Of a stretch of DNA of 64,000 bases, positions 1 to 64,000 are shown in pieces. The notes beneath the pieces are model-generated. The model saw only the letters and a program-made list of their open reading frames with translations, had not been told where the DNA came from and did not search any database. Origin of the DNA: an uncultured virus (IMG/VR IMGVR_UViG_3300025120_014373). Taxonomy: Duplodnaviria > Heunggongvirae > Uroviricota > Caudoviricetes. Location of the stretch: the IMG/VR virus record IMGVR_UViG_3300025120_014373; one strand, written 5' to 3'. The translations under genes were made by a program, and so were the position numbers. Position 1 is the first letter of the stretch; every line of letters starts with the position of its first letter.

Positions 1-128
1 CTTTAACGGTTAGTTCTTAGAGAAGATTTGTATGATGGTTAGTCTCTCCTTAAAATTTTTCTACCTCCCGCAAGCGCTTACACGTGAGAATGCCCTCCTC
101 CTAGAGCGTCCACGCCCGGTAAGCTAAT

Positions 129-144
129 ATTATATCACAGTTCC
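129..144 (-). promoter_or_regulatory. Putative early promoter GGAAC-N5-TATAAT
   Basis: Minus strand reads GGAACTGTGATATAAT; near-identical copies at 228-243(-), 300-315(+), 2410-2425(+). Confidence 0.65.
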
Positions 145-227
145 AGTTGCCGGAAAGAAGAGGAACGCTAGCTCCGGAAGCATCTCCGATAGGTAGTCCT
201 TCTCAGACCCTCTGGTCTCATGTCTTA

Positions 228-243
228 ATTATATCAGAGTTCC
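228..243 (-). promoter_or_regulatory. Putative early promoter GGAAC-N5-TATAAT
   Basis: Minus strand GGAACTCTGATATAAT, ATG 6 nt downstream at 221. Confidence 0.65.
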
Positions 244-299
244 CATTTCAATCCACCCCGCCAGCTGGCAAAGCCCCCGCAGGGGGCGACGCAGTAATA

Positions 300-315
300 G
301 GAACAGTCATATAAT
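300..315 (+). promoter_or_regulatory. Putative early promoter GGAAC-N5-TATAAT
   Basis: GGAACAGTCATATAAT, 6 nt before ATG at 322. Confidence 0.7.
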
Positions 316-321
316 TATAGT

Positions 322-534
322 ATGGATAACAAAAACAACACAGTAAAGTTAGGCGAAGTATTCAGCGCAGTCGAAGTAATTCTCAAGGCTGCTCAAAGCG
401 AGGGAGGCAAGCGTGCGGTGATCGGCATGCTGAGTGATAACTTTAACCCAGAGATGGTCTCGTTGATCGGTTGCGTTAACGATAACTACTCTGATACTCT
501 AGATCGGATGCGTGAGGCGTTCGGCGTTAAATAG
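322..534 (+). CDS. Hypothetical early protein (70 aa)
   Basis: ORF directly behind the GGAAC-TATAAT motif; abuts next ORF. Confidence 0.7.
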   Translation: MDNKNNTVKLGEVFSAVEVILKAAQSEGGKRAVIGMLSDNFNPEMVSLIGCVNDNYSDTLDRMREAFGVK

Positions 535-729
535 ATGAACCCTCAATACCATATAGATATGAGACCCGATATCGGTCTTGTTAACTACGACAGAAAGAAA
601 TTTGTATTATATTCATACCAGACCGGTACTGAATACCCAATAGACGTTAATGAAGTAATGAGGCTTAAAGATGATGCCGGTGTTCGAGTTAGTGGTAAGG
701 TTAAGACATATATAGATATAGCATTTTAG
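535..729 (+). CDS. Hypothetical protein (64 aa)
   Basis: ATG immediately follows previous stop; terminator downstream. Confidence 0.65.
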   Translation: MNPQYHIDMRPDIGLVNYDRKKFVLYSYQTGTEYPIDVNEVMRLKDDAGVRVSGKVKTYIDIAF

Positions 730-775
730 AAGCCAAGTCATAAAGGTTCCTAATTAGATAGTGTGTTGTTGTTGT

Positions 776-811
776 AAGAGGTCGTTCTCATCTGAGGGCG
801 GCCTCTTTTTT
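776..811 (+). terminator. Intrinsic terminator
   Basis: AAGAGGTCGTTCTCA-TC-TGAGGGCGGCCTCTT stem (with G-U pairs) followed by a T run. Confidence 0.75.
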
Positions 812-1111
812 GCATAGGGGTACCCCGCTGCGCAGCAACCCACCCCGCTCAGAGAAGTTAACGTGGGAGAAGTACTATATAGAGAGCGGGTCTCGGGCCT
901 TGGGAGGCCCCATGCCAACTAAAAATTTTGACGCGCGGGAAAACGTATATATAACCCGGGGCTTTTCTATATCAGGAACCCACCCTTGCAGAGGGTATTA
1001 GTTTACCATACAATAAGGAACTCTGAATCAGGAACACTTATATCTAGATCCACCGAACGCTCATGACCTGGAGTTATCTTACAAGAGGTAAGGAACATAA
1101 TGAGTGCTATA

Positions 1112-1534
1112 CTAAAGAGTAACTTCACCTTTTTCAATTAGAATGTTCCTATTAACTAGCTGCTCTCCAGCTATCTCATCTTTAGATTTACCAAAGTAAG
1201 CCACGCCGTAATTGTTCTCTATAAGGAACGTATTAACATTAGTACCTTCTAGTGTAACTAGCTCACCTAAAATTCTACCATACTTACCTCTACTATCATC
1301 GGTTTTGGTTTGGAGTATAATGTTTGAGCCTACTGGACAGAATTCTAAAACCTTTTGTTTAGCTAGGTTCCCAAATACCTTCTCTACCTTATCTGATGTT
1401 CTACTCTCTGGGGTGTCTATGCCGTACAGGCGAATGCGCTGCTTTTTAAGCCATACGTTAAACCCTAAATCGATATCAACGTCTACAGTATCACCGTCAA
1501 CTACTCTACTTACAACCGCTTTATACTCATACAT
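1112..1534 (-). CDS. Thermonuclease (staphylococcal nuclease-like, SNase)
   Basis: RVVDGDT, RIRLYGIDTPE, GKYGRILG motifs; start moved to ATG 1534, which lies 5 nt after TAAATA. Confidence 0.9.
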   Translation of the reverse strand: MYEYKAVVSRVVDGDTVDVDIDLGFNVWLKKQRIRLYGIDTPESRTSDKVEKVFGNLAKQKVLEFCPVGSNIILQTKTDDSRGKYGRILGELVTLEGTNVNTFLIENNYGVAYFGKSKDEIAGEQLVNRNILIEKGEVTL

Positions 1535-1613
1535 GTAACTATTTAAGACCATCTGCGACAAATCCGCGCTTTGTTTGGTGCGGGGAAATCTGCGCGATTG
1601 TATAAATAATAGT

Positions 1614-1916
1614 ATGAGTAAATATTCTAAATTATCTAAAGAAGAGCTTGAAGAACTTGCCCGTAAGTATGGGGTGGAGTTAGATAGAAGGCTCTTAAAA
1701 TCTAAAATGGTTAAGCAGCTTGAAAAGCATATCTCTTCTATATCTAAAGATGAGTTAGAAGAACTCGCTAGAGAAGATGGCGTTGAGCTTGACAAGAGAC
1801 TAACTAAAGAAAAGCTAGTAGAACAGGTTGCTGATATAAGCGATGAGCCTCAATTGAGCCCTAATGAGATAACTCTTCAAGAAAAGAGAGCTAAACTTTT
1901 AAATTTAAACTTCTAA
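1614..1916 (+). CDS. Small protein with two tandem Rho-N/HeH-like helical repeats
   Basis: LSKEELEELARKYGVELDRRLLKSKMV and ISKDELEELAREDGVELDKRLTKEKLV; TATAAATA 5 nt before ATG 1614. Confidence 0.7.
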   Translation: MSKYSKLSKEELEELARKYGVELDRRLLKSKMVKQLEKHISSISKDELEELAREDGVELDKRLTKEKLVEQVADISDEPQLSPNEITLQEKRAKLLNLNF

Positions 1917-1932
1917 TTGATTAAATAATTAC

Positions 1933-2349
1933 ATGGCACTTGGAGATAACACAGCATTTTTTAACGAAACAACATTCCTATTAGGACCAACAAGCGTTGA
2001 TAACGGTATTTCAGGTTTAGATATTACAGCAATTGGAGGTGGAGCAATTGACTCACCTGCAGCTAAAGTTCTATTTACCGCGAAGGGTACAATATTAGGT
2101 GAAACCTTGCATTTAGGAAATATTAAAGACCCAGCTAGAGGTTTACAATTTGAATTCAAATTCGCATCTAGATATATTAATGATATAGTTTCTATCATAA
2201 CAGCAGATAGAGAAGCAATTCAAGTTACACTTCATGAAGATCTTTCAGCTGCTTCTATATCCACTTCACAGACATTTCAGTTAACAGCTAAAGGACCTAA
2301 TTCAGTTGGTCCAACATTAAGAAGATTAAATCAACTAGGTTACGTTTAA
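1933..2349 (+). CDS. Hypothetical late protein, possibly virion decoration
   Basis: TAAATA-5nt-ATG, own terminator, small-residue-rich sequence. Confidence 0.6.
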   Translation: MALGDNTAFFNETTFLLGPTSVDNGISGLDITAIGGGAIDSPAAKVLFTAKGTILGETLHLGNIKDPARGLQFEFKFASRYINDIVSIITADREAIQVTLHEDLSAASISTSQTFQLTAKGPNSVGPTLRRLNQLGYV

Positions 2350-2372
2350 GATTGAATAATATATTTTTTAAT

Positions 2373-2406
2373 AAAGATGCTTCTGGAAACGGAAGCATCT
2401 TTTTTT
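2373..2406 (+). terminator. Intrinsic terminator
   Basis: AAAGATGCTTCTG-GAAA-CGGAAGCATCTTT plus T run. Confidence 0.85.
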
Positions 2407-2409
2407 ATG

Positions 2410-2425
2410 GGAACAGTGATATAAT
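2410..2425 (+). promoter_or_regulatory. Putative early promoter GGAAC-N5-TATAAT
   Basis: GGAACAGTGATATAAT, 6 nt before ATG at 2432. Confidence 0.7.
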
Positions 2426-2431
2426 AGTAGT

Positions 2432-2878
2432 ATGATTATTGTTAACTGTAAGTTTAATAAGAACGCAAAGGAACTATTTAAGTCGGTTAATGTAAAGATT
2501 AAGGAACTGGAACGATTTACAAACTTTATATTAAATGAATATAAAGGAACAAGAAAGATCTGGAACTATGAATTGGTAATTAAAACTTTAGATTGCCATA
2601 CATCAGGTTATTATTTTGAATGTAATGAAATGGAAATAGGAACTAAAACTACAAAACGTTCCATAGCTAAGAAAAAGGAATGGTATCTTAGTTCCTATTT
2701 TCATGAGTTATGCCATTTTGCTCAAGATAACTTATATAAGGTTAAAGAGTCTAAATTAGACTATTCAGAAGCTGATGTGGCAAATTGTACTAACAAATAT
2801 TATAAAAACCCTATGGAAATACAAGCAAGAGAATTTGAAGATAAGTATACTAAAATCTATTTAGAATTATATTCTTAA
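2432..2878 (+). CDS. HExxH zinc metallopeptidase-like protein
   Basis: HELCH followed by NPMEIQAREFE. Confidence 0.7.
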   Translation: MIIVNCKFNKNAKELFKSVNVKIKELERFTNFILNEYKGTRKIWNYELVIKTLDCHTSGYYFECNEMEIGTKTTKRSIAKKKEWYLSSYFHELCHFAQDNLYKVKESKLDYSEADVANCTNKYYKNPMEIQAREFEDKYTKIYLELYS

Positions 2879-3267
2879 TCTGTTGGCCATAATCGAGCTT
2901 TCATATACTCGATATCTTTCTTTATTTCAGCAATATCAACTTCCATCTCTTTCATACTCTCTGTTATAATAACATCACCGTTTGAGGTTATCATATTGCT
3001 AATTAGCTTTTCAATTTTATCTACTAATGGTAATAATTCTCTTATTTCACTTTGATTTGTTTGAGCCATAAAACGTAGAGCTAGCATTTCAGTTTCTAAA
3101 TTACCAATTTTTAAAAAAATAATTTCTTGATCCTTTTCATATACTTCTTGTGAAACATAATTACTATTCAACCATAAAGCAGCTAAAGCTCCTACTGCAG
3201 CCAGAAAAAAAGTAGCAAAATTAATATTTTCCAAAAAGGACCGAAATAAAGTAATAGGCTTTTCCAT
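2875..3267 (-). CDS. Single-pass membrane protein with coiled coil
   Basis: Hydrophobic FATFFLAAVGALAALWL then heptad-like region; TAAATA 7 nt before ATG 3267. Confidence 0.65.
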   Translation of the reverse strand: MEKPITLFRSFLENINFATFFLAAVGALAALWLNSNYVSQEVYEKDQEIIFLKIGNLETEMLALRFMAQTNQSEIRELLPLVDKIEKLISNMITSNGDVIITESMKEMEVDIAEIKKDIEYMKARLWPTD

Positions 3268-3308
3268 TTTAATATATTTATTAAATTTTCTTATATTAAA
3301 TAATAATA

Positions 3309-3689
3309 ATGAGTGATCAATCAAATATTTTTAATCTTTATGAAAGTAATTTAAATCAATCAGCTATTGGTACTATGCAGCAAAGAGATCCTGCTAAAAA
3401 TTTAAAATATAGACCCGGTGAAGCATCTCCTGGTCAAGGTTATGCTCGATATAATGTACCAACTACTAATAGCGCAAAAGTAAAAGGAGCTCCTTTTGTA
3501 TCAAATGGTATAAGTGGTGATGAAGAGATGTTAATAAAAGGTTTTGGTGTTATTGATAGCAGCCAAGCAGGTAAATTATTAGATAGATTAAAGAATGATA
3601 TACATAAGTTAATTGATAAAAATGTAACTGGTTCAGTACTTAAAAGTAAAATAGATTTATATACATCTATTTTACAACAAACCACTTGA
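3309..3689 (+). CDS. Hypothetical late protein, candidate internal head protein
   Basis: TAAATA-6nt-ATG; N-terminal IFNLYE. Confidence 0.6.
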   Translation: MSDQSNIFNLYESNLNQSAIGTMQQRDPAKNLKYRPGEASPGQGYARYNVPTTNSAKVKGAPFVSNGISGDEEMLIKGFGVIDSSQAGKLLDRLKNDIHKLIDKNVTGSVLKSKIDLYTSILQQTT

Positions 3690-3713
3690 TTATTTTAATT
3701 CATATACTATAAT
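3686..3713 (+). promoter_or_regulatory. Sigma70-like promoter
   Basis: TTGATT-N16-TATAAT, 6 nt before GTG 3720. Confidence 0.6.
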
Positions 3714-3719
3714 TAGTAT

Positions 3720-4184
3720 GTGGATGATATATTAAAATTAAGTTGGGATAATATAGATTTTTTAACTCAATGTTTGGTTGAGCAAATAAAAAGTAGAAAT
3801 ATGCAATTTGATTGCATTATTGCTTTAGGTAGAGGTGGTTTGATACCTGGAGCTGCGTTAAGTTATAAATTAAATATAAAGACGCTTTATAATATTGGAA
3901 TTAATACCAGGCAAGAAAATGGTAAGTATATTGATACTATAGTATATCAACGACCTGATAGCATTAAAGAGAGTTCAAAAATATTAGTAATAGATGACAT
4001 TAATGATAGTGGACGTACTTTTACTGCAGTAAATTCAATATTAAATCGTAATTATAAAGTTAATAGTGATAGTATTTTATATGCTAGTTTAATAAAAAGA
4101 GAAGGTACAGAATTTAACACTAATATTATTTCTGGTAATACTTTGCATACTACACGCTGGTTACAGTTTCCTTGGGATAAATAA
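3720..4184 (+). CDS. Type I phosphoribosyltransferase (Gpt/Hpt-like)
   Basis: IIALGRGGLIP, PRPP loop ILVIDDINDSGRT, C-terminal WLQFPW. Confidence 0.88.
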   Translation: MDDILKLSWDNIDFLTQCLVEQIKSRNMQFDCIIALGRGGLIPGAALSYKLNIKTLYNIGINTRQENGKYIDTIVYQRPDSIKESSKILVIDDINDSGRTFTAVNSILNRNYKVNSDSILYASLIKREGTEFNTNIISGNTLHTTRWLQFPWDK

Positions 4185-4188
4185 TTAA

Positions 4189-5337
4189 GTGAGAGCTCGA
4201 CCCTTTTATTTTGAAATTAAAGATATGCTTACGCAGTTTGTTGCTGCGTTTGATGATATTGTTATAGGTAGATTTAATAGAGATAGAGTAGAGAAAGATA
4301 AAATTAATGTTAGATATGTTTATGCACCGAAACAAAGAGTATTATATGATTTAGTAAATGAAAATAAAACTTTAACATTACCAGTTGTATCTGTTAACGT
4401 AACAAATATATCTAGAGATGAAACTAGAGTTTTTAATAAGTTGGATGGGTTTTATTATCAAGCTAATATTGGAGAAGAAAAGGTATCTAGACATATTAAA
4501 ACACCGGTACCTGTTAATATAACATTATCAGTTTCAGTTTTAACTAGGTACCAAACTGATATGGATCAAATATTAAGTAACTTTGTACCATTTTGTAACC
4601 CATATGTTATTATATCATGGAAAATACCTGAAAAATTCAATTTAAGTGTCGATCAAGAAATTAGAAGTGAGGTATTATGGACTGGAGATGTTAGTATGAA
4701 TTACCCAACTGAATTAAATTCAAGTCAGAAAGCAAGAGTTACAGCCGATACATCATTTACTATTAAAGGGTGGTTATTTAAAGATACAGATAACCCATCA
4801 GGTAATATATTCTTTGTAGATAGTAATTTTCATAACGAAACTAAACTTGAATACTATGATAACTATGAATCATTATCAGGTAATACATATACATACCCTG
4901 CTTCTTCGATTATCGATGATAAAATTGAATCGTTTGAGTTATCTGGTTCACCTTTTATAACTGACATTTTCTATAATGGCGTATTACTTCAAGAAAATTT
5001 AACTATTGCTTCTAATACATCTGGTAGTATTATATTAAATGGTAGTGGCTTCGCAAATACTGAAACAGTACTATTTAGTACTAATAACCATACTGTTTAC
5101 ACTAATCTTACATCTGTATCTAATTTTAGTAGGCAGAGAGCAGTTTCAGGTCAGTCAATACCATTTACAATTTTAAATGATAATACTATAATTTTTAATA
5201 GTATACCAATCTCATCCGGAGATATAAGATTTATACCTTTAAATAAAGCTGGGTATGATTTTTCAGACTTTTCGTATATGGATACTTTATGTGGTAGGGG
5301 TTTGAGTAGTAATAGTACGTTTATTATAGTAGAATAA
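4189..5337 (+). CDS. gp15: Tail sheath stabilizer/terminator gp15 with C-terminal extension
   Basis: FVAAFDDI, YAPKQR, DMDQILSNFVP, FTIKGWLF pattern; structural context. Confidence 0.8.
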   Translation: MRARPFYFEIKDMLTQFVAAFDDIVIGRFNRDRVEKDKINVRYVYAPKQRVLYDLVNENKTLTLPVVSVNVTNISRDETRVFNKLDGFYYQANIGEEKVSRHIKTPVPVNITLSVSVLTRYQTDMDQILSNFVPFCNPYVIISWKIPEKFNLSVDQEIRSEVLWTGDVSMNYPTELNSSQKARVTADTSFTIKGWLFKDTDNPSGNIFFVDSNFHNETKLEYYDNYESLSGNTYTYPASSIIDDKIESFELSGSPFITDIFYNGVLLQENLTIASNTSGSIILNGSGFANTETVLFSTNNHTVYTNLTSVSNFSRQRAVSGQSIPFTILNDNTIIFNSIPISSGDIRFIPLNKAGYDFSDFSYMDTLCGRGLSSNSTFIIVE

Positions 5338-5353
5338 GTATTAAATAATAATA

Positions 5354-7096
5354 ATGGCCGACCAACAAAAACAATCAGGGCAATCTGGATTTCTAAAAAA
5401 TCTTGTTAATAAACTACCATATCAGTCTGTAGATTTTAATAAAGTTTTAGGGGATTTAAATCCTAAGTATGATACATTCCAAGAAACGGGTATGCGAAGA
5501 GTTGAAGCTTTAGCTAAAAACTCAATTTTTTATAATAATGAATTTAACAATACTGGGGCAGGCCAGGTAAGTGTTGATGGTAATTATAGTTCGTTAGTAT
5601 ATGCGAATATAGAAGAAAATAAAGGCGGTAGATTAAGAGATTATCGCATAATGGCAGCTTTTTCTGAAATTAGTGATGCTTTAGATGAAATATGTGATGA
5701 GTGTATTAATAAAGATGATGCTGGTAATATTATTAATTTAATTTTTAGAAATACTGATATAGATGAAGAAAAGCAGCAAAAAATAAAAGATGAATTTGAA
5801 AAATATATTGATTACTTTAACTTTGAAAAGAAGGGTTTTGAATACTTTAGGCAATTATTAATTGAAGGTGAGCTTTATTTCGAACACATTATACATCAAG
5901 GTTATACAGACGATGGCATTCTCGGAGCTGTTGCTTTACCCGGTGATTTAATTGACCCAATATACGATAATATACAAAATTTAATTATTAAAGGTTACAT
6001 TCTACGTAAACCTATATTTGACCCTAATAAACCTGAAAAAATAGAAAAGTTTGATTTTATTCCAATGGACGATAATCAAGTTTCATATATTAATTCTGGT
6101 ATATGGAATCAAGATAAAACATTTAGATTACCATTTATTGAAAATGCTAGAAGGTCATACAGACAATTATCATTAGTTGAAGATGCTATTGTAATTTATA
6201 GATTGGTAAGAGCTCCGGAGCGTTTAGTATTTAACGTTGATGTTGGTAATATGGCACCGCCTAAGGCAGAAGCATATCTAAGAAAGCTTATACAAGAGTA
6301 TTGGAGTAAAAAGACTTTTGATTCTAATCAATCAGGTCAAGTTCAGAAGTTTAACCCTCAATCAATGCTTGATTCATTCTGGTTTGCTAAAAGAGCTGGT
6401 TCAGAAGGTACATCAGTTACACAGCTAGCTGGAGGCGCTAATTTAGGTGAGTTAGCTGACTTAATGTACTTTGTTAATAAACTTTATAAAGCATTAAAAG
6501 TACCTCTTAATAGATTAAATCCTGATAGCCAATTTAGTGATGGAAATGAAATCCTAAGAGAAGAATTAAAGTTTGCTAAATTTATTATTAGAATGCAGCA
6601 ACAATTTGCAGGAGGTCTTAAAAATGGATTTATAACTCATTTAAAATTAAAAGGGTTCTTTGATGAGTATGATCTTAAAGCTCCTAATATACATTTAGAG
6701 TTTAATGTACCGACTAATTTTTATGAATTAAGAGAGAGTCAGAAGTTAGAACTTAAAGCTACAAACTTTAATTCATTAGCGTCAAATGAATTTGTTGCAG
6801 CAACTTATGCACAAAAACGTTATCTTGGTTGGAATGATGTTGATGTAAAAGCTAATAGAGAGTTCTTACGTAAAGATGCTGAACTACAATGGGAGTTACA
6901 GCAAATTGGAACCGGTGGACCAAATTGGAGAGACGATTTACAAGCAGCCCCTGCAGGTGATGCAGCAGCTGGTGAGGCAGGTGCACCGGCGGGTGATATT
7001 AGTGCAGAAACCCCACCTGAGTTTGGAGGAGGCCCAGCAGAAGTGGATGTTGAGCCTGCTGCAGCACCTGAAGCGCCGCCAGAGGAACTAACTTAA
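5354..7096 (+). CDS. gp20: Portal protein
   Basis: EDAIVIYRLVRAPERLVFNVDVGNM, LYKALKVP, REELKF. Confidence 0.97.
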   Translation: MADQQKQSGQSGFLKNLVNKLPYQSVDFNKVLGDLNPKYDTFQETGMRRVEALAKNSIFYNNEFNNTGAGQVSVDGNYSSLVYANIEENKGGRLRDYRIMAAFSEISDALDEICDECINKDDAGNIINLIFRNTDIDEEKQQKIKDEFEKYIDYFNFEKKGFEYFRQLLIEGELYFEHIIHQGYTDDGILGAVALPGDLIDPIYDNIQNLIIKGYILRKPIFDPNKPEKIEKFDFIPMDDNQVSYINSGIWNQDKTFRLPFIENARRSYRQLSLVEDAIVIYRLVRAPERLVFNVDVGNMAPPKAEAYLRKLIQEYWSKKTFDSNQSGQVQKFNPQSMLDSFWFAKRAGSEGTSVTQLAGGANLGELADLMYFVNKLYKALKVPLNRLNPDSQFSDGNEILREELKFAKFIIRMQQQFAGGLKNGFITHLKLKGFFDEYDLKAPNIHLEFNVPTNFYELRESQKLELKATNFNSLASNEFVAATYAQKRYLGWNDVDVKANREFLRKDAELQWELQQIGTGGPNWRDDLQAAPAGDAAAGEAGAPAGDISAETPPEFGGGPAEVDVEPAAAPEAPPEELT

Positions 7097-7100
7097 TTAA

Positions 7101-7292
7101 TTAAGAAGTCTGCCTATAAATTGCTATTGGTCGTGGACCTCTAAAATCTACTTTATCCACAATATGATTTGCAGGTCTATTTTCATTTATAAACTGTGCC
7201 AATAATGTTGTATTTTGTATAATATTTATATCACCTGATCCACCAGTTGATAAAACTGGTACTACTGTTATTGAAATGTCGCCTACTGCCAT
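7101..7292 (-). CDS. Hypothetical late protein (63 aa)
   Basis: TAAATA-5nt-ATG on minus strand; fills the gp20-gp13 gap. Confidence 0.6.
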   Translation of the reverse strand: MAVGDISITVVPVLSTGGSGDINIIQNTTLLAQFINENRPANHIVDKVDFRGPRPIAIYRQTS

Positions 7293-7335
7293 GTAATTAT
7301 TTATTAACTTAGCATGACTTTATTAAATATTTATG

Positions 7336-8493
7336 ATGTCGAAATGTGAAATAGCTCCTATATCTGGGTTTCAAAGTACCAATCTCAATTCTAGAGTAGA
7401 TAATTTTAACAGACTTGGTGATAGGATACTAAGATCTTTAGGTTATCCTTTTACTAATGTTGAAATACATAGAGACCAGCTATATGAAAATATTAGTATA
7501 GCTATTGAGTACTTTAGTAAGTTTGCAGGCTATACAAAAGAATATCTAATATTTGATAGTAATTTATATAAAAAAGATTATGGTATAAAAATAGATGACC
7601 TCTTTACTTTGCAAAATAGTGAAACCTTTACTGAACAAAAAGAATTAAAAACACCAAATAAAGACTTTACTAAGTCTATTAATACTAAAGAAACCGTTTT
7701 CGCAGCTATCTCAACCATACCTGGTTCATTATTCAGTTCAATTTCAAGTCTATCATCAGCATTAGAAGATGGAATATCAGCTAATGATATTTTTGCTGAA
7801 GACTTCTATAGTGAAATTATTAGTGAAGTCTCATCTATAAGTGATTTATTTATACCGCAAGTTAAAAATAATATTACTAGACAAGGGTCTATTGTTAGTG
7901 AGACTGATCAATTAATCAATAGTTTTGATTATGATTTAATGGATTACAGAAAAGTCATTGCTGTTACCGATTTTGAAGAAGGTTCAAGCACAGGTATTAA
8001 TACATTGTTTACAATTGAACAAACCCTAGCTCAACAGACATATTTTAGTTATGCAATGGGTAATTATGGTTTTGATTTAATTAGTTGGTATACTTTAAAA
8101 AATTGGTTAGAAACAAGAGAAAAAATGCTAGCAACAAAACGTTCATATGCATTTGATGAAAGAACACAAATTTTAAGAATGTTTCCTCAACCTAACGCAA
8201 GTAATAGTAACGTTAGATTTTACGGGGTCGTATCTTGCTACGTTGAGCGACCAATTAGAGATATATTAAAAGAGTTATGGGTATATCAATATGCCTTAGC
8301 GTTAACTAAAATGTCAGTTGCTAATATTAGAGGCAAATATGGTAACGTTACTCTTTTTGGTGGAGGTAGTTTAAATGCATCAGAATTTATGAGTCAAGGT
8401 TTATCAGAGAAGGAAAAGTTAGAAACCCAGTTAATGACAGGAGCTGCTCCTGGTCAAGGAGATTCAGACCCACCTTTATTCTTTGTTGGTTAA
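7336..8493 (+). CDS. gp13: Neck protein gp13
   Basis: ILRSLGYP..VEI, WVYQYALAL, RGKY..V.L.GG, terminal PPLFFVG. Confidence 0.88.
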   Translation: MSKCEIAPISGFQSTNLNSRVDNFNRLGDRILRSLGYPFTNVEIHRDQLYENISIAIEYFSKFAGYTKEYLIFDSNLYKKDYGIKIDDLFTLQNSETFTEQKELKTPNKDFTKSINTKETVFAAISTIPGSLFSSISSLSSALEDGISANDIFAEDFYSEIISEVSSISDLFIPQVKNNITRQGSIVSETDQLINSFDYDLMDYRKVIAVTDFEEGSSTGINTLFTIEQTLAQQTYFSYAMGNYGFDLISWYTLKNWLETREKMLATKRSYAFDERTQILRMFPQPNASNSNVRFYGVVSCYVERPIRDILKELWVYQYALALTKMSVANIRGKYGNVTLFGGGSLNASEFMSQGLSEKEKLETQLMTGAAPGQGDSDPPLFFVG

Positions 8494-9012
8494 TTATTTA
8501 GCGTTAAAGACTTCAATAAGCTTTTGAATAACTATACTAGCATCTTCTACATCAATTACTTTACTACTAGATGTAGATGTCTTAACTGACAGTTCTTCTT
8601 CTGTTTCATAATCCCCATAAACATCCTCATCGTCACTGATAGTTAAATCTAATTCTTGCGAGGTTTCATCATCAACAATTTGGGTTATAGGTTGCGTACA
8701 ACCAATATCAGTTAGTATTACACTTAATAATTGATTTGTGTAACTTTCTTCTTTAGCTCTACCAACAAAATCAATAATTTCTGATTGGGTAAATTTACCT
8801 TTTAAATCTGCTATTGGGTTTTTAAAACTACCATATGATAATAAAGGTAAATACTTTACAGTTATATCAGCAGAGTCTTTAATTAAAAAAAATGCACCTT
8901 TTTTGTTTATAGTTACCCCGGTATCAGGTTTTTCGAATGCAATTTTAGCAGGTCGCATTAAATTTTTTTGTCTAATTTCACTATTCTTAATGATTTTCTC
9001 TTCAAATGTCAT
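8494..9012 (-). CDS. Hypothetical late protein
   Basis: 172 aa ORF, TAAATA-5nt-ATG, acidic C-terminal part. Confidence 0.65.
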   Translation of the reverse strand: MTFEEKIIKNSEIRQKNLMRPAKIAFEKPDTGVTINKKGAFFLIKDSADITVKYLPLLSYGSFKNPIADLKGKFTQSEIIDFVGRAKEESYTNQLLSVILTDIGCTQPITQIVDDETSQELDLTISDDEDVYGDYETEEELSVKTSTSSSKVIDVEDASIVIQKLIEVFNAK

Positions 9013-9472
9013 AACTATATTTATTAAAAAGAATAAAAAATTTCGTCAAGGCATTTTTAAACCTATCAATTCACAAAAATATATAGGTAAAGGTAACCCT
9101 ACATATCGATCCGGTTGGGAGTTAAAATTTTTTAGATGGGCAGACTTAAATGAAAATATATTAGTTTGGGGTAGTGAAAATATTATTATACCATATTTAA
9201 ACCCTTTAGATGGTAAAGTTCATAGATATTTTGTTGATAATTATATCGTATTTAGAGATAAGAATGGTAATAAAAATAAGTTTTTAATAGAGATTAAACC
9301 AAGTAAACAGACTTTGAGACCAGTTAAAACCAAATTTAAAAAACAAAAGACAATTATATACGAACAAAAGATGTATGTTCAAAATACAGCTAAATGGAAA
9401 GCTGCAAATGAATGGTCAAAGAAAAAAGGTTGTAAGTTTTTAATCATAACAGAAAAAGAATTGAACATATAA
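8990..9472 (+). CDS. gp4: Head completion nuclease gp4 (TnsA-like); start uncertain
   Basis: FKP.N..KY.G, YRSGWE, WGSE, HRYFVD, IEIKP, KWKAA, F.IITE. Confidence 0.88.
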   Translation: MIFSSNVITIFIKKNKKFRQGIFKPINSQKYIGKGNPTYRSGWELKFFRWADLNENILVWGSENIIIPYLNPLDGKVHRYFVDNYIVFRDKNGNKNKFLIEIKPSKQTLRPVKTKFKKQKTIIYEQKMYVQNTAKWKAANEWSKKKGCKFLIITEKELNI

Positions 9473-9506
9473 TTGAATAATACGTATTTTGACCTAAATA
9501 TCCTAT

Positions 9507-12500
9507 ATGCCTGCAGAGTGTCAAGTCAATAATATTGATATAGATTTAATTTATTCAAATACTATTGAAGAAAATATTATTTCTATTAATACAAAAAAAG
9601 AATTATTCTTTGATGTATATGAGTGTACTATAAACGATCAAAAATTAGTTTTAGAAAAGGTTGGAGATTCAGAATTAGGGCCAAAAGTTTTACTTGAAAT
9701 TAATATTGAAGGTAAAAAGTATTCTGCAGAAGCTATTTTAGTAGATAATGGTTCAACATATGTTGAATTGAATAAAGAAAATATATATTTTATTAGAACC
9801 ATACCAGATGAAAAAATAACCATAGAAGAAAGTGAAGTTGAAGATAGAGAAGTTGAAGATGAAACTTCAGATAATGTAGAGGTTAATTATGAAAATATTA
9901 TTGAACACCATGTCAATAATAAATTGGTTTTTCTTCACGAACTAGAAGAACAATTTGAAGAAAAGATTGTATCTTTAAAAGATGATATATCTAACAAGTT
10001 AGATTTATTTTTCGAAAAGTTAGAAGATAAAAAAAAAGTAATAGTTGAAGAAAAGTTAGAAAAAATAACTGATGATTTAAACGAAAAGTTTATAGTGCTT
10101 CAATCTGAACTTCAAGGTGTAGAAGATTTCAGTAAAAAAAATATCGATAATATTTTAGAAACCAAGATAAATGAAATCGATAGTAGTGTAAGTTTATTTT
10201 TAGATGGTATAACCAAAGAGTATACAAATAAAATTATATCTAGTGATAAAAAAATCACACATAATTTTTTAGAATTAAATTCTATAAAAGAAAAATTAAA
10301 AGAAAATAATAGCACAACAAATAAAAAATTTGAAGACTTAAATTCTTTAAAAGAAAAACTATTAGAACAGGATGAATTAGTTTTAAAGAATGAAGAACTT
10401 AAAAAATTTATTAATGAAGAGTTTAAGGGTATCGATAGTAAGTTTAAAAATTTATCTGAAGAGGAAAGTAAAAAGTATGATGAATTATTAGCTGCTTTTA
10501 ATAATAAAGATGTAGTTGAATATAAAACAATCTTAAAAGAAAAGATACAAGATGTCGAACTTACCCAAATAAAAGAGTCTTTACAGGAGGAAATCAGCAG
10601 TGCATTAAAAGGTGATATAGTTTCATTAAAACGTTACGTTGAAATGTCATCTGGCGGGGGTAGTGTGGCAAAACAATTCGCTGCTGGCGGTACAATGGAT
10701 GGGACTCTTAACGTTAATGGTAATATATTATCTGGAGGAACTAACTTAATTGATATTTTTAATTCTGATACTTTAATTAATTTACAAGATGTTACCGATA
10801 ATGGTAACACTACCACAAATATAATAAGCAGTAACAATACTATTATTGCTGATACTATACTTGCTACAAATTTATTATCTGCTACTACTTTGGATATAGG
10901 GTTCGAATTATCCGGTTTTAATGTTACTGGTAGTATATCTGCTAATGGTAATATATCTAGTGGTAGTTTAACTACTCCTGCTCTATCTACAGATGGTATA
11001 AATACAGAATTTATCGGTACTGTATCAGGTATTACCCAATCAATGGTAGGATTAGCTAACGTCTGCAATACCAGTGATGCTAACAAACCTGTTTCAACTG
11101 CTCAGCAGTCTGCGTTGAATTTAAAAGCTAATCTTGCATCACCAACATTTACCGATAGTGTAACGGTTGTAGGCAATTTATCAGCAAGCGGTAATTTATC
11201 TGGAGCTGATATTGTTGGTAATAATGTATTTTCAGGTGGTTTAGCAGTTTGTACATCTCAAACAATACCTACATTGCAAGCAGTTACCGATGAGGGTAAT
11301 ACAACTACTGGTAGTATTAATGTTGGTAGTTGTATTAATTTTGGAGAAAGGAATAGTAACGATATATTAATAAAAGCTGAAAGTGATAGCAGTGATTTAA
11401 CTTTATTTAGAGCTGCATCTGATGCAGACAGTGTAGGTATTGACATAAAATATATAGGTTCAGGCAATGGCGATGAAAATATATTTGAAATAGCGACTGA
11501 TGGTGGTGGTTCATTTAAGATGGATCAAAGCGGCGATGTAGGTATCAACACTGCACCTATAGATGGTGTTGGTTTAAATACGCGTAGTTTATCTTCATTA
11601 AGTTTATCAGCTAATAGTATATTTTCAGGTGGTTTAGCAGTCTGTACATCAGTACCAGCTCAAACAATCCCCTCATTGCAACAAGTTACAACTCAAGGGA
11701 ATACAACTACTAATAGTTTATCTATTGGTGATTTATCCGCTGGTAAGATTATTGGAGGATTCGCGAATAAAGCCCATGGAGTCAATGCAGCAGTGGTAGG
11801 TGGTATCAATAACACAGCTTCAGGTGCTAAATCAAGTATAGGTGGTGGTCAATCAAATGCAGCTACAGGTAATCAATCAAGTATAGGTGGTGGTTATCTT
11901 AATACAGCTGGTGGTAGTCGTTCAACCGTAGGTGGAGGTTATCGTAATTATGCGACTGGTCCTTATACTACTATAGCTGGTGGTAATTATGGTAGAGCTA
12001 CCGGTAATAATGCATTCATCGGCGGTGGCTATTATCAATTAGCCAGCGGTAATTTCTCTACTATAGGTGGTGGTATTTACGGTCAATCCACCGGGTACGT
12101 TTCAGTAATAGGTGGTGGTAGTGCTAACCGCGCGCTCGCGAATTGCTCTACAGTTGGTGGTGGTAGGACAAATTGCATCACCGCTCCCGCGATTGAGTCT
12201 GTTATAGCTGGGGGTAAGAATAATGTAGTAGGTTCAGGTAGTTTAGCGTTTGGTTGCCGTTCATTCATAGGGGGAGGAAATGGGAATCATATCTGCGCAG
12301 CTGATTCAGGTATTTTAGGTGGTATTAGTAATAGAGTTCTATCAGCTCACGCAGCCTCTTTTATTATAGGCACTGGTATAACGTCTAGTGCTGCATGTAC
12401 GACGTTTGTTAATAATTTAAGCTCTCAGGGTATAATAAATAGTTGTGTGATGACCTCAGAACAAGGGGTTAAAGTTGGTGGTGGTTCCATTTTTACATGT

Positions 12501-12779
12501 ACTGGATCTTTTTCACCATCGTTATCAGATAATGGTAAAACATTATTACTTGATACTACTAGTGGTTCAATTGTTGTTTCAGTCACTCCTCAAATATCCG
12601 GATTTGCTACAAGATATATTAAAGAAGCAGGAGCTGCTCCAGTTGTATTCAGTACCGGTACAGGTTTAAGTGGTCTATATAGTTATCAAGATAGAAATCA
12701 AATGAGTATTATATATGCACAGGCAGATATTTTCTTTAAGTCTGATAATTATGCGTTTTTAGGAGGTAATTTACAATGA
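9507..12779 (+). CDS. Fibre/adhesin: acidic coiled-coil N-terminus, beta-repeat shaft, YadA-like Gly-rich repeats
   Basis: E/K-rich first ~380 aa ending SSGGGSV; LQxVTxxGNTTT x3; many ~14 aa S-I/V-GGG-x-x-N-x-A repeats. Confidence 0.7.
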   Translation: MPAECQVNNIDIDLIYSNTIEENIISINTKKELFFDVYECTINDQKLVLEKVGDSELGPKVLLEINIEGKKYSAEAILVDNGSTYVELNKENIYFIRTIPDEKITIEESEVEDREVEDETSDNVEVNYENIIEHHVNNKLVFLHELEEQFEEKIVSLKDDISNKLDLFFEKLEDKKKVIVEEKLEKITDDLNEKFIVLQSELQGVEDFSKKNIDNILETKINEIDSSVSLFLDGITKEYTNKIISSDKKITHNFLELNSIKEKLKENNSTTNKKFEDLNSLKEKLLEQDELVLKNEELKKFINEEFKGIDSKFKNLSEEESKKYDELLAAFNNKDVVEYKTILKEKIQDVELTQIKESLQEEISSALKGDIVSLKRYVEMSSGGGSVAKQFAAGGTMDGTLNVNGNILSGGTNLIDIFNSDTLINLQDVTDNGNTTTNIISSNNTIIADTILATNLLSATTLDIGFELSGFNVTGSISANGNISSGSLTTPALSTDGINTEFIGTVSGITQSMVGLANVCNTSDANKPVSTAQQSALNLKANLASPTFTDSVTVVGNLSASGNLSGADIVGNNVFSGGLAVCTSQTIPTLQAVTDEGNTTTGSINVGSCINFGERNSNDILIKAESDSSDLTLFRAASDADSVGIDIKYIGSGNGDENIFEIATDGGGSFKMDQSGDVGINTAPIDGVGLNTRSLSSLSLSANSIFSGGLAVCTSVPAQTIPSLQQVTTQGNTTTNSLSIGDLSAGKIIGGFANKAHGVNAAVVGGINNTASGAKSSIGGGQSNAATGNQSSIGGGYLNTAGGSRSTVGGGYRNYATGPYTTIAGGNYGRATGNNAFIGGGYYQLASGNFSTIGGGIYGQSTGYVSVIGGGSANRALANCSTVGGGRTNCITAPAIESVIAGGKNNVVGSGSLAFGCRSFIGGGNGNHICAADSGILGGISNRVLSAHAASFIIGTGITSSAACTTFVNNLSSQGIINSCVMTSEQGVKVGGGSIFTCTGSFSPSLSDNGKTLLLDTTSGSIVVSVTPQISGFATRYIKEAGAAPVVFSTGTGLSGLYSYQDRNQMSIIYAQADIFFKSDNYAFLGGNLQ
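11227..11650 (+). repeat. 31 bp direct repeat pair (11227-11257, 11620-11650)
   Basis: TATTTTCAGGTGGTTTAGCAGT(T/C)TGTACATC, one mismatch. Confidence 0.9.
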
Positions 12780-14641
12780 TAGGAAGAACATTAGGACCAG
12801 CACCATTATCGACAACTAACGTTGCTAATTTTTATTATAAAAGACCTACAGAGTTTCTAGACTTAGCAGTTATACCTGCACCGGGTGTAACAGAAATGTT
12901 TACATTTTTAGTGGCAGTTCAACCAGAACCAGGTAATCAAACATATTTAGCAAATCAAATAACAGGTGCCCCATCCTTATCTGCTGTTAATAATGTTGCT
13001 ATACATTGTGATGTTCAGAATAGTGGTACATTTACCGTTGATTGGGGAGATGGTACTACTGAAGTATTAGCTCAAAATACTGACCACTTTCACGTTTATA
13101 ATTATGATAACTTACCAGCATCAACTGAGTTTAGAGGCTACAGGCAAGTAGTTCTATCAGGTTACCCTACTGATAGTAATAATAAATTCACTGGTATTGT
13201 AACAAATATCGACGGTCCATTTGAACCTGGTTATACAAGTGAAAGTACTAGAAACGGTTCTAATATTCTAGATATGGAAATAAGTAGTGGTAACGCTACA
13301 AATTATGCTATCGGTGGTAATGCCAGGCCACATAAAATGTGTGAAAGAGTTGCTTTATATAATACAACAAATAATAAGTTAACTACGGGGCAGAACGCGA
13401 TATATTCAGGTATGCAGTCATTACAAGAAATAGTAAATGTACCATATATGCATGTCGATACTACTGAAAGTCATCAAGAAGCATTCAGAATGTGTAGTAA
13501 GTTAAGATATTTACCAGATGACTTTGCTGACCCAGATAGGTATTGGTTCTGGAATTCTAGTAGCTTTTATCTATGTTTTGATAGCTGCTTTAAATTAGAA
13601 TATTTACCTGAAGGTATATTTACTAAACAAGGTACGCAGGCTGAATTAGCCAATGTGCAAGATTATAGATATATGTTTAGATATTGTTATCATTTATGTT
13701 ATATACCTGAACTACCTAATAGAACATCTGGTAGTCATATACATGTTAGATCAATGTTTCAAGATTGCCATTATTTAAAACGACTACCTACAAATTTCAG
13801 AGCTAATAATATAACTACCTCGTCTTCAGATGAATTACATTTAATGCTTTATAATACTTTACGTTTAGAAAATTTTAGTGATTGGAATTTATTAGATATG
13901 CCTTCAGCTTCTAAACAACCACGTTCTATAAATTGTGAAGGTTATATGTTTCAATGTGGTAGAGATGTCAATCAAATAGTACCGTGGACAGGTTTAGATT
14001 TAGATGTAATAAACAACGTAGCCGATTGCGGGACTTATAGCGTTGGCCCTTGGAGGATGGGCCGTGGTCCTCAATATTTTGCATCTGAGTATTATGAAAA
14101 AGGTTATTTAGATTTTACAAACATTACTGATTTACAAGACGGCTTTAATAGTAATTATTGTATAAAAGAGTATCCAATTTTAAAATTTAGTCCCAATACA
14201 ATGACTAATAGCAACGCTATATTTAGAATGATGTTCGGTAATAGAAGTTTAAAAACTATTACATTTTCAGGGTTTGATGTCGATGAAACTTTTGGAAATG
14301 GTGAGTATTATCAAATGTTTTATCAAAATTATTTACTAAGTAAAGTAATCGGATTACCTTTTAATGCTGCTAATGATAGTGGGGATTATTCTGGTTTGTT
14401 TAGTAACGCTTATAATGTTGCTAGTTTTGAATTCCCAGGATTATCATCTGATCAAACAGGCTTTAGTCAAAATATTAGTCTAAGATATTGTCCACTAGAC
14501 TTAGCTAATATAGAAAATATATTTAGATATCTTAAAACTGGTTCATTTACCATAACTTTAACTAACAATAATTATGCTGATGCTATACCAGCTGAAGTAG
14601 AAGCTATTGCAACAGATAAAGGCTGGACTGTAACACATTAA
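12776..14641 (+). CDS. Putative receptor-binding protein with PKD-like motif and BspA/DUF285-like LRR repeats
   Basis: VDWGDGT; recurring MFxxCxxLxxLP; terminal IATDKGWTV; overlaps fibre stop. Confidence 0.65.
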   Translation: MIGRTLGPAPLSTTNVANFYYKRPTEFLDLAVIPAPGVTEMFTFLVAVQPEPGNQTYLANQITGAPSLSAVNNVAIHCDVQNSGTFTVDWGDGTTEVLAQNTDHFHVYNYDNLPASTEFRGYRQVVLSGYPTDSNNKFTGIVTNIDGPFEPGYTSESTRNGSNILDMEISSGNATNYAIGGNARPHKMCERVALYNTTNNKLTTGQNAIYSGMQSLQEIVNVPYMHVDTTESHQEAFRMCSKLRYLPDDFADPDRYWFWNSSSFYLCFDSCFKLEYLPEGIFTKQGTQAELANVQDYRYMFRYCYHLCYIPELPNRTSGSHIHVRSMFQDCHYLKRLPTNFRANNITTSSSDELHLMLYNTLRLENFSDWNLLDMPSASKQPRSINCEGYMFQCGRDVNQIVPWTGLDLDVINNVADCGTYSVGPWRMGRGPQYFASEYYEKGYLDFTNITDLQDGFNSNYCIKEYPILKFSPNTMTNSNAIFRMMFGNRSLKTITFSGFDVDETFGNGEYYQMFYQNYLLSKVIGLPFNAANDSGDYSGLFSNAYNVASFEFPGLSSDQTGFSQNISLRYCPLDLANIENIFRYLKTGSFTITLTNNNYADAIPAEVEAIATDKGWTVTH

Positions 14642-14656
14642 TTTATATATAATATC

Positions 14657-14965
14657 ATGAGCACAGAAACTATTAGTTTAACTACATTTGAAGGGTTTTA
14701 TATGAAAGATGGCCCTAGTACAAGGACAGGTAGAATAATGTTATTTCATGCTAAAAAAGCAATAAAATTTCCTGATGGTAATGCACTACTTAGAGCTAAC
14801 CATGAATCATATTCATACCCAGTTAGCGGTTGGACTTGGTTTGATAGTTTATCAGATGCCTGCAACAGCTATAGCTTAGATATTGAAAAATATGAAGAAG
14901 ATATTTATGGTCCATTTTATACACTTTTAACTGGTAAAGAGCCAGGAGAAGAAATAACAGTGTAA
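14657..14965 (+). CDS. Hypothetical protein, possible partner of the upstream adhesin
   Basis: 102 aa ORF, YSYPVSGWTWFDS. Confidence 0.55.
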   Translation: MSTETISLTTFEGFYMKDGPSTRTGRIMLFHAKKAIKFPDGNALLRANHESYSYPVSGWTWFDSLSDACNSYSLDIEKYEEDIYGPFYTLLTGKEPGEEITV

Positions 14966-14993
14966 AATTGGTAACTTTACGATAAATAATAAT

Positions 14994-15662
14994 ATGAGTT
15001 TAAGCCTTATAGTAGAAACACCAGCTCCCAAAGAGGAATTTGAATATATCGTTGAAGAAGGTAATTCAAAAGACAAACAAAACTTCTTCATTAAGGGTCC
15101 ATATATGATGGCCGAAGGTGTTAACCGTAACAATAGAATATACCCATTAGAAGAAATGGTCCGTGAAACGAAACGTTATGAAAATTTAATGGTGAAGACT
15201 GGTAGAGCGATGGGAGAATTAAACCATCCATCTACAGCTGATGTTGACCTTGAAAGGGCTTGTCACTTAGTAACTGAAATGACTCAAGATGGTAATGTTT
15301 TTTACGGTAAAAGTAAAGTATTATCAACACCAACAGGTTTAATCGTAAGAAGTCTTATTAATGATGGTGTGAGAGTTGGTATGAGTTCTAGAGCTCTTGG
15401 TCAACTTATACCAGAATCAGGTTCAGATGGTGTTAATAGAGTTAAAGACTTTAAGCTTGTAGCTATTGATTGTGTAGCAGATCCATCTTTTCCGAAAGCT
15501 TTTGTTAATGGCATCTTGGAAAGTAAACAATACGTAGTAAATAAATATGGACAGTTCGAAGAAATGTATGATAAATTTGAAAATAATATTTCTACTATGC
15601 CTTTAAAAAATAAAGATCAATTTTTAAAAGATAATATCATCAAATTCCTTAGAAGCCTTTAA
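14994..15662 (+). CDS. gp21: Prohead protease
   Basis: NRNNRIYP, GELNHP, GMSSRALG, DCVADPS. Confidence 0.96.
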   Translation: MSLSLIVETPAPKEEFEYIVEEGNSKDKQNFFIKGPYMMAEGVNRNNRIYPLEEMVRETKRYENLMVKTGRAMGELNHPSTADVDLERACHLVTEMTQDGNVFYGKSKVLSTPTGLIVRSLINDGVRVGMSSRALGQLIPESGSDGVNRVKDFKLVAIDCVADPSFPKAFVNGILESKQYVVNKYGQFEEMYDKFENNISTMPLKNKDQFLKDNIIKFLRSL

Positions 15663-15666
15663 TAAT

Positions 15667-15810
15667 ATGAAAGAAATTAAAACAAATTTAAAAAAATTTA
15701 TCGGTAACGTAATGAATCGTAACTATAAAAAAGCTAGTACCGATTTATCTAACGCTATTAACAAGAAAATGGAACAAAAGATATTAAATAATAATATAAA
15801 TATATTCTAA
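15667..15810 (+). CDS. Small prohead core-like protein (47 aa, absent from ORF track)
   Basis: MKEIKTNLKKFIGNVMNRNYKKASTDLSNAINKKMEQKILNNNINIF fills the gp21-gp22 gap. Confidence 0.65.
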   Translation: MKEIKTNLKKFIGNVMNRNYKKASTDLSNAINKKMEQKILNNNINIF

Positions 15811-15812
15811 TT

Positions 15813-16676
15813 ATGGACATTAAACAAATTTTATCTGAAGCAACTAATGGAGCACTTAACGACGAAGTGTTATCTGAAATTGAGAACGTTTTTGAACAGA
15901 AGCTTAACGACAAGGTTGAGATACATATAGAAAACGCTCTTAATGAACAAGACGAACTTTATACAGAGAAGCTTAACGAGTTAGTGGTCAAAATTGATGA
16001 AGACCACTCTAAGAAACTTAAAAAAGTTGTAGAAGCTATTGATAGTGATAGAGCTAATAAGTTAAAGATTGTTATTGAAAAATACGAAGGAGCTTTAAAT
16101 AATGAAGCTGAAGGTTTTCAAACACAATTGATTGAAAGTATTTCAGATTATTTAGATGTTTACCTGGAAGAGAAAATTCCAGTTGAAAGTGTTCAAGAAG
16201 CAGTAAAGAATACAAAAGCTAAGAAAATTTTAGAGGGCCTAAGAAGCCATCTAGCAGTTGATAGTGCTTTAGAAAAAGAAAGCATTAAAGAGGCCGTTAT
16301 GGACGGTCATAATCAAATAAATGAAGCTTCAAAGAAGCTTGAGTCTGTTGCAGAAGAAAATGCAGTTTTGAAAGAAGAATTAGATACAGTTAAAGCTGGT
16401 TTAGTACTTGAACAAAAAACTACAGGACTTGATAAAAGAACAAGGCAATATATAAACAAAGTATTAAAAGGTAAGGACTCTGAGTTCATTGCTGAAAACT
16501 TTGATTATGCATTGAAGCTCTTTAAGAAGAAAGAAAGCAATAGACTCGAGACTTTGAAAGAAGAAGCTTTAAGTACCAGAGAAGATGTCGATAGAGTCAT
16601 TTACGAAGACACTACACAAGAGATTGTTAGTGAAAGCGTAAATAGCCCATATATGGACGAATTATCAAAGTACTAG
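15813..16676 (+). CDS. gp22: Prohead core scaffolding protein
   Basis: Acidic coiled coil, ISDYLD, position between gp21 and gp23. Confidence 0.88.
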   Translation: MDIKQILSEATNGALNDEVLSEIENVFEQKLNDKVEIHIENALNEQDELYTEKLNELVVKIDEDHSKKLKKVVEAIDSDRANKLKIVIEKYEGALNNEAEGFQTQLIESISDYLDVYLEEKIPVESVQEAVKNTKAKKILEGLRSHLAVDSALEKESIKEAVMDGHNQINEASKKLESVAEENAVLKEELDTVKAGLVLEQKTTGLDKRTRQYINKVLKGKDSEFIAENFDYALKLFKKKESNRLETLKEEALSTREDVDRVIYEDTTQEIVSESVNSPYMDELSKY

Positions 16677-16758
16677 AATTTCCTATATTGTTTAGGTATT
16701 CCTGAGTTTCCTGGTTTTTTAAAACCTTGGGGTCGAATATAAAGGAAAAATACAAATT

Positions 16759-18240
16759 ATGAATTCAATAAGACCTTCACAGGCTTATATCGATGAGAAT
16801 CGTGCGTCGCAACTACTTGAAAAGTGGGCTCCAGTTCTGGACTACACTTCAAAGAGTGTTGCTGCGATTGAAGATAGTCATACTCGTTTAAATACTGCTA
16901 TGCTACTTGAAAATCAAGAAGCTTGGTGTATTAAAGAAGCTGGACCCAACTACGTACCAACAAATGCAAATTCTGCTGGTCGTGCTGGTGCACTAGGTTC
17001 TGCTACATCTATCGGTGCTGGTTCTGTCACTAGTGGCACACCCGGACAAGATACATACGCAACGAATGACTTCCGTCTTCCAAAGATTCTTATCCCAATG
17101 ATTCGTCGTACTTTTCCCGAGTTAATTACAAATGAAATCGTTGGTGTTCAACCAATGGCGGGTCCAGTTGGCCTTGCATTTGCTCTTCGTTATCGTTACT
17201 CAGGTGAAACACTTGGTGATGGCATCGATGGTAAGTCAGCAGCTGGTAACTCTCCATCTGGCCAGGTTAATGCATTAGCAACTGCTGCTAATAAAGAAGC
17301 TGGTTACCAAGAGCTTATAACTAATTACACCGGTACATCTGCTGGTTATCTTTCTGGTAACTCAGAATTTGCAATCAGCAGTAATGATGATGGTGTAGCT
17401 GCTCTTCTTAGAAACTTCGAAGTAACGGGTAATATCCCTACTATGGAAGTTTCTTTCGAAAAGACAGCAGTTGAAGCTGGTACACGTCGCTTAGGCGCAC
17501 GTTGGTCAGTTGAACTTGAACAGGATCTTAAGAATATGAATGGTATCGATATTGATACTGAATTGACAAACGCTATGTCGTATGAAATTCAGGCCGAAAT
17601 CGACCGTGAAATGCTTATGAGAATGATTCAGGTTGCTCTTAATGCAGGTACCGGAATTGGGTACTCTACATGGAGCCCTGCTTCTGCAGATGGCCGTTGG
17701 CTAGTAGAACGTAACCGCGACTTCTATCAAAGATTAATCGTAGAAGCTAACCGTATCGCAGTGAGAAATCGCCGTGGTGCAGCTAACTTCATCGTTGCAA
17801 CACCTCGTGTTTGCGCTATCTTGGAAATGCTCCCTGAATTCCAGTGGGTACCAGTCCAAGGTAATGTCAATACACAACCTGTAGGCGTTGCAAAGATCGG
17901 TAATCTTGGTGGTCGTTTCAATGTATACAGAGACACACGCACAGAGGGTCAAAAGATTGGTAACAGTCTTAACGTTTCTGCGAATGATGCCCCTGAATAT
18001 GCATTACTTGGTTACAAGGGTCCAGAGTTTTATGACACTGGTATCATCTACTGTCCATACATTCCAGTTATGGTTCAGAGAACAATTGGTCCTAATGACT
18101 TCGCGCCACGTGTAGGCTTGCTTACACGTTATGGTGTCGTAGACAATATCTTCGGAGCAAATCTCTATTACCACGTTATCATTGTAAAGGGACTCGGCGA
18201 AGCGTTCACACCAGGTACTAACTCGGTGTACTTCGGCTAA
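16759..18240 (+). CDS. gp23: Major capsid protein
   Basis: LLEKWAPVL, GVQPMAGPVGL, ELEQDLK, EIDRE, YCPYIP, TRYG. Confidence 0.98.
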   Translation: MNSIRPSQAYIDENRASQLLEKWAPVLDYTSKSVAAIEDSHTRLNTAMLLENQEAWCIKEAGPNYVPTNANSAGRAGALGSATSIGAGSVTSGTPGQDTYATNDFRLPKILIPMIRRTFPELITNEIVGVQPMAGPVGLAFALRYRYSGETLGDGIDGKSAAGNSPSGQVNALATAANKEAGYQELITNYTGTSAGYLSGNSEFAISSNDDGVAALLRNFEVTGNIPTMEVSFEKTAVEAGTRRLGARWSVELEQDLKNMNGIDIDTELTNAMSYEIQAEIDREMLMRMIQVALNAGTGIGYSTWSPASADGRWLVERNRDFYQRLIVEANRIAVRNRRGAANFIVATPRVCAILEMLPEFQWVPVQGNVNTQPVGVAKIGNLGGRFNVYRDTRTEGQKIGNSLNVSANDAPEYALLGYKGPEFYDTGIIYCPYIPVMVQRTIGPNDFAPRVGLLTRYGVVDNIFGANLYYHVIIVKGLGEAFTPGTNSVYFG

Positions 18241-18265
18241 TCTTAATATAAGATACTAACAGCTT

Positions 18266-18299
18266 GAGACCTGGTTCATTACGAGCCAGGTCTCTTTTT
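18266..18299 (+). terminator. Intrinsic terminator after gp23
   Basis: GAGACCTGGTTC-ATTAC-GAGCCAGGTCTC-TTTTT. Confidence 0.88.
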
Positions 18300-18300
18300 G

Positions 18301-18375
18301 TCAATCATAAAAAGATACATAAACAGTATAGCATATTACACAACATACTATAGTCCACATTATATATTCATTCAT
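18301..18375 (-). CDS. Putative 24 aa hydrophobic microprotein
   Basis: MNEYIMWTIVCCVICYTVYVSFYD; TAATG overlap with queF stop. Confidence 0.45.
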   Translation of the reverse strand: MNEYIMWTIVCCVICYTVYVSFYD

Positions 18376-19304
18376 TATTGCTTTGACGTTTTAATGTGGA
18401 CAGCTTCTGGATCAATAAGATTAGCAGCATACTTCTCAATTAGATCTTGACTTGAAGCTCTAACAGGGTTAATATCGATACCCCCTCTACGAGCATATAA
18501 GCACATTACTAGTAGCTCAGATGGATCGAAAGCATCTTTTAATCTTTTATAGAAACACTCACATATCTCTTCATGAAAATGGCACTCATCTCTATATGAT
18601 ACGACATAATTCTTAATACTATGGGCATCAATAGCAGTCTTTGATTTAATATATATAAATACATCCCCCCAATCAGGCTGTGATGTAACACGGCAATTAC
18701 TTTTTAATAGACCAGAATAAAACTTTTGCTCTAAATCTCTTTCACGAATAACACCTTCTAATAAACCAGGATCTTCTGTATATTGAGTATATACAAAATC
18801 TTTATCATCATTGAGTAAATCTACATTATGGTAATCATCAATATCCCATTCTCTATTAGGACTATCAACCTTCTCATTAACCTGATGACCATCTTGGAAT
18901 TTAACTTGTACATCGGTCTGTAATATTCTACTTAGATCTTTACTTGCAGTATTTTCAAATGCAAGAACAGCTTTATCTTTATCAGCTGCCATTTTAGTCA
19001 TATTAAAAGAATTAAAGTATAATTTAATACTCTTACTTTCAACGATATACTTACTACTACAAGAGTAAATACACTTTACAACACCAGTTACAGGGCGTCC
19101 ATTATCTAGAAGGAATGAACATTCATATGCATTCCACGTATCAGATCCTACGAAAGGTAAATCATCATCGAATATATTTAAATATACTCGATTATTACTA
19201 CGAGGTTCTCTTACAAGCAACCCAGAATCATACGCACTCTTATATTGAGACGTTTGACCTAAATGCTTACTAATTCTACTATTATCTAATTCTTTATTTG
19301 CCAT
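18375..19304 (-). CDS. queF: NADPH-dependent 7-cyano-7-deazaguanine reductase (bimodular QueF)
   Basis: QueF motif VESKSIKLYFNSF, catalytic CRVTSQPDWG, FHEEICE, YARRGGIDINP. Confidence 0.95.
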   Translation of the reverse strand: MANKELDNSRISKHLGQTSQYKSAYDSGLLVREPRSNNRVYLNIFDDDLPFVGSDTWNAYECSFLLDNGRPVTGVVKCIYSCSSKYIVESKSIKLYFNSFNMTKMAADKDKAVLAFENTASKDLSRILQTDVQVKFQDGHQVNEKVDSPNREWDIDDYHNVDLLNDDKDFVYTQYTEDPGLLEGVIRERDLEQKFYSGLLKSNCRVTSQPDWGDVFIYIKSKTAIDAHSIKNYVVSYRDECHFHEEICECFYKRLKDAFDPSELLVMCLYARRGGIDINPVRASSQDLIEKYAANLIDPEAVHIKTSKQ

Positions 19305-19848
19305 AATTATCTACTATATTATAAATTGTTTTCATACGATTATCAACTGAACCACTTAACCTAATTACATTAATATTATAATGGTCAATTGCTTCTTCAA
19401 ATAAGTTAACTATAATATCACGAAACTCTTTATTTACACTACGCTCACCATCATCAACTAAGGGGATATCAGGTTCTGTATATAGTATAATATCCAATTC
19501 ACCAATCAATTTCTTAAAGAGATACTCACTATAATTATACACCTCTTTAGATACCTTTTTCATATGATATTGATATGTAGTATATATAAATCCATCTAAA
19601 ATACATCTATCTAATACTACATCTTTACCTTTAAAGTCAAAATAATTATACATATGACTATTAACAGTTAAAAGTTGAGTAAATTCGTCCCCATTTTCAT
19701 TAATATCTAGTTTATATTTCTTTTTTAAACCTCTAGTTATTTCCGGTACAAAGTTAAACTTACGAAATCTTTCATTAGTTTGTAATTTAGCAAGTAAAGT
19801 AGATTTACCTGTACTTTGAGCTCCTGTAAAACTAATAACCATGACCAA
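19294..19848 (-). CDS. P-loop nucleotide kinase-like protein (AAA_28/NadR-like)
   Basis: Walker A GAQSTGKST, DRCILD, DDGER. Confidence 0.8.
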   Translation of the reverse strand: MVMVISFTGAQSTGKSTLLAKLQTNERFRKFNFVPEITRGLKKKYKLDINENGDEFTQLLTVNSHMYNYFDFKGKDVVLDRCILDGFIYTTYQYHMKKVSKEVYNYSEYLFKKLIGELDIILYTEPDIPLVDDGERSVNKEFRDIIVNLFEEAIDHYNINVIRLSGSVDNRMKTIYNIVDNYGK

Positions 19849-20623
19849 TTATATCTTTAAAACTGTTAACGTTATATTCTATGTCTTCCATCTGTGTATC
19901 TGTAACCTTATGATCAATTAAATCAGCTAACATAATTGAAGGTTTCTCATTTAATCCTAGATTACCAGTATATCTAAGTTCCTTAATACCAGCAACCACT
20001 GGGTTAGAGGTATCTACTGACCTAATAGTTTTATCACCTACATAGTTTTTAAACTCTTTTGCAAATGAACAACCTAATAGATGGTGAGGTTTCTGATTAT
20101 TCCAAATACCATCTTTCTTTAATTGTTCTATTAATCTACGACGACCATCGCACCATCTTTCTAGTTTTGATTTACCTTTACCAGTAACTATATAGTAGCT
20201 AAAGTCAAAACTAATTGCAATATAATCAGCATTTTCTGACATATAAGTATAACAATCTACTATTTCATCGTATGTCTTACCTTGAACTGCTCCTATCTTT
20301 AAACCAGGTAGCTGTGTATACTTATTAGTAAACTCATGGAAACTTTTTATAGTTGCATAACCATCTTCTAAAACATCAGGTACAATATAATAAGAAGGTC
20401 TAAGTTCCTTTACATATTTAGCAAATTTACCTGGTTCAAAAGATTCCCCAAGTTCAAAAATACTATTATCTAAGAGAACTTCTCTACCTATTTTTACACT
20501 ATTCTTAAAATAGTCATAATACTTAGGATGGGTTTCAAATAAATGTACTAAAGCATAATCGTAATCATTATACAACTTAGATTTATCTAAAATACTAATC
20601 GGGCTTTCATGAGATACTAACAT
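19832..20623 (-). CDS. TGT/DpdA-like TIM-barrel protein
   Basis: LLDNS, VPDV, AVQG, HLLG, SVDTS correspond to TGT-fold motifs; in operon with queF. Confidence 0.7.
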   Translation of the reverse strand: MLVSHESPISILDKSKLYNDYDYALVHLFETHPKYYDYFKNSVKIGREVLLDNSIFELGESFEPGKFAKYVKELRPSYYIVPDVLEDGYATIKSFHEFTNKYTQLPGLKIGAVQGKTYDEIVDCYTYMSENADYIAISFDFSYYIVTGKGKSKLERWCDGRRRLIEQLKKDGIWNNQKPHHLLGCSFAKEFKNYVGDKTIRSVDTSNPVVAGIKELRYTGNLGLNEKPSIMLADLIDHKVTDTQMEDIEYNVNSFKDIIGHGY

Positions 20624-20629
20624 ACTATA

Positions 20630-20657
20630 ATTATATAGACAGAAAATGATATATCAA
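20630..20657 (-). promoter_or_regulatory. Sigma70-like promoter of the deazaguanine operon
   Basis: Minus strand TTGATA-N16-TATAAT, 6 nt before ATG 20623. Confidence 0.6.
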
Positions 20658-20673
20658 GTAAATATATATATAT

Positions 20674-21672
20674 ATGGCGTTCGGACTTAATATAAATTTT
20701 AATAGTATTATTGGTAATATTACCAATAATTTAAAAAGTATAGCTGCTTCTAAACTACAAAATCTTTCCAGTATGGTTAAAACTAGCTTAATAAGTCAAG
20801 CTACAGGTAATTTACTTGGTAATATTCAAGGTTTAATAGGGTCGAGTTTAAATTTAAATCTATCAAAATTAACTGGGGGAATAAATTTTGCTAATGGTTT
20901 AAAAGGTTTACCATTTCCATCTTTAGCTAATTTAAATTTAAATTCCCTATACGGTTTAATTGATGAAAATATAGGGGTGAATTTAAATAAATTTACTAAA
21001 ACTATTATCGGTAAATATAATAAGCTTAGTTTGGATGATATTTCATTAGGAGATAAATTAAATGCTGCTTTGGATAGCCAATTAGATGATATTGGTAGTG
21101 AAATTGAAGCAGGTATAATTGCAGGTAAAAGTTCACTTAATGCTATTAGTGATATTAGCAACCTTTCAAATACCCAAATACGAGATTTTACATTTAGCCC
21201 CGATAAACAGTTAGGATTTGTTAATAATTTAACACAACAATATAAAGATAAAATTTTTAATTTATCGTTCAATAGTATTTCTGAAAATTCTATATTTGAT
21301 ACTCAGATAACCGATATATCTAATAATAGTGTTGATAGTTTTGTAAGTACATTTAATCCAAATTTTTCGTTTTTTGATAAAAATATTATAGATGAAGCTT
21401 CAATTTCAAAGGATACAATCGCTGGTCAGCAGTTTAAGCTTACTAATATAACTAAAGTTGTACCACCAATTGCAAGAAATGTTGATATAGTGAATAGATT
21501 TAACAAAGAAGAACAAACGTTAAATTATCTAGAAACATTTAATGATGAATTTAAAGTTGCTGATAATATTGACCCTGTACCATCTCAAAGATTTGTAGAT
21601 ATAATAGACCCAGATACCAAAGAAATAATTGGTATAGAAGATCGATTACAAGGGGTAATAAGACCAGTATAA
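20674..21672 (+). CDS. Hypothetical late protein upstream of gp5
   Basis: 332 aa N/L/S/G-rich ORF with upstream TAAATA. Confidence 0.6.
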   Translation: MAFGLNINFNSIIGNITNNLKSIAASKLQNLSSMVKTSLISQATGNLLGNIQGLIGSSLNLNLSKLTGGINFANGLKGLPFPSLANLNLNSLYGLIDENIGVNLNKFTKTIIGKYNKLSLDDISLGDKLNAALDSQLDDIGSEIEAGIIAGKSSLNAISDISNLSNTQIRDFTFSPDKQLGFVNNLTQQYKDKIFNLSFNSISENSIFDTQITDISNNSVDSFVSTFNPNFSFFDKNIIDEASISKDTIAGQQFKLTNITKVVPPIARNVDIVNRFNKEEQTLNYLETFNDEFKVADNIDPVPSQRFVDIIDPDTKEIIGIEDRLQGVIRPV

Positions 21673-21724
21673 AATAAACTATAACATTGTAATGAGCGAT
21701 ATTTAATTTAAATATAAAGATAAT

Positions 21725-24112
21725 ATGGAAAAAGAATTTAATAGTATATATTTGGGTATAGTAGTTCAAAATAATGACCCTAAAAAAAGAGGTAGGGTTA
21801 AAGTATTTGTACCTCATTTATCTCCTACTGTATATGAAAATTGGGTACAAGATAATACAGATAAATACTTTAAGTCAATCGATGGTCAATTACAACCTAT
21901 AATGGCCAAACTTAAGACGATTTTACCATGGGCTGAAGTTAGTTGCCCACTAACAAGTGAAAATACATCTAAGCGATATAATAATTATACTAATAAAGCA
22001 ACTGTATCTGATACCAATTCTTTTGCTAATTTAAGTGCAGATGGTTCAGCTTCGACTGGAGAAATATATGATCAAAGTATGTTTAGATTAAGTGATGCTT
22101 TTAGTGATAATAGTAATAATGTTAATAATATAAATCCATACTCTTTTAACTATAAACCTAATACTTACTCTAATAAAGCAAAAGGCTCATTTGGAATTCC
22201 AAGCGTCGGTGCTCATGTTTATGTATTTTTCAGAGATGGTAATACTCAGTTTCCTGTCTTAATAGGCACATCATTTGGTAAAGAGGATTGGCAGGGTATA
22301 TACGACAGTGAGGTAGATTACCCTGGAAAATATGAAAATTATGATAGTAGTTCTACTGAAGAAGATTATAACGTAAAAACTTATAGGAACAAATATGTTC
22401 TAAATCAAAAAGGGGGTACTTTTGAAATTAACAATACTGATCATAATGAAAAAATAAAATTAACCCATTATTCAGGTTCCTTTAAAGAGTTTAATAATAA
22501 TACCAATTCAGAACTAGCTACTAAAAATAATCAAAAGCTTGTTATTAATGATGAATTCAACACTGTTAAAGGATTTAAAAATGAATTTACTGGTAAAAAT
22601 TATGATGAAATTGTTTTACGTGATAAGTATAAAAAAATTGGTAATTTGAACGATGCATTCTTTGATGAATGGAAGCAAGCTTTTGGTGTAATACAAGATA
22701 TGAAACAATTGTTTGATATAAAAAGAACTGGAAATAATAATATTACATCCAACGGTGATATTATTTTAAGACTTAATAGTATTGATCAGGAAAGAGCTGG
22801 ATCGTTTGCTAATTTCCCTGTAACAACATCTAAAGAATATTTAGCTTTAAACAATATAAATACATTTCTTGGTTCTGGTTTTCCTGAATTAAATATATCA
22901 GGGACTTTTAACGGTGGTCTAGCTCCTTATTATGATAATAACCTTAGAGTATTAGCAACAGGTACCGACCCTAAACCCGCACCCAGTTCCAATATAGGTA
23001 CTACTGATGATGCTTGGCCTGGTGAATCAGGTAATACGTTCAGTAACGGAAAAGGTAAGAGTCCATCAACTCAAGACGGTAATTGGAAATCAGAAGACAA
23101 AAATTTAAGTGAAGAAATAATAAAAGTTCAAGCTGATTTAATGATTAAAGAAAGAGATTTCGGGCTTGGTGGTAGTGAAATTATTGAGATTAGTAAAAAT
23201 AAATTAGAAAATATTGGTACTGTAATGAATGATTATGGTAGTATTAGATTTGACCCTATTGGTAAGTTAGTAAATAATGAAGTATTAGTCAGTAGTAAAA
23301 GTACATATACAAATAGTAATTCAGGTCCTTTATTAGAATACGTCGATGTTCAGGATTTACCAGGAGGAACATATAATTTAAACGTTAATAATAGATATAA
23401 TGTAATGGTCGGAGCTGGTGGTATTAATTTAAAGTCATACGGACCGACAAATATATCAGGCTCAATAACTAATATAGCTGGTCAACAAGTTAATATTGGT
23501 TCTGAAAATGAAATTAATTTAGATGCTAAAGTTATTAATATAAGTGCAGAAATTTTAAAACTACGTAATAAAAGACAAAGACAGGTTTTAATAGATAGTA
23601 GTCTTGGGGTGAATAAGAACGTAATAATTGGTGGTGGGTTATCGGTAGAAGGGGAAACTTACCTACAACATGTAACCGCACCAGCAGAAACGCAAGTAAC
23701 TAATACTACGCAAGTATTAGGTCAAACCGTACAAGGAGCTATTATTGGGTTTGTAAATTATTTTTGGACCGATAATGCTGGTTCAGCCACTGTACCAGTG
23801 TACGGTGGTACACAAACCGGTATACCGATAGCTGATACAATTGCAACTTACCCCCATACTCATACATTTAATAATCTACCTTTAACTTTGACTGATAGTA
23901 ATGAAAGTGTACGTAATTCAGCTAAAAATAGTGGTATTAATGGTGAGCAAAGAGTTACTGCTACCCCGCAATTTAATACTCAAAAAAGTGGTATAACTAT
24001 TAACGAAACATATGCTAAAACATTGTCAAGTGAAGCTACCTATGGAGCACCCACTAACGCTCAAACATATACAGGAAATACTTCAGCTAATTATGGTGGA
24101 GGGTTTACTTAA
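21725..24112 (+). CDS. gp5: Baseplate hub/spike protein gp5-like
   Basis: N-terminal OB-fold YLGIVVQNNDP..RGRVKV, LPWA, P.VG..V.VFF.DG, H.SGSF.E, C-terminal beta repeats and HTH. Confidence 0.85.
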   Translation: MEKEFNSIYLGIVVQNNDPKKRGRVKVFVPHLSPTVYENWVQDNTDKYFKSIDGQLQPIMAKLKTILPWAEVSCPLTSENTSKRYNNYTNKATVSDTNSFANLSADGSASTGEIYDQSMFRLSDAFSDNSNNVNNINPYSFNYKPNTYSNKAKGSFGIPSVGAHVYVFFRDGNTQFPVLIGTSFGKEDWQGIYDSEVDYPGKYENYDSSSTEEDYNVKTYRNKYVLNQKGGTFEINNTDHNEKIKLTHYSGSFKEFNNNTNSELATKNNQKLVINDEFNTVKGFKNEFTGKNYDEIVLRDKYKKIGNLNDAFFDEWKQAFGVIQDMKQLFDIKRTGNNNITSNGDIILRLNSIDQERAGSFANFPVTTSKEYLALNNINTFLGSGFPELNISGTFNGGLAPYYDNNLRVLATGTDPKPAPSSNIGTTDDAWPGESGNTFSNGKGKSPSTQDGNWKSEDKNLSEEIIKVQADLMIKERDFGLGGSEIIEISKNKLENIGTVMNDYGSIRFDPIGKLVNNEVLVSSKSTYTNSNSGPLLEYVDVQDLPGGTYNLNVNNRYNVMVGAGGINLKSYGPTNISGSITNIAGQQVNIGSENEINLDAKVINISAEILKLRNKRQRQVLIDSSLGVNKNVIIGGGLSVEGETYLQHVTAPAETQVTNTTQVLGQTVQGAIIGFVNYFWTDNAGSATVPVYGGTQTGIPIADTIATYPHTHTFNNLPLTLTDSNESVRNSAKNSGINGEQRVTATPQFNTQKSGITINETYAKTLSSEATYGAPTNAQTYTGNTSANYGGGFT

Positions 24113-24147
24113 TTTGATAGTTATTAACCTTTATTAAATATTATAGT

Positions 24148-26886
24148 ATGATAAAATTCACAGAGTATGTTGTTAATAATAGTATAACTAATACTTTATC
24201 TGACGATAAATTTGACGTTGGTAGCCCATTTAATTTTATTGAGTATTTAAATTATGTAAAAGTTATTGATACTAATGATTTGGAAAATTTCAATCAATAT
24301 AAAAAATACTTAGAAAAGTGGAAAGAAACTGATTTCAATAATAATAAAAACAACTCAGTTAATATAAGATCAATTTATCTAAATTTCTTCAATGATTTAA
24401 CTTTAAAATATTCTACACAAGAACAAAGAAGATTCTTCAATACTATTGATTTTTATAATCAAGATTCTTTAACTAAGATAATACCGTTTTATAGAGCAAA
24501 AATAGTAGAAATTTTAGATTACTATAGAGAAAAAAGAAATACGTTTCAGAGAGAGTTAAGAGAAAAACAAGGTAAAGGCAGTAATATAAGTGTTAAAGAT
24601 CAAATTAGAAATAACATTACTAATTTTTTTAATAGTCCTGATTACACCGGAGATGTTGTTTCATTGTCATCTTTAAGAATTAATGTAGAATTAGGTTATG
24701 ATACATTTAACGATTATTTTGATGTTAACCCACTGTCTGTAGAAGCAAACGAAACGTATATTGTTAATGATATAAATGTAAATTCATTTTTAGATATTGA
24801 TCAAGCATTAGTAGAGGTGCTAAATAACAATAAAATTACTCTTACCGAATTAAACCCATATAAATTAGTAGTAGAGTTTAATGAAGCTAATACAAGTCTA
24901 TTGCGTCGAGATGATTTTATAGATTATAAAATAACAAATAGTAAAGACACTTATAGAGTTCTTTTTGAAGCTGAATTATCGGAACATTTAGTAGGTACTG
25001 ATTATTATTATTTGAGCAATACTGGTACTGAATTTGTTTCAGGTAAATTGTTTGAAGCCAAAAATAAAGCAAAAAATTTATTTAATATTAACTTTCCTTC
25101 AGTAATGGCTAAAGAAAAAATACCAAGTAATTTTGAAAGAAATATTGGTTTGTTTTTTAACCCTACTAAATTTTCCATTTTAAAAGTAGACGGTGAATAC
25201 ATAAGAAAAATAAAATCTAAATTAATTGATAATTATGTATATGTTTTTCCAGACCCCGATCAATATGGTGACGTTGTAAACCTAAGTAACACAAAAAGAA
25301 AAAACCCCTTTAACTTCTATTTTAATAATAATAGTTATAAGAATATTTCCTCTTCCTCTTCACGTAATACGGTTAAAGCTAATGAAAGAAATCACTATTT
25401 TCATTCATATCAATCAATAGAAAATAAACGTATCAATATTAATAATAGCGGTCAATTCCCAAATTCAGTTAATGATCTAATTAATTATGGTTCAATAGAT
25501 AAAATTGAAACTGATATTTACGGTAATGAGTATATACAAGTGATACCTAATAAAGGTGTAATCAGAAATACAGCTGATATAGATATCGTTCAAAATGCTA
25601 TATTTGAATCAGGTAATACAATTGATATTTCTGAAAATCGATACGGAGTTGTTGAACAACTATCAGGTTTTAGTAATAAAATTAATAGTTTTAAGTCAAT
25701 ATATGTGAAAGATGCAGTAACAAAAATATTGAAACCGTTATCTAGTTCAAACTTTAATACTATATATAATAAATTTACACATAATAGTACTTTATATAAT
25801 CAGATTACTAGTTCTGATATCTTAGATATTAATGTTTATGATGATACATATAGTATAGATTTAAGTTCATTTTCAATTGTTGATGCTTTTAATTATAACG
25901 GTAACTATATAGAACAAATAATTTCTCCTTTAATAATTAAAAAAGATCTAACCCAGCCTAGTTTTGCTTTTATTACGAAAGATTGTTATAATAACGGTTC
26001 AATATATAAATTTAATATAAGTTTATCAGGCTCAAGTAATTCAAATACATTTCGTTACGAATTATATAAGTTTGACACTCAAAAGAAAACTATAGATGAG
26101 ATAAGCACCAGAAATACAGAAACATCTTCTTACTTTTTAAATACATTCAATTTTAATTCACCTGATGCTAGTGTAACAATTGATAGACTAGTTAATAGTG
26201 ATTTAAAATATAACAGTTACGATAATTCTTATATTTTAACAACCACTTTCTTAAATCAAAACGAATCACTAATAATACATTATTTTAATTATAAATTAAT
26301 TAATAATAAAATTTCTATTATTGTTAATGACCTTTTTACAAATTTTAATAATTCAGCTATTGTAAGTACAAGAAATGCAGTTATAAATGCAGCTCAATTA
26401 TCAGATACGTTCAACTTTTTATCAGGTTCAGGGGATTTAACTTTACCATCATTATCATTTCCAGAAGATGATTTCTCTAGAACGGTTACTTTTGCCTACT
26501 CCGGTACAACTGATATAAATTTTGATTTACAAAATGTTATACAATTATCAGCCAGTATGAGTTTGTATAAAGCGGAGATAGATTATGGTGATGATAATAC
26601 TGATACAGTATATTCAAAGTTTCAAATATCTGATAATACACTTAACTTAAGTAATTTTAACCATACTTATACTTCATTTAATGATGCAATATCTTCAACC
26701 GGTTCAATAAAATTACATTATGAAAATGGAGGTTTAACTACTGTTAATTTAGTTGCTATAAAATTAATTTCAGACTTAACATCATTGGAGTTAAAAGCTA
26801 TTAACGGTCAAAAAACTAACAACGATAATTTTGTATTTAATTTGATTGATAAAAATAATACTTTATATAATTTTATTAGTACATAA
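24148..26886 (+). CDS. Large virion structural protein, probable baseplate wedge component
   Basis: 912 aa between gp5 and gp25; C-terminal PKD-like IDYGDD. Confidence 0.55.
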   Translation: MIKFTEYVVNNSITNTLSDDKFDVGSPFNFIEYLNYVKVIDTNDLENFNQYKKYLEKWKETDFNNNKNNSVNIRSIYLNFFNDLTLKYSTQEQRRFFNTIDFYNQDSLTKIIPFYRAKIVEILDYYREKRNTFQRELREKQGKGSNISVKDQIRNNITNFFNSPDYTGDVVSLSSLRINVELGYDTFNDYFDVNPLSVEANETYIVNDINVNSFLDIDQALVEVLNNNKITLTELNPYKLVVEFNEANTSLLRRDDFIDYKITNSKDTYRVLFEAELSEHLVGTDYYYLSNTGTEFVSGKLFEAKNKAKNLFNINFPSVMAKEKIPSNFERNIGLFFNPTKFSILKVDGEYIRKIKSKLIDNYVYVFPDPDQYGDVVNLSNTKRKNPFNFYFNNNSYKNISSSSSRNTVKANERNHYFHSYQSIENKRININNSGQFPNSVNDLINYGSIDKIETDIYGNEYIQVIPNKGVIRNTADIDIVQNAIFESGNTIDISENRYGVVEQLSGFSNKINSFKSIYVKDAVTKILKPLSSSNFNTIYNKFTHNSTLYNQITSSDILDINVYDDTYSIDLSSFSIVDAFNYNGNYIEQIISPLIIKKDLTQPSFAFITKDCYNNGSIYKFNISLSGSSNSNTFRYELYKFDTQKKTIDEISTRNTETSSYFLNTFNFNSPDASVTIDRLVNSDLKYNSYDNSYILTTTFLNQNESLIIHYFNYKLINNKISIIVNDLFTNFNNSAIVSTRNAVINAAQLSDTFNFLSGSGDLTLPSLSFPEDDFSRTVTFAYSGTTDINFDLQNVIQLSASMSLYKAEIDYGDDNTDTVYSKFQISDNTLNLSNFNHTYTSFNDAISSTGSIKLHYENGGLTTVNLVAIKLISDLTSLELKAINGQKTNNDNFVFNLIDKNNTLYNFIST

Positions 26887-26907
26887 TAACTTTTACTAAA
26901 TATCTAT

Positions 26908-27381
26908 ATGCCTATAAAACTAAATATTTTAGAACCTATAAAAAATCAGACTGATGATATACTTTATAGAGACATTGACTTAAATGTAAATGTAGGTATA
27001 GTAAAAGGAGACCAATTAAACAGCCCAGAAAATTTAAAAGATTTAAATACATCAGTTAACTTTGAAGCTATAAAAAATTCATTAATTAATTTAATAACTA
27101 CCTTTCCGGGGCAAAAAATACTTAACCCAGAATTTGGTATGAACTTTGGAGATCTATTATTCTTACCTGTATCAAAAGCAAGAGCTACAGTTATAGGTGA
27201 GACTATAAGTAATTCTTTTGTTGGTTTTGAACCAAGAATACAAATAACTGAGATTGAAGTTATAGCAGATATCGAAGTAGGGGAATATGAATTAAATCTA
27301 GTAATTAATATACCCGAATTCAATAATAATCCTCTAAATTTAAAAGGTAGATTAAACAAATCTGGTTTTTATAGTTATTAA
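26908..27381 (+). CDS. gp25: Baseplate wedge protein gp25
   Basis: AIKNSLINL..T.PGQKILNPEFG, FEPRI. Confidence 0.92.
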   Translation: MPIKLNILEPIKNQTDDILYRDIDLNVNVGIVKGDQLNSPENLKDLNTSVNFEAIKNSLINLITTFPGQKILNPEFGMNFGDLLFLPVSKARATVIGETISNSFVGFEPRIQITEIEVIADIEVGEYELNLVINIPEFNNNPLNLKGRLNKSGFYSY

Positions 27382-27393
27382 TTAAATATATTT

Positions 27394-29217
27394 ATGGCGA
27401 AGGAAAATTTAACTGATTTTAGTCTATCAAGAGATAGTTATACTGCTTTTGATGCAAAATCACTAAAAGAACTAATTCAAACAAGATTGAATCAAGGGGA
27501 GGTGTACACTGACCAGTCTTTTGAAGGTAGTAATATGTCATCTATAATTGACGTTATTGCTTATAGTTACCATTTACTTTTATTTTATCTTAATCAAACG
27601 TCTGCTGAGTCGATGTTTACTGATACTAGTATATATGAAAATATGAACAGAATCGTTAAATTGATTGATTATAAGCCAAAAGGTTACCAAACTTCATTAC
27701 TTTCATTTAATTTAAAAGCAACAAGTTTATTACCACAAGACGCGTATACAATTAAACGGTATAGCTATTTTGTGACTGGAGGGTTATATTATTCATTTAT
27801 TAGTGATAGTACTTTTAACAAGACAGTACCAGGTGATCAAAATTTAAAGAATTTTTCAAGTGAAAATATTTTAAGAGAGGGTCAATATTTTGAGTACCCT
27901 GAAATAACTGCATTAGGAGAAGATTTTGAATCTGTAATTTTAGCAGTACGGAGCAACGACGATAATTTAAAAATTAATATAGATAGTAGCTCTATTGGTG
28001 TATATGTTCAGGATGCTGATACTAAAAAAACTTTTGAATATACTGAAACGTCTAGTTTATTTTTAGAAAATTCAGATTCAACTGTATTTGAAAAACGATT
28101 AAATGAAAACGGTCTTTACGAATTTAAATTTGGTAATGGGGTATTTGGTAAAAAACTTAATGAAGGTGATAGTATTTTTATATATTATATACAAAGTTCA
28201 GGCGAAGCAGGGGTTATATCGCCGGGAGTATTAGATGGTAATAAATTAATTTTATATACAACACCTAGATTCAATCAAATTAGTCAAGATATATATAACA
28301 ATACATTTAATTTTTTAACTACGCAGCAACTTCAGTATTTAAGTTTTTCGAACAGCTTACAATCAACACCACCGGTAGAAAAAGAAGATACGGAAACTAT
28401 TAGAAATAATGCTGCTAAAAATTTCCAATTACAAAACAGAATTATAACCTTGAAAGATTATAATGATTTTCTTTCTACTAATTTTTCACAAGTTTTGAAA
28501 TCATTTAATGTAGTTAATAATGATGATTATGTTGATCAGTATTTAAATTATTTTTTAAATATCGGTTTAAATAAACCAAATGATGATAGTAGAGTTCTTT
28601 TTAACCAGGTAAATTTTAATTCTATAAATCAAATTAATAACGTTTATTTATTTTTAGTATCTAAATTTAACAATGTTGATGAAAATGATAATCTTAATTT
28701 TGTTTCAACCTCTCAAAAATCATCAATTATAAATTCATTTAAAGAGCAACAACAGGCTAATATTAATATTGTCCCTGTTGACCCGGTATACACTTCGTTT
28801 AGTTTAGGAGCTAGAACCGGGGAAAATGAAATTATTACTAAAGATATAAACAATGAGTCTTTTTTAGTTATAAAGAGAAACGTATTAAGTAATTCAAGCA
28901 CAGAAGCAACAAAAGAAAGAATTAATAATATATTTATTAATTATTTCGATTCTTTAAATTTAGGTAGTTTAGTAAGTTTAAAAGAAATAAGTAATCAAAT
29001 TTTCAATATTGAAGGTATTGAAGATATACGAACAAGACGAATTGTTAATAATGTCCAAGTTAATGAAGTTGAAGGAATTAGTCTTGTCGTTTATAACCCA
29101 ATATATCCTGATAATGATATACATATAATTGGTAGTGATATTAAATTACCATTCTTTAAGTACCCTTACCTTTCAAATAAAACCATACTATCTAATATTA
29201 TTGTAGAGAACGCATAA
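27394..29217 (+). CDS. gp6: Baseplate wedge protein gp6
   Basis: FEGSNMS.IIDV.AY, FGNGVFGK, QNRIITLKDY. Confidence 0.92.
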   Translation: MAKENLTDFSLSRDSYTAFDAKSLKELIQTRLNQGEVYTDQSFEGSNMSSIIDVIAYSYHLLLFYLNQTSAESMFTDTSIYENMNRIVKLIDYKPKGYQTSLLSFNLKATSLLPQDAYTIKRYSYFVTGGLYYSFISDSTFNKTVPGDQNLKNFSSENILREGQYFEYPEITALGEDFESVILAVRSNDDNLKINIDSSSIGVYVQDADTKKTFEYTETSSLFLENSDSTVFEKRLNENGLYEFKFGNGVFGKKLNEGDSIFIYYIQSSGEAGVISPGVLDGNKLILYTTPRFNQISQDIYNNTFNFLTTQQLQYLSFSNSLQSTPPVEKEDTETIRNNAAKNFQLQNRIITLKDYNDFLSTNFSQVLKSFNVVNNDDYVDQYLNYFLNIGLNKPNDDSRVLFNQVNFNSINQINNVYLFLVSKFNNVDENDNLNFVSTSQKSSIINSFKEQQQANINIVPVDPVYTSFSLGARTGENEIITKDINNESFLVIKRNVLSNSSTEATKERINNIFINYFDSLNLGSLVSLKEISNQIFNIEGIEDIRTRRIVNNVQVNEVEGISLVVYNPIYPDNDIHIIGSDIKLPFFKYPYLSNKTILSNIIVENA

Positions 29218-29218
29218 A

Positions 29219-29989
29219 ATGAATTACAGTTTTAATAAAGATTATAGTTCGTTGTCAGGTATAGTTATACCGCTAGATATATTTAATAGAAATTTTGATA
29301 AAGTATTAGGTGGTTCATCTAATAGCACTGATCTTAGTAGTACCATATATTCAGGTAACTTAGGTGGTATATATGCTGTACCTGATTTTATAACTGCTGA
29401 TCCCATAATTTCAGATACTAATTTTTTTATAGATTTTGGCGATGGTACCATTATAGAAAATAATCTTTCAGCATTTCATACGTATAAAACTTCTGGTAAT
29501 TTTCAAGTTACATTAGTAGTCGCGACAAGTAGTGGTGATTTATTTAGATCTAGAGAAGGTTTTGTTATTAATGTCAAAGACCCGGTACCTGATAAAATTT
29601 TTATAACTCAAGATGCAGAAATCCAAAATGAAAGTGAAAGTACTGTAAAGTTTTTTATTACAAGATTTAATAATATTCTAACATCGCAAGAATTATCAGC
29701 TAATAATTACAAAATAAATCTTAGTGTAGATGGAAATACTGCACCTTTACAATTGGAAGAAGATTATTTAGATAATACCAATTTTCAATATCAGAATAAA
29801 AGTTTTTTCTTTACATCCCCAGATGAAAAATTTGAAGTTATTACTAGTATAAAAACTGATAGCACTTTTATATATGGTAACATTTCTTCGGGTGAGCTTT
29901 TACTAACTACAGTATCAGCTGCTGATAGTACTTTAGTAGGTACTTCAGGTTTTGGTAGTTTCCGTTACTTCGAGCCTACGTTTACTTAA
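29219..29989 (+). CDS. PKD-domain virion structural protein
   Basis: DFGDGT..H.Y..SGNFQVTL. Confidence 0.7.
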   Translation: MNYSFNKDYSSLSGIVIPLDIFNRNFDKVLGGSSNSTDLSSTIYSGNLGGIYAVPDFITADPIISDTNFFIDFGDGTIIENNLSAFHTYKTSGNFQVTLVVATSSGDLFRSREGFVINVKDPVPDKIFITQDAEIQNESESTVKFFITRFNNILTSQELSANNYKINLSVDGNTAPLQLEEDYLDNTNFQYQNKSFFFTSPDEKFEVITSIKTDSTFIYGNISSGELLLTTVSAADSTLVGTSGFGSFRYFEPTFT

Positions 29990-30750
29990 TGGTGTTGTAA
30001 ATTTTTTAAGGAATCTATTTCTTTACCCAATCTTTTAACTTCCTCAATTAGTACAGGTATAAGACCTGTATAGTCTACAGTGAGATAACCATCGCTATTT
30101 TCTCTAACTAAACTTTCATCAATATTGTATAAATCTTGAGCTATAATTCCTTTTCCTTTACCAGATCTTTTTGACCTTTCATTCCAGTCAAATTCGTAAC
30201 CAGTTAAATTACTAACAAAATTTTCAGAATCAATTGGAATTAAATTTTCTTTTAATCTACTATCAGATGTGCTAAACGCAATAATATCTCCACTAGCGTT
30301 AATAGTACCTCCTACAGTTAAATTACACGTAATGTCCACGCAACCGGTAACGTTAGTATCTTTTAGGTTTGCTACACCGCAAACTCCTATTGTATTGTTA
30401 AAAGTAATACCACCATTAAAGCTACCTGCTCCAGTAAAAAGGAAGTTTGCAGCTGTTAGAATACCTGATATAAGAGTGTTACCTGCAACGTTAATATTAT
30501 TATCTATTGTACTGGAACCTTTTACACAAAGGTTGCTATTAGTAGTAAGAGCATTACAAGTAAGTAAAGTGGTGCCAACTACTAATGAATTATCAAAAGA
30601 AGAACCAGTACCAGCGATGCCTAAATTTAAAGCTGTCGGGTTACCTAAACCATCTGTAATTGTGTTACTTGATTCTAGTTGATTATTTGAAAAGGTTTTT
30701 AGTAAACCATTGTACGTTTCATTTATATTTTTTCCTAATAAAGATGCCAT
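29986..30750 (-). CDS. Short fibre with C-terminal peptidase S74 intramolecular chaperone
   Basis: SDSRLKEN, GYEFDW, GIIAQD, VDYTGLIPVLIE. Confidence 0.85.
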   Translation of the reverse strand: MASLLGKNINETYNGLLKTFSNNQLESSNTITDGLGNPTALNLGIAGTGSSFDNSLVVGTTLLTCNALTTNSNLCVKGSSTIDNNINVAGNTLISGILTAANFLFTGAGSFNGGITFNNTIGVCGVANLKDTNVTGCVDITCNLTVGGTINASGDIIAFSTSDSRLKENLIPIDSENFVSNLTGYEFDWNERSKRSGKGKGIIAQDLYNIDESLVRENSDGYLTVDYTGLIPVLIEEVKRLGKEIDSLKNLQHH

Positions 30751-31604
30751 TATTTCTCCTCTAATATTTTAATTCTATTATTTAAACTTTTTACCTCTTC
30801 AATCATGTATGGTATAAGTTTTACATAATCTACTGATAGATAACCTTTTTCATTCTCTCTAACTGCAGACGGTATAAATTCTTCAACTTCTTGAGCTATA
30901 ACCCCAACATCTTCACCTGTTTGGTTAGCTTTTTCATCCCATTGATATTTGTAACCGTTTAAACTATTAATTACATCGTTTGAATTATCAATTTTGATAA
31001 TATTATTTTTAAGTCTTCTATCTGATGTTTTAAATGCTGTAATATCATTGGTCGCATCAATAGTCCCGGTAACAAAAAGATTACCACTTGTAACATTGAG
31101 ACCACCGTTTAGCGTCGCACAACCATTTAAAGTAGTAGTACCGCATATTTCTAAATTATTACAACCTAAAATAGCTCCACATAAAGTCGATGCACCGGTG
31201 ACTTTTAATACGTTCAGTTGGGTAGTACCTTGGAGACTATGAGTACCGGTACCCGCTGCACAAATTTGTCCTCCGGTCGGAGTCGAAAGACAAAGACCTC
31301 CATTTTTGATTTCTACTACTTTTGATAGGGTGCTACCTGAACCACCATCTATTAGTACTGGACCAAATATTTTAGCTCCGACACCCTGTGGTCCTATTGC
31401 TAATGAGCTTACAATACCGCTGCCGTCTGATAATCTTGATAAAGCTGTAGGTGATGCGGTTCTATTAGGGTGAGTAAAAACTGCGAGCGCATTTCTTTGA
31501 CTACTAGCAACAAAGGGCATGTTACCATTATCGGCCACTTTTATAAGTGATGGATATGTGAAAGCTACTATTTCCCCTGCTAAGCCTGTTACGTTGGTTG
31601 CCAT
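30750..31604 (-). CDS. Short fibre with C-terminal peptidase S74 intramolecular chaperone
   Basis: SDRRLKNN, GVIAQEVE, VDYVKLIP. Confidence 0.85.
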   Translation of the reverse strand: MATNVTGLAGEIVAFTYPSLIKVADNGNMPFVASSQRNALAVFTHPNRTASPTALSRLSDGSGIVSSLAIGPQGVGAKIFGPVLIDGGSGSTLSKVVEIKNGGLCLSTPTGGQICAAGTGTHSLQGTTQLNVLKVTGASTLCGAILGCNNLEICGTTTLNGCATLNGGLNVTSGNLFVTGTIDATNDITAFKTSDRRLKNNIIKIDNSNDVINSLNGYKYQWDEKANQTGEDVGVIAQEVEEFIPSAVRENEKGYLSVDYVKLIPYMIEEVKSLNNRIKILEEK

Positions 31605-31608
31605 ATAA

Positions 31609-33579
31609 TTATTTATCTAATAGTACTGTCTTTAAAATGGGTATCCTTTCACCAATTCTTTTAGTTTTAACTGTACCTATAATATTATTTTGGTATTCAA
31701 AAAGGTTAGTCATTATTCTATTTAATGTATTACCATTTAATGTTTCATTAACGCCAGCGAAGTATTGTTTTTGGTCATTCATATCTAATATTTTTTTATC
31801 TTCATGAGATAATTCTAAGAAGTCCTTAAATCTTAAATAACCATCAGTTTCTATTGTATCAAATACTGCAAGTAACTGTTTGTTTAAATTTGAACTTAAT
31901 AAATTTAAGTTAAATAGATGTCTAAATATAGTAGAATTAAATGTTATATTATTAAAATATTCATCCTTTATAAATATTTCACTTTTCTTATAAAAGTTAG
32001 GTCTAGTTGTATTCAATAAAGAAACGTAATTATTATCGTCATTAAAACTAAGTATTCTTTTATTTGACCATAATAATATTTTATCTGTATCTTCTATATT
32101 ACTATCTATTATTGTTAACCCGGTTGATGCTAATGTAAATTTATCGAAATCAGGTAGTTCATCCCATTTCGTATCAAAAGCAGAAAATCTAGCAAATATC
32201 GTATTCCACATATTAACAGAGTCGAATGTAATATCAATGGTAAATCTTTCAATATTTTTAGTTTGAGTATTTACAAAATATTTATATACATTTTTTGTCG
32301 TTTGTAAATAGTAAACATTACTATCATTTTCTGAAAAAACTATTTTTCTTGGCTGTTCAAAAAACCCTATTAGAGGTATAGAAAATTCAAACGGGTTACT
32401 GGTTAACACATACCTATCAACTTCTTCAAAGTTATTAGCATTTAATACTACAACTCTATAGGTTTTAGTTAATATGTACAGTAAATCAAATGTATGATTA
32501 TACGTCATACTAATAAATTCATTTTCTGTAAATAAATTTACATTAGCATATCTGAGTTTAAAAACGAATCTATCACTAAACTTCTTTATACTGTTATCCA
32601 CGGCATCAAATACAAATATATTACCGTTACCATATTCTATATATGTATTATCATTAAAATTAGTATTATCTTTTCCTTTACCCCCTATAGTTTCTAATAA
32701 TTTAAACTCTCTAACACCGGTACGGTCTTTATTAATAATCGTTTTTGTTTCAGCTTTATAAATTTGTTGTTTGCCTCTGTCATTTAAATAAAGAATATCG
32801 TTTTCTTTATCAGCTGCCATGCAAGTAATATTTTCAAATCTAAGTTTACCATCAAGACCAATTGAATCAGCACTTAATACAAAATCAAACATTGTATCAT
32901 TTCGATCTAATTGATATGCAAATAAGTAAGAACTAGTAGTTACAAATAGTGTATATTCATTAGGTTCTTTTGTACTTTTAAAAGCTAGGGTATTCATTTT
33001 ATCAACATCAAAAAATTGTTCATTATAAGCTGAAAAAGAAATTAAGCTTGGGTCAAGACCACCGGAAATAAATCTAACATCAGATGACACCCACTGCCAC
33101 TCAGTACTTGTTGATGTGGTTGATAATACTGCATAGGCATTAAAATCAGTCGGTATTAAAGGGTTATTAATATTTGAAAATCTATACAAATCAATAAAGT
33201 TATCATATAATAAATTAAGTTTAAAATTTATTGAATTTTTATTTATTATTTCATTAGGTTTGAATAAAATATCATCTAACACGTATGATGGGTTTAATTC
33301 AGTAAAAATAGTTCTATCAAAGAATTTTTTTGAATTAATAATATCTGTGTTTATACTTTCGACAACTATTAGTTTATCATCTTTTAAGGTTTTAGTTTTG
33401 TAAAAATTGGTACCATCATAGTTATAATAACCGATATAATCGACCCCGTTAAAAGTAAATTCATTTCCATTTGTAAATGCTACTTTTTTTGAGGTAGTTA
33501 TTGATTTATATTCATCACTAGAATTGTTTTCTAGATCTTGACCGACATAAAAATCTGTTATTATATTGTTTGCTGGCAT
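31609..33579 (-). CDS. Virion structural protein with NHL/beta-propeller-like segment
   Basis: LYLNDRGKQQIYK, IGGKG, IFVFDAVDNSIKKF. Confidence 0.6.
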   Translation of the reverse strand: MPANNIITDFYVGQDLENNSSDEYKSITTSKKVAFTNGNEFTFNGVDYIGYYNYDGTNFYKTKTLKDDKLIVVESINTDIINSKKFFDRTIFTELNPSYVLDDILFKPNEIINKNSINFKLNLLYDNFIDLYRFSNINNPLIPTDFNAYAVLSTTSTSTEWQWVSSDVRFISGGLDPSLISFSAYNEQFFDVDKMNTLAFKSTKEPNEYTLFVTTSSYLFAYQLDRNDTMFDFVLSADSIGLDGKLRFENITCMAADKENDILYLNDRGKQQIYKAETKTIINKDRTGVREFKLLETIGGKGKDNTNFNDNTYIEYGNGNIFVFDAVDNSIKKFSDRFVFKLRYANVNLFTENEFISMTYNHTFDLLYILTKTYRVVVLNANNFEEVDRYVLTSNPFEFSIPLIGFFEQPRKIVFSENDSNVYYLQTTKNVYKYFVNTQTKNIERFTIDITFDSVNMWNTIFARFSAFDTKWDELPDFDKFTLASTGLTIIDSNIEDTDKILLWSNKRILSFNDDNNYVSLLNTTRPNFYKKSEIFIKDEYFNNITFNSTIFRHLFNLNLLSSNLNKQLLAVFDTIETDGYLRFKDFLELSHEDKKILDMNDQKQYFAGVNETLNGNTLNRIMTNLFEYQNNIIGTVKTKRIGERIPILKTVLLDK

Positions 33580-33583
33580 ATTT

Positions 33584-36500
33584 TTAATCGACGTTATAAA
33601 TTAATTTTTGTTGAGATGGTGTAATAACTTCTACAGAACTTTGTAAATAATTAATTAACTTTTGTTTTATATCATTATTTATATCAATATCTTTAATGTT
33701 CACTTTTATATAATTGCTAATATTACCTGGGATATTATAATTAAATAATGTATCGATTTCTTCATTATTATTTCTAGTACCGCAAGGTACTCTAAAATAT
33801 AAAGGATCTATTTGTTTAGTCTGTAACTCTAAATAATTTATCAAACTTTGATCAAATGACGTGTTGTGTATTTTTAAGTTCTTTAAAGTTCCACCTGAAC
33901 TATTATATGAAATATCTTTTACAATTTCATCAATAGGTATATTTCGAATATTTTGGGTATTTATAAATAATTCTGGATAGATAATTCTTTCAATTGGTAT
34001 TAAGTTAGGATTAAAAGATATATCTCCGAAAAATAACCCATTGTTGTATATTTTTATCTTACCTGAATTTAAATCTAAATTAATATTAAAATAATTTTTA
34101 ATTGAAACGTTTGGTACTACAAATATTATTTCAACGTTAGTTACCTCTTCTGAATTTATCGGTAAAAACTCTCCATCCCACGCACTTAATGCTGTAGATG
34201 GGTTTGTCCAAGTAAATGCAGAATAACCTGTAGCTGATAAAGGTGGTCCTGCATTACTCCATTGTTCAGTTAAGGTCTCAACATCAATTAAGGAGTTAAG
34301 ATTAAATTTAAATACTAACTTATCTCTATAGGAATTATACTTTTGATCGAGGGCGTGATAGTTTATTGGAGTAAAATGAGGTTTGTTAACTGATAATGTA
34401 TCAAACTTAGAAGTAGAAATCCCTGCAGCGAGAAGATCGATATATTCACTACCTTCCACCCTTCTGTATTTATATAAACCTGTCGGGTAAAGAGCAGTTA
34501 AGGCTGGATTGGTGCCAAAAGTTGTTACAGGTATTTCTTGATTAGTAGCATAAATAGTACGTTTAGTGGTGTCGATACCAGTTAATAATAATGTATATGT
34601 TTCTTCAAGTTGACCGGTGGTTGCGTTTATCTTATCTACAACTATATTTGATGATAAGTCTCTTGCAAATGACATTATCTTTAATTCTTTATTTTCTTCA
34701 AGAAAATCTATCTTATAACCAGTGTTTACTGCTTCACTGAGTTCATATGCTGATAGTTTAAATCTTTCTGGTGTAAATTCTTGTATAAACCCTTTACGTC
34801 CAGATAAGTTCACATATTGTACAAATAATCTATTATTAACTGAATTAATATCAAAAATCTCACTGTCTATACTATCTAAGATTGGGTCTTCATTTTGAGT
34901 TATTTTTAAATTATCAAAAACAATTCTAGCTCTTCCATCTTGTATAAAGTTAAAGAAATTAAGAAAAGTACCATTAGTAGCGTCTTGAGCAGACGCTGCT
35001 TGAAGAACAGAATAATAATCTTGATCAAAAGATTGACCGTCAATTATACCACTACTTAGTTCAGCTGATAATGAAGTACTCAAAAAAGCTGTACCAGGTA
35101 CTAATTGCTTACTTATATATCTGTTAATATTGTCCAATGAACATGCAACATCACTGTTTAATTTATTCGGCTCAATACCTCGAAGAAATCTATAACTACC
35201 AGTCGCTGCTGGTACTAAACTTTCATACGAAGCTGATAATGGGTCATACAAATATTGTTGTTGTAGTATCGGGGTCTTAAGAGGTATAAGATTGTTTAAA
35301 TCTAAACTTATAGCAAAATTATTAGTTACATATTGGTTGGTAACAAACAATACATTATTATAACCATAATAAGTTTTACTTTTATATGATTTAATAATTT
35401 CTAACAACAGGGGACTATTAGCGAACCCGTCAGCTGGAAATCTTTCATTTAGTATCTCACCGAAATAATTAGTTTTTATTAATTTATTATCACAAACTAA
35501 AACTATATTATTATTTTGTTCTATATAAAGTATATCTAAAATATTTTCTGTACCTGTATATGTATTTGATCTCAATAACTTAAAATTATTATCATATATA
35601 TGAACTACATTACCTTGTGGTATAAAAGTAAACGGAGTAAAGAAAAAGTTATTTTTCAAAGCAAACCCATCTTCATATAAATTACCAGCTAGCTGAAATG
35701 AATCTAAAGATGAGAGAGAATCTAATTCTAATTCGAAACCTATATTAAAGTCTTTATTAGGTATTGATTGTATATCTAAATTATCATAACCTTTAGTATT
35801 ATTAAGATTAACTTCATTGATATCTTGTAACTGTACAGCTGACGTTTGAATGTTAAAGGAATTCTTTAGTAACTTATCTTTTTGACCATCGATATACGTA
35901 TTAATTTGCTTATTATTAATTCGCTGATAACCGTATGATGCACTTGGTTCAAATGTTAAGTTACTCTTTAAATCATAATAAACCAAATCGGTTTCATTAT
36001 TTTTAAAAAATTCAGCAGCTTGTGTCGTATTATTAAAAATATTTGAATTACCGGAGAATGATACTGTATATGAATTTTCTTTAGGTAAATAATATCTATC
36101 AAACCATATACCTTTAGTAATACCATCTCCTTTTAACCAAGTGCATAAATAATCACCGAAAATATCATTTGATTGAGTATCATTAATACTTTGGAAACCT
36201 AACAGGTCCCCACTTTGTAACACGAATAAACTTACATCATTTTGAAATACTAAAAATTCCTGATCTTCTATAAAACTATTTTGTAATTTATTTTTATTTG
36301 TATCGGTAAGTTTAAATACTTTATCGCTAAAATACGGACTCGTTGCTGCAAATGACCCATTAACAGCAAGTCCAGTATCATTAATATTAATTTTTCGGTA
36401 AGGAAATAGATCACCTGGTAATGTAAACGCAGTATAGTCCTTAGACCCAATTTTATATTCTTTATCGAAAAAAGTATAATTTAAAGATATATTATCAAAA

Positions 36501-37561
36501 TCTGTTTCTTTACTTTTTTGATTAGTGAAATTTTGATATTCTCTACCCCTATATTCTAAATTGTTATCTCTATTTTCTAATGGCCCACCATACGTAATAT
36601 TATCATTAGATATATGATTTTTTAAGTTGAAAAACTTTAAATTAGCATAATTTTTATCACCTGTTATTACATTAGAATAAGTGTAATAAGTTAAAAAATC
36701 ATATTTAACCCCACTAATTGTATCGTTCGATAATCTATAGTTATCTTGAAAATCGTAATATATAAATTGATCAATATTGTCATTATTCAATAATTTAAGT
36801 TCTTCACCTACACTTATAGTACCGTTTAATAATCTTTCTTGATTTGATGGTAATAATCCTATAGAATCTATATCTGCAGATAATACGGTATTAATAAATA
36901 ACTGAAAACCATCTGGCCCCGTAGATATTGCTTTTGAATTAGTAGTTAAAATCGTTGTTACAGTTGTTACTATGTTATTATCTTTATATAATCTTAATTT
37001 TTTATTTTCATTATCATAAAAATAATTAAAATAATAAAACGATGTTAATGGTAATTTTTCAGTACTTAAAAATTTAAAAATTAATGCCGTACGATCAGCA
37101 TCATATAAAAATTTATTAACTTTGCCGTCGAAAAAAGATACTGTACAGAAATCTTTATTTACAAAATCTACTAAAAATTTTGAACCGTTAAGATTTTCCA
37201 AATCAATATTAAACGTAGCTACTGTTTCTTTATCATCCCCTGTGGTAAGAACCTGTAAGAAAAATGTCGAACTTAATATATTTTGGGTAGTTTTAAAATT
37301 TAATTTTGTATTTAAATCTTGTGTATTTATTTTTCTAGTTAAATTAAAAATTTCACTAGAAGATTTATCTTTAATAAGATTGTTTACTGTGTAATTTTTT
37401 ACAAAACTATCATTAGCACTCTGGTTAATATTATAAGTAACTAAATTTAAACCTTGTAATGTAAATCTATCTTGATTAGTAAATTCTAGTTTTTCATCAA
37501 AATCTTTAAAATAAAGAGGTGATAAAGCACTTAAACTTTGATATGTTGGAGATAAAGACAT
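33584..37561 (-). CDS. Large virion structural protein (1325 aa)
   Basis: Long beta-rich ORF in the baseplate block; TAAATA 7 nt upstream. Confidence 0.6.
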   Translation of the reverse strand: MSLSPTYQSLSALSPLYFKDFDEKLEFTNQDRFTLQGLNLVTYNINQSANDSFVKNYTVNNLIKDKSSSEIFNLTRKINTQDLNTKLNFKTTQNILSSTFFLQVLTTGDDKETVATFNIDLENLNGSKFLVDFVNKDFCTVSFFDGKVNKFLYDADRTALIFKFLSTEKLPLTSFYYFNYFYDNENKKLRLYKDNNIVTTVTTILTTNSKAISTGPDGFQLFINTVLSADIDSIGLLPSNQERLLNGTISVGEELKLLNNDNIDQFIYYDFQDNYRLSNDTISGVKYDFLTYYTYSNVITGDKNYANLKFFNLKNHISNDNITYGGPLENRDNNLEYRGREYQNFTNQKSKETDFDNISLNYTFFDKEYKIGSKDYTAFTLPGDLFPYRKININDTGLAVNGSFAATSPYFSDKVFKLTDTNKNKLQNSFIEDQEFLVFQNDVSLFVLQSGDLLGFQSINDTQSNDIFGDYLCTWLKGDGITKGIWFDRYYLPKENSYTVSFSGNSNIFNNTTQAAEFFKNNETDLVYYDLKSNLTFEPSASYGYQRINNKQINTYIDGQKDKLLKNSFNIQTSAVQLQDINEVNLNNTKGYDNLDIQSIPNKDFNIGFELELDSLSSLDSFQLAGNLYEDGFALKNNFFFTPFTFIPQGNVVHIYDNNFKLLRSNTYTGTENILDILYIEQNNNIVLVCDNKLIKTNYFGEILNERFPADGFANSPLLLEIIKSYKSKTYYGYNNVLFVTNQYVTNNFAISLDLNNLIPLKTPILQQQYLYDPLSASYESLVPAATGSYRFLRGIEPNKLNSDVACSLDNINRYISKQLVPGTAFLSTSLSAELSSGIIDGQSFDQDYYSVLQAASAQDATNGTFLNFFNFIQDGRARIVFDNLKITQNEDPILDSIDSEIFDINSVNNRLFVQYVNLSGRKGFIQEFTPERFKLSAYELSEAVNTGYKIDFLEENKELKIMSFARDLSSNIVVDKINATTGQLEETYTLLLTGIDTTKRTIYATNQEIPVTTFGTNPALTALYPTGLYKYRRVEGSEYIDLLAAGISTSKFDTLSVNKPHFTPINYHALDQKYNSYRDKLVFKFNLNSLIDVETLTEQWSNAGPPLSATGYSAFTWTNPSTALSAWDGEFLPINSEEVTNVEIIFVVPNVSIKNYFNINLDLNSGKIKIYNNGLFFGDISFNPNLIPIERIIYPELFINTQNIRNIPIDEIVKDISYNSSGGTLKNLKIHNTSFDQSLINYLELQTKQIDPLYFRVPCGTRNNNEEIDTLFNYNIPGNISNYIKVNIKDIDINNDIKQKLINYLQSSVEVITPSQQKLIYNVD

Positions 37562-37634
37562 CTATTAATATTTATAATGAAAATTATATATCAATTTTCG
37601 TATATCTATTTAAAACTAAAGTATTAAAATTCAA

Positions 37635-40001
37635 TTAAATTAAATTCGTACCTGAATAAATGTCTTTTAATATAATTTCATCAATACTATTATTAATTGC
37701 ACTTAAAGATGATAGGTCACTACTTGAATTTATATTGGCATCATCATAAAATGCAAATATATTACTGTTATTAAACGTTGAAATATATTCAAAAAAAGTA
37801 TAATATTTTGATATTTGACTAGTCTCTAAACCTCTATCTTCATTTAAAATTCTAAAACCGTTTTCTAAAACAAGATTATTCCCACTAATATCTAGCATAT
37901 ATGTAAAATCCCCAACTCCATCGGGTAAAACTAATCCCCAACCCCAGTTTGTATTATACGATGATATTTGATAGGTTTTATTACTGCCTAAATATCTAAA
38001 ATCATGACCACTTGTAGGGTCGGTATTAACCATATAATATCTTTGACTGAATTTTTCATATGCTACTATAGGTTTAAAATTATCGCCACCGGATAGGGTA
38101 TCTGATAACTTTATTTCACTACCTAAATTTTTACCTAGACCGCTATCAGATCTACCTTTATTATTAAAGTCTTGGCTAAATTTATTTTTTATAGGTACTA
38201 TCTTTGAACGATTAACACTGAAAAAATCAACAATACGTTTTAGACTTGCTGGATAGCTTTCTGAGAATTTATTAACATTGCTGTCAATTAATTTAAGATT
38301 ACTAATTAAATTATCTATATTTGCATAGTCTATATCATTTGAGTTTATCAAAAAGTTAGATATTTTTTCATAAACCTTTACCCCTAAAGTATTAGGATCA
38401 TTTGCATCTCCAACTATTTGACCTATTATGTCTGTAAAAAATCTAGGATTATCTCTTAAATTAGGCTGGTATAAATAACTTATAAAATTATCTTTTTGAT
38501 TGTTATTTTCATTTATCTTACGAAATTCCTTACTACCACTAACAGGTACAATATTAAACGTATTACTTTCGCCAAATACCGGTACATTATTTGATGTTGC
38601 TTTAGCTTTTAATTTTACATTATTGATAGAACCATTATACCGAAAAGCACCTTTAAAAAACCCTCCAACAATATCTGCTGATAATACACCAAAATCACTA
38701 GATATGGAGGCAGCTAAAGAGTTATTATTTTCATCTTTTAAATTAATTGATATAGTATTATTAGTAGAACCATTACCAATACTTAAATTATTTACATATT
38801 TGGCTGGATAATTATTTACAGTTTTAACTCTAACGGTAAAATATATAATTTGATTCTGAAAATAATTAGTATCGAAATTAAAAGTAGTGTCGTTATACCC
38901 GTAGCCGTCAATACCAGTGGTACTAAATACTAACTTATCTATTGGCGCATTTTCAGTTATTATTACTCTTGTACTAGCAGTAACCTGGTTTAATACAGGT
39001 AATTCATTTCTTGGCAAGTTATAATATTCTCTTTCAGGGTCTGTCACTGCCGTGGTATCAAAATTTGCAAATATATTAATTATATTACTGGTTTGATTTG
39101 TACTATCATCTGATGAGGAGACGAGGGCTTCTGCTTCCGCTGGAGTAGGGATTTCTGGTTCTGGTTCTGGGTCTTCTCCGAGATCTTCCGGAACTGGGGT
39201 AAGACTTGTATCGTTAACAATAATTAAGCCCGTACTTGCAACTACCGAGCCATTAGTTGAATTATTCAATCTTAGTAAAACGATTAATGTTTCCGGTCCT
39301 TCAGTAAGTTCATCTAGTTTAGGTGATATATTAATACTACCTGAATTATTATTAATAATTACCGTACCAGTAGTATTATAAAAATCTTGATTATTGATAC
39401 CGGACTGGATCGTTGTAAATGAATAATATAAGGTTGTACCATTTACAACATTTTCCGTAATAACGTTAAGCAATAAATTTTCACCTTCATTAACAGAATT
39501 TGCAGTTTCAACTAGGCTATATGACGGTAAAGGTGTTGCAGGGGTGGTACTAGTATCGTTAATGGTTATAAGTGATGACGATGCAACAACAGGTCCAGAA
39601 CTACTACCTGTTCTAATACTTAAGTAAAATGTTTCAGGGCCTTCTGTAGTAAAGTCTAATATTGGAGTTACGTTAAAACTACCGGTATCATTATTAATAG
39701 TAAATGAATCCGTTTCAGTTACAAAATCACCATTACCTGCATTTGTAACTGTCCAGTGTAAAATTGTACCATTTGCAACATTTCCCGTTGTTATGGTAAC
39801 TGGTAAATCTTGACCTTCATCTACAGAAGATGCAACAGATATATTATAGGTTAAAACTGTTTCTACTTCTGGTGATGGTACATTAGCATAAACATGGTCA
39901 TCTGTGACCCCTGCTGCGGTAAATTCACGACCAGAAAGGGTAACTTTGTATAAATTTGATATTTGACTATCTAAACTAACTATATCAGTTTGTGTTTTCA
40001 T
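37635..40001 (-). CDS. Virion structural protein with two Calx-beta/Ig-like repeats
   Basis: Repeats SVDEG..GTILHW..TEGPETF and SVNEG..GTTLYY..TEGPETL; PE-rich linker. Confidence 0.65.
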   Translation of the reverse strand: MKTQTDIVSLDSQISNLYKVTLSGREFTAAGVTDDHVYANVPSPEVETVLTYNISVASSVDEGQDLPVTITTGNVANGTILHWTVTNAGNGDFVTETDSFTINNDTGSFNVTPILDFTTEGPETFYLSIRTGSSSGPVVASSSLITINDTSTTPATPLPSYSLVETANSVNEGENLLLNVITENVVNGTTLYYSFTTIQSGINNQDFYNTTGTVIINNNSGSINISPKLDELTEGPETLIVLLRLNNSTNGSVVASTGLIIVNDTSLTPVPEDLGEDPEPEPEIPTPAEAEALVSSSDDSTNQTSNIINIFANFDTTAVTDPEREYYNLPRNELPVLNQVTASTRVIITENAPIDKLVFSTTGIDGYGYNDTTFNFDTNYFQNQIIYFTVRVKTVNNYPAKYVNNLSIGNGSTNNTISINLKDENNNSLAASISSDFGVLSADIVGGFFKGAFRYNGSINNVKLKAKATSNNVPVFGESNTFNIVPVSGSKEFRKINENNNQKDNFISYLYQPNLRDNPRFFTDIIGQIVGDANDPNTLGVKVYEKISNFLINSNDIDYANIDNLISNLKLIDSNVNKFSESYPASLKRIVDFFSVNRSKIVPIKNKFSQDFNNKGRSDSGLGKNLGSEIKLSDTLSGGDNFKPIVAYEKFSQRYYMVNTDPTSGHDFRYLGSNKTYQISSYNTNWGWGLVLPDGVGDFTYMLDISGNNLVLENGFRILNEDRGLETSQISKYYTFFEYISTFNNSNIFAFYDDANINSSSDLSSLSAINNSIDEIILKDIYSGTNLI

Positions 40002-40004
40002 TTT

Positions 40005-42887
40005 TTAAATAATTCCATCCCAAGGTTCTATATCTAATTCATTTTGAATATTATCAATTCTTACACCAAATCCACTCGATGTGTTGGTAGGAGCGTTAGA
40101 TGCATATAGTAAACCAACAAGTTTAAATGTGCTTAGAGCCGGCATTGTTGAACTTAAACAAGCAAATAAAGCTGAACCTGAATCTCCACCAGCTGCAGGT
40201 GCTCCATTGTTATTTTTCATTTTAAAATCTAAATTTTCAATAAACCGCAAGTAGCCGCTACTAGTAAACCCCGTAACGTTAATACTGCGATTAACGGATG
40301 TCATAATAATCTCATCACGATATAGCCCTCCATATGTACCAAAAATACCACTTGGTGCATAACCAATACCAGATAGACCAATACCATCTGTATAAATTAT
40401 TGTTCCACCGTATTCACCAGCGAAATTTACACTATTCGTATCACTTCCTCCTAGAGAAGCCCTATACACTAACGAACCACATGCATTTGTAACGCTATTT
40501 GGCAGCATGTTATCCCATTTTTTTAAATCAAAATATGTGGTATATGGTAATAAAGTTTGTATATCGTAATCTGTACCATTACCTAGTGTATCAATCCATG
40601 TATCAGCGTTAAAGTTTACACTATTCGAATCAGCTCCAAGCCCATATATGTTATTACCTGATAATATAGTCATCGTTGACTCTGAAGTCCCACGACCATT
40701 AATAGTTTCAGTCTTTTCAGTTATTACAATATCTTCACCATTATATTGTAAATACCCACTGGCATAACTCTGATGGGTAATGGCTGTAGGTTTAGAAAAG
40801 GTTAATATTTTATCGTCTTCAGTTTGAAAGAGTAATGGTGCATAAACGTTTTTACCTAAATCCCCATCCTTATTAGAATTGGTAAATATTTTTTTAATTT
40901 TAATATTTTGACCATCTACTATTAATGGTATTTTAGTGTGTGATAAGTCCGGTGATGACGACAATGACCAATTACCGGTTGGATGCGATGCAATTACTTG
41001 AGGAGGGGTTTGTATAAATCCATTAAAAAGCATCGGACTCATCGACCGCCTATCAACATAACTTATTTTATCTAAACTATAATACGCTGCAAATAAATCC
41101 CCGGATGCTGAAATAGCGTAAAGAAATGAATCATCATTACTATTATGGAAACCAAAATCAATCCATTCCCCTGGAATCCTAGTTAATTTTTCTAGCGATT
41201 GCTTTCCTTCTGTTAAATTATTTACTTCATATGGCAAGCCACAGACATAATTATACGTCTGAAAGCCCGAATTCATTGGATTACCATCGTTTCCATATCT
41301 TGTACCATCTGCCCCGTTCGCTGTTATGCAAATATTTGCACCCATTGTCCATAGCTCATTATCTTCAGTTAAAACAAAAGAACCATCTATATCAAACGCA
41401 GATTTTCTAACTGGTTTTGAAAAGATATTACCATTACTTGATGATAAAGGCGACCAATCACTATAAGGCACCGTGATCGATAATTGTCCAGAAGCTAAAT
41501 ATAAACTATAACTAGTCCTCGCTTGACTGCTAGGATATTTAGGGCCATGATAAATTTTACCTAACTTATTAGTGTATACACTTCCAAAGTAGTTACTAAA
41601 AATGCTTATATTTTGAATACCAGCCGGGTCATTTATAACTAATTCAGGAGAATAATCATTATTACTAGTATAAAATAAACTAATAGTAGGGTTATTATAA
41701 TAATTTTTATAACCTACAATAAATGCGCTTGTTTCATCTGCTGTTGTAAATAGTAAACTAGCTTGCGTTTTACTGGGGTAAAACATCTCAGATTTAAAAT
41801 ACAGAGAACTTATACCATGAAATAGGGTATTAAACCCGTTATTTGTTGTTAATGTTTGATTTAAAGAAATTATTGAAGTACTTGACCGAGGTGTATTACT
41901 CTGTGTGTCTAATACATGGCCTGGGTAACCTAAAGGTCCAAGAGTTCTACCGCTTCTAAAAATAGGAGATTGATAGTTTATAGAAGCAGGGTCCATTAAT
42001 GAATCCATTTCATCTGTAGTTGCAAATTCATATGGACCTTTTTGCTTAAACCATATAACATTCATAGAAGAATCATCTAATAAATTATAACTAGATAATT
42101 CAAGTATAGATGCATCTACTTTATTATTATTTTGTAATGAAAGACGACTAGTTCTTTTCGGTGTACCTATATGATCGACTGCTGGATCAGCATTACCATA
42201 TGGGTTATTAGATAGACTACCTGGTTGTCGACCAGATAAACTAAGCATATTATTTTCTGCCCCAAATCCAAGAGCTTCTTCACCTAATAGTAGGCTTCTA
42301 GAATAAACGTGACTATTAGATAGAGCAACAATTTTTTTATCTTGTTTATCTCTAACAAATAAACCTAAAGTAGCGTCAGTACCACCATAATAGATTGATG
42401 AACATCCTCCTGAAAGAGGTCTTGCTTTCTGCCTATTCCTTTTAATTGGGTTGACACTTGGATTTAGTAAGTGAAAAGAATAATTTATATCTGCAGATAA
42501 AACACTATTTGCAGCCAGGTAATCCTGATGATCATTATAAATACTTTGCAATTGCATATAATCATGACTTTGTTCTAAATTTACACCTACCTTTTCATAA
42601 TATTTTATAACTTCATCGTCATCATTAGTAAAATTAATGCTAGCTTGAGCTGCTTGACTTACTTTGGTTTTTATATCGATACCATACGCAGATAAACTTG
42701 TCGGTAAAATATAATTACTGTTAATATCCTCTAATTTTATTTTTACACTTACTCCAAATTCTACTACTAATTCATCATTACCAGTTTCTTTATTAGTTTT
42801 AGTAGATATACCATAATTGTTTATAAATGGGTACGCTGATATTAAATCTACCTTCGATAATTTTTCTTTTAATTCTTTATAATTCAT
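40005..42887 (-). CDS. Trypsin-like (S1, NAL1-like) serine protease with large internal insertion
   Basis: TLGLFVRD, LSNSHV (His), QPG, VDAS (Asp), RSGRTLG, then GDSGS (Ser) and VGLLYA near the C-terminus. Confidence 0.78.
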   Translation of the reverse strand: MNYKELKEKLSKVDLISAYPFINNYGISTKTNKETGNDELVVEFGVSVKIKLEDINSNYILPTSLSAYGIDIKTKVSQAAQASINFTNDDDEVIKYYEKVGVNLEQSHDYMQLQSIYNDHQDYLAANSVLSADINYSFHLLNPSVNPIKRNRQKARPLSGGCSSIYYGGTDATLGLFVRDKQDKKIVALSNSHVYSRSLLLGEEALGFGAENNMLSLSGRQPGSLSNNPYGNADPAVDHIGTPKRTSRLSLQNNNKVDASILELSSYNLLDDSSMNVIWFKQKGPYEFATTDEMDSLMDPASINYQSPIFRSGRTLGPLGYPGHVLDTQSNTPRSSTSIISLNQTLTTNNGFNTLFHGISSLYFKSEMFYPSKTQASLLFTTADETSAFIVGYKNYYNNPTISLFYTSNNDYSPELVINDPAGIQNISIFSNYFGSVYTNKLGKIYHGPKYPSSQARTSYSLYLASGQLSITVPYSDWSPLSSSNGNIFSKPVRKSAFDIDGSFVLTEDNELWTMGANICITANGADGTRYGNDGNPMNSGFQTYNYVCGLPYEVNNLTEGKQSLEKLTRIPGEWIDFGFHNSNDDSFLYAISASGDLFAAYYSLDKISYVDRRSMSPMLFNGFIQTPPQVIASHPTGNWSLSSSPDLSHTKIPLIVDGQNIKIKKIFTNSNKDGDLGKNVYAPLLFQTEDDKILTFSKPTAITHQSYASGYLQYNGEDIVITEKTETINGRGTSESTMTILSGNNIYGLGADSNSVNFNADTWIDTLGNGTDYDIQTLLPYTTYFDLKKWDNMLPNSVTNACGSLVYRASLGGSDTNSVNFAGEYGGTIIYTDGIGLSGIGYAPSGIFGTYGGLYRDEIIMTSVNRSINVTGFTSSGYLRFIENLDFKMKNNNGAPAAGGDSGSALFACLSSTMPALSTFKLVGLLYASNAPTNTSSGFGVRIDNIQNELDIEPWDGII

Positions 42888-43210
42888 TAGCTTACTATAA
42901 TTTGACCGTTAATAGATGTGTTATTAGTATTTACATAAAAATAAGTACCTGCTATTTTAGGTGTCCACATTAATGTTTTATTAGTAATACCTGAAGTTGG
43001 ATCGTTGTTATACACCCCTGTTACAACACTTGTATCACTTATACTATTTCTAATGGCGGTATCAAACGTACTAGGTAGTATATTTATATCGTAATTTGCA
43101 TTTAATGATAAATTGATAGTTGGATTGCTACCAGAAAACTCTGATGAGCCGTAACTTGCGTCTGATGATAGATTAATAATAATACTACTTGCTGTAAACA
43201 ACCATGCCAT
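42887..43210 (-). CDS. Small beta-sandwich protein, cupredoxin-like
   Basis: WTP..AGTYFY......GQIIV ending; TATAAATA-5nt-ATG. Confidence 0.55.
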   Translation of the reverse strand: MAWLFTASSIIINLSSDASYGSSEFSGSNPTINLSLNANYDINILPSTFDTAIRNSISDTSVVTGVYNNDPTSGITNKTLMWTPKIAGTYFYVNTNNTSINGQIIVS

Positions 43211-43303
43211 ATGAATATTTATACCTGATACTTTTTTAAACTAATATAGTTTCGCCGGAAAATGATAGAAAAAACTATTAGACAACATAAATATAAATAT
43301 ATT

Positions 43304-43888
43304 ATGGCACGTAAATTTTTAGAACTAGTAGAAAATACAATTACAAGAATGTCTAATGGCAGTTTTTTGACCGGTGATCTTGTAGAACTTACAAAAAACT
43401 ATAAAAGTAAAGATAGTTATAAAGTACTATCAGATGATCAAAAAGAATATATCGATACATATTTTGATTCAGATAAAAATTATTACATAGTTAATGTTAA
43501 AACAGACACGTTAACCCCAGGACCTGGTAATAGTGATAATAGAGGTACTAATTTTTTCGTAGATGTTGCAAGAGAATTAGCGAATGGCAGATACGATAAT
43601 CAAGGTAAAGTTACTCTTCCATCAGATATTTTAGATAGAATAGATACCGGTATTAATAGACACCCAGTGCCTGATTCTGATAAGTATGATAATAAGGTAC
43701 AAATTGACCCAAAAGAAGCAGAAGAAAATGAAGAGCAACAACAAACTATGACACAGCAAGGAGATAGCCTTAAAAAGACTGAATTATCGAATGCAAGACA
43801 GAACACTAAGATTCCTTCATCTCCAGCGACTAAATCACCTGCAGTTAATGAAAGTTATACTACGCAGTATATGCCAATTGAAGGTTAA
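43304..43888 (+). CDS. Hypothetical late protein, candidate internal head protein
   Basis: TATAAATA 4 nt before ATG 43304; starts MARKFLELVE. Confidence 0.65.
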   Translation: MARKFLELVENTITRMSNGSFLTGDLVELTKNYKSKDSYKVLSDDQKEYIDTYFDSDKNYYIVNVKTDTLTPGPGNSDNRGTNFFVDVARELANGRYDNQGKVTLPSDILDRIDTGINRHPVPDSDKYDNKVQIDPKEAEENEEQQQTMTQQGDSLKKTELSNARQNTKIPSSPATKSPAVNESYTTQYMPIEG

Positions 43889-44799
43889 ATCTTCTCAAGA
43901 TTAACCCAGCAAGCAAAAGCATTAATCTCTTTATCTAATACAAATACGTCTTTATACATGTGATCTGAAATAGTCACTATATATTGACGTTTTTTATTGT
44001 CATCCAAACTAGAAGTATATACATAATTTAAGTACTGCTTCATTAAGTTATGATAATCACCCTGAAACTCGTTTTCGTTTTCAATTAGATACTTTCTAAG
44101 TTTTAAAGAATCTTTAGATACAATATGCTTGTGTATAACGTTAACTATCTCTTTACTATCAACGCTATGATCAACTGTAAAGATATTACCTATAGTAGCT
44201 TTTTGAATACTATTCAAAACCTTGCGGATATCAGGATAACTCTGCTTAATTAAATTAACAAAATTAGGTTTCTGATCAGTTTCAATCTTGATACCTTCCT
44301 GCTTTACTATATCAATAACACGTTTTACTACATCATCAAACGGCGGCATTAGGTCGAAGAATTGAGTTCTACTTTGAATAGCAGGTATTATTTTATGCTT
44401 ATAATTTGCTGTTAGTATAAAACGAGTCATACTACTATATTCTTCCATTGTATTACGTAGTGCGCGTTGCCCGTCAAGGGTAATACCATCAGCCTCATCT
44501 AAGATGACTACTTTATGTTTCCCATCGAGAGACTTAGTCTGACTAAAGCCTACTACCTTAGAGCGTATAGTATCTATACCATTTTCATCTGAGGCATTAA
44601 TATAAAGGTATTGACACTCTAATATATCATTTACTAATATTCTAGCTAATGTAGTCTTACCTAATCCAGGTGTACCAACGAAAAGCAGATTTGGTATTTC
44701 TTCAGTAATAGATTCAAAATACTTTCTATTACTATCAGATAATACCAAATCTGATAACGTTTTAGGTCTATACTTTTCTACGTATAAGTTATTAAACAT
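43885..44799 (-). CDS. gp44: Sliding clamp loader subunit
   Basis: VEKYRP, GTPGLGKTT, INASDE, ILDEAD, QSR. Confidence 0.95.
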   Translation of the reverse strand: MFNNLYVEKYRPKTLSDLVLSDSNRKYFESITEEIPNLLFVGTPGLGKTTLARILVNDILECQYLYINASDENGIDTIRSKVVGFSQTKSLDGKHKVVILDEADGITLDGQRALRNTMEEYSSMTRFILTANYKHKIIPAIQSRTQFFDLMPPFDDVVKRVIDIVKQEGIKIETDQKPNFVNLIKQSYPDIRKVLNSIQKATIGNIFTVDHSVDSKEIVNVIHKHIVSKDSLKLRKYLIENENEFQGDYHNLMKQYLNYVYTSSLDDNKKRQYIVTISDHMYKDVFVLDKEINAFACWVNLEKI

Positions 44800-44906
44800 T
44801 ATTTTTTTCTTTTTGATGGCTTCGTAACTGTTACCGTTACCGTCTTTCTCACCTTCGCATTACCGACTTTTCTTTCGGTTATCTTTTGTCTTGTTACTTT
44901 TCCCAT
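44799..44906 (-). CDS. 35 aa basic microprotein (absent from ORF track)
   Basis: MGKVTRQKITERKVGNAKVRKTVTVTVTKPSKRKK; TAATG overlap with gp44 start. Confidence 0.55.
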   Translation of the reverse strand: MGKVTRQKITERKVGNAKVRKTVTVTVTKPSKRKK

Positions 44907-44908
44907 AA

Positions 44909-45103
44909 TTAAATATCTGTATAATATCGACTAGTTGTTATATTCGTGGAACATTTACCTTTTCTAATAATTGTTTTACAACTTTCCTTACTACTAATTA
45001 TATCTGAGTTCCCATTAGTTTTCTTACCAAATATTGAGTCATAATTGTCTCTATATTTTGCATGATCTACTCCTTCACGTTCTTTACACCCTTTATATCC
45101 CAT
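44909..45103 (-). CDS. Hypothetical protein (64 aa)
   Basis: Tightly packed between dUTPase and the microprotein. Confidence 0.55.
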   Translation of the reverse strand: MGYKGCKEREGVDHAKYRDNYDSIFGKKTNGNSDIISSKESCKTIIRKGKCSTNITTSRYYTDI

Positions 45104-45105
45104 AA

Positions 45106-45573
45106 TTATTTACCCGATGAACCAAAACCTGCGTCTCCACGTTGAGCTTCTTCAACACTATCAGACCACTCAATAGTAGTATCATATATTTTTTCTATTT
45201 TAATCTGAGCAACTTTATCACCCTTTTCAAATGCATATTTCCTATCATTAAAATTATACATCTTAATTGCACAATCTCCCCGGTAACCATTATCTACTTC
45301 ACCTAAATGCGGTTGTAAATTATGTTTAAAACCGAGACCCGACTTTGGTTTTATTACAAAACCGTAACCTGGTGTTATATATGCTACGGTAATACCGACA
45401 GGTACGACTCCACTAGCTACCTGTACATTACCTACTACATCTGATTTACTTGGTCTAATAGTAGTACCCTCAACAGCATACAAATCAAAGCAATTATCTC
45501 CATCATGGGCTTTGGTAGGTAGTTTAGCATCAGGGTGAGTCTTAACAAATTTAATTACAACTTTTTCTTCCAT
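45106..45573 (-). CDS. dut: Trimeric dUTPase
   Basis: FDL, KSGL, GEVDNGYRG, KVAQ, RGDAGFGSSG; upstream TTGAAT-N16-TATAAT. Confidence 0.95.
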   Translation of the reverse strand: MEEKVVIKFVKTHPDAKLPTKAHDGDNCFDLYAVEGTTIRPSKSDVVGNVQVASGVVPVGITVAYITPGYGFVIKPKSGLGFKHNLQPHLGEVDNGYRGDCAIKMYNFNDRKYAFEKGDKVAQIKIEKIYDTTIEWSDSVEEAQRGDAGFGSSGK

Positions 45574-45631
45574 ATATTCTATTATACTATAATAGTTTAA
45601 TTATTCAACTAATTGAATAAATATTTTTACA

Positions 45632-46090
45632 ATGAATGATGATGTAGATATTGTTGTAGATGATTTACTTTCACAATTAAAGGGTGTAAACGTTGCGCAA
45701 AAAGAATTAGAAAAGCAAGATTTTAATCTAGATAAAGAAAAATTAGAAGATTTTTTACTACAATATTCTGGCAAACTAATTAAAGGTAGTGTTGATTACG
45801 TTGAGGATGTCAAGCAATTTATTACTTCAGCCCCTGATTCAAGAGATGTAGATGCTTTAAGTAAACTAATTGGTGCTTCTGCATCAGCCATTGAGAGTTT
45901 AAATAAAATTCTATTACAAGATAAAGCTAATCAAGCTAAGATACAAGTAAAAGAAATGGATATACAAAGCAAAAAGGAATTGCAAGATAAAAGTAATGAT
46001 CAGGTAGGTCTTACTATTAATAGAGAAGAACTACTTAAACAATTAATTGACGATGCTAAAGTAATTGATGCCGATGTAAGTGGAGATTAA
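45632..46090 (+). CDS. Probable terminase small subunit (gp16-like)
   Basis: Size, helical SRDVDALSKLI segment, C-terminal REELLKQL; late promoter. Confidence 0.5.
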   Translation: MNDDVDIVVDDLLSQLKGVNVAQKELEKQDFNLDKEKLEDFLLQYSGKLIKGSVDYVEDVKQFITSAPDSRDVDALSKLIGASASAIESLNKILLQDKANQAKIQVKEMDIQSKKELQDKSNDQVGLTINREELLKQLIDDAKVIDADVSGD

Positions 46091-46962
46091 ACTCCAGAAA
46101 AGGGTGTATTAATAGTTGTAGTTGTATACAAATTATTATTAAATATGTCTAGAATATTTTGAACCCCTTCAATATTATTTTCGTAACTAACTAAATATGC
46201 TTTATTATCTGGTTGTTCTCGTATATTTAAATTTTTATAAAATGTAATAAGATCCCCTAGATTTTCTCCAAAAACTTGAAATATTTTGCTTGTCTTTTCA
46301 TTAGTAATCTTTTTCTTAGTTACAGATACAAAATTATCGTAAACTAAATTAGCCCCATGTGAGGTTTTAGAAATATTTTCTTGACCATAACCAGCTATAC
46401 TACGAAGATTTCTTTTTAATAATGCATCGTTTTTTAAAGACATTTTTTTAAAATTTTTCAATACCTGTTTACTAACTTTATTATACATTATAGGTGGTAT
46501 CGTGATAGGCGGTCCGCTTGATTCTAAATTATATAAAGTATCAAATATTGGAGTATTAGTTAAACCTAAATTATGATTTACTTCTAATGTCATTCCGATA
46601 TCATCTGAATATGCAGAAAAAATACTTTCATCAATATTATTTACATTTTTTAGTATTGTAACTTTAAATAGGTATAGTAAATTTTGAAATTTTTCATTTA
46701 AATATAATTTAAAATTATTTGGTAATTCACTATTGTTTATTAGTAACTTTTTATTGTTTAGATCGATATATTTTTGAGTTAAATCTTTAATAACATTATC
46801 TGAACTTCTAGTATCGTCTAATTCGATAAAAAAATTAACAACATCTAAAGATATATCTTTAAAAATGTTCAATAATTCAGAACTACTTTCATAGAAACTA
46901 ATATTACCGTTTATCACGGTATCTGCAAGTTCTGGTAGAATATTTTTTTTATTAGTAGCCAT
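46087..46962 (-). CDS. Hypothetical protein
   Basis: 291 aa ORF coupled to upstream gene by TAATG. Confidence 0.6.
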   Translation of the reverse strand: MATNKKNILPELADTVINGNISFYESSSELLNIFKDISLDVVNFFIELDDTRSSDNVIKDLTQKYIDLNNKKLLINNSELPNNFKLYLNEKFQNLLYLFKVTILKNVNNIDESIFSAYSDDIGMTLEVNHNLGLTNTPIFDTLYNLESSGPPITIPPIMYNKVSKQVLKNFKKMSLKNDALLKRNLRSIAGYGQENISKTSHGANLVYDNFVSVTKKKITNEKTSKIFQVFGENLGDLITFYKNLNIREQPDNKAYLVSYENNIEGVQNILDIFNNNLYTTTTINTPFSGV

Positions 46963-48536
46963 TAATCTAGATTCTCATTAAATTTTAAGTCATTAAAATA
47001 ATATGTTTTAACTGCGTATAACTTATTAATATATAAATCATCTTTTATAAAAGTATGTTCGACATTAATTATAAAATACGTACCTAAAAATTTATCATCA
47101 AATTTATTTTTCGGGTCTATACTAGCTCTATCAATAGTTACAAACTTTCCTGATTTCCTAAACATTTGACCTTTTAATGTAACTTCAACACCTAAATTAG
47201 ACATTAAAGTACTCTTTAAAAGTTTATTTAAACCTTTACCCAATCGTACGTTTTCATTACTACTATATAAATTATAAACATTTTCATAGTTAAAATTTAA
47301 TTTTTTAAGATTGGTATTAATTTGAGATGGGTATGGTTGATTTTCCCCTCTCATATTCTGAACATAATTATTAGTAAATTTTTCTTTAGAATTATTTATA
47401 TTACTATCGCTTTGCAAAATATTAAATGTTTTATCTTCAAAATTATATTCATGCACTAATTTAGTATTAACCTGTTCATTTAATATATCAAAACTTGTAT
47501 TGAAAAATCTAACGTTTAAAGCTTGACTTTTTTCATTAAATTCAGGAGTATTTTTAGCTGATTTACCTCCTTGATTACTAACTTTACTAGTGCCTGCCCC
47601 AGAAATATTTATTTTTTCAATTGTATATGTACCGCTTTGATCGTTATCGTTAGCTCTATCAAAAAAACTTTTCATGTTTATTAATGTATATTTACCGGTA
47701 AAATAATCTTTTTTTAGTATACTATAATCCTTTGAGTCTAAATTACTAACATGTAAGTCATACAAATAGTTTAAATCATCAATTGCTTTTTTATATGTAT
47801 TACTCCCATAATTAATCAACGTAGCTCCGTTTTCAAAATCTATATAATTTGTTTGGATGGCATTGGAAGAGGATCTGTCTATATAAAATATATCATCATC
47901 TCCTTGATTTAATGTAAATTTTAATAATTCTCTAATCATTATACCTGTATTATTACCCCTTTCGTCATTATCTAAGTTAAATATAGGTACACCAGATAAA
48001 GTATTACTTTCATTAAAATTTATTGTATTGATCGAGTTAAAATATATATTCTTTTCTAGTAATTTTCTTTCATCCAAATCATACAACTTTAATTTTTTAT
48101 ACAACGCTCCATCTATAATAGTATCTGTATCTTCAACTACTGTAAATAAGTTCCTCAATGAAAAAACTGCATTATATTCTACGGATTCTTCTAACTTATA
48201 ACTTTGTTTTACACTTTTAAGAGGTATAATCTCTAAAAATATAACATCTCTACCATCTCCTCTAAACGTAAATCCTTTTTGACTATTTTCAGAAGTTGGC
48301 ACTGTCCTTTCAATAGCATTATTATCATTGTATAACATTATTTCTGCTTTCAAGAAAGGGTCAAATAAATTATCTACCAATGATATATTATAAAGTGCAC
48401 CTTTAGATAGATCTAATCTATCACCATCAGGATTAACTAAAACAGCTCTTATATAGTAAAATTGACCATCAATTTTATATGAATTTGCTTTAGCTTCTGC
48501 ACCGGTTAAATTATTTTTAATATAATCACTTCTCAT
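46962..48536 (-). CDS. Baseplate hub protein, gp27-like
   Basis: C-terminal G...RKSGKFVTI...FLGTYFIINVEHTF typical of hub/late-control-D folds. Confidence 0.65.
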   Translation of the reverse strand: MRSDYIKNNLTGAEAKANSYKIDGQFYYIRAVLVNPDGDRLDLSKGALYNISLVDNLFDPFLKAEIMLYNDNNAIERTVPTSENSQKGFTFRGDGRDVIFLEIIPLKSVKQSYKLEESVEYNAVFSLRNLFTVVEDTDTIIDGALYKKLKLYDLDERKLLEKNIYFNSINTINFNESNTLSGVPIFNLDNDERGNNTGIMIRELLKFTLNQGDDDIFYIDRSSSNAIQTNYIDFENGATLINYGSNTYKKAIDDLNYLYDLHVSNLDSKDYSILKKDYFTGKYTLINMKSFFDRANDNDQSGTYTIEKINISGAGTSKVSNQGGKSAKNTPEFNEKSQALNVRFFNTSFDILNEQVNTKLVHEYNFEDKTFNILQSDSNINNSKEKFTNNYVQNMRGENQPYPSQINTNLKKLNFNYENVYNLYSSNENVRLGKGLNKLLKSTLMSNLGVEVTLKGQMFRKSGKFVTIDRASIDPKNKFDDKFLGTYFIINVEHTFIKDDLYINKLYAVKTYYFNDLKFNENLD

Positions 48537-48898
48537 TACAATTGCGTTTCGATTGAATCAAGAATTTGTTCAATATATTGAGGTTTTAATAGTCTTATTT
48601 TTATACCATCTGGTAAGCTTTTTATCGGATTGGTTATATTATTTAAAATTAAGATCATCCACCATAAGTCAATTGTACCATATGCGTTATAAGATAAAGT
48701 TGTTAATGGTATACCTTTCGGTAAAATAACATGGTAGAATAACCTTTCATCTATATTATCTGGTATAGATATTTTTTTATTTATGTTATAATAATAAAAA
48801 TTTTTATCACCGGTAGCGTAAACTTTAAAAATATTTTCATATCTAGTTAAATCTAAATTTTTTAAATCGATAATTTTATTTTGATAATTTCCAGACAT
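48536..48898 (-). CDS. gp53: Baseplate wedge protein gp53 (LysM-like)
   Basis: LSYNAYGTIDLWWMILILNNI.NP. Confidence 0.85.
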   Translation of the reverse strand: MSGNYQNKIIDLKNLDLTRYENIFKVYATGDKNFYYYNINKKISIPDNIDERLFYHVILPKGIPLTTLSYNAYGTIDLWWMILILNNITNPIKSLPDGIKIRLLKPQYIEQILDSIETQL

Positions 48899-50073
48899 TA
48901 TATACCTCCTCTTTCACTAACTTTGATTACCGGGTCACCTAAACTACGTATTAAGAAATTTTTTGTTTCTTTATTTAGACCCTCAAAAGTTATATTAACG
49001 TTATATGCATCAGGTACAACTGTATTAATTGTAGTACGGTCATTTAAAGATGAGTTACCACTTATGTTATTAAAACTAGGTATGTCAATTGCCATTGTTC
49101 TTCTATTTCCGATAAAATCTACTTGTATTTTAGAGATATAACTGTATGGCATATATGCCATACCTTCAATATAAAATTCATAAATAACTGGTAATTCAAG
49201 CAAATTTCTATTAATACGACCTGGTTTATTTTGATATATTAAACCAAAAATTAATTGCCAATTTTTTTTAATTTCTTCATAACTACCAGTATTCAATAAA
49301 GGGAAAGTTATATTAAAGGTCTTACCTTCTTGACCAAACTGAAACTGTTTACTTTGTTCAACATAAACACCAGGTTTATCCATAAAAGCAACTCCTCTAA
49401 CCGCGTTAAAACCTTGTTGCAAAGTTTGTGATATGGTATCTAGCCCAGCTAGCTTTTGAGAATCATCAGAAAATGTATTATCAGACCCTAAATAACTATC
49501 ACTTAAATATGGTAAAAAATATTTAAAACCGGTATCTTCAGTATAATATAACCCGTTGTAAGGTTTAAGTATATTATCTTTTTGATTACCTTGATCTAAA
49601 AAACCAGTGGCCATATCTTTATATTTTTCTACGTTTGAACTAAATTTTTCAGCTTTATCAGATATACCTTTTTTAACTCCAGGAAAAGATACCCCTGCTG
49701 CACTTAATGTATCGTATACGTTAAGCTGGTTACCACCTATTTGAATATTTCCACTACTAATTCTTTCTCCAGCACTCTCTAATACTTCAGCTCCTGCTAA
49801 TACACTATAAAAGAAATTGGCTAAAGTTGAGTTTGTTAATAGTCGTTTTTCTTTTATATAGGCAGTAGGTACATCCTCTCTCGATGAAGCTGGGCTTTTG
49901 GTCCACGGGAAAGTAGTTACTACATCGATTGGGTCGGTAGAATTGTTATTAATCTTACCATATATTCTACCATCACCGGTATAACTAAAGGGATTTATTG
50001 TATTAGCACCACCTCTAGTTAATATCGGTAAAATTTGATCCTCGTCAAATGTAAAACTGTATAAGTCAGGCAT
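48898..50073 (-). CDS. Baseplate tail-tube cap, gp48-like
   Basis: Tube-fold-like C-terminus (FNITFPL, P.IY, ISKIQVDF); next to gp53. Confidence 0.55.
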   Translation of the reverse strand: MPDLYSFTFDEDQILPILTRGGANTINPFSYTGDGRIYGKINNNSTDPIDVVTTFPWTKSPASSREDVPTAYIKEKRLLTNSTLANFFYSVLAGAEVLESAGERISSGNIQIGGNQLNVYDTLSAAGVSFPGVKKGISDKAEKFSSNVEKYKDMATGFLDQGNQKDNILKPYNGLYYTEDTGFKYFLPYLSDSYLGSDNTFSDDSQKLAGLDTISQTLQQGFNAVRGVAFMDKPGVYVEQSKQFQFGQEGKTFNITFPLLNTGSYEEIKKNWQLIFGLIYQNKPGRINRNLLELPVIYEFYIEGMAYMPYSYISKIQVDFIGNRRTMAIDIPSFNNISGNSSLNDRTTINTVVPDAYNVNITFEGLNKETKNFLIRSLGDPVIKVSERGGI

Positions 50074-50110
50074 TATAAATATTTAATCCTGGTAAAAATT
50101 ATAGTAAACT

Positions 50111-51769
50111 TTAATACCCCATTTGTAGTGATCTAAATACATCTCCACTCTGGTCAAAATTTTTGGTTTGATTTGGTTGATTAGGTGCTGCGGGGTTAAC
50201 TGCTCCTGTTTTTTCAAGTATAGATCTAAGTAATAAATTTTGCTCTTTCATTAATGCTAAGCTATCATATTCAACGTCTATTAATTTCCCTAACATTTTC
50301 GGCGTTTTATTTAACGCTTCTCCTAAAGGTCCCCCATCTTTCATTGCGTATAAAGTATCTTGAGAATCTGGTATTACAACCTGTCCATTTTTTGTTATAA
50401 TACCATCATCTATTTTCTGGAGGGAACCATCCGCCTCCATGGCTGCTACTTGTTCCGCAGCTGACATACCTTCGTAATCTTTATGATCTATCCTAGGGTT
50501 TATTTTATTTACCTCTTCCACATCGTCTACGACTGGTCCCATATCTATTCCTAATAAATCACCTACTCTTGCTCGTACACTAACACCCAGAAGAGTTTCA
50601 GGTAATATATTTAAAACTTTCTTTAATAATTTATCCTTTATACGACCGAGAAACCCACCTATAGATGCAAGAGCCCCTTTACTTTTCTCTCCAGTTTCTT
50701 CATCTGTTTTACCAAATATAAAATCAGCTAAAGGTTTCATAAACGGTAAAGCAAACGCCATTTGTGTGAAACCTTCTTTGAAATCTCCAGTTAATACTTT
50801 ACCGACACCAGTGTAAAATTGTACTAGATTTTTGATAGGATAATTATTCATAATCTTATCTTTTATCTTACCGAAGAAAGATCCAATACCACCTGGTGCG
50901 CCACCAGGTTTAACTTTATCTTCTTTACCTTTCTTAACATCTAAAAAGGCATTGAGTACATCTAAACCAATTGATATACCAGTACCAATACCTGGAAATA
51001 AAGTAGCTATACCAGATGCTACATCAATTAAACCACCTACTATGTCTCCTTTCTTGAACCTACTGATAGCAAATCCCCATGATATGAGAGAGCCTATACC
51101 AGGTATCCTTTTTAATAGTGGTTTTAAAATTTTACCAAATAATTTACCTATAATACCGAAAAGTCCTTTAGCACCACCCTTACCAGCTATTTTCGCAAAC
51201 GGTTTTAAGAAAAATTTAGTTATATTACCTAAGAAACCTTTTGCCATCTTAATCACGCTACCAAATAAATTTTTAGGCATTATTTTAGCGAATAGACCGG
51301 TAAATTTAGCTAATTGTTTACCTGCCATCTTCTGGAAAAGCTTAATACCGCCAATAATACCGCCTTTTGATAGTATGTTCAAGAGACCTTTCAAAGGTCC
51401 ATCAGACATTATACCAGTTACAAGAGCTGCGATACCTCCAAGTATTAGTAATGCAGGTCCTATGAGCTTCTTAATAAAGCCCATGCCACCCTTCTCAGGG
51501 CCATTAAACTGGTTTTCAGTCTTGTTGCTAGTATTTGCTCTAGCTAAATCATCTTCAGCTTTCCTACCAAAATCAGTAACTATAACAGGGGAAGCTTCTT
51601 TAACTAATTTTTCTTTCTTCTTAGGTTCTTTTTTAAAAAGTTTACCACTACCGGTGCTAGCTCCCAAAGTCTTACCTATAGCTGATTCTAAGGTTTTTAA
51701 CCTTTTATCAGTATCAACTGAGACCTTTGAAATTATTTCGAATGCTTCCCCTATTGTAGCTGCTGCCAT
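50111..51769 (-). CDS. Tape-measure-like protein (gp29 position)
   Basis: G/K-rich amphipathic helices, KRIPGIG, GDIVGGL; TAAATA-6nt-ATG 51769. Confidence 0.65.
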   Translation of the reverse strand: MAAATIGEAFEIISKVSVDTDKRLKTLESAIGKTLGASTGSGKLFKKEPKKKEKLVKEASPVIVTDFGRKAEDDLARANTSNKTENQFNGPEKGGMGFIKKLIGPALLILGGIAALVTGIMSDGPLKGLLNILSKGGIIGGIKLFQKMAGKQLAKFTGLFAKIMPKNLFGSVIKMAKGFLGNITKFFLKPFAKIAGKGGAKGLFGIIGKLFGKILKPLLKRIPGIGSLISWGFAISRFKKGDIVGGLIDVASGIATLFPGIGTGISIGLDVLNAFLDVKKGKEDKVKPGGAPGGIGSFFGKIKDKIMNNYPIKNLVQFYTGVGKVLTGDFKEGFTQMAFALPFMKPLADFIFGKTDEETGEKSKGALASIGGFLGRIKDKLLKKVLNILPETLLGVSVRARVGDLLGIDMGPVVDDVEEVNKINPRIDHKDYEGMSAAEQVAAMEADGSLQKIDDGIITKNGQVVIPDSQDTLYAMKDGGPLGEALNKTPKMLGKLIDVEYDSLALMKEQNLLLRSILEKTGAVNPAAPNQPNQTKNFDQSGDVFRSLQMGY

Positions 51770-51787
51770 CAATATTATTTAGGGTAA

Positions 51788-52528
51788 CTATTGCACTATA
51801 AAGAAGTCTGCAGTTATATTAATATTTGTATCTGTCTTCGGTATTTTGCTTAATTTTAATTCTAAATCTCTAACTTCATTAATATACTTTAAGACCCCTT
51901 TTAATTCATACGTATTAATTTCATTAATGAATTTTAATGAATTATCTAAATTGTCCTGTATATTAATAGTTGTTTCCCCGAAACTAATTTCTTCGATAAA
52001 TTTAAGCATTTCATAAACATATAAATCGCTAATTAAAAGATTGATACTACCATCATCTAAAGTTTTATTTTTATATTTTTTAAGTAAAATTTTATTAATT
52101 TTATTATCAATTTCTAAATTTGGATTTTTAAGTTTAAATATAAAATTTTCTGTTACCACTTCACTAGGTTCTATTACTAGTTCTTCTTTATTTTGCTCTA
52201 TAACATCTGAAATATTGTATACATTATCGTCTTCATCCGTATATTCATCTGAAATTTTATGTCTTAAAGAAAGTGATATATTAACTCTATCTAATGTATT
52301 CAACTCTTTAATATCACCGGTAAAGTTTTCCTTAATAATATTAAAAAATGTTACATTAAAGAATAGAATAGATAGACTAGATGAAAAGCCATTTTCAATA
52401 ATAGATTTTTGTTGTTTTAAAGATAACGGAGAAATTTCAAACTCTTTATTATTGGAAGGAGAAAAAAAATTTAAATTTTTCTTTAAACCTTTAATTTCAT
52501 TTAAAACACTATTAAAATTATCAGACAT
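51788..52528 (-). CDS. Baseplate hub assembly protein, gp26-like
   Basis: PLSLKQQK, LNTLDR..I.L.LR, terminal DFF; context. Confidence 0.55.
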   Translation of the reverse strand: MSDNFNSVLNEIKGLKKNLNFFSPSNNKEFEISPLSLKQQKSIIENGFSSSLSILFFNVTFFNIIKENFTGDIKELNTLDRVNISLSLRHKISDEYTDEDDNVYNISDVIEQNKEELVIEPSEVVTENFIFKLKNPNLEIDNKINKILLKKYKNKTLDDGSINLLISDLYVYEMLKFIEEISFGETTINIQDNLDNSLKFINEINTYELKGVLKYINEVRDLELKLSKIPKTDTNINITADFFIVQ

Positions 52529-52548
52529 GTATATATTTACTAAGGTTT

Positions 52549-53310
52549 TTAATTTATACCAGTGGAAGATGAAGAATCTTTTTGATCTTGAAATTCCTTT
52601 ACTATTTTATTATAAAATATCTTTAACTCTGTAAAACTATAATTTTTAAAATCATTTGTGTTTAAATTTAATTGTTTTATCAAAACATACTCAAAATCAT
52701 AAAGATTTTCTAATGAGGTATTAAAAACACTTTTTAAAAAATATAAAACATCACCATTATAAACTAATAGCTTTTTATCTAGTATATTAATAGTACTCTT
52801 TAACAGATAATTACTACAATCCTCCATTATTTGTGCAAAGTTTGCATCTGTAACATTATTATATATTTCTTCTTTTTGTTCAACATTAAAAGTACTTACA
52901 TCTATATCTTTACCATTTAATTTAATACTTTTTAAATTATTATATAATTCATAACTTAAATCTTTTATATAAAATGTATTAAAACTTTTGAAAGCTAAAT
53001 TTTCTGAAATTAGATCATTTTCTTCTATATATGTTTTTTCTATAATACTATCTGTATCAAGTTTATAATTTACATCATTATAACTTATGTCAACTTTTTC
53101 ACCTAAAATTAATGATCGAATGTATAACAAACATTTGAATTTATCGAAAGCTGTTGATTCTTTTTTTGAAGTTACGTTGTCTTTGTATAATTTATCAAAT
53201 ATATCATTTAAAACCGATAAATCATTAGTTAAAAGTTCCTTAACCAGTTGTTTATATTGAAAATAACTTAATTCGGTTATCTTATAACCGTCAAAATAAA
53301 ATGAATTCAT
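52549..53310 (-). CDS. Baseplate hub assembly protein, gp26/gp51-like
   Basis: FDK...LLYIRSL..GE; C-terminal LIKQLN..ELKIF segment; context. Confidence 0.5.
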   Translation of the reverse strand: MNSFYFDGYKITELSYFQYKQLVKELLTNDLSVLNDIFDKLYKDNVTSKKESTAFDKFKCLLYIRSLILGEKVDISYNDVNYKLDTDSIIEKTYIEENDLISENLAFKSFNTFYIKDLSYELYNNLKSIKLNGKDIDVSTFNVEQKEEIYNNVTDANFAQIMEDCSNYLLKSTINILDKKLLVYNGDVLYFLKSVFNTSLENLYDFEYVLIKQLNLNTNDFKNYSFTELKIFYNKIVKEFQDQKDSSSSTGIN

Positions 53311-54155
53311 TAATATATAGGATTAATAGCTTTTAACATCTCAGAAACACTAAGATATAAATTACTACTTACTTCATACTTATCAAAAGTCCAAGTAGTA
53401 TTAAAATTCTTAACTGTTTCTTCTTCACCAATAGAGTAATCTCTATTAGAAACAGATGTAGGTACACAATTATAAAATCTCCATGTTTTTCTAGGTATTT
53501 GAGATAAACCTTCTTTACTTTTGGTGTATTGCACTACAGTTAGATTCGTTTTTGGATCCTTTAAAACTTCACTTCGATCATTAGGATTTCTTGCTACTAA
53601 ACCATAATGAGATGCCATAATAACCCACGGTCTTATAACAAAGTCTACAAATGATGTATTAGTTTCTCGTAAACTTAAATTAAAATTACCAAAATTACCT
53701 CTATTTTTTAATACAGAACCAGCTATAAAACCTCTATTATTAGGTATTGGGGCCTTATTTGCTTCAACCGTATCATCAGGAATACTAAACTGATTTGCAA
53801 ATATACAACCTACCATACTTTGATTTTTAAAATTAGTTGTAGTTTCTTTGGCTAAATTAATATCAAAACCTGTCGAATTAACAACTGGTTCTAAATCTCT
53901 TAACACTCGTGTTGTTAAGCCTTGTGGAAAATTATCTATTAATACAATAAATTGTGTGTTTAAAGGTATAGAAGTATTCCACTGACTTAAACTTTTTAGG
54001 AATGTATCTCTAAAACTAATTAACGGGGTTCCTGGTAAATTAGTACCAAATAACGATAAACCAGGCTGAGCTAATGTACCACCTATAATTTTATTAATAG
54101 GGTTAGTAACTCCTCTTAATGCATTATTAACTGAATTTAATATTTTAGTAGGCAT
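53310..54155 (-). CDS. Tail tube initiator, gp54-like
   Basis: Tube-fold motifs RETN, RPW, WRFYNCVPTSV; adjacent to gp19. Confidence 0.6.
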   Translation of the reverse strand: MPTKILNSVNNALRGVTNPINKIIGGTLAQPGLSLFGTNLPGTPLISFRDTFLKSLSQWNTSIPLNTQFIVLIDNFPQGLTTRVLRDLEPVVNSTGFDINLAKETTTNFKNQSMVGCIFANQFSIPDDTVEANKAPIPNNRGFIAGSVLKNRGNFGNFNLSLRETNTSFVDFVIRPWVIMASHYGLVARNPNDRSEVLKDPKTNLTVVQYTKSKEGLSQIPRKTWRFYNCVPTSVSNRDYSIGEEETVKNFNTTWTFDKYEVSSNLYLSVSEMLKAINPIY

Positions 54156-54171
54156 TTAAATATATTTATAC

Positions 54172-54202
54172 AAAAAAAAGCTCTCACAAAGAGAGCTTTT
54201 TT
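54172..54202. terminator. Intrinsic terminator after gp19, possibly bidirectional
   Basis: AAAAAAGCTCTC-ACAAA-GAGAGCTTTTTT. Confidence 0.85.
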
Positions 54203-54217
54203 AGAACTTAATAAATT

Positions 54218-54763
54218 TTAAGCTGTTTGTCTAAAGTAATGATATGTAACTGTAACGTCAAAATCTTGGACTGTACCTTCAGCAGTTACATCGTAACTTA
54301 ACTCCCCAACACTTTTAATAGCAACCCCTACTAATTGGAATTGAGATACTCTATCTAATTCCTTGTCTAATAAAGCTAAGTCAATAACACTATCAGCAGT
54401 AGGCATAAAATAATTACCAGTACTATCTGCATCATCAAAAGTATCATTTAGAACCTGTAAAAATCTATTTCTTAAATCATAGCTTTCATCACACCTAAAG
54501 GTAATAGTGTACCCACCGCTTCCTGTATATTTGGTTACACCTGGTATATTAAAATCTAACCCCATATATGGTACTGTTTGCGATGTAACTTCTTTACCAG
54601 GTAATGTAGCTGTCTTCGCGTAAATTAAATCGTCTTCATCAAAATTAATCTCTGTACCACCACCGAAGCTTATATTTAAAACTCTAAAAAGATTATTTCT
54701 TGCAAAGTCCTTAGATTGGGCTTGTGTATAAAAATTTTGTATTGTTTGTCTTGTCTGTGCCAT
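54218..54763 (-). CDS. gp19: Tail tube protein
   Basis: ARNNLFRV, ATLPG, VPYMG, FDVTVTYHYF. Confidence 0.88.
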   Translation of the reverse strand: MAQTRQTIQNFYTQAQSKDFARNNLFRVLNISFGGGTEINFDEDDLIYAKTATLPGKEVTSQTVPYMGLDFNIPGVTKYTGSGGYTITFRCDESYDLRNRFLQVLNDTFDDADSTGNYFMPTADSVIDLALLDKELDRVSQFQLVGVAIKSVGELSYDVTAEGTVQDFDVTVTYHYFRQTA

Positions 54764-54798
54764 GGTTATTAATATTTATTCATTTATACTAAATTTAA

Positions 54799-55428
54799 TT
54801 AAGCTTGACGTAATAATATTTTGTATATAGTACCGCCTAAGTTTACATTAAAAGTATGGCTAGCGGATAAATCACTAGTAGCAGCTGCTGTCATGGTAAA
54901 TTTATCAGTAACAGCAGATGTTGGAGCAAGTACTGTTGCATTATCTATACCTAAAGCAGATGCCGAAGCTAGTACTGTTGATATACCCTCGACATCGTCA
55001 GATAATTCATCTAATTCAGCAGATAAACCAAGTTGTACAGTACTGACTATATTAACATCTGTCCGTATAGCATTTACCACAGACACATTCGTTGCAGCTT
55101 CAGCTATAGCAGATACAGTTACGATATCAGTTATATTTTCATCTACAACAGCGGATATTGCGGTAATCTTTGTTGTAGATCCAACACTACTGGTCTCTAA
55201 AGCAGCAATACTCGCAGCATTTGTATCTATACTACCGGATAAAAAATTTATATCTAATGTATTAAGTGCATCATAAGCTGATAATGCAGTTACATTATCA
55301 CCGACTAACGATGCAAATGTAATTTTTTTAGATTCATCTGTTTGTACATCTACAATATAAAGTAGGTCATCACTATCAAAATTAAGTGGTGGTATAGTAG
55401 GTAATTCTGTTAATTTTCTATTTGCCAT
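54799..55428 (-). CDS. Small fibre-like virion protein
   Basis: N-terminal KLTELP..DLLYIVD..SKKITF, then coiled coil. Confidence 0.65.
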   Translation of the reverse strand: MANRKLTELPTIPPLNFDSDDLLYIVDVQTDESKKITFASLVGDNVTALSAYDALNTLDINFLSGSIDTNAASIAALETSSVGSTTKITAISAVVDENITDIVTVSAIAEAATNVSVVNAIRTDVNIVSTVQLGLSAELDELSDDVEGISTVLASASALGIDNATVLAPTSAVTDKFTMTAAATSDLSASHTFNVNLGGTIYKILLRQA

Positions 55429-55552
55429 TTTATGTTACTTGGGTTAATACTCCGCTTAAAAATGTTAATGTAGTACCAGATATTACAACATCTCGAGATA
55501 AACCTGTACCTATTGTACCTTCAATATCATCAGATAATTCATCTAATTCAGC
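54998..55552. repeat. 23 bp exact repeat (54998-55020, 55530-55552) in two paralogous genes
   Basis: TCAGATAATTCATCTAATTCAGC, within the shared peptide VQLGLSAELDELSDD. Confidence 0.9.
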
Positions 55553-55831
55553 TGATAATCCAAGTTGAACTGAACATAATATTCGAGTAGTGGTTGTTAA
55601 AGGACCTACGTTAATATTAGCAGATTCAAAGGCACCTGAAAGGTCAAGTACTGTACTTTGATTTGTATCAACATTAGTGGTTAACGTGGTAATATTATCA
55701 TTAACCCCGCTAAGTAGATCTTGAAAGGTTATTTTATTAGAAGTACCTCCTGATGCTTTAACAATGTACAATACATCGCTGTTACTTGCAACAGTTATAG
55801 GAGTTAAATCTGATACTTTTGTATCTGCCAT
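55430..55831 (-). CDS. Small fibre-like virion protein, paralog of 54799..55428
   Basis: KVSDLTP..DVLYIV..SNKITF; shared 15 aa block. Confidence 0.65.
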   Translation of the reverse strand: MADTKVSDLTPITVASNSDVLYIVKASGGTSNKITFQDLLSGVNDNITTLTTNVDTNQSTVLDLSGAFESANINVGPLTTTTRILCSVQLGLSAELDELSDDIEGTIGTGLSRDVVISGTTLTFLSGVLTQVT

Positions 55832-55859
55832 GTAATTATTTAATTAGATGACTTTGTTA

Positions 55860-58241
55860 TTAAACTAATTCGTTAAAATCTGTACCTGTTTTTGTTGCGT
55901 AGAAATTAACTAATATAAACTCTGCAGCTCTTGTAGGCTTTAAATAAATATCAATTCTTAATTCATTTGCATCGATAATATCTGGTGTATTATTTCTTTC
56001 ATCACAAATAATTAGATAATCAAATAAACCTTCTGTATTCTTAACATCTTCAAAAATAGGTGTCAATGTATTAACTACTCTTGTTCTCGTTAATAATGTG
56101 TTTGGTTCAAATATAAAGTTTCTAACTGTATTCTTTGTAGCTTTTTCTAGATATAAGAATAAACGTCTAACATTAATTCTATCAAATGCACTTGGAAGTT
56201 TTTGCAACGTCTTTTGACCAAACACAACTGGCCCTTCGACTGGAAATGATGGAATTGGGTTAACAGATATCTTATATAGTTGATCTCTTTGCTTCTGTGT
56301 TGGGAATAATGCTAAACCAGCTGCTCCAGTTAATCTACCTCTTGCAAAACCTGCTGGTGCAAACCATGGGTCAAAATTAGCATCTGTATTAGCCATGATC
56401 GAAGCAAGATAACCAGATGATGGGCAATAAGATAAACCACCATATAATGTATCATTACTTTGTACCCATTGACCATATGTCGCAGCATAACTAGAATTAA
56501 CTTGTGAACCAAATGCTTTTATCGGGTTAAGTACATCTTTAGAAAAGTTCTTATTATTATCTTGTAAAGTTAAGAAACTTTCCCCTTGAACAAAAATTGA
56601 TCTCGGTAAATCGGCAATAAAAATATGATCTTTTCTTCTAAATTCTGCAAATGTTACAAATCTAGTTATAACATCATTCCAATAACCTCTATACTTGGAT
56701 GCTTCATCGCTTAGTCCTGTATTTTCCGTTCTTGTTGTTCTAAAACCACTGATAGCTTCTATATGGGTTGTATCGTCATATGATTTAGAACCCAATGTTT
56801 GCACTGATGAGTGAATTGTTGATAAACCACCATCGACTGTAATATCAATGTCAAATCTTTCAGTATTTTCAACTGTGTCTAATAGGCGATCTAATTTTTT
56901 AGGAATGTTACCAATTACTTTATTACTAAGATCTGTATCAGCATATGAACCTAAAGCAAATAAACTATTAGTAGTACCTGGTAAGGTATTTGTTTGTACT
57001 GAATCGACTAGTGCACTAAGACCACCTTGCGTATTAGTAGTACCACCATATGCTGCTGATAAAGTGGTCCAATTATTAGTTAAATCTTTTGTTCTATTAG
57101 TTACCAATCTAATCTTAGTTTTAGGTATACCATCTGCATCTAAATATGTTGATTTATTTCTATTACTCAAGAAATCATTAACCATTATATCCATTGTTGG
57201 TAATTGATTCTCAGTTTCAATTCTGAATGGTAAAGGTTCACCACCTTGAGGGTCATTAATACGTCTATGGTAATCTGTCGAACCAACTACTGTTTCTTCA
57301 AGATTTAGAGTTAATTTAATTGTATTATTAGTAGCTGGGGTAACGGCTAATCTAAATAAACCTATCGATAAAGTATCATCGAATTGATTTGTTGATATAT
57401 CATAGTCAGTTAAATTTTCCATTTGCTCAGATATACTATTATCATTAGCTCCAAATGTATCTACATTATTACTACTTTTCGCTGAAAGTATATTATCTAA
57501 CCTAGTAGAAGGCAAGTTAATAAACGTTTCAGTTTTTAAATTTAATGCATTACCACTTATTGCATTGGTAAGTGTTTGAATATCTATGATCCCATCAAAA
57601 TTTGTCGCTGGGTTTAAATTTGTATTATCAATAGCACCTAAATAGAACCCTTGAAAAGATTGGTCAATTGTTGTCTGAGCTTTATTAACGACTAGAAATG
57701 CTGCTTTACCAAGTGATGCTAAAGTACCAAAGTTTGATGCTGTCTCATCTATCCAGTCAAAACCATTTTTTTGCTGGATTTTGAAATATGTTTCTTGGTC
57801 AATTGTAAAATGTTCTGGTTCACCTATTAATACTGTACGTGTACTACTAACTGCTCCAGTATTACTAAAAGTTGATAATGCTGTTGATGAGCTGGCTGCA
57901 TCATCAATTGAAATCGCAGATGCAGGGTATGCTAATACACTATAATTATTACCGAATCCAACCCCTCTATCTTCACCGTAAGGCATTCTATAAACAAATA
58001 CATTTGCTGGGCTATTAAATAAAGCTCTGGCGGTACTTGATAGATATAACTCTGCTGGTACCGTTGGTTCACCGTAGATATCGGCAAACTCACTACGTGA
58101 AGTTACTTGAATAACTTCATCGGTAGGTCCTTTATCAGCAAAACCTGTAATTAAAACGTTTGTACCTGCAGGGACTACAGGTCTTATAGATTGATCGATT
58201 TCTCTAATTTCTACTCCGGGAGATTGAATTGTACGTGCCAT
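55860..58241 (-). CDS. gp18: Tail sheath protein
   Basis: SPGVEIREID, WFAPAGFARG, FDRINVRRLFL, FIFEPN, KPTRAAEFI. Confidence 0.96.
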   Translation of the reverse strand: MARTIQSPGVEIREIDQSIRPVVPAGTNVLITGFADKGPTDEVIQVTSRSEFADIYGEPTVPAELYLSSTARALFNSPANVFVYRMPYGEDRGVGFGNNYSVLAYPASAISIDDAASSSTALSTFSNTGAVSSTRTVLIGEPEHFTIDQETYFKIQQKNGFDWIDETASNFGTLASLGKAAFLVVNKAQTTIDQSFQGFYLGAIDNTNLNPATNFDGIIDIQTLTNAISGNALNLKTETFINLPSTRLDNILSAKSSNNVDTFGANDNSISEQMENLTDYDISTNQFDDTLSIGLFRLAVTPATNNTIKLTLNLEETVVGSTDYHRRINDPQGGEPLPFRIETENQLPTMDIMVNDFLSNRNKSTYLDADGIPKTKIRLVTNRTKDLTNNWTTLSAAYGGTTNTQGGLSALVDSVQTNTLPGTTNSLFALGSYADTDLSNKVIGNIPKKLDRLLDTVENTERFDIDITVDGGLSTIHSSVQTLGSKSYDDTTHIEAISGFRTTRTENTGLSDEASKYRGYWNDVITRFVTFAEFRRKDHIFIADLPRSIFVQGESFLTLQDNNKNFSKDVLNPIKAFGSQVNSSYAATYGQWVQSNDTLYGGLSYCPSSGYLASIMANTDANFDPWFAPAGFARGRLTGAAGLALFPTQKQRDQLYKISVNPIPSFPVEGPVVFGQKTLQKLPSAFDRINVRRLFLYLEKATKNTVRNFIFEPNTLLTRTRVVNTLTPIFEDVKNTEGLFDYLIICDERNNTPDIIDANELRIDIYLKPTRAAEFILVNFYATKTGTDFNELV

Positions 58242-58273
58242 ATACTATTATTTATAGCATCCTGAGGTAAAAA

Positions 58274-58888
58274 TTATACCAATTCAACTAATAACTGAGA
58301 GAATGCAAATTCTAAAGTTGTTTCAATTTCACCTGGGGTCCGGTAGTTGAAATTAATACCGCCTAAATTTACAGGGAATGCTTTAGTAAACACAAATTTA
58401 ACTTTATTTTTATCAAATTCATCCTTAGCATATAATGAAATATCGGCTTGATATAAATCAGTCGGTGTAAGAGTGTTCGGATTTTTCCTTTCTTTAGGTG
58501 AAATGTTAGGCTTGTTAAATATATTTTTTCCATTAAACGTAGAAATCTTTTCATCATTCATTAAATCGAGCCATTTATATAGCAGCCAATAATTATTAAA
58601 TTCATTATCAATAGTAAAATTGACAGTTACATTGTCATAAACTGGTCTTGTATGTTTAGACACTTTCATTGATTGACCGGCATAATACAGGCTTTCCTCA
58701 GGTACTTGTATTGGTGGTACAACAGTACCGTATACTGAAAACTGTAAACTATTTTCAATTATAGATGTATTTTTTCTACTACCTAAATATTGTTCACTAA
58801 TGTCTTTAAGTATAGGCGGTAGGCTTAAAACAAGTAAAAACTTATCTAATCTACTTTTATTAAACTGTGATTGATTTATTGTCCCCAT
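58274..58888 (-). CDS. gp3: Tail completion protein gp3-like
   Basis: YDNVTVNFTID..F.NY..LYKW, F..AFPVNLGGINF. Confidence 0.8.
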   Translation of the reverse strand: MGTINQSQFNKSRLDKFLLVLSLPPILKDISEQYLGSRKNTSIIENSLQFSVYGTVVPPIQVPEESLYYAGQSMKVSKHTRPVYDNVTVNFTIDNEFNNYWLLYKWLDLMNDEKISTFNGKNIFNKPNISPKERKNPNTLTPTDLYQADISLYAKDEFDKNKVKFVFTKAFPVNLGGINFNYRTPGEIETTLEFAFSQLLVELV

Positions 58889-60561
58889 ACTTTAAAGCCT
58901 TGCATTTGTAATTGATCTATTTCACTATTAGTATTCGAAGCGTTGCCTATAATAACTGGTAGTGTATTGTTGAGCCCACCTTTTTCGTTAGAATATAAAG
59001 AAGTTGGGTCTATAAAATATTTAATACCAAAATCCATTTGTTGCAGTTCTAAAGGCCTATTATTAGTATCTTTTTTAACTACATCAAAATATGTTTCAAC
59101 AATATCATTATCTAGTATAATCAGGTTCCACATGAGTGAGGTGACTAAATCATCGTGATACCCCTTCTTTGCATTCCATGTACCGTTTGCAGCTTTTACA
59201 TAGTTTTTCAATTCTTTAACTGTTCTACTGTCATTTATTTGAACTGACTCTAATTCATTAACCCAATAGCGCATATTAGTAACTGCTTTATATTTTGTAT
59301 TTGTATGTGAAATAATACCCAATTGTTGTTTCTTTCTATTAGCCAATGAACCTCCCCATGATACAATATTTTCATAATCGTGAGTATTTTTAAGTATATC
59401 AACTACTTGACCACCGCTATTATTTCTTTCAACGCAAACTAATGGGTTACCCCAGTGCTGCAATATTTCATAAACCTTTTCAGTGAAGTTATATGGTGAT
59501 ATTTCATTGTTATGGTATACTGCTACTTGTTTAATGTTGGTTAAATCGGTATAATCTAATATTTGAACTACTGATGCATCTTTACCTAACCCTTCAGCAG
59601 TATCAACGCTTGCTATATATATACCGTTTTCTGAAGGCTCGTCCCATAAAAGATATTTACCATCATCGAATACAAATTTTGGTTCAGAAGTTTTACTTTT
59701 GAGTTTTTCAAATAATTCATCATTAACTGAACTTTCTCCTGATGAAATAAATTCACAATTAAATTCTTGCTCAAATGCTTCTCTACTACCAATACTATTA
59801 ATAGTTTGTTTTCTCCATTTTTCATCTCTACCGGGGACTTCATTCCATAAAATTTTATCACAAGCCCAATCATTTTCATTATTTTCAGCACCTGAATATA
59901 ATTTGTAAAAAAGATTATCAGTACCATTGGCAGTTGATGCAATAAAAATTTTAGATTTTTTGGAAGAAGAAACAATTGGATAAACTGATTTCCAGAAATC
60001 ATCTACTAAATGTGGCTCAATAAAAGCAAGCTCGTCAAGTATAAGACAATTTACCGATTGACCACGAGCAGCAGTACCAGTTGTGGTGGATATACCTATT
60101 TTTGTACCATTGGCTAATAATATAGATGTTTTACCATATTCTTTAACACCTGGTTTTAACCAGTTAGGTAATTCTTCATATGCTAATCTTATTCTACTCA
60201 TTATTTCTAATGCTGTACCTTCTTTATTAGCTACAATTAATATTCTTTGATCTTCATTAAAGCATGCTATCCATAAAGCATAAATTGTCATCATAGTGGT
60301 CTTACCTATCTGACGACTTGCTAATAATATAAAAAAGCGATTATCTCTCATCTTACGTAATGCTCTTTTTTGGCAGTAATGTAGATCAATTGTCTTTTTA
60401 CCTTCATCCAAGGATATAATATAAAAGAACCTTTCTGCAAAGTGTAAAATGTTTTTCTTACACTTTTTTAAGTCCTGGACCATGCCTGGAGTATATTCAA
60501 ATTCCGAACCAACTGTAGGTAGATTCGGGTTATTCATATAATTTTGTTTATTTTTAATCAT
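58876..60561 (-). CDS. gp17: Terminase large subunit
   Basis: RQIGKTT, ILDELAF, ASTANG, FEQEFNCEF, VDTAEG, HDDLV. Confidence 0.97.
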   Translation of the reverse strand: MIKNKQNYMNNPNLPTVGSEFEYTPGMVQDLKKCKKNILHFAERFFYIISLDEGKKTIDLHYCQKRALRKMRDNRFFILLASRQIGKTTMMTIYALWIACFNEDQRILIVANKEGTALEIMSRIRLAYEELPNWLKPGVKEYGKTSILLANGTKIGISTTTGTAARGQSVNCLILDELAFIEPHLVDDFWKSVYPIVSSSKKSKIFIASTANGTDNLFYKLYSGAENNENDWACDKILWNEVPGRDEKWRKQTINSIGSREAFEQEFNCEFISSGESSVNDELFEKLKSKTSEPKFVFDDGKYLLWDEPSENGIYIASVDTAEGLGKDASVVQILDYTDLTNIKQVAVYHNNEISPYNFTEKVYEILQHWGNPLVCVERNNSGGQVVDILKNTHDYENIVSWGGSLANRKKQQLGIISHTNTKYKAVTNMRYWVNELESVQINDSRTVKELKNYVKAANGTWNAKKGYHDDLVTSLMWNLIILDNDIVETYFDVVKKDTNNRPLELQQMDFGIKYFIDPTSLYSNEKGGLNNTLPVIIGNASNTNSEIDQLQMQGFKVWGQ

Positions 60562-60568
60562 CTCGCTA

Positions 60569-60578
60569 TAAATATTTA
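60569..60578. promoter_or_regulatory. Palindromic late-promoter box between divergent genes
   Basis: TAAATATTTA gives TAAATA on both strands. Confidence 0.6.
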
Positions 60579-60579
60579 C

Positions 60580-61461
60580 ATGACTCGAGTAAATACTCTA
60601 ACCGAAATATGGGATACATATAATAATAATATATTATCTGAAAATGCACCAGGTGTTAAAGCAGCTAAAATGGGCACTAAACCAGGTAAACCACCTGTTA
60701 AGCCGAACGACGTGAAAAAAGGTTTTGCAAATGATAAATCGTCTGGGCCAGAAAATGCTGAAAAAGGAGAAACATATGCCAATGTTATTGACCCTAAACA
60801 TAATGGAGTTCAAGATGAATTATATAACAGTGAAATTTATTCTTCTGAAAAATATAACAAAAATGATAAGAAAATAGAGAAAAAAGTAAAAGAGAGTATA
60901 AATAATTATATGAAATCTACTTTTGATAAACTTTTTGAAAATGTTATGGGTGAAGAAATGCATCCCTCTGATAACGAAACACAAGAATTAGACGCTCTCG
61001 GTATTGATACTGAAGTCGATGATGAAACCAGTGAGGGTGATGTAACAGTTACACTTGACCGTGAAATGGCTAAGGCACTTTGCGACGTATTACAAGCAGC
61101 AATGGGTGATGAAGATGACGGCGAAGATGACGGCGAAGAAGAATATTCTTCAGAAATGGAAGAAGATGGTTTCAATAGTTTTGAAGAAGCTGAAGAAGAC
61201 GATGATGATGATGATGAAGACACTCATAAGGAAGCAGTAGAAATGCAAGCAGTGCCTGATACAGCTGGTACAAATTTAACCCATCCAGGTCATAACAAGG
61301 TTGGTAAGCTCAAAGCAAAAGGAAAGAAAGCATCTGATTCAACTAAAAAGTATGTTGATGCAGAACCGAAACCATTAGCTGATGGAAAAGCAGCTCTTCA
61401 AAGTAAACAAAACAAAGTACATAGCACAGTGACAAGCTCAACTGGTGACTATATTCAATAA
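60580..61461 (+). CDS. Acidic hypothetical late protein, candidate prohead core/internal protein
   Basis: TATAAATA-5nt-ATG 60580; long D/E tract; terminator downstream. Confidence 0.7.
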   Translation: MTRVNTLTEIWDTYNNNILSENAPGVKAAKMGTKPGKPPVKPNDVKKGFANDKSSGPENAEKGETYANVIDPKHNGVQDELYNSEIYSSEKYNKNDKKIEKKVKESINNYMKSTFDKLFENVMGEEMHPSDNETQELDALGIDTEVDDETSEGDVTVTLDREMAKALCDVLQAAMGDEDDGEDDGEEEYSSEMEEDGFNSFEEAEEDDDDDDEDTHKEAVEMQAVPDTAGTNLTHPGHNKVGKLKAKGKKASDSTKKYVDAEPKPLADGKAALQSKQNKVHSTVTSSTGDYIQ

Positions 61462-61478
61462 AAAATAGATTTAAAATT

Positions 61479-61514
61479 AAAAGCGCAATCATTAATTTGG
61501 TTGCGCTTTTTTTT
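61479..61514 (+). terminator. Intrinsic terminator
   Basis: AAAAGCGCAATCA-TTAATT-TGGTTGCGCTTTT plus T run. Confidence 0.85.
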
Positions 61515-61528
61515 GCTTAAATATAATT

Positions 61529-61873
61529 ATGATAAAATTTCATAAGTTTTTTGAAAATAAATACCAAGGTCCTAAACCTGGGATTAATCATAGACATAGA
61601 AGAGCAATCCCCGGTAGTAGTGGAAATTCCCGGTACTTACGTAAGCATGAAAATATTGTACCTGATTATGTGAAAACTGACCTAACTAAGAACCCAACAA
61701 TAGAACAACTACGAGGTGTTACCGGTAAAAAAGTTTGTGGTTCTGCAGATTTAGAATATATACGTAAAGAATATAAAGTTATACCGTTTAAAGGGGAAGT
61801 TAAAAAATTAGGTAGTACCGGTATAAAGTTATATTTTGATGAAAAATTAAAGAAATTTGTTTTAGAAAAATGA
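61529..61873 (+). CDS. Basic hypothetical late protein
   Basis: TAAATA-5nt-ATG; starts MIKFHKFFE. Confidence 0.65.
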   Translation: MIKFHKFFENKYQGPKPGINHRHRRAIPGSSGNSRYLRKHENIVPDYVKTDLTKNPTIEQLRGVTGKKVCGSADLEYIRKEYKVIPFKGEVKKLGSTGIKLYFDEKLKKFVLEK

Positions 61874-62814
61874 GTCAAATAGATTACAGTTGTGATTACC
61901 CTGGTATAGTGCAGACCGATGAAACTTGTTATAGATTTACCGATAAATCAATTCAAGCAAGTGAACGTATACTATTCTCTAATTGGTGGAGAGAACAAAT
62001 AAATCAATTTGGTGTTAAAGTAAATTATTACGTTAATACATATAATACACTAAGTGCAGATAACTTTTACGGTGAACAACCTACACAGACTTTTGCAGAT
62101 CCAAGAAAAATTACTTTAGCAGTTACGTTAAATGAAAATGCAATTACTTTATCTAAATTTGGTTTTGAGAGTGACGATGAAGTAACTGCATATATTCATA
62201 TATCTTCTTTTTATGATGAATTTTATACATTATCTTCAGTTTTTGAACCTTTTGGTTCTGAAAATATTGTAAATGGTAAAATACCTGAAGGTATTTATGA
62301 TCGATATTTTCATTTCGGTCCAATCGTAGAGCCAAAAGCTGGTGATGTTTTTGAACTAACTGAATATGGTAACGATAGACCCAATAATAGACAGTCTAAA
62401 TTTTTCGAAATTACTGAAAAATTAGATCAAGATATATCCCAAATTAATAATTTACAGGGCCATTATGTATTTTTATTAAAGGCAAAACGATTAGATTATA
62501 GCTTTGAACCAAATATAGATTTCAATGATGTTAAAAATGATGTTAGATTTGCCGATATGTCTACCGATACAAGTCGGTTATCAGATCTTGCGACTGAAGA
62601 TTTATATACTTTACAAGCTGGTTTATCATCAGGTGGGGAAAGAACCAATGATCAGGTTTATGAAGACAAATTTGCTGGTAGATTACCCGGTACAAACCCT
62701 CCATCATTACCAAAAAGAGAAGATTATGAATTATATTCAGCTGATAATACCAGTAAAGAAGACGTTTTTGATATGTCAAGTAATGATACTGATGTATATG
62801 GGGATTATTATTAA
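61870..62814 (+). CDS. gp14: Neck protein gp14
   Basis: EQINQFG..V.YY, FYGE, LSKFG.ESDDE, P.AGD. Confidence 0.82.
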   Translation: MSQIDYSCDYPGIVQTDETCYRFTDKSIQASERILFSNWWREQINQFGVKVNYYVNTYNTLSADNFYGEQPTQTFADPRKITLAVTLNENAITLSKFGFESDDEVTAYIHISSFYDEFYTLSSVFEPFGSENIVNGKIPEGIYDRYFHFGPIVEPKAGDVFELTEYGNDRPNNRQSKFFEITEKLDQDISQINNLQGHYVFLLKAKRLDYSFEPNIDFNDVKNDVRFADMSTDTSRLSDLATEDLYTLQAGLSSGGERTNDQVYEDKFAGRLPGTNPPSLPKREDYELYSADNTSKEDVFDMSSNDTDVYGDYY

Positions 62815-63020
62815 ATAGCAATTTGCTGTAACCAGTCTTCTGCTTGTTTAAAGGATTTAAATTTAATTTCTTTTTTATCCCCGTCAATTGAAAATGTATA
62901 AGTTACTGTATCTTCATTTAATCTTTTAATATCGTGAAGTATATACAATTTATTTTTTTTAAATAATCTTGTATTAGTCCCAGTTCTATTAATAAACGTC
63001 ATCCCAGGGATAAATTTCAT
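62811..63020 (-). CDS. Hypothetical protein
   Basis: MKFIPG.. ORF overlapping upstream gene in an operon. Confidence 0.55.
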   Translation of the reverse strand: MKFIPGMTFINRTGTNTRLFKKNKLYILHDIKRLNEDTVTYTFSIDGDKKEIKFKSFKQAEDWLQQIAI

Positions 63021-63252
63021 CTGTATCAATTCCTTTCAAATATAGTTGAATATCATGTTTCATATCTAAGTATCTTTCGTCTACGTATTTTTGAAATGCT
63101 GTAGGTTTTATCCAAGCTGAACTATATTCAGAGTCATGACCTATTCTTTCAGCTCTACTACAAGCTACATTAACACCTTCATATAAACACGCAAATCTTG
63201 CAACAAAATCTATACCGTATTCTTGAATTATATCATCAGTCTTTTTTATCAT
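62989..63252 (-). CDS. Hypothetical protein (87 aa)
   Basis: Overlapping operon-like arrangement. Confidence 0.6.
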   Translation of the reverse strand: MIKKTDDIIQEYGIDFVARFACLYEGVNVACSRAERIGHDSEYSSAWIKPTAFQKYVDERYLDMKHDIQLYLKGIDTDEIYPWDDVY

Positions 63253-63652
63253 ACATAGATTGTATCACAGTTCCTACTAAAAATGTAACTAATCTATCTT
63301 CATCAATACCGTAAAGATTAATAATTTCTTTTATATTATAGATATTAGCTGAAAGAATTTTTTTATTTAAATTAAAAAATGAATTATCTAAATCTTTATT
63401 ATTTTTAGTTTCAAGTTTACTAATTTCCTCTTCAATTAATTTAAAAAAAGTTTCTAAGAATTTAAGTTTTTTATTTTTTTGATAAACTCTACCGGTAACC
63501 AATTGGGTTTTCTTATCATTATCTTCACCGGTGAAGAAATCTACTATTTGTTCTATATTTATCTCTGTTACACCATTAACTGGTTGTAATGATGTACTGG
63601 GTATATCAGTAGCAATTTTATCAGCAATTCTATCTATCTCATTTTCATCCAT
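63236..63652 (-). CDS. Hypothetical protein (138 aa)
   Basis: TAATG coupling to upstream gene. Confidence 0.6.
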   Translation of the reverse strand: MDENEIDRIADKIATDIPSTSLQPVNGVTEINIEQIVDFFTGEDNDKKTQLVTGRVYQKNKKLKFLETFFKLIEEEISKLETKNNKDLDNSFFNLNKKILSANIYNIKEIINLYGIDEDRLVTFLVGTVIQSMYDKKD

Positions 63653-64000
63653 TAACTTTTTGTAACTAACGGGGTGGTAACTAATGCAGTACCAATACTG
63701 GTAGTAGCCCTTATTTCATTTTTACAATCATTGCAACGATATATAGTATCTTCAGTTAATGATAATATGACATCTTGAGAAGATCCGCACGGGCAGTTTA
63801 CTTTAATTGTATTATCATATTTTGCTTTTTCTGCTAGTGAATTAATTTCAAGAGCTTTTTTTATAAGAAAATTTTCATATACTGAATTAAAGAAATAAAA
63901 GAATAAAATTTGCAATATAGTAACTAACCCAAAAACTAACCAATCTCTAAAGAGTATACCAAATATACCACTAACTAAAAAGGTTAATGTTAACGACGTT
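63652..64000 (-). CDS. Membrane protein with C-terminal zinc ribbon, 5'-truncated by the window
   Basis: Frame open to window end with hydrophobic LTFLVSGIFGILFRDWLVFGLVTILQILFFYFF; CPC..CNDC. Confidence 0.65.
   Translation of the reverse strand, partial: TSLTLTFLVSGIFGILFRDWLVFGLVTILQILFFYFFNSVYENFLIKKALEINSLAEKAKYDNTIKVNCPCGSSQDVILSLTEDTIYRCNDCKNEIRATTSIGTALVTTPLVTKS

Follow-up and report, generated by a model that had tools for sequence, protein, structure and literature searches.

A short serine motif in the outer virion proteins of an uncultured T4-like phage, a candidate O-glycosylation sequon

Proteins with and without the motif

The window (the whole stretch of 64,000 nucleotides analysed) encodes capsid, neck, sheath, baseplate, and fibre proteins in which the tripeptide Leu-Ser-Ala/Gly (LS[AG]) recurs. 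A fibre-like protein of 1090 aa (9507..12779, plus strand; phrog_24919 tail fibre) contains nine copies against 1.6 expected, all of them beyond residue 407. Two small paralogous fibres lie on the minus strand: a coiled-coil-like protein of 209 aa (54799..55428), with four LS[AG] plus ISA and VSA, and a protein of 133 aa (55430..55831), with four LS[AG] where 0.25 are expected. The motif is also frequent in baseplate-region proteins, namely those of 912 aa (24148..26886, plus strand; four, 0.4 expected), 1325 aa (33584..37561, minus strand; eight, 0.9 expected), and 788 aa (37635..40001, minus strand; four, 0.6 expected), as well as a PKD-domain protein (29219..29989, plus strand; three, 0.2 expected). 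Another, of 656 aa (31609..33579, minus strand), has a single LSA, and its family as a whole has 21 LS[AG] vs 4.2 expected. A putative virion protein of 960 aa (40005..42887, minus strand) carries six (1.4 expected).

The tail sheath (55860..58241, minus strand) has three LSA, with those at residues 253 and 395 conserved in relatives; its five [LIV]S[AG] all fall at residues 228-497, and none occurs in 498-793, which includes the C-terminal Pfam domains (581-783). The gp15 tail terminator (4189..5337, plus strand) has two LSG and one VSG (residues 229, 251, and 319), all in an extension past its Pfam core (10-222). The gp14-like head closure protein (61870..62814, plus strand) has an LSA at residue 61, whose Ser is retained in 12 of 12 homologue segments, and the major capsid protein gp23 (16759..18240, plus strand) has LSG at 198-200 and VSA at 406. 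A putative virion protein of 621 aa (12776..14641, plus strand) has two LS[AG], with no enrichment in its distant homologues (4 vs 3.2).

The first-pass annotation had counted [LIV]S[AG] by hand, and its counts were reproduced: 12 in the 9507 fibre (the first at residue 408 of 1090), nine in 33584, eight in 40005, six each in 54799 and 37635, five each in 55430, 24148, and the sheath, four in 29219, three in gp15, two in gp23, and zero in gp17, gp44, QueF, gp21, gp22, the tube protein 54218, and the putative tape measure 50111. Two S74-chaperone tail-fibre tips (starting at 29986 and 30750; 29986..31604, minus strand) are exterior, yet have no LS[AG]. The gp6 baseplate wedge (27394..29217, plus strand), taken as a negative control, also has none, and its 22 distant homologues have 2 vs 8.7 expected. 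The motif is thus not found on every exterior protein.

The motif as a property of protein sequence

Among all tripeptides in the 53 ORFs of the window, LSA ranks first (32 vs 6.6 expected after composition correction; p ~1e-12 against 8000 tripeptides), and it also ranks first genome-wide (34 vs 10.0). LS[AG] was observed 57 times vs 15.4 expected and [LIV]S[AG] 89 times vs 40.1, both corrected for composition. Block shuffles of 15, 30, and 60 aa (300 each) gave on average 16-17 LS[AG] and never more than 31, which rules out local Ser/Ala/Gly/Leu composition as the source of the excess. LSG (25/8.8), LSS (26/11.8), and ISG (16/8.3) were also raised, whereas ISA (7/6.0), VSA (3/4.5), and VSG (6/6.0) showed no excess in the window. 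Under a Markov-1 (dipeptide) null, LSA (32 vs 10.8) was the sole clearly significant tripeptide left, LSG reaching 25 vs 17.8 (p 0.06). The order of residues matters, with LAS, SLA, SAL, ALS, and ASL each found 7-11 times vs 6.6. The excess claimed earlier for [LIV]-S-[AG] is therefore real, but the motif proper is L-S-[A>G>S], and Leu carries the signal. No motif excess was found in the rest of the genome beyond the window. The lipoprotein lipobox, [LVI][ASTVI][GAS]C, was rejected as a source: none of the 57 sites is LS[AG]C, and LAG is at 6 vs 5.8.

The excess is a protein-level one. LS[AG] is enriched in the coding frame only (57 vs a codon-shuffle expectation of 15.3), while the five other frames are at expectation (antisense frame, 27 vs 30.4), and the sites are encoded by 32 different 9-mers with both TCN and AGY serine codons. 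A DNA-level word (a binding site, restriction avoidance, or codon-pair bias) could draw on the commonest coding, TTA-TCA-GCT, at 7 of the 57 sites and on the TCN serine at 45 of 57 in this genome; however, the TCN share ranges from 0.43 to 0.74 across ten relatives without consistent bias, and this, together with the frame counts, rules out such an artefact. Chance is opposed by the p value given above and by the repetition of the excess out of sample, and we regard a DNA-level or chance origin as extremely improbable. The window excess is real and survives the composition, local-composition, and DNA-frame controls.

Conservation and turnover in related phages

In the outer particle proteins of this phage and its relatives, Leu-Ser-Ala/Gly occurs at about five times expectation. 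Distant homologues of the window proteins gave observed/expected LS[AG] counts of 421/76.5 for outer, 36/58.0 for inner or assembly, and 43/46.2 for other proteins, where the outer class was drawn with the counts of this genome known and the related genomes are non-independent samples. The earlier claim that the motif is confined to exterior proteins should not be read as presence on all of them, given the S74 fibres and gp6. Among 104 outer orthologues of 10 relatives, the middle residue of L-x-[AG] is enriched 5.5x for Ser, 1.8x for Thr, and at most 1.2x for the rest; Thr is the most frequent replacement of the motif Ser, and Val at -1 reaches 2.0x vs 5.5x for Leu.

The motif Ser is conserved above its flanks by 0.15, as compared with -0.05 for other Ser (n = 48 vs 915, p 5e-9), and also above the Ser of half-motifs (n = 179, p 2e-6). 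The sequence around the sites is variable (flank conservation 0.46 vs 0.52) and falls outside conserved protein cores as judged by Pfam domains and comparison with T4, and 194 of the 279 sites in 11 relatives are at positions that this genome does not share. Proteins of relatives without a homologue here have LS[AG] at 213/51.6 if Ser/Thr/Gly-rich and at 42/52.3 otherwise. With one protein per cluster and repeats collapsed, 126 were counted vs 81.4 (422 clusters; the single-linkage clustering placed 471 proteins, including most outer families, in one cluster), and internal repeats are thus not a sufficient source. These patterns support the view that selection acts on a short serine motif in the outer proteins of the virion.

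The motif might also reflect a purely structural preference, in which Leu is buried, Ser is exposed, and the small residue sits where a strand ends or the chain turns; such a unit could be passed on by descent and multiply in fibre and beta-rich proteins with no modification involved. L198-S199-G200 (17350..17358, plus strand) lies in a stretch of the capsid protein matching the insertion region of T4 gp23, and VSA 406 falls within a 15-residue segment absent from T4. In the loop, LS[AG] is retained in 96 of 119 distinct relatives with variable flanks, and most of the other 23 still have L-x-G. As L (0.98) and G (1.00) are conserved above S (0.88) and L-x-G outlasts the Ser, the capsid site is partly structural; the structure model there (mean pLDDT 53.7, below 50 at residues 192-198) is too poor for reading serine exposure. 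In the 54799 fibre, hydrophobic residues 49, 63, 91, and 105, each followed by Ser, share one heptad position, so that its sites sit in heptad register, and the dipeptides LS and SG already exceed expectation on their own, LSG losing significance under the Markov-1 null. On the other hand, the structural regions of T4 (10/10.4), S-SSM5 (18/17.6), and phAPEC8 (15/9.6), with their equivalent proteins, have no LS[AG] excess, and the motif spans coiled-coil, PKD, sheath, capsid, and beta-fibre contexts as well as lineage-specific proteins. Thr, Asn, and Asp replace Ser at no comparable rate, and the repeat-collapsed count stays high. The helix N-cap/hydrophobic staple pattern is L-S-P/E-x-E; no such signature was seen at LSP (3/4.4) or LSE (8/7.6), and E/D/Q stands at S+3 in 7 of 57 sites vs a background of 15.5%. 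We judge a solely structural origin decidedly unlikely.

Candidate enzymes, proposed mechanism, and known systems

The earlier statement that no modifying enzyme is visible in the window stands for glycosyltransferases, but a search of the remaining genome found several: a GT2 (105433), a DXD GT (115070), and a GT2_5 (76889) by Pfam, and a GT-B (86663) assigned by PHROG, Atlas, and fold search. All seven large relatives have counterparts of the GT-B, the GT2_5 (GT-A-like), and an RmlD-like reductase (69236), and each of them also has one more GT2; the core transferases are located among replication genes. The fold search confirmed the GT-B fold, with a best match at Z 24.5; T4 AGT (20.0), a serine-rich-protein transferase (20.0), and GtfA (17.6) were also matched, scores that leave DNA and protein transferases unseparated. 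Sequence searches with the GT-B gave no match among solved structures or bacterial genomes; tblastn matched 139 phage records, and phAPEC8-type phages (24%) led the best 30 of the 139. phAPEC8 thus holds the nearest cultured homologue among the matches listed, but with the motif at 15/9.6 it was rejected as a cultured model. GT2_5 and the core GT2 had zero matches among phage records.

The glycosyltransferases may instead act on DNA, a possible acceptor because QueF, a kinase-like ORF, and a TGT/DpdA-like ORF (19832-20623), all within 18375..20623 on the minus strand, indicate a 7-deazaguanine DNA modification system. The variable cassette of a near relative encodes GT47, GT7C, a nucleotide-diphospho-sugar transferase, GT90, a sulfotransferase, and a formyltransferase. 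GT90 was rejected as the writer, being present in G013 only (0 of 5 other genomes, 0 in G000). No Maf writer was found: PF01973, which we take to be the Maf domain, matched none of six genomes (this and five relatives), and a single profile may miss a divergent Maf.

A selected tag might alternatively receive a non-sugar group (phospho-, phosphoglycerol-, or acyl), be modified by a host enzyme, or be bound by a chaperone, a decoration protein, or another non-catalytic partner. All the sequence statistics fit any Ser-directed reader, and the genome has four cytidylyltransferase-like genes, one GNAT, and six radical SAM genes, as well as a core DUF366 gene found in all seven large relatives. The presence of the core transferases does not predict how dense the motif is: the three core enzymes are all retained in G011, yet its outer orthologues have only 6/2.8 (its subclade, 9/4.3). 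No relative free of both motif and enzymes was found among those examined; G007 (59% GC, capsid 32% identical), a fragment 31% complete, showed no excess (19/15.8). Host-encoded modification of a phage tail protein is reported (PMC13445384); the capsid was matched in four metagenome bins from different groups, which is uninformative on host. Nevertheless, the genes for cytidylyltransferases, GNAT, and radical SAM proteins have a scattered distribution (0-3 of 7 large relatives for most), whereas the three transferases and RmlD are universal, and the preference for Ser over Thr points to hydroxyl chemistry. We consider this group of explanations unlikely.

The reading we favour, and hold to be moderately probable, is that L-S-[A>G>S] is a selected serine O-glycosylation sequon. 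Selection would maintain it as a short linear acceptor motif, with L-T-[AG] and V-S-[AG] as weak variants among relatives, in those segments of the capsid, neck, sheath, outer baseplate, and fibre proteins that vary and face outwards. The most likely reader is a glycosyltransferase encoded by the phage itself, which would recognise a Ser that follows Leu and precedes a small residue and would O-glycosylate it while still in the cytoplasm, probably as the protein folds or earlier. Glycans specific to each lineage could then be built by accessory transferases and enzymes that modify sugars, which differ among relatives. The enzymatic nature of the reader, its transfer of a sugar, its origin in the phage, the timing, and the exposure of the sites are all inferred. 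More tentatively, at somewhat under even confidence, a large aquatic T4-like phage family may have its own sequon-directed protein O-glycosylation system, in which a core transferase primes L-S-[AG] on these proteins while receptor-binding tips and assembly interfaces are spared, a variable transferase/sulfo-/formyltransferase cassette gives each lineage its coat, and other clades use other tripeptides. The first-pass proposal of a selected sequon coating the whole virion agrees with the evidence for selection and with the transferase core genes; its extent was too wide, as the V/I variants are unenriched in this genome and some exterior proteins are motif-free.

If true, a tripeptide sequon on most outer proteins would allow virions that bear glycans to be recognised from their sequence. 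It would also account for the large glycosyltransferase sets of many uncultured aquatic phages and yield a compact enzyme that O-glycosylates serine in the cytoplasm on a minimal tag. A search of mainly open-access literature on phage virion sequons and on the function of phAPEC8 glycosyltransferases turned up no account of the motif.

The general O-glycosylation sequon of Bacteroidota, D-(S/T)-[AILVMT], acts on exported proteins and is likewise a tripeptide centred on Ser/Thr, but has another first residue and does not exceed chance in this genome (71 vs 72.4). The T4 alpha and beta DNA glucosyltransferases, which act on hydroxymethylcytosine DNA, resemble our GT-B in lying among T4-like replication genes and in fold (Z 20.0 for alpha, 16.5 for beta); however, they leave a peptide motif unexplained, and several non-DNA GT-B enzymes outscore them. 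Giant viruses glycosylate capsids and fibrils autonomously, with their own transferases, nucleotide-sugar pathways, and atypical sequons, and chlorovirus glycans are N-linked to Asn (PMC9614988). In contrast to those eukaryotic viruses, the candidate acceptor here is Ser, in a phage, and N-x-S/T shows no enrichment (292 vs 278). Flagellin O-glycosylation by Maf in Aeromonas and Campylobacter is cytoplasmic, targets exposed variable filament domains, and favours a hydrophobic residue (Leu/Ile) before Ser/Thr with no fixed consensus (PMC9290775). A hydrophobic residue likewise precedes the candidate acceptor here (Leu at -1, 5.5x), but PF01973 was unmatched as noted above.

To our knowledge, virion glycosylation in tailed phages has so far been described mainly for mycobacteriophages. 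Phage-encoded glycosyltransferases were implicated there by Freeman et al. 2023 (as cited in PMC12619734, PMC10877033, and PMC12582341), with glycans at the C-terminal ends of the subunits of capsid and tail tube (as summarised in PMC12619734). The present virus is similarly a tailed phage with its own glycosyltransferases and a putative sugar coat on its particle proteins. Unlike in those phages, the tube protein 54218 is motif-free and the capsid site is at residue 198 of 493 rather than C-terminal; the candidate sites are internal, many per protein, defined by a tripeptide, and spread over at least 12 proteins.

The Leu-Ser-small motif in this genome

The record (119,419 bases, 29.7% GC, estimated to be 56% complete, its first 64 kb forming the window) encodes T4-like virion proteins; in the window, portal, gp21, gp23, sheath, terminase, gp15, and gp25 were recognized by Pfam, and gp6, gp13, gp14, and tube by PHROGs. 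The nearest named phages by capsid are cyanomyoviruses, and since they come no closer than 33-35% identity, the family of this phage is uncultured; viral contigs are rich in relatives with 68-100% capsid identity. L379, a 118,691-base contig with a capsid 68% identical, falls in a Bacteriovoracaceae metagenome bin, which likely represents co-binning rather than host evidence. A 62-aa protein (115727-115915) matches the histone H1-like Hc1 family, a possible host clue.

All tripeptides were scanned against per-protein composition in 135 of the 140 called ORFs, with five doubtful ones excluded. LSA was the top tripeptide both genome-wide (observed/expected, 34/10.0) and in the window (32/6.6, log10 p -12), where LSG (25/8.8), LSS (26/11.8), and ISG (16/8.3) accompanied it, and ISA (7/6.0), VSA (3/4.5), and VSG (6/6.0) were near expectation. 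The first-pass annotation had proposed a candidate [LIV]-S-[AG] sequon from per-protein hand counts, every one of which we reproduced. The serine-motif excess is real, and its proper form is L-S-[A>G>S]. LSA and LSG together (LS[AG]) occurred 57 times vs 16-17 in block shuffles (shuffle maximum, 31), and 7/8.1 in the genome beyond the window. Under a dipeptide null, LSA persisted (32/10.8) and LSG weakened (25/17.8). TS[AG] was not enriched in this genome (17 vs about 14), and [ST][GAS]S was mildly up (81 vs 52.5). The proposed modification had also been called dense, which holds only in a relative sense for 57 sites, given that the proteins bearing them contain some 940 serines. The 57 sites are encoded by 32 different 9-mers and enrichment was seen in the coding frame only; a DNA artefact is scarcely credible.

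Carriers and conservation among relatives

No LS[AG] excess was found in the structural regions of T4 (10/10.4), S-SSM5 (18/17.6), and phAPEC8 (15/9.6). Among 18 related records read whole, the excess was clear in G001-G005, G009, G010, and G012-G018, weak in G011 (13/10.4), and absent from G007, a distant phage with 59% GC; G006 and G008, with little tail region present, had 4/1.4 and 4/1.0 in few outer orthologues. In distant homologues (≤65% identity to this genome, thinned at 80%), the outer class (capsid, neck, sheath, outer baseplate, and fibre proteins), drawn up with this genome's counts known, had 421/76.5 (159 proteins), inner/assembly proteins 36/58.0 (222 proteins), and other genes 43/46.2 (276 proteins). 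Portal (0/4.4) and gp6 (2/8.7) were apparently depleted there, and S74 fibre tips (5/4.8) and gp5 (8/8.4) were neutral. The independent check was relatives' proteins without a homologue here, which, with repeats counted in full, had 213/51.6 where Ser+Thr+Gly was at least 24% and 42/52.3 below 24%; the reordered control SL[AG] gave 34/51.6. Long mucin-like Thr-Pro-Thr-Pro tracts in large lineage-specific proteins of G001-G004 and G011 are a possible second O-glycosylation substrate; they are not among this genome's top tripeptides.

At 48 sites, each with at least five homologue segments, motif serines were more conserved than their flanks (0.61 vs 0.46), whereas other serines were not (0.47 vs 0.52; difference from motif serines, p 5e-9), and half-motif serines resembled the latter. 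Outer orthologues from 11 relatives hold 279 sites: 85 align with a site here, 78 occupy new aligned positions, and 116 lie beyond alignable regions (18 expected). Pooled from 104 orthologues, enrichment at the first position was 5.5x for L and 2.0x for V and A; in the middle it was 5.5x for S and 1.8x for T, and at the third 6.5x for A, 4.6x for G, and 2.7x for S. Pro and Lys are avoided directly C-terminal to the motif. The motif is real, selected, and family-wide, and a particular set of outer virion proteins carries it.

The single capsid site lies in a stretch aligned to the T4 gp23 insertion region, which is on the outer surface of the T4 particle. The site persists in 96 of 119 distinct capsids while the residues around it vary, and neighbouring loops in relatives bear additional sites. 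In one subclade the site is relaxed, mostly to L-x-G. The site shows a structural L-x-G core plus a constraint on serine that goes beyond folding. A purely structural preference, to which the L-x-G core is congenial and serine conservation is not, is improbable; very probably, selection maintains the tripeptide as a tag that some factor reads.

Candidate enzymes and their acceptor

Searching the rest of the genome for glycosyltransferases was fruitful: several are encoded beyond the window. Gene content there includes a GT2, a DXD transferase, GT2_5 (76889), dTDP-glucose dehydratase-like and RmlD-like (69236) enzymes, epimerases, DegT, deacetylases, and a nucleotide-sugar dehydrogenase. A 405-aa protein encoded between DNA polymerase and gp46 (86663) is a GT-B transferase (model pLDDT 83; best fold matches GT4-like, Z 23-24.5). 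GT-B, GT2_5, the RmlD-like enzyme, and an amidotransferase are common to 7/7 large relatives, as are a second GT2 and a DUF366 gene, both outside the part covered by this incomplete record; the remaining sugar genes are patchy. DUF366 also occurs in two fragments (G013 copy, L284:1547-2131). The close relative G013 carries a cassette of GT47, GT7C, GT90, sulfotransferase, and formyltransferase (30 of 62 unmatched proteins scanned), its GT90-family gene (L291:4127-5140) being found in one genome only. A search with a single profile, PF01973, found no Maf-type domain in this record or in five relatives. In G012 (72604-74042) and G014 (115633-117015), the first ~55 residues of GT-B are split off by about 200 bases, possibly by an intron or split gene. 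Six radical SAM genes (101556-108975), mostly common to the nearest relative only, cluster with GT2 and sugar enzymes.

The phage also has a 7-deazaguanine DNA-modification set of QueF, a TGT/DpdA-like ORF, QueC, amidotransferase, and FolE2 (window 18375-20623; whole record 79417-82063 and 117560-118612), with QueE/QueD-like genes in relatives; modified DNA is therefore a possible acceptor for the transferases, and the GT-B fold search did not separate DNA from protein acceptors. We infer that an invariant set of core genes alongside a variable cassette for decoration is better suited to glycans on proteins than to one mark on DNA. G011, which has the core enzymes yet a weak motif, is counter-evidence to these as writers, and reading through another modification, a host enzyme, or a binder is a minority prospect, though a likelier one than structural preference. 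We lean towards a factor that would glycosylate the motif serine, and the motif is probably a glycosylation sequon.

Comparison with known systems

A literature search for a phage virion sequon found no description. Hydrophobic residues are documented ahead of glycosylated flagellin serines (PMC9290775), and heavily O-glycosylated Ser-repeat fibrils from pond water are ascribed to eukaryotes (bioRxiv 2025.09.30.679562). Mycobacteriophage virion glycosylation (Freeman et al. 2023), cited in PMC12582341 and PMC10877033, appears alike in its workings, but its site pattern, as summarized in PMC12619734 (C-termini of capsid and tail-tube subunits), differs from that seen here.
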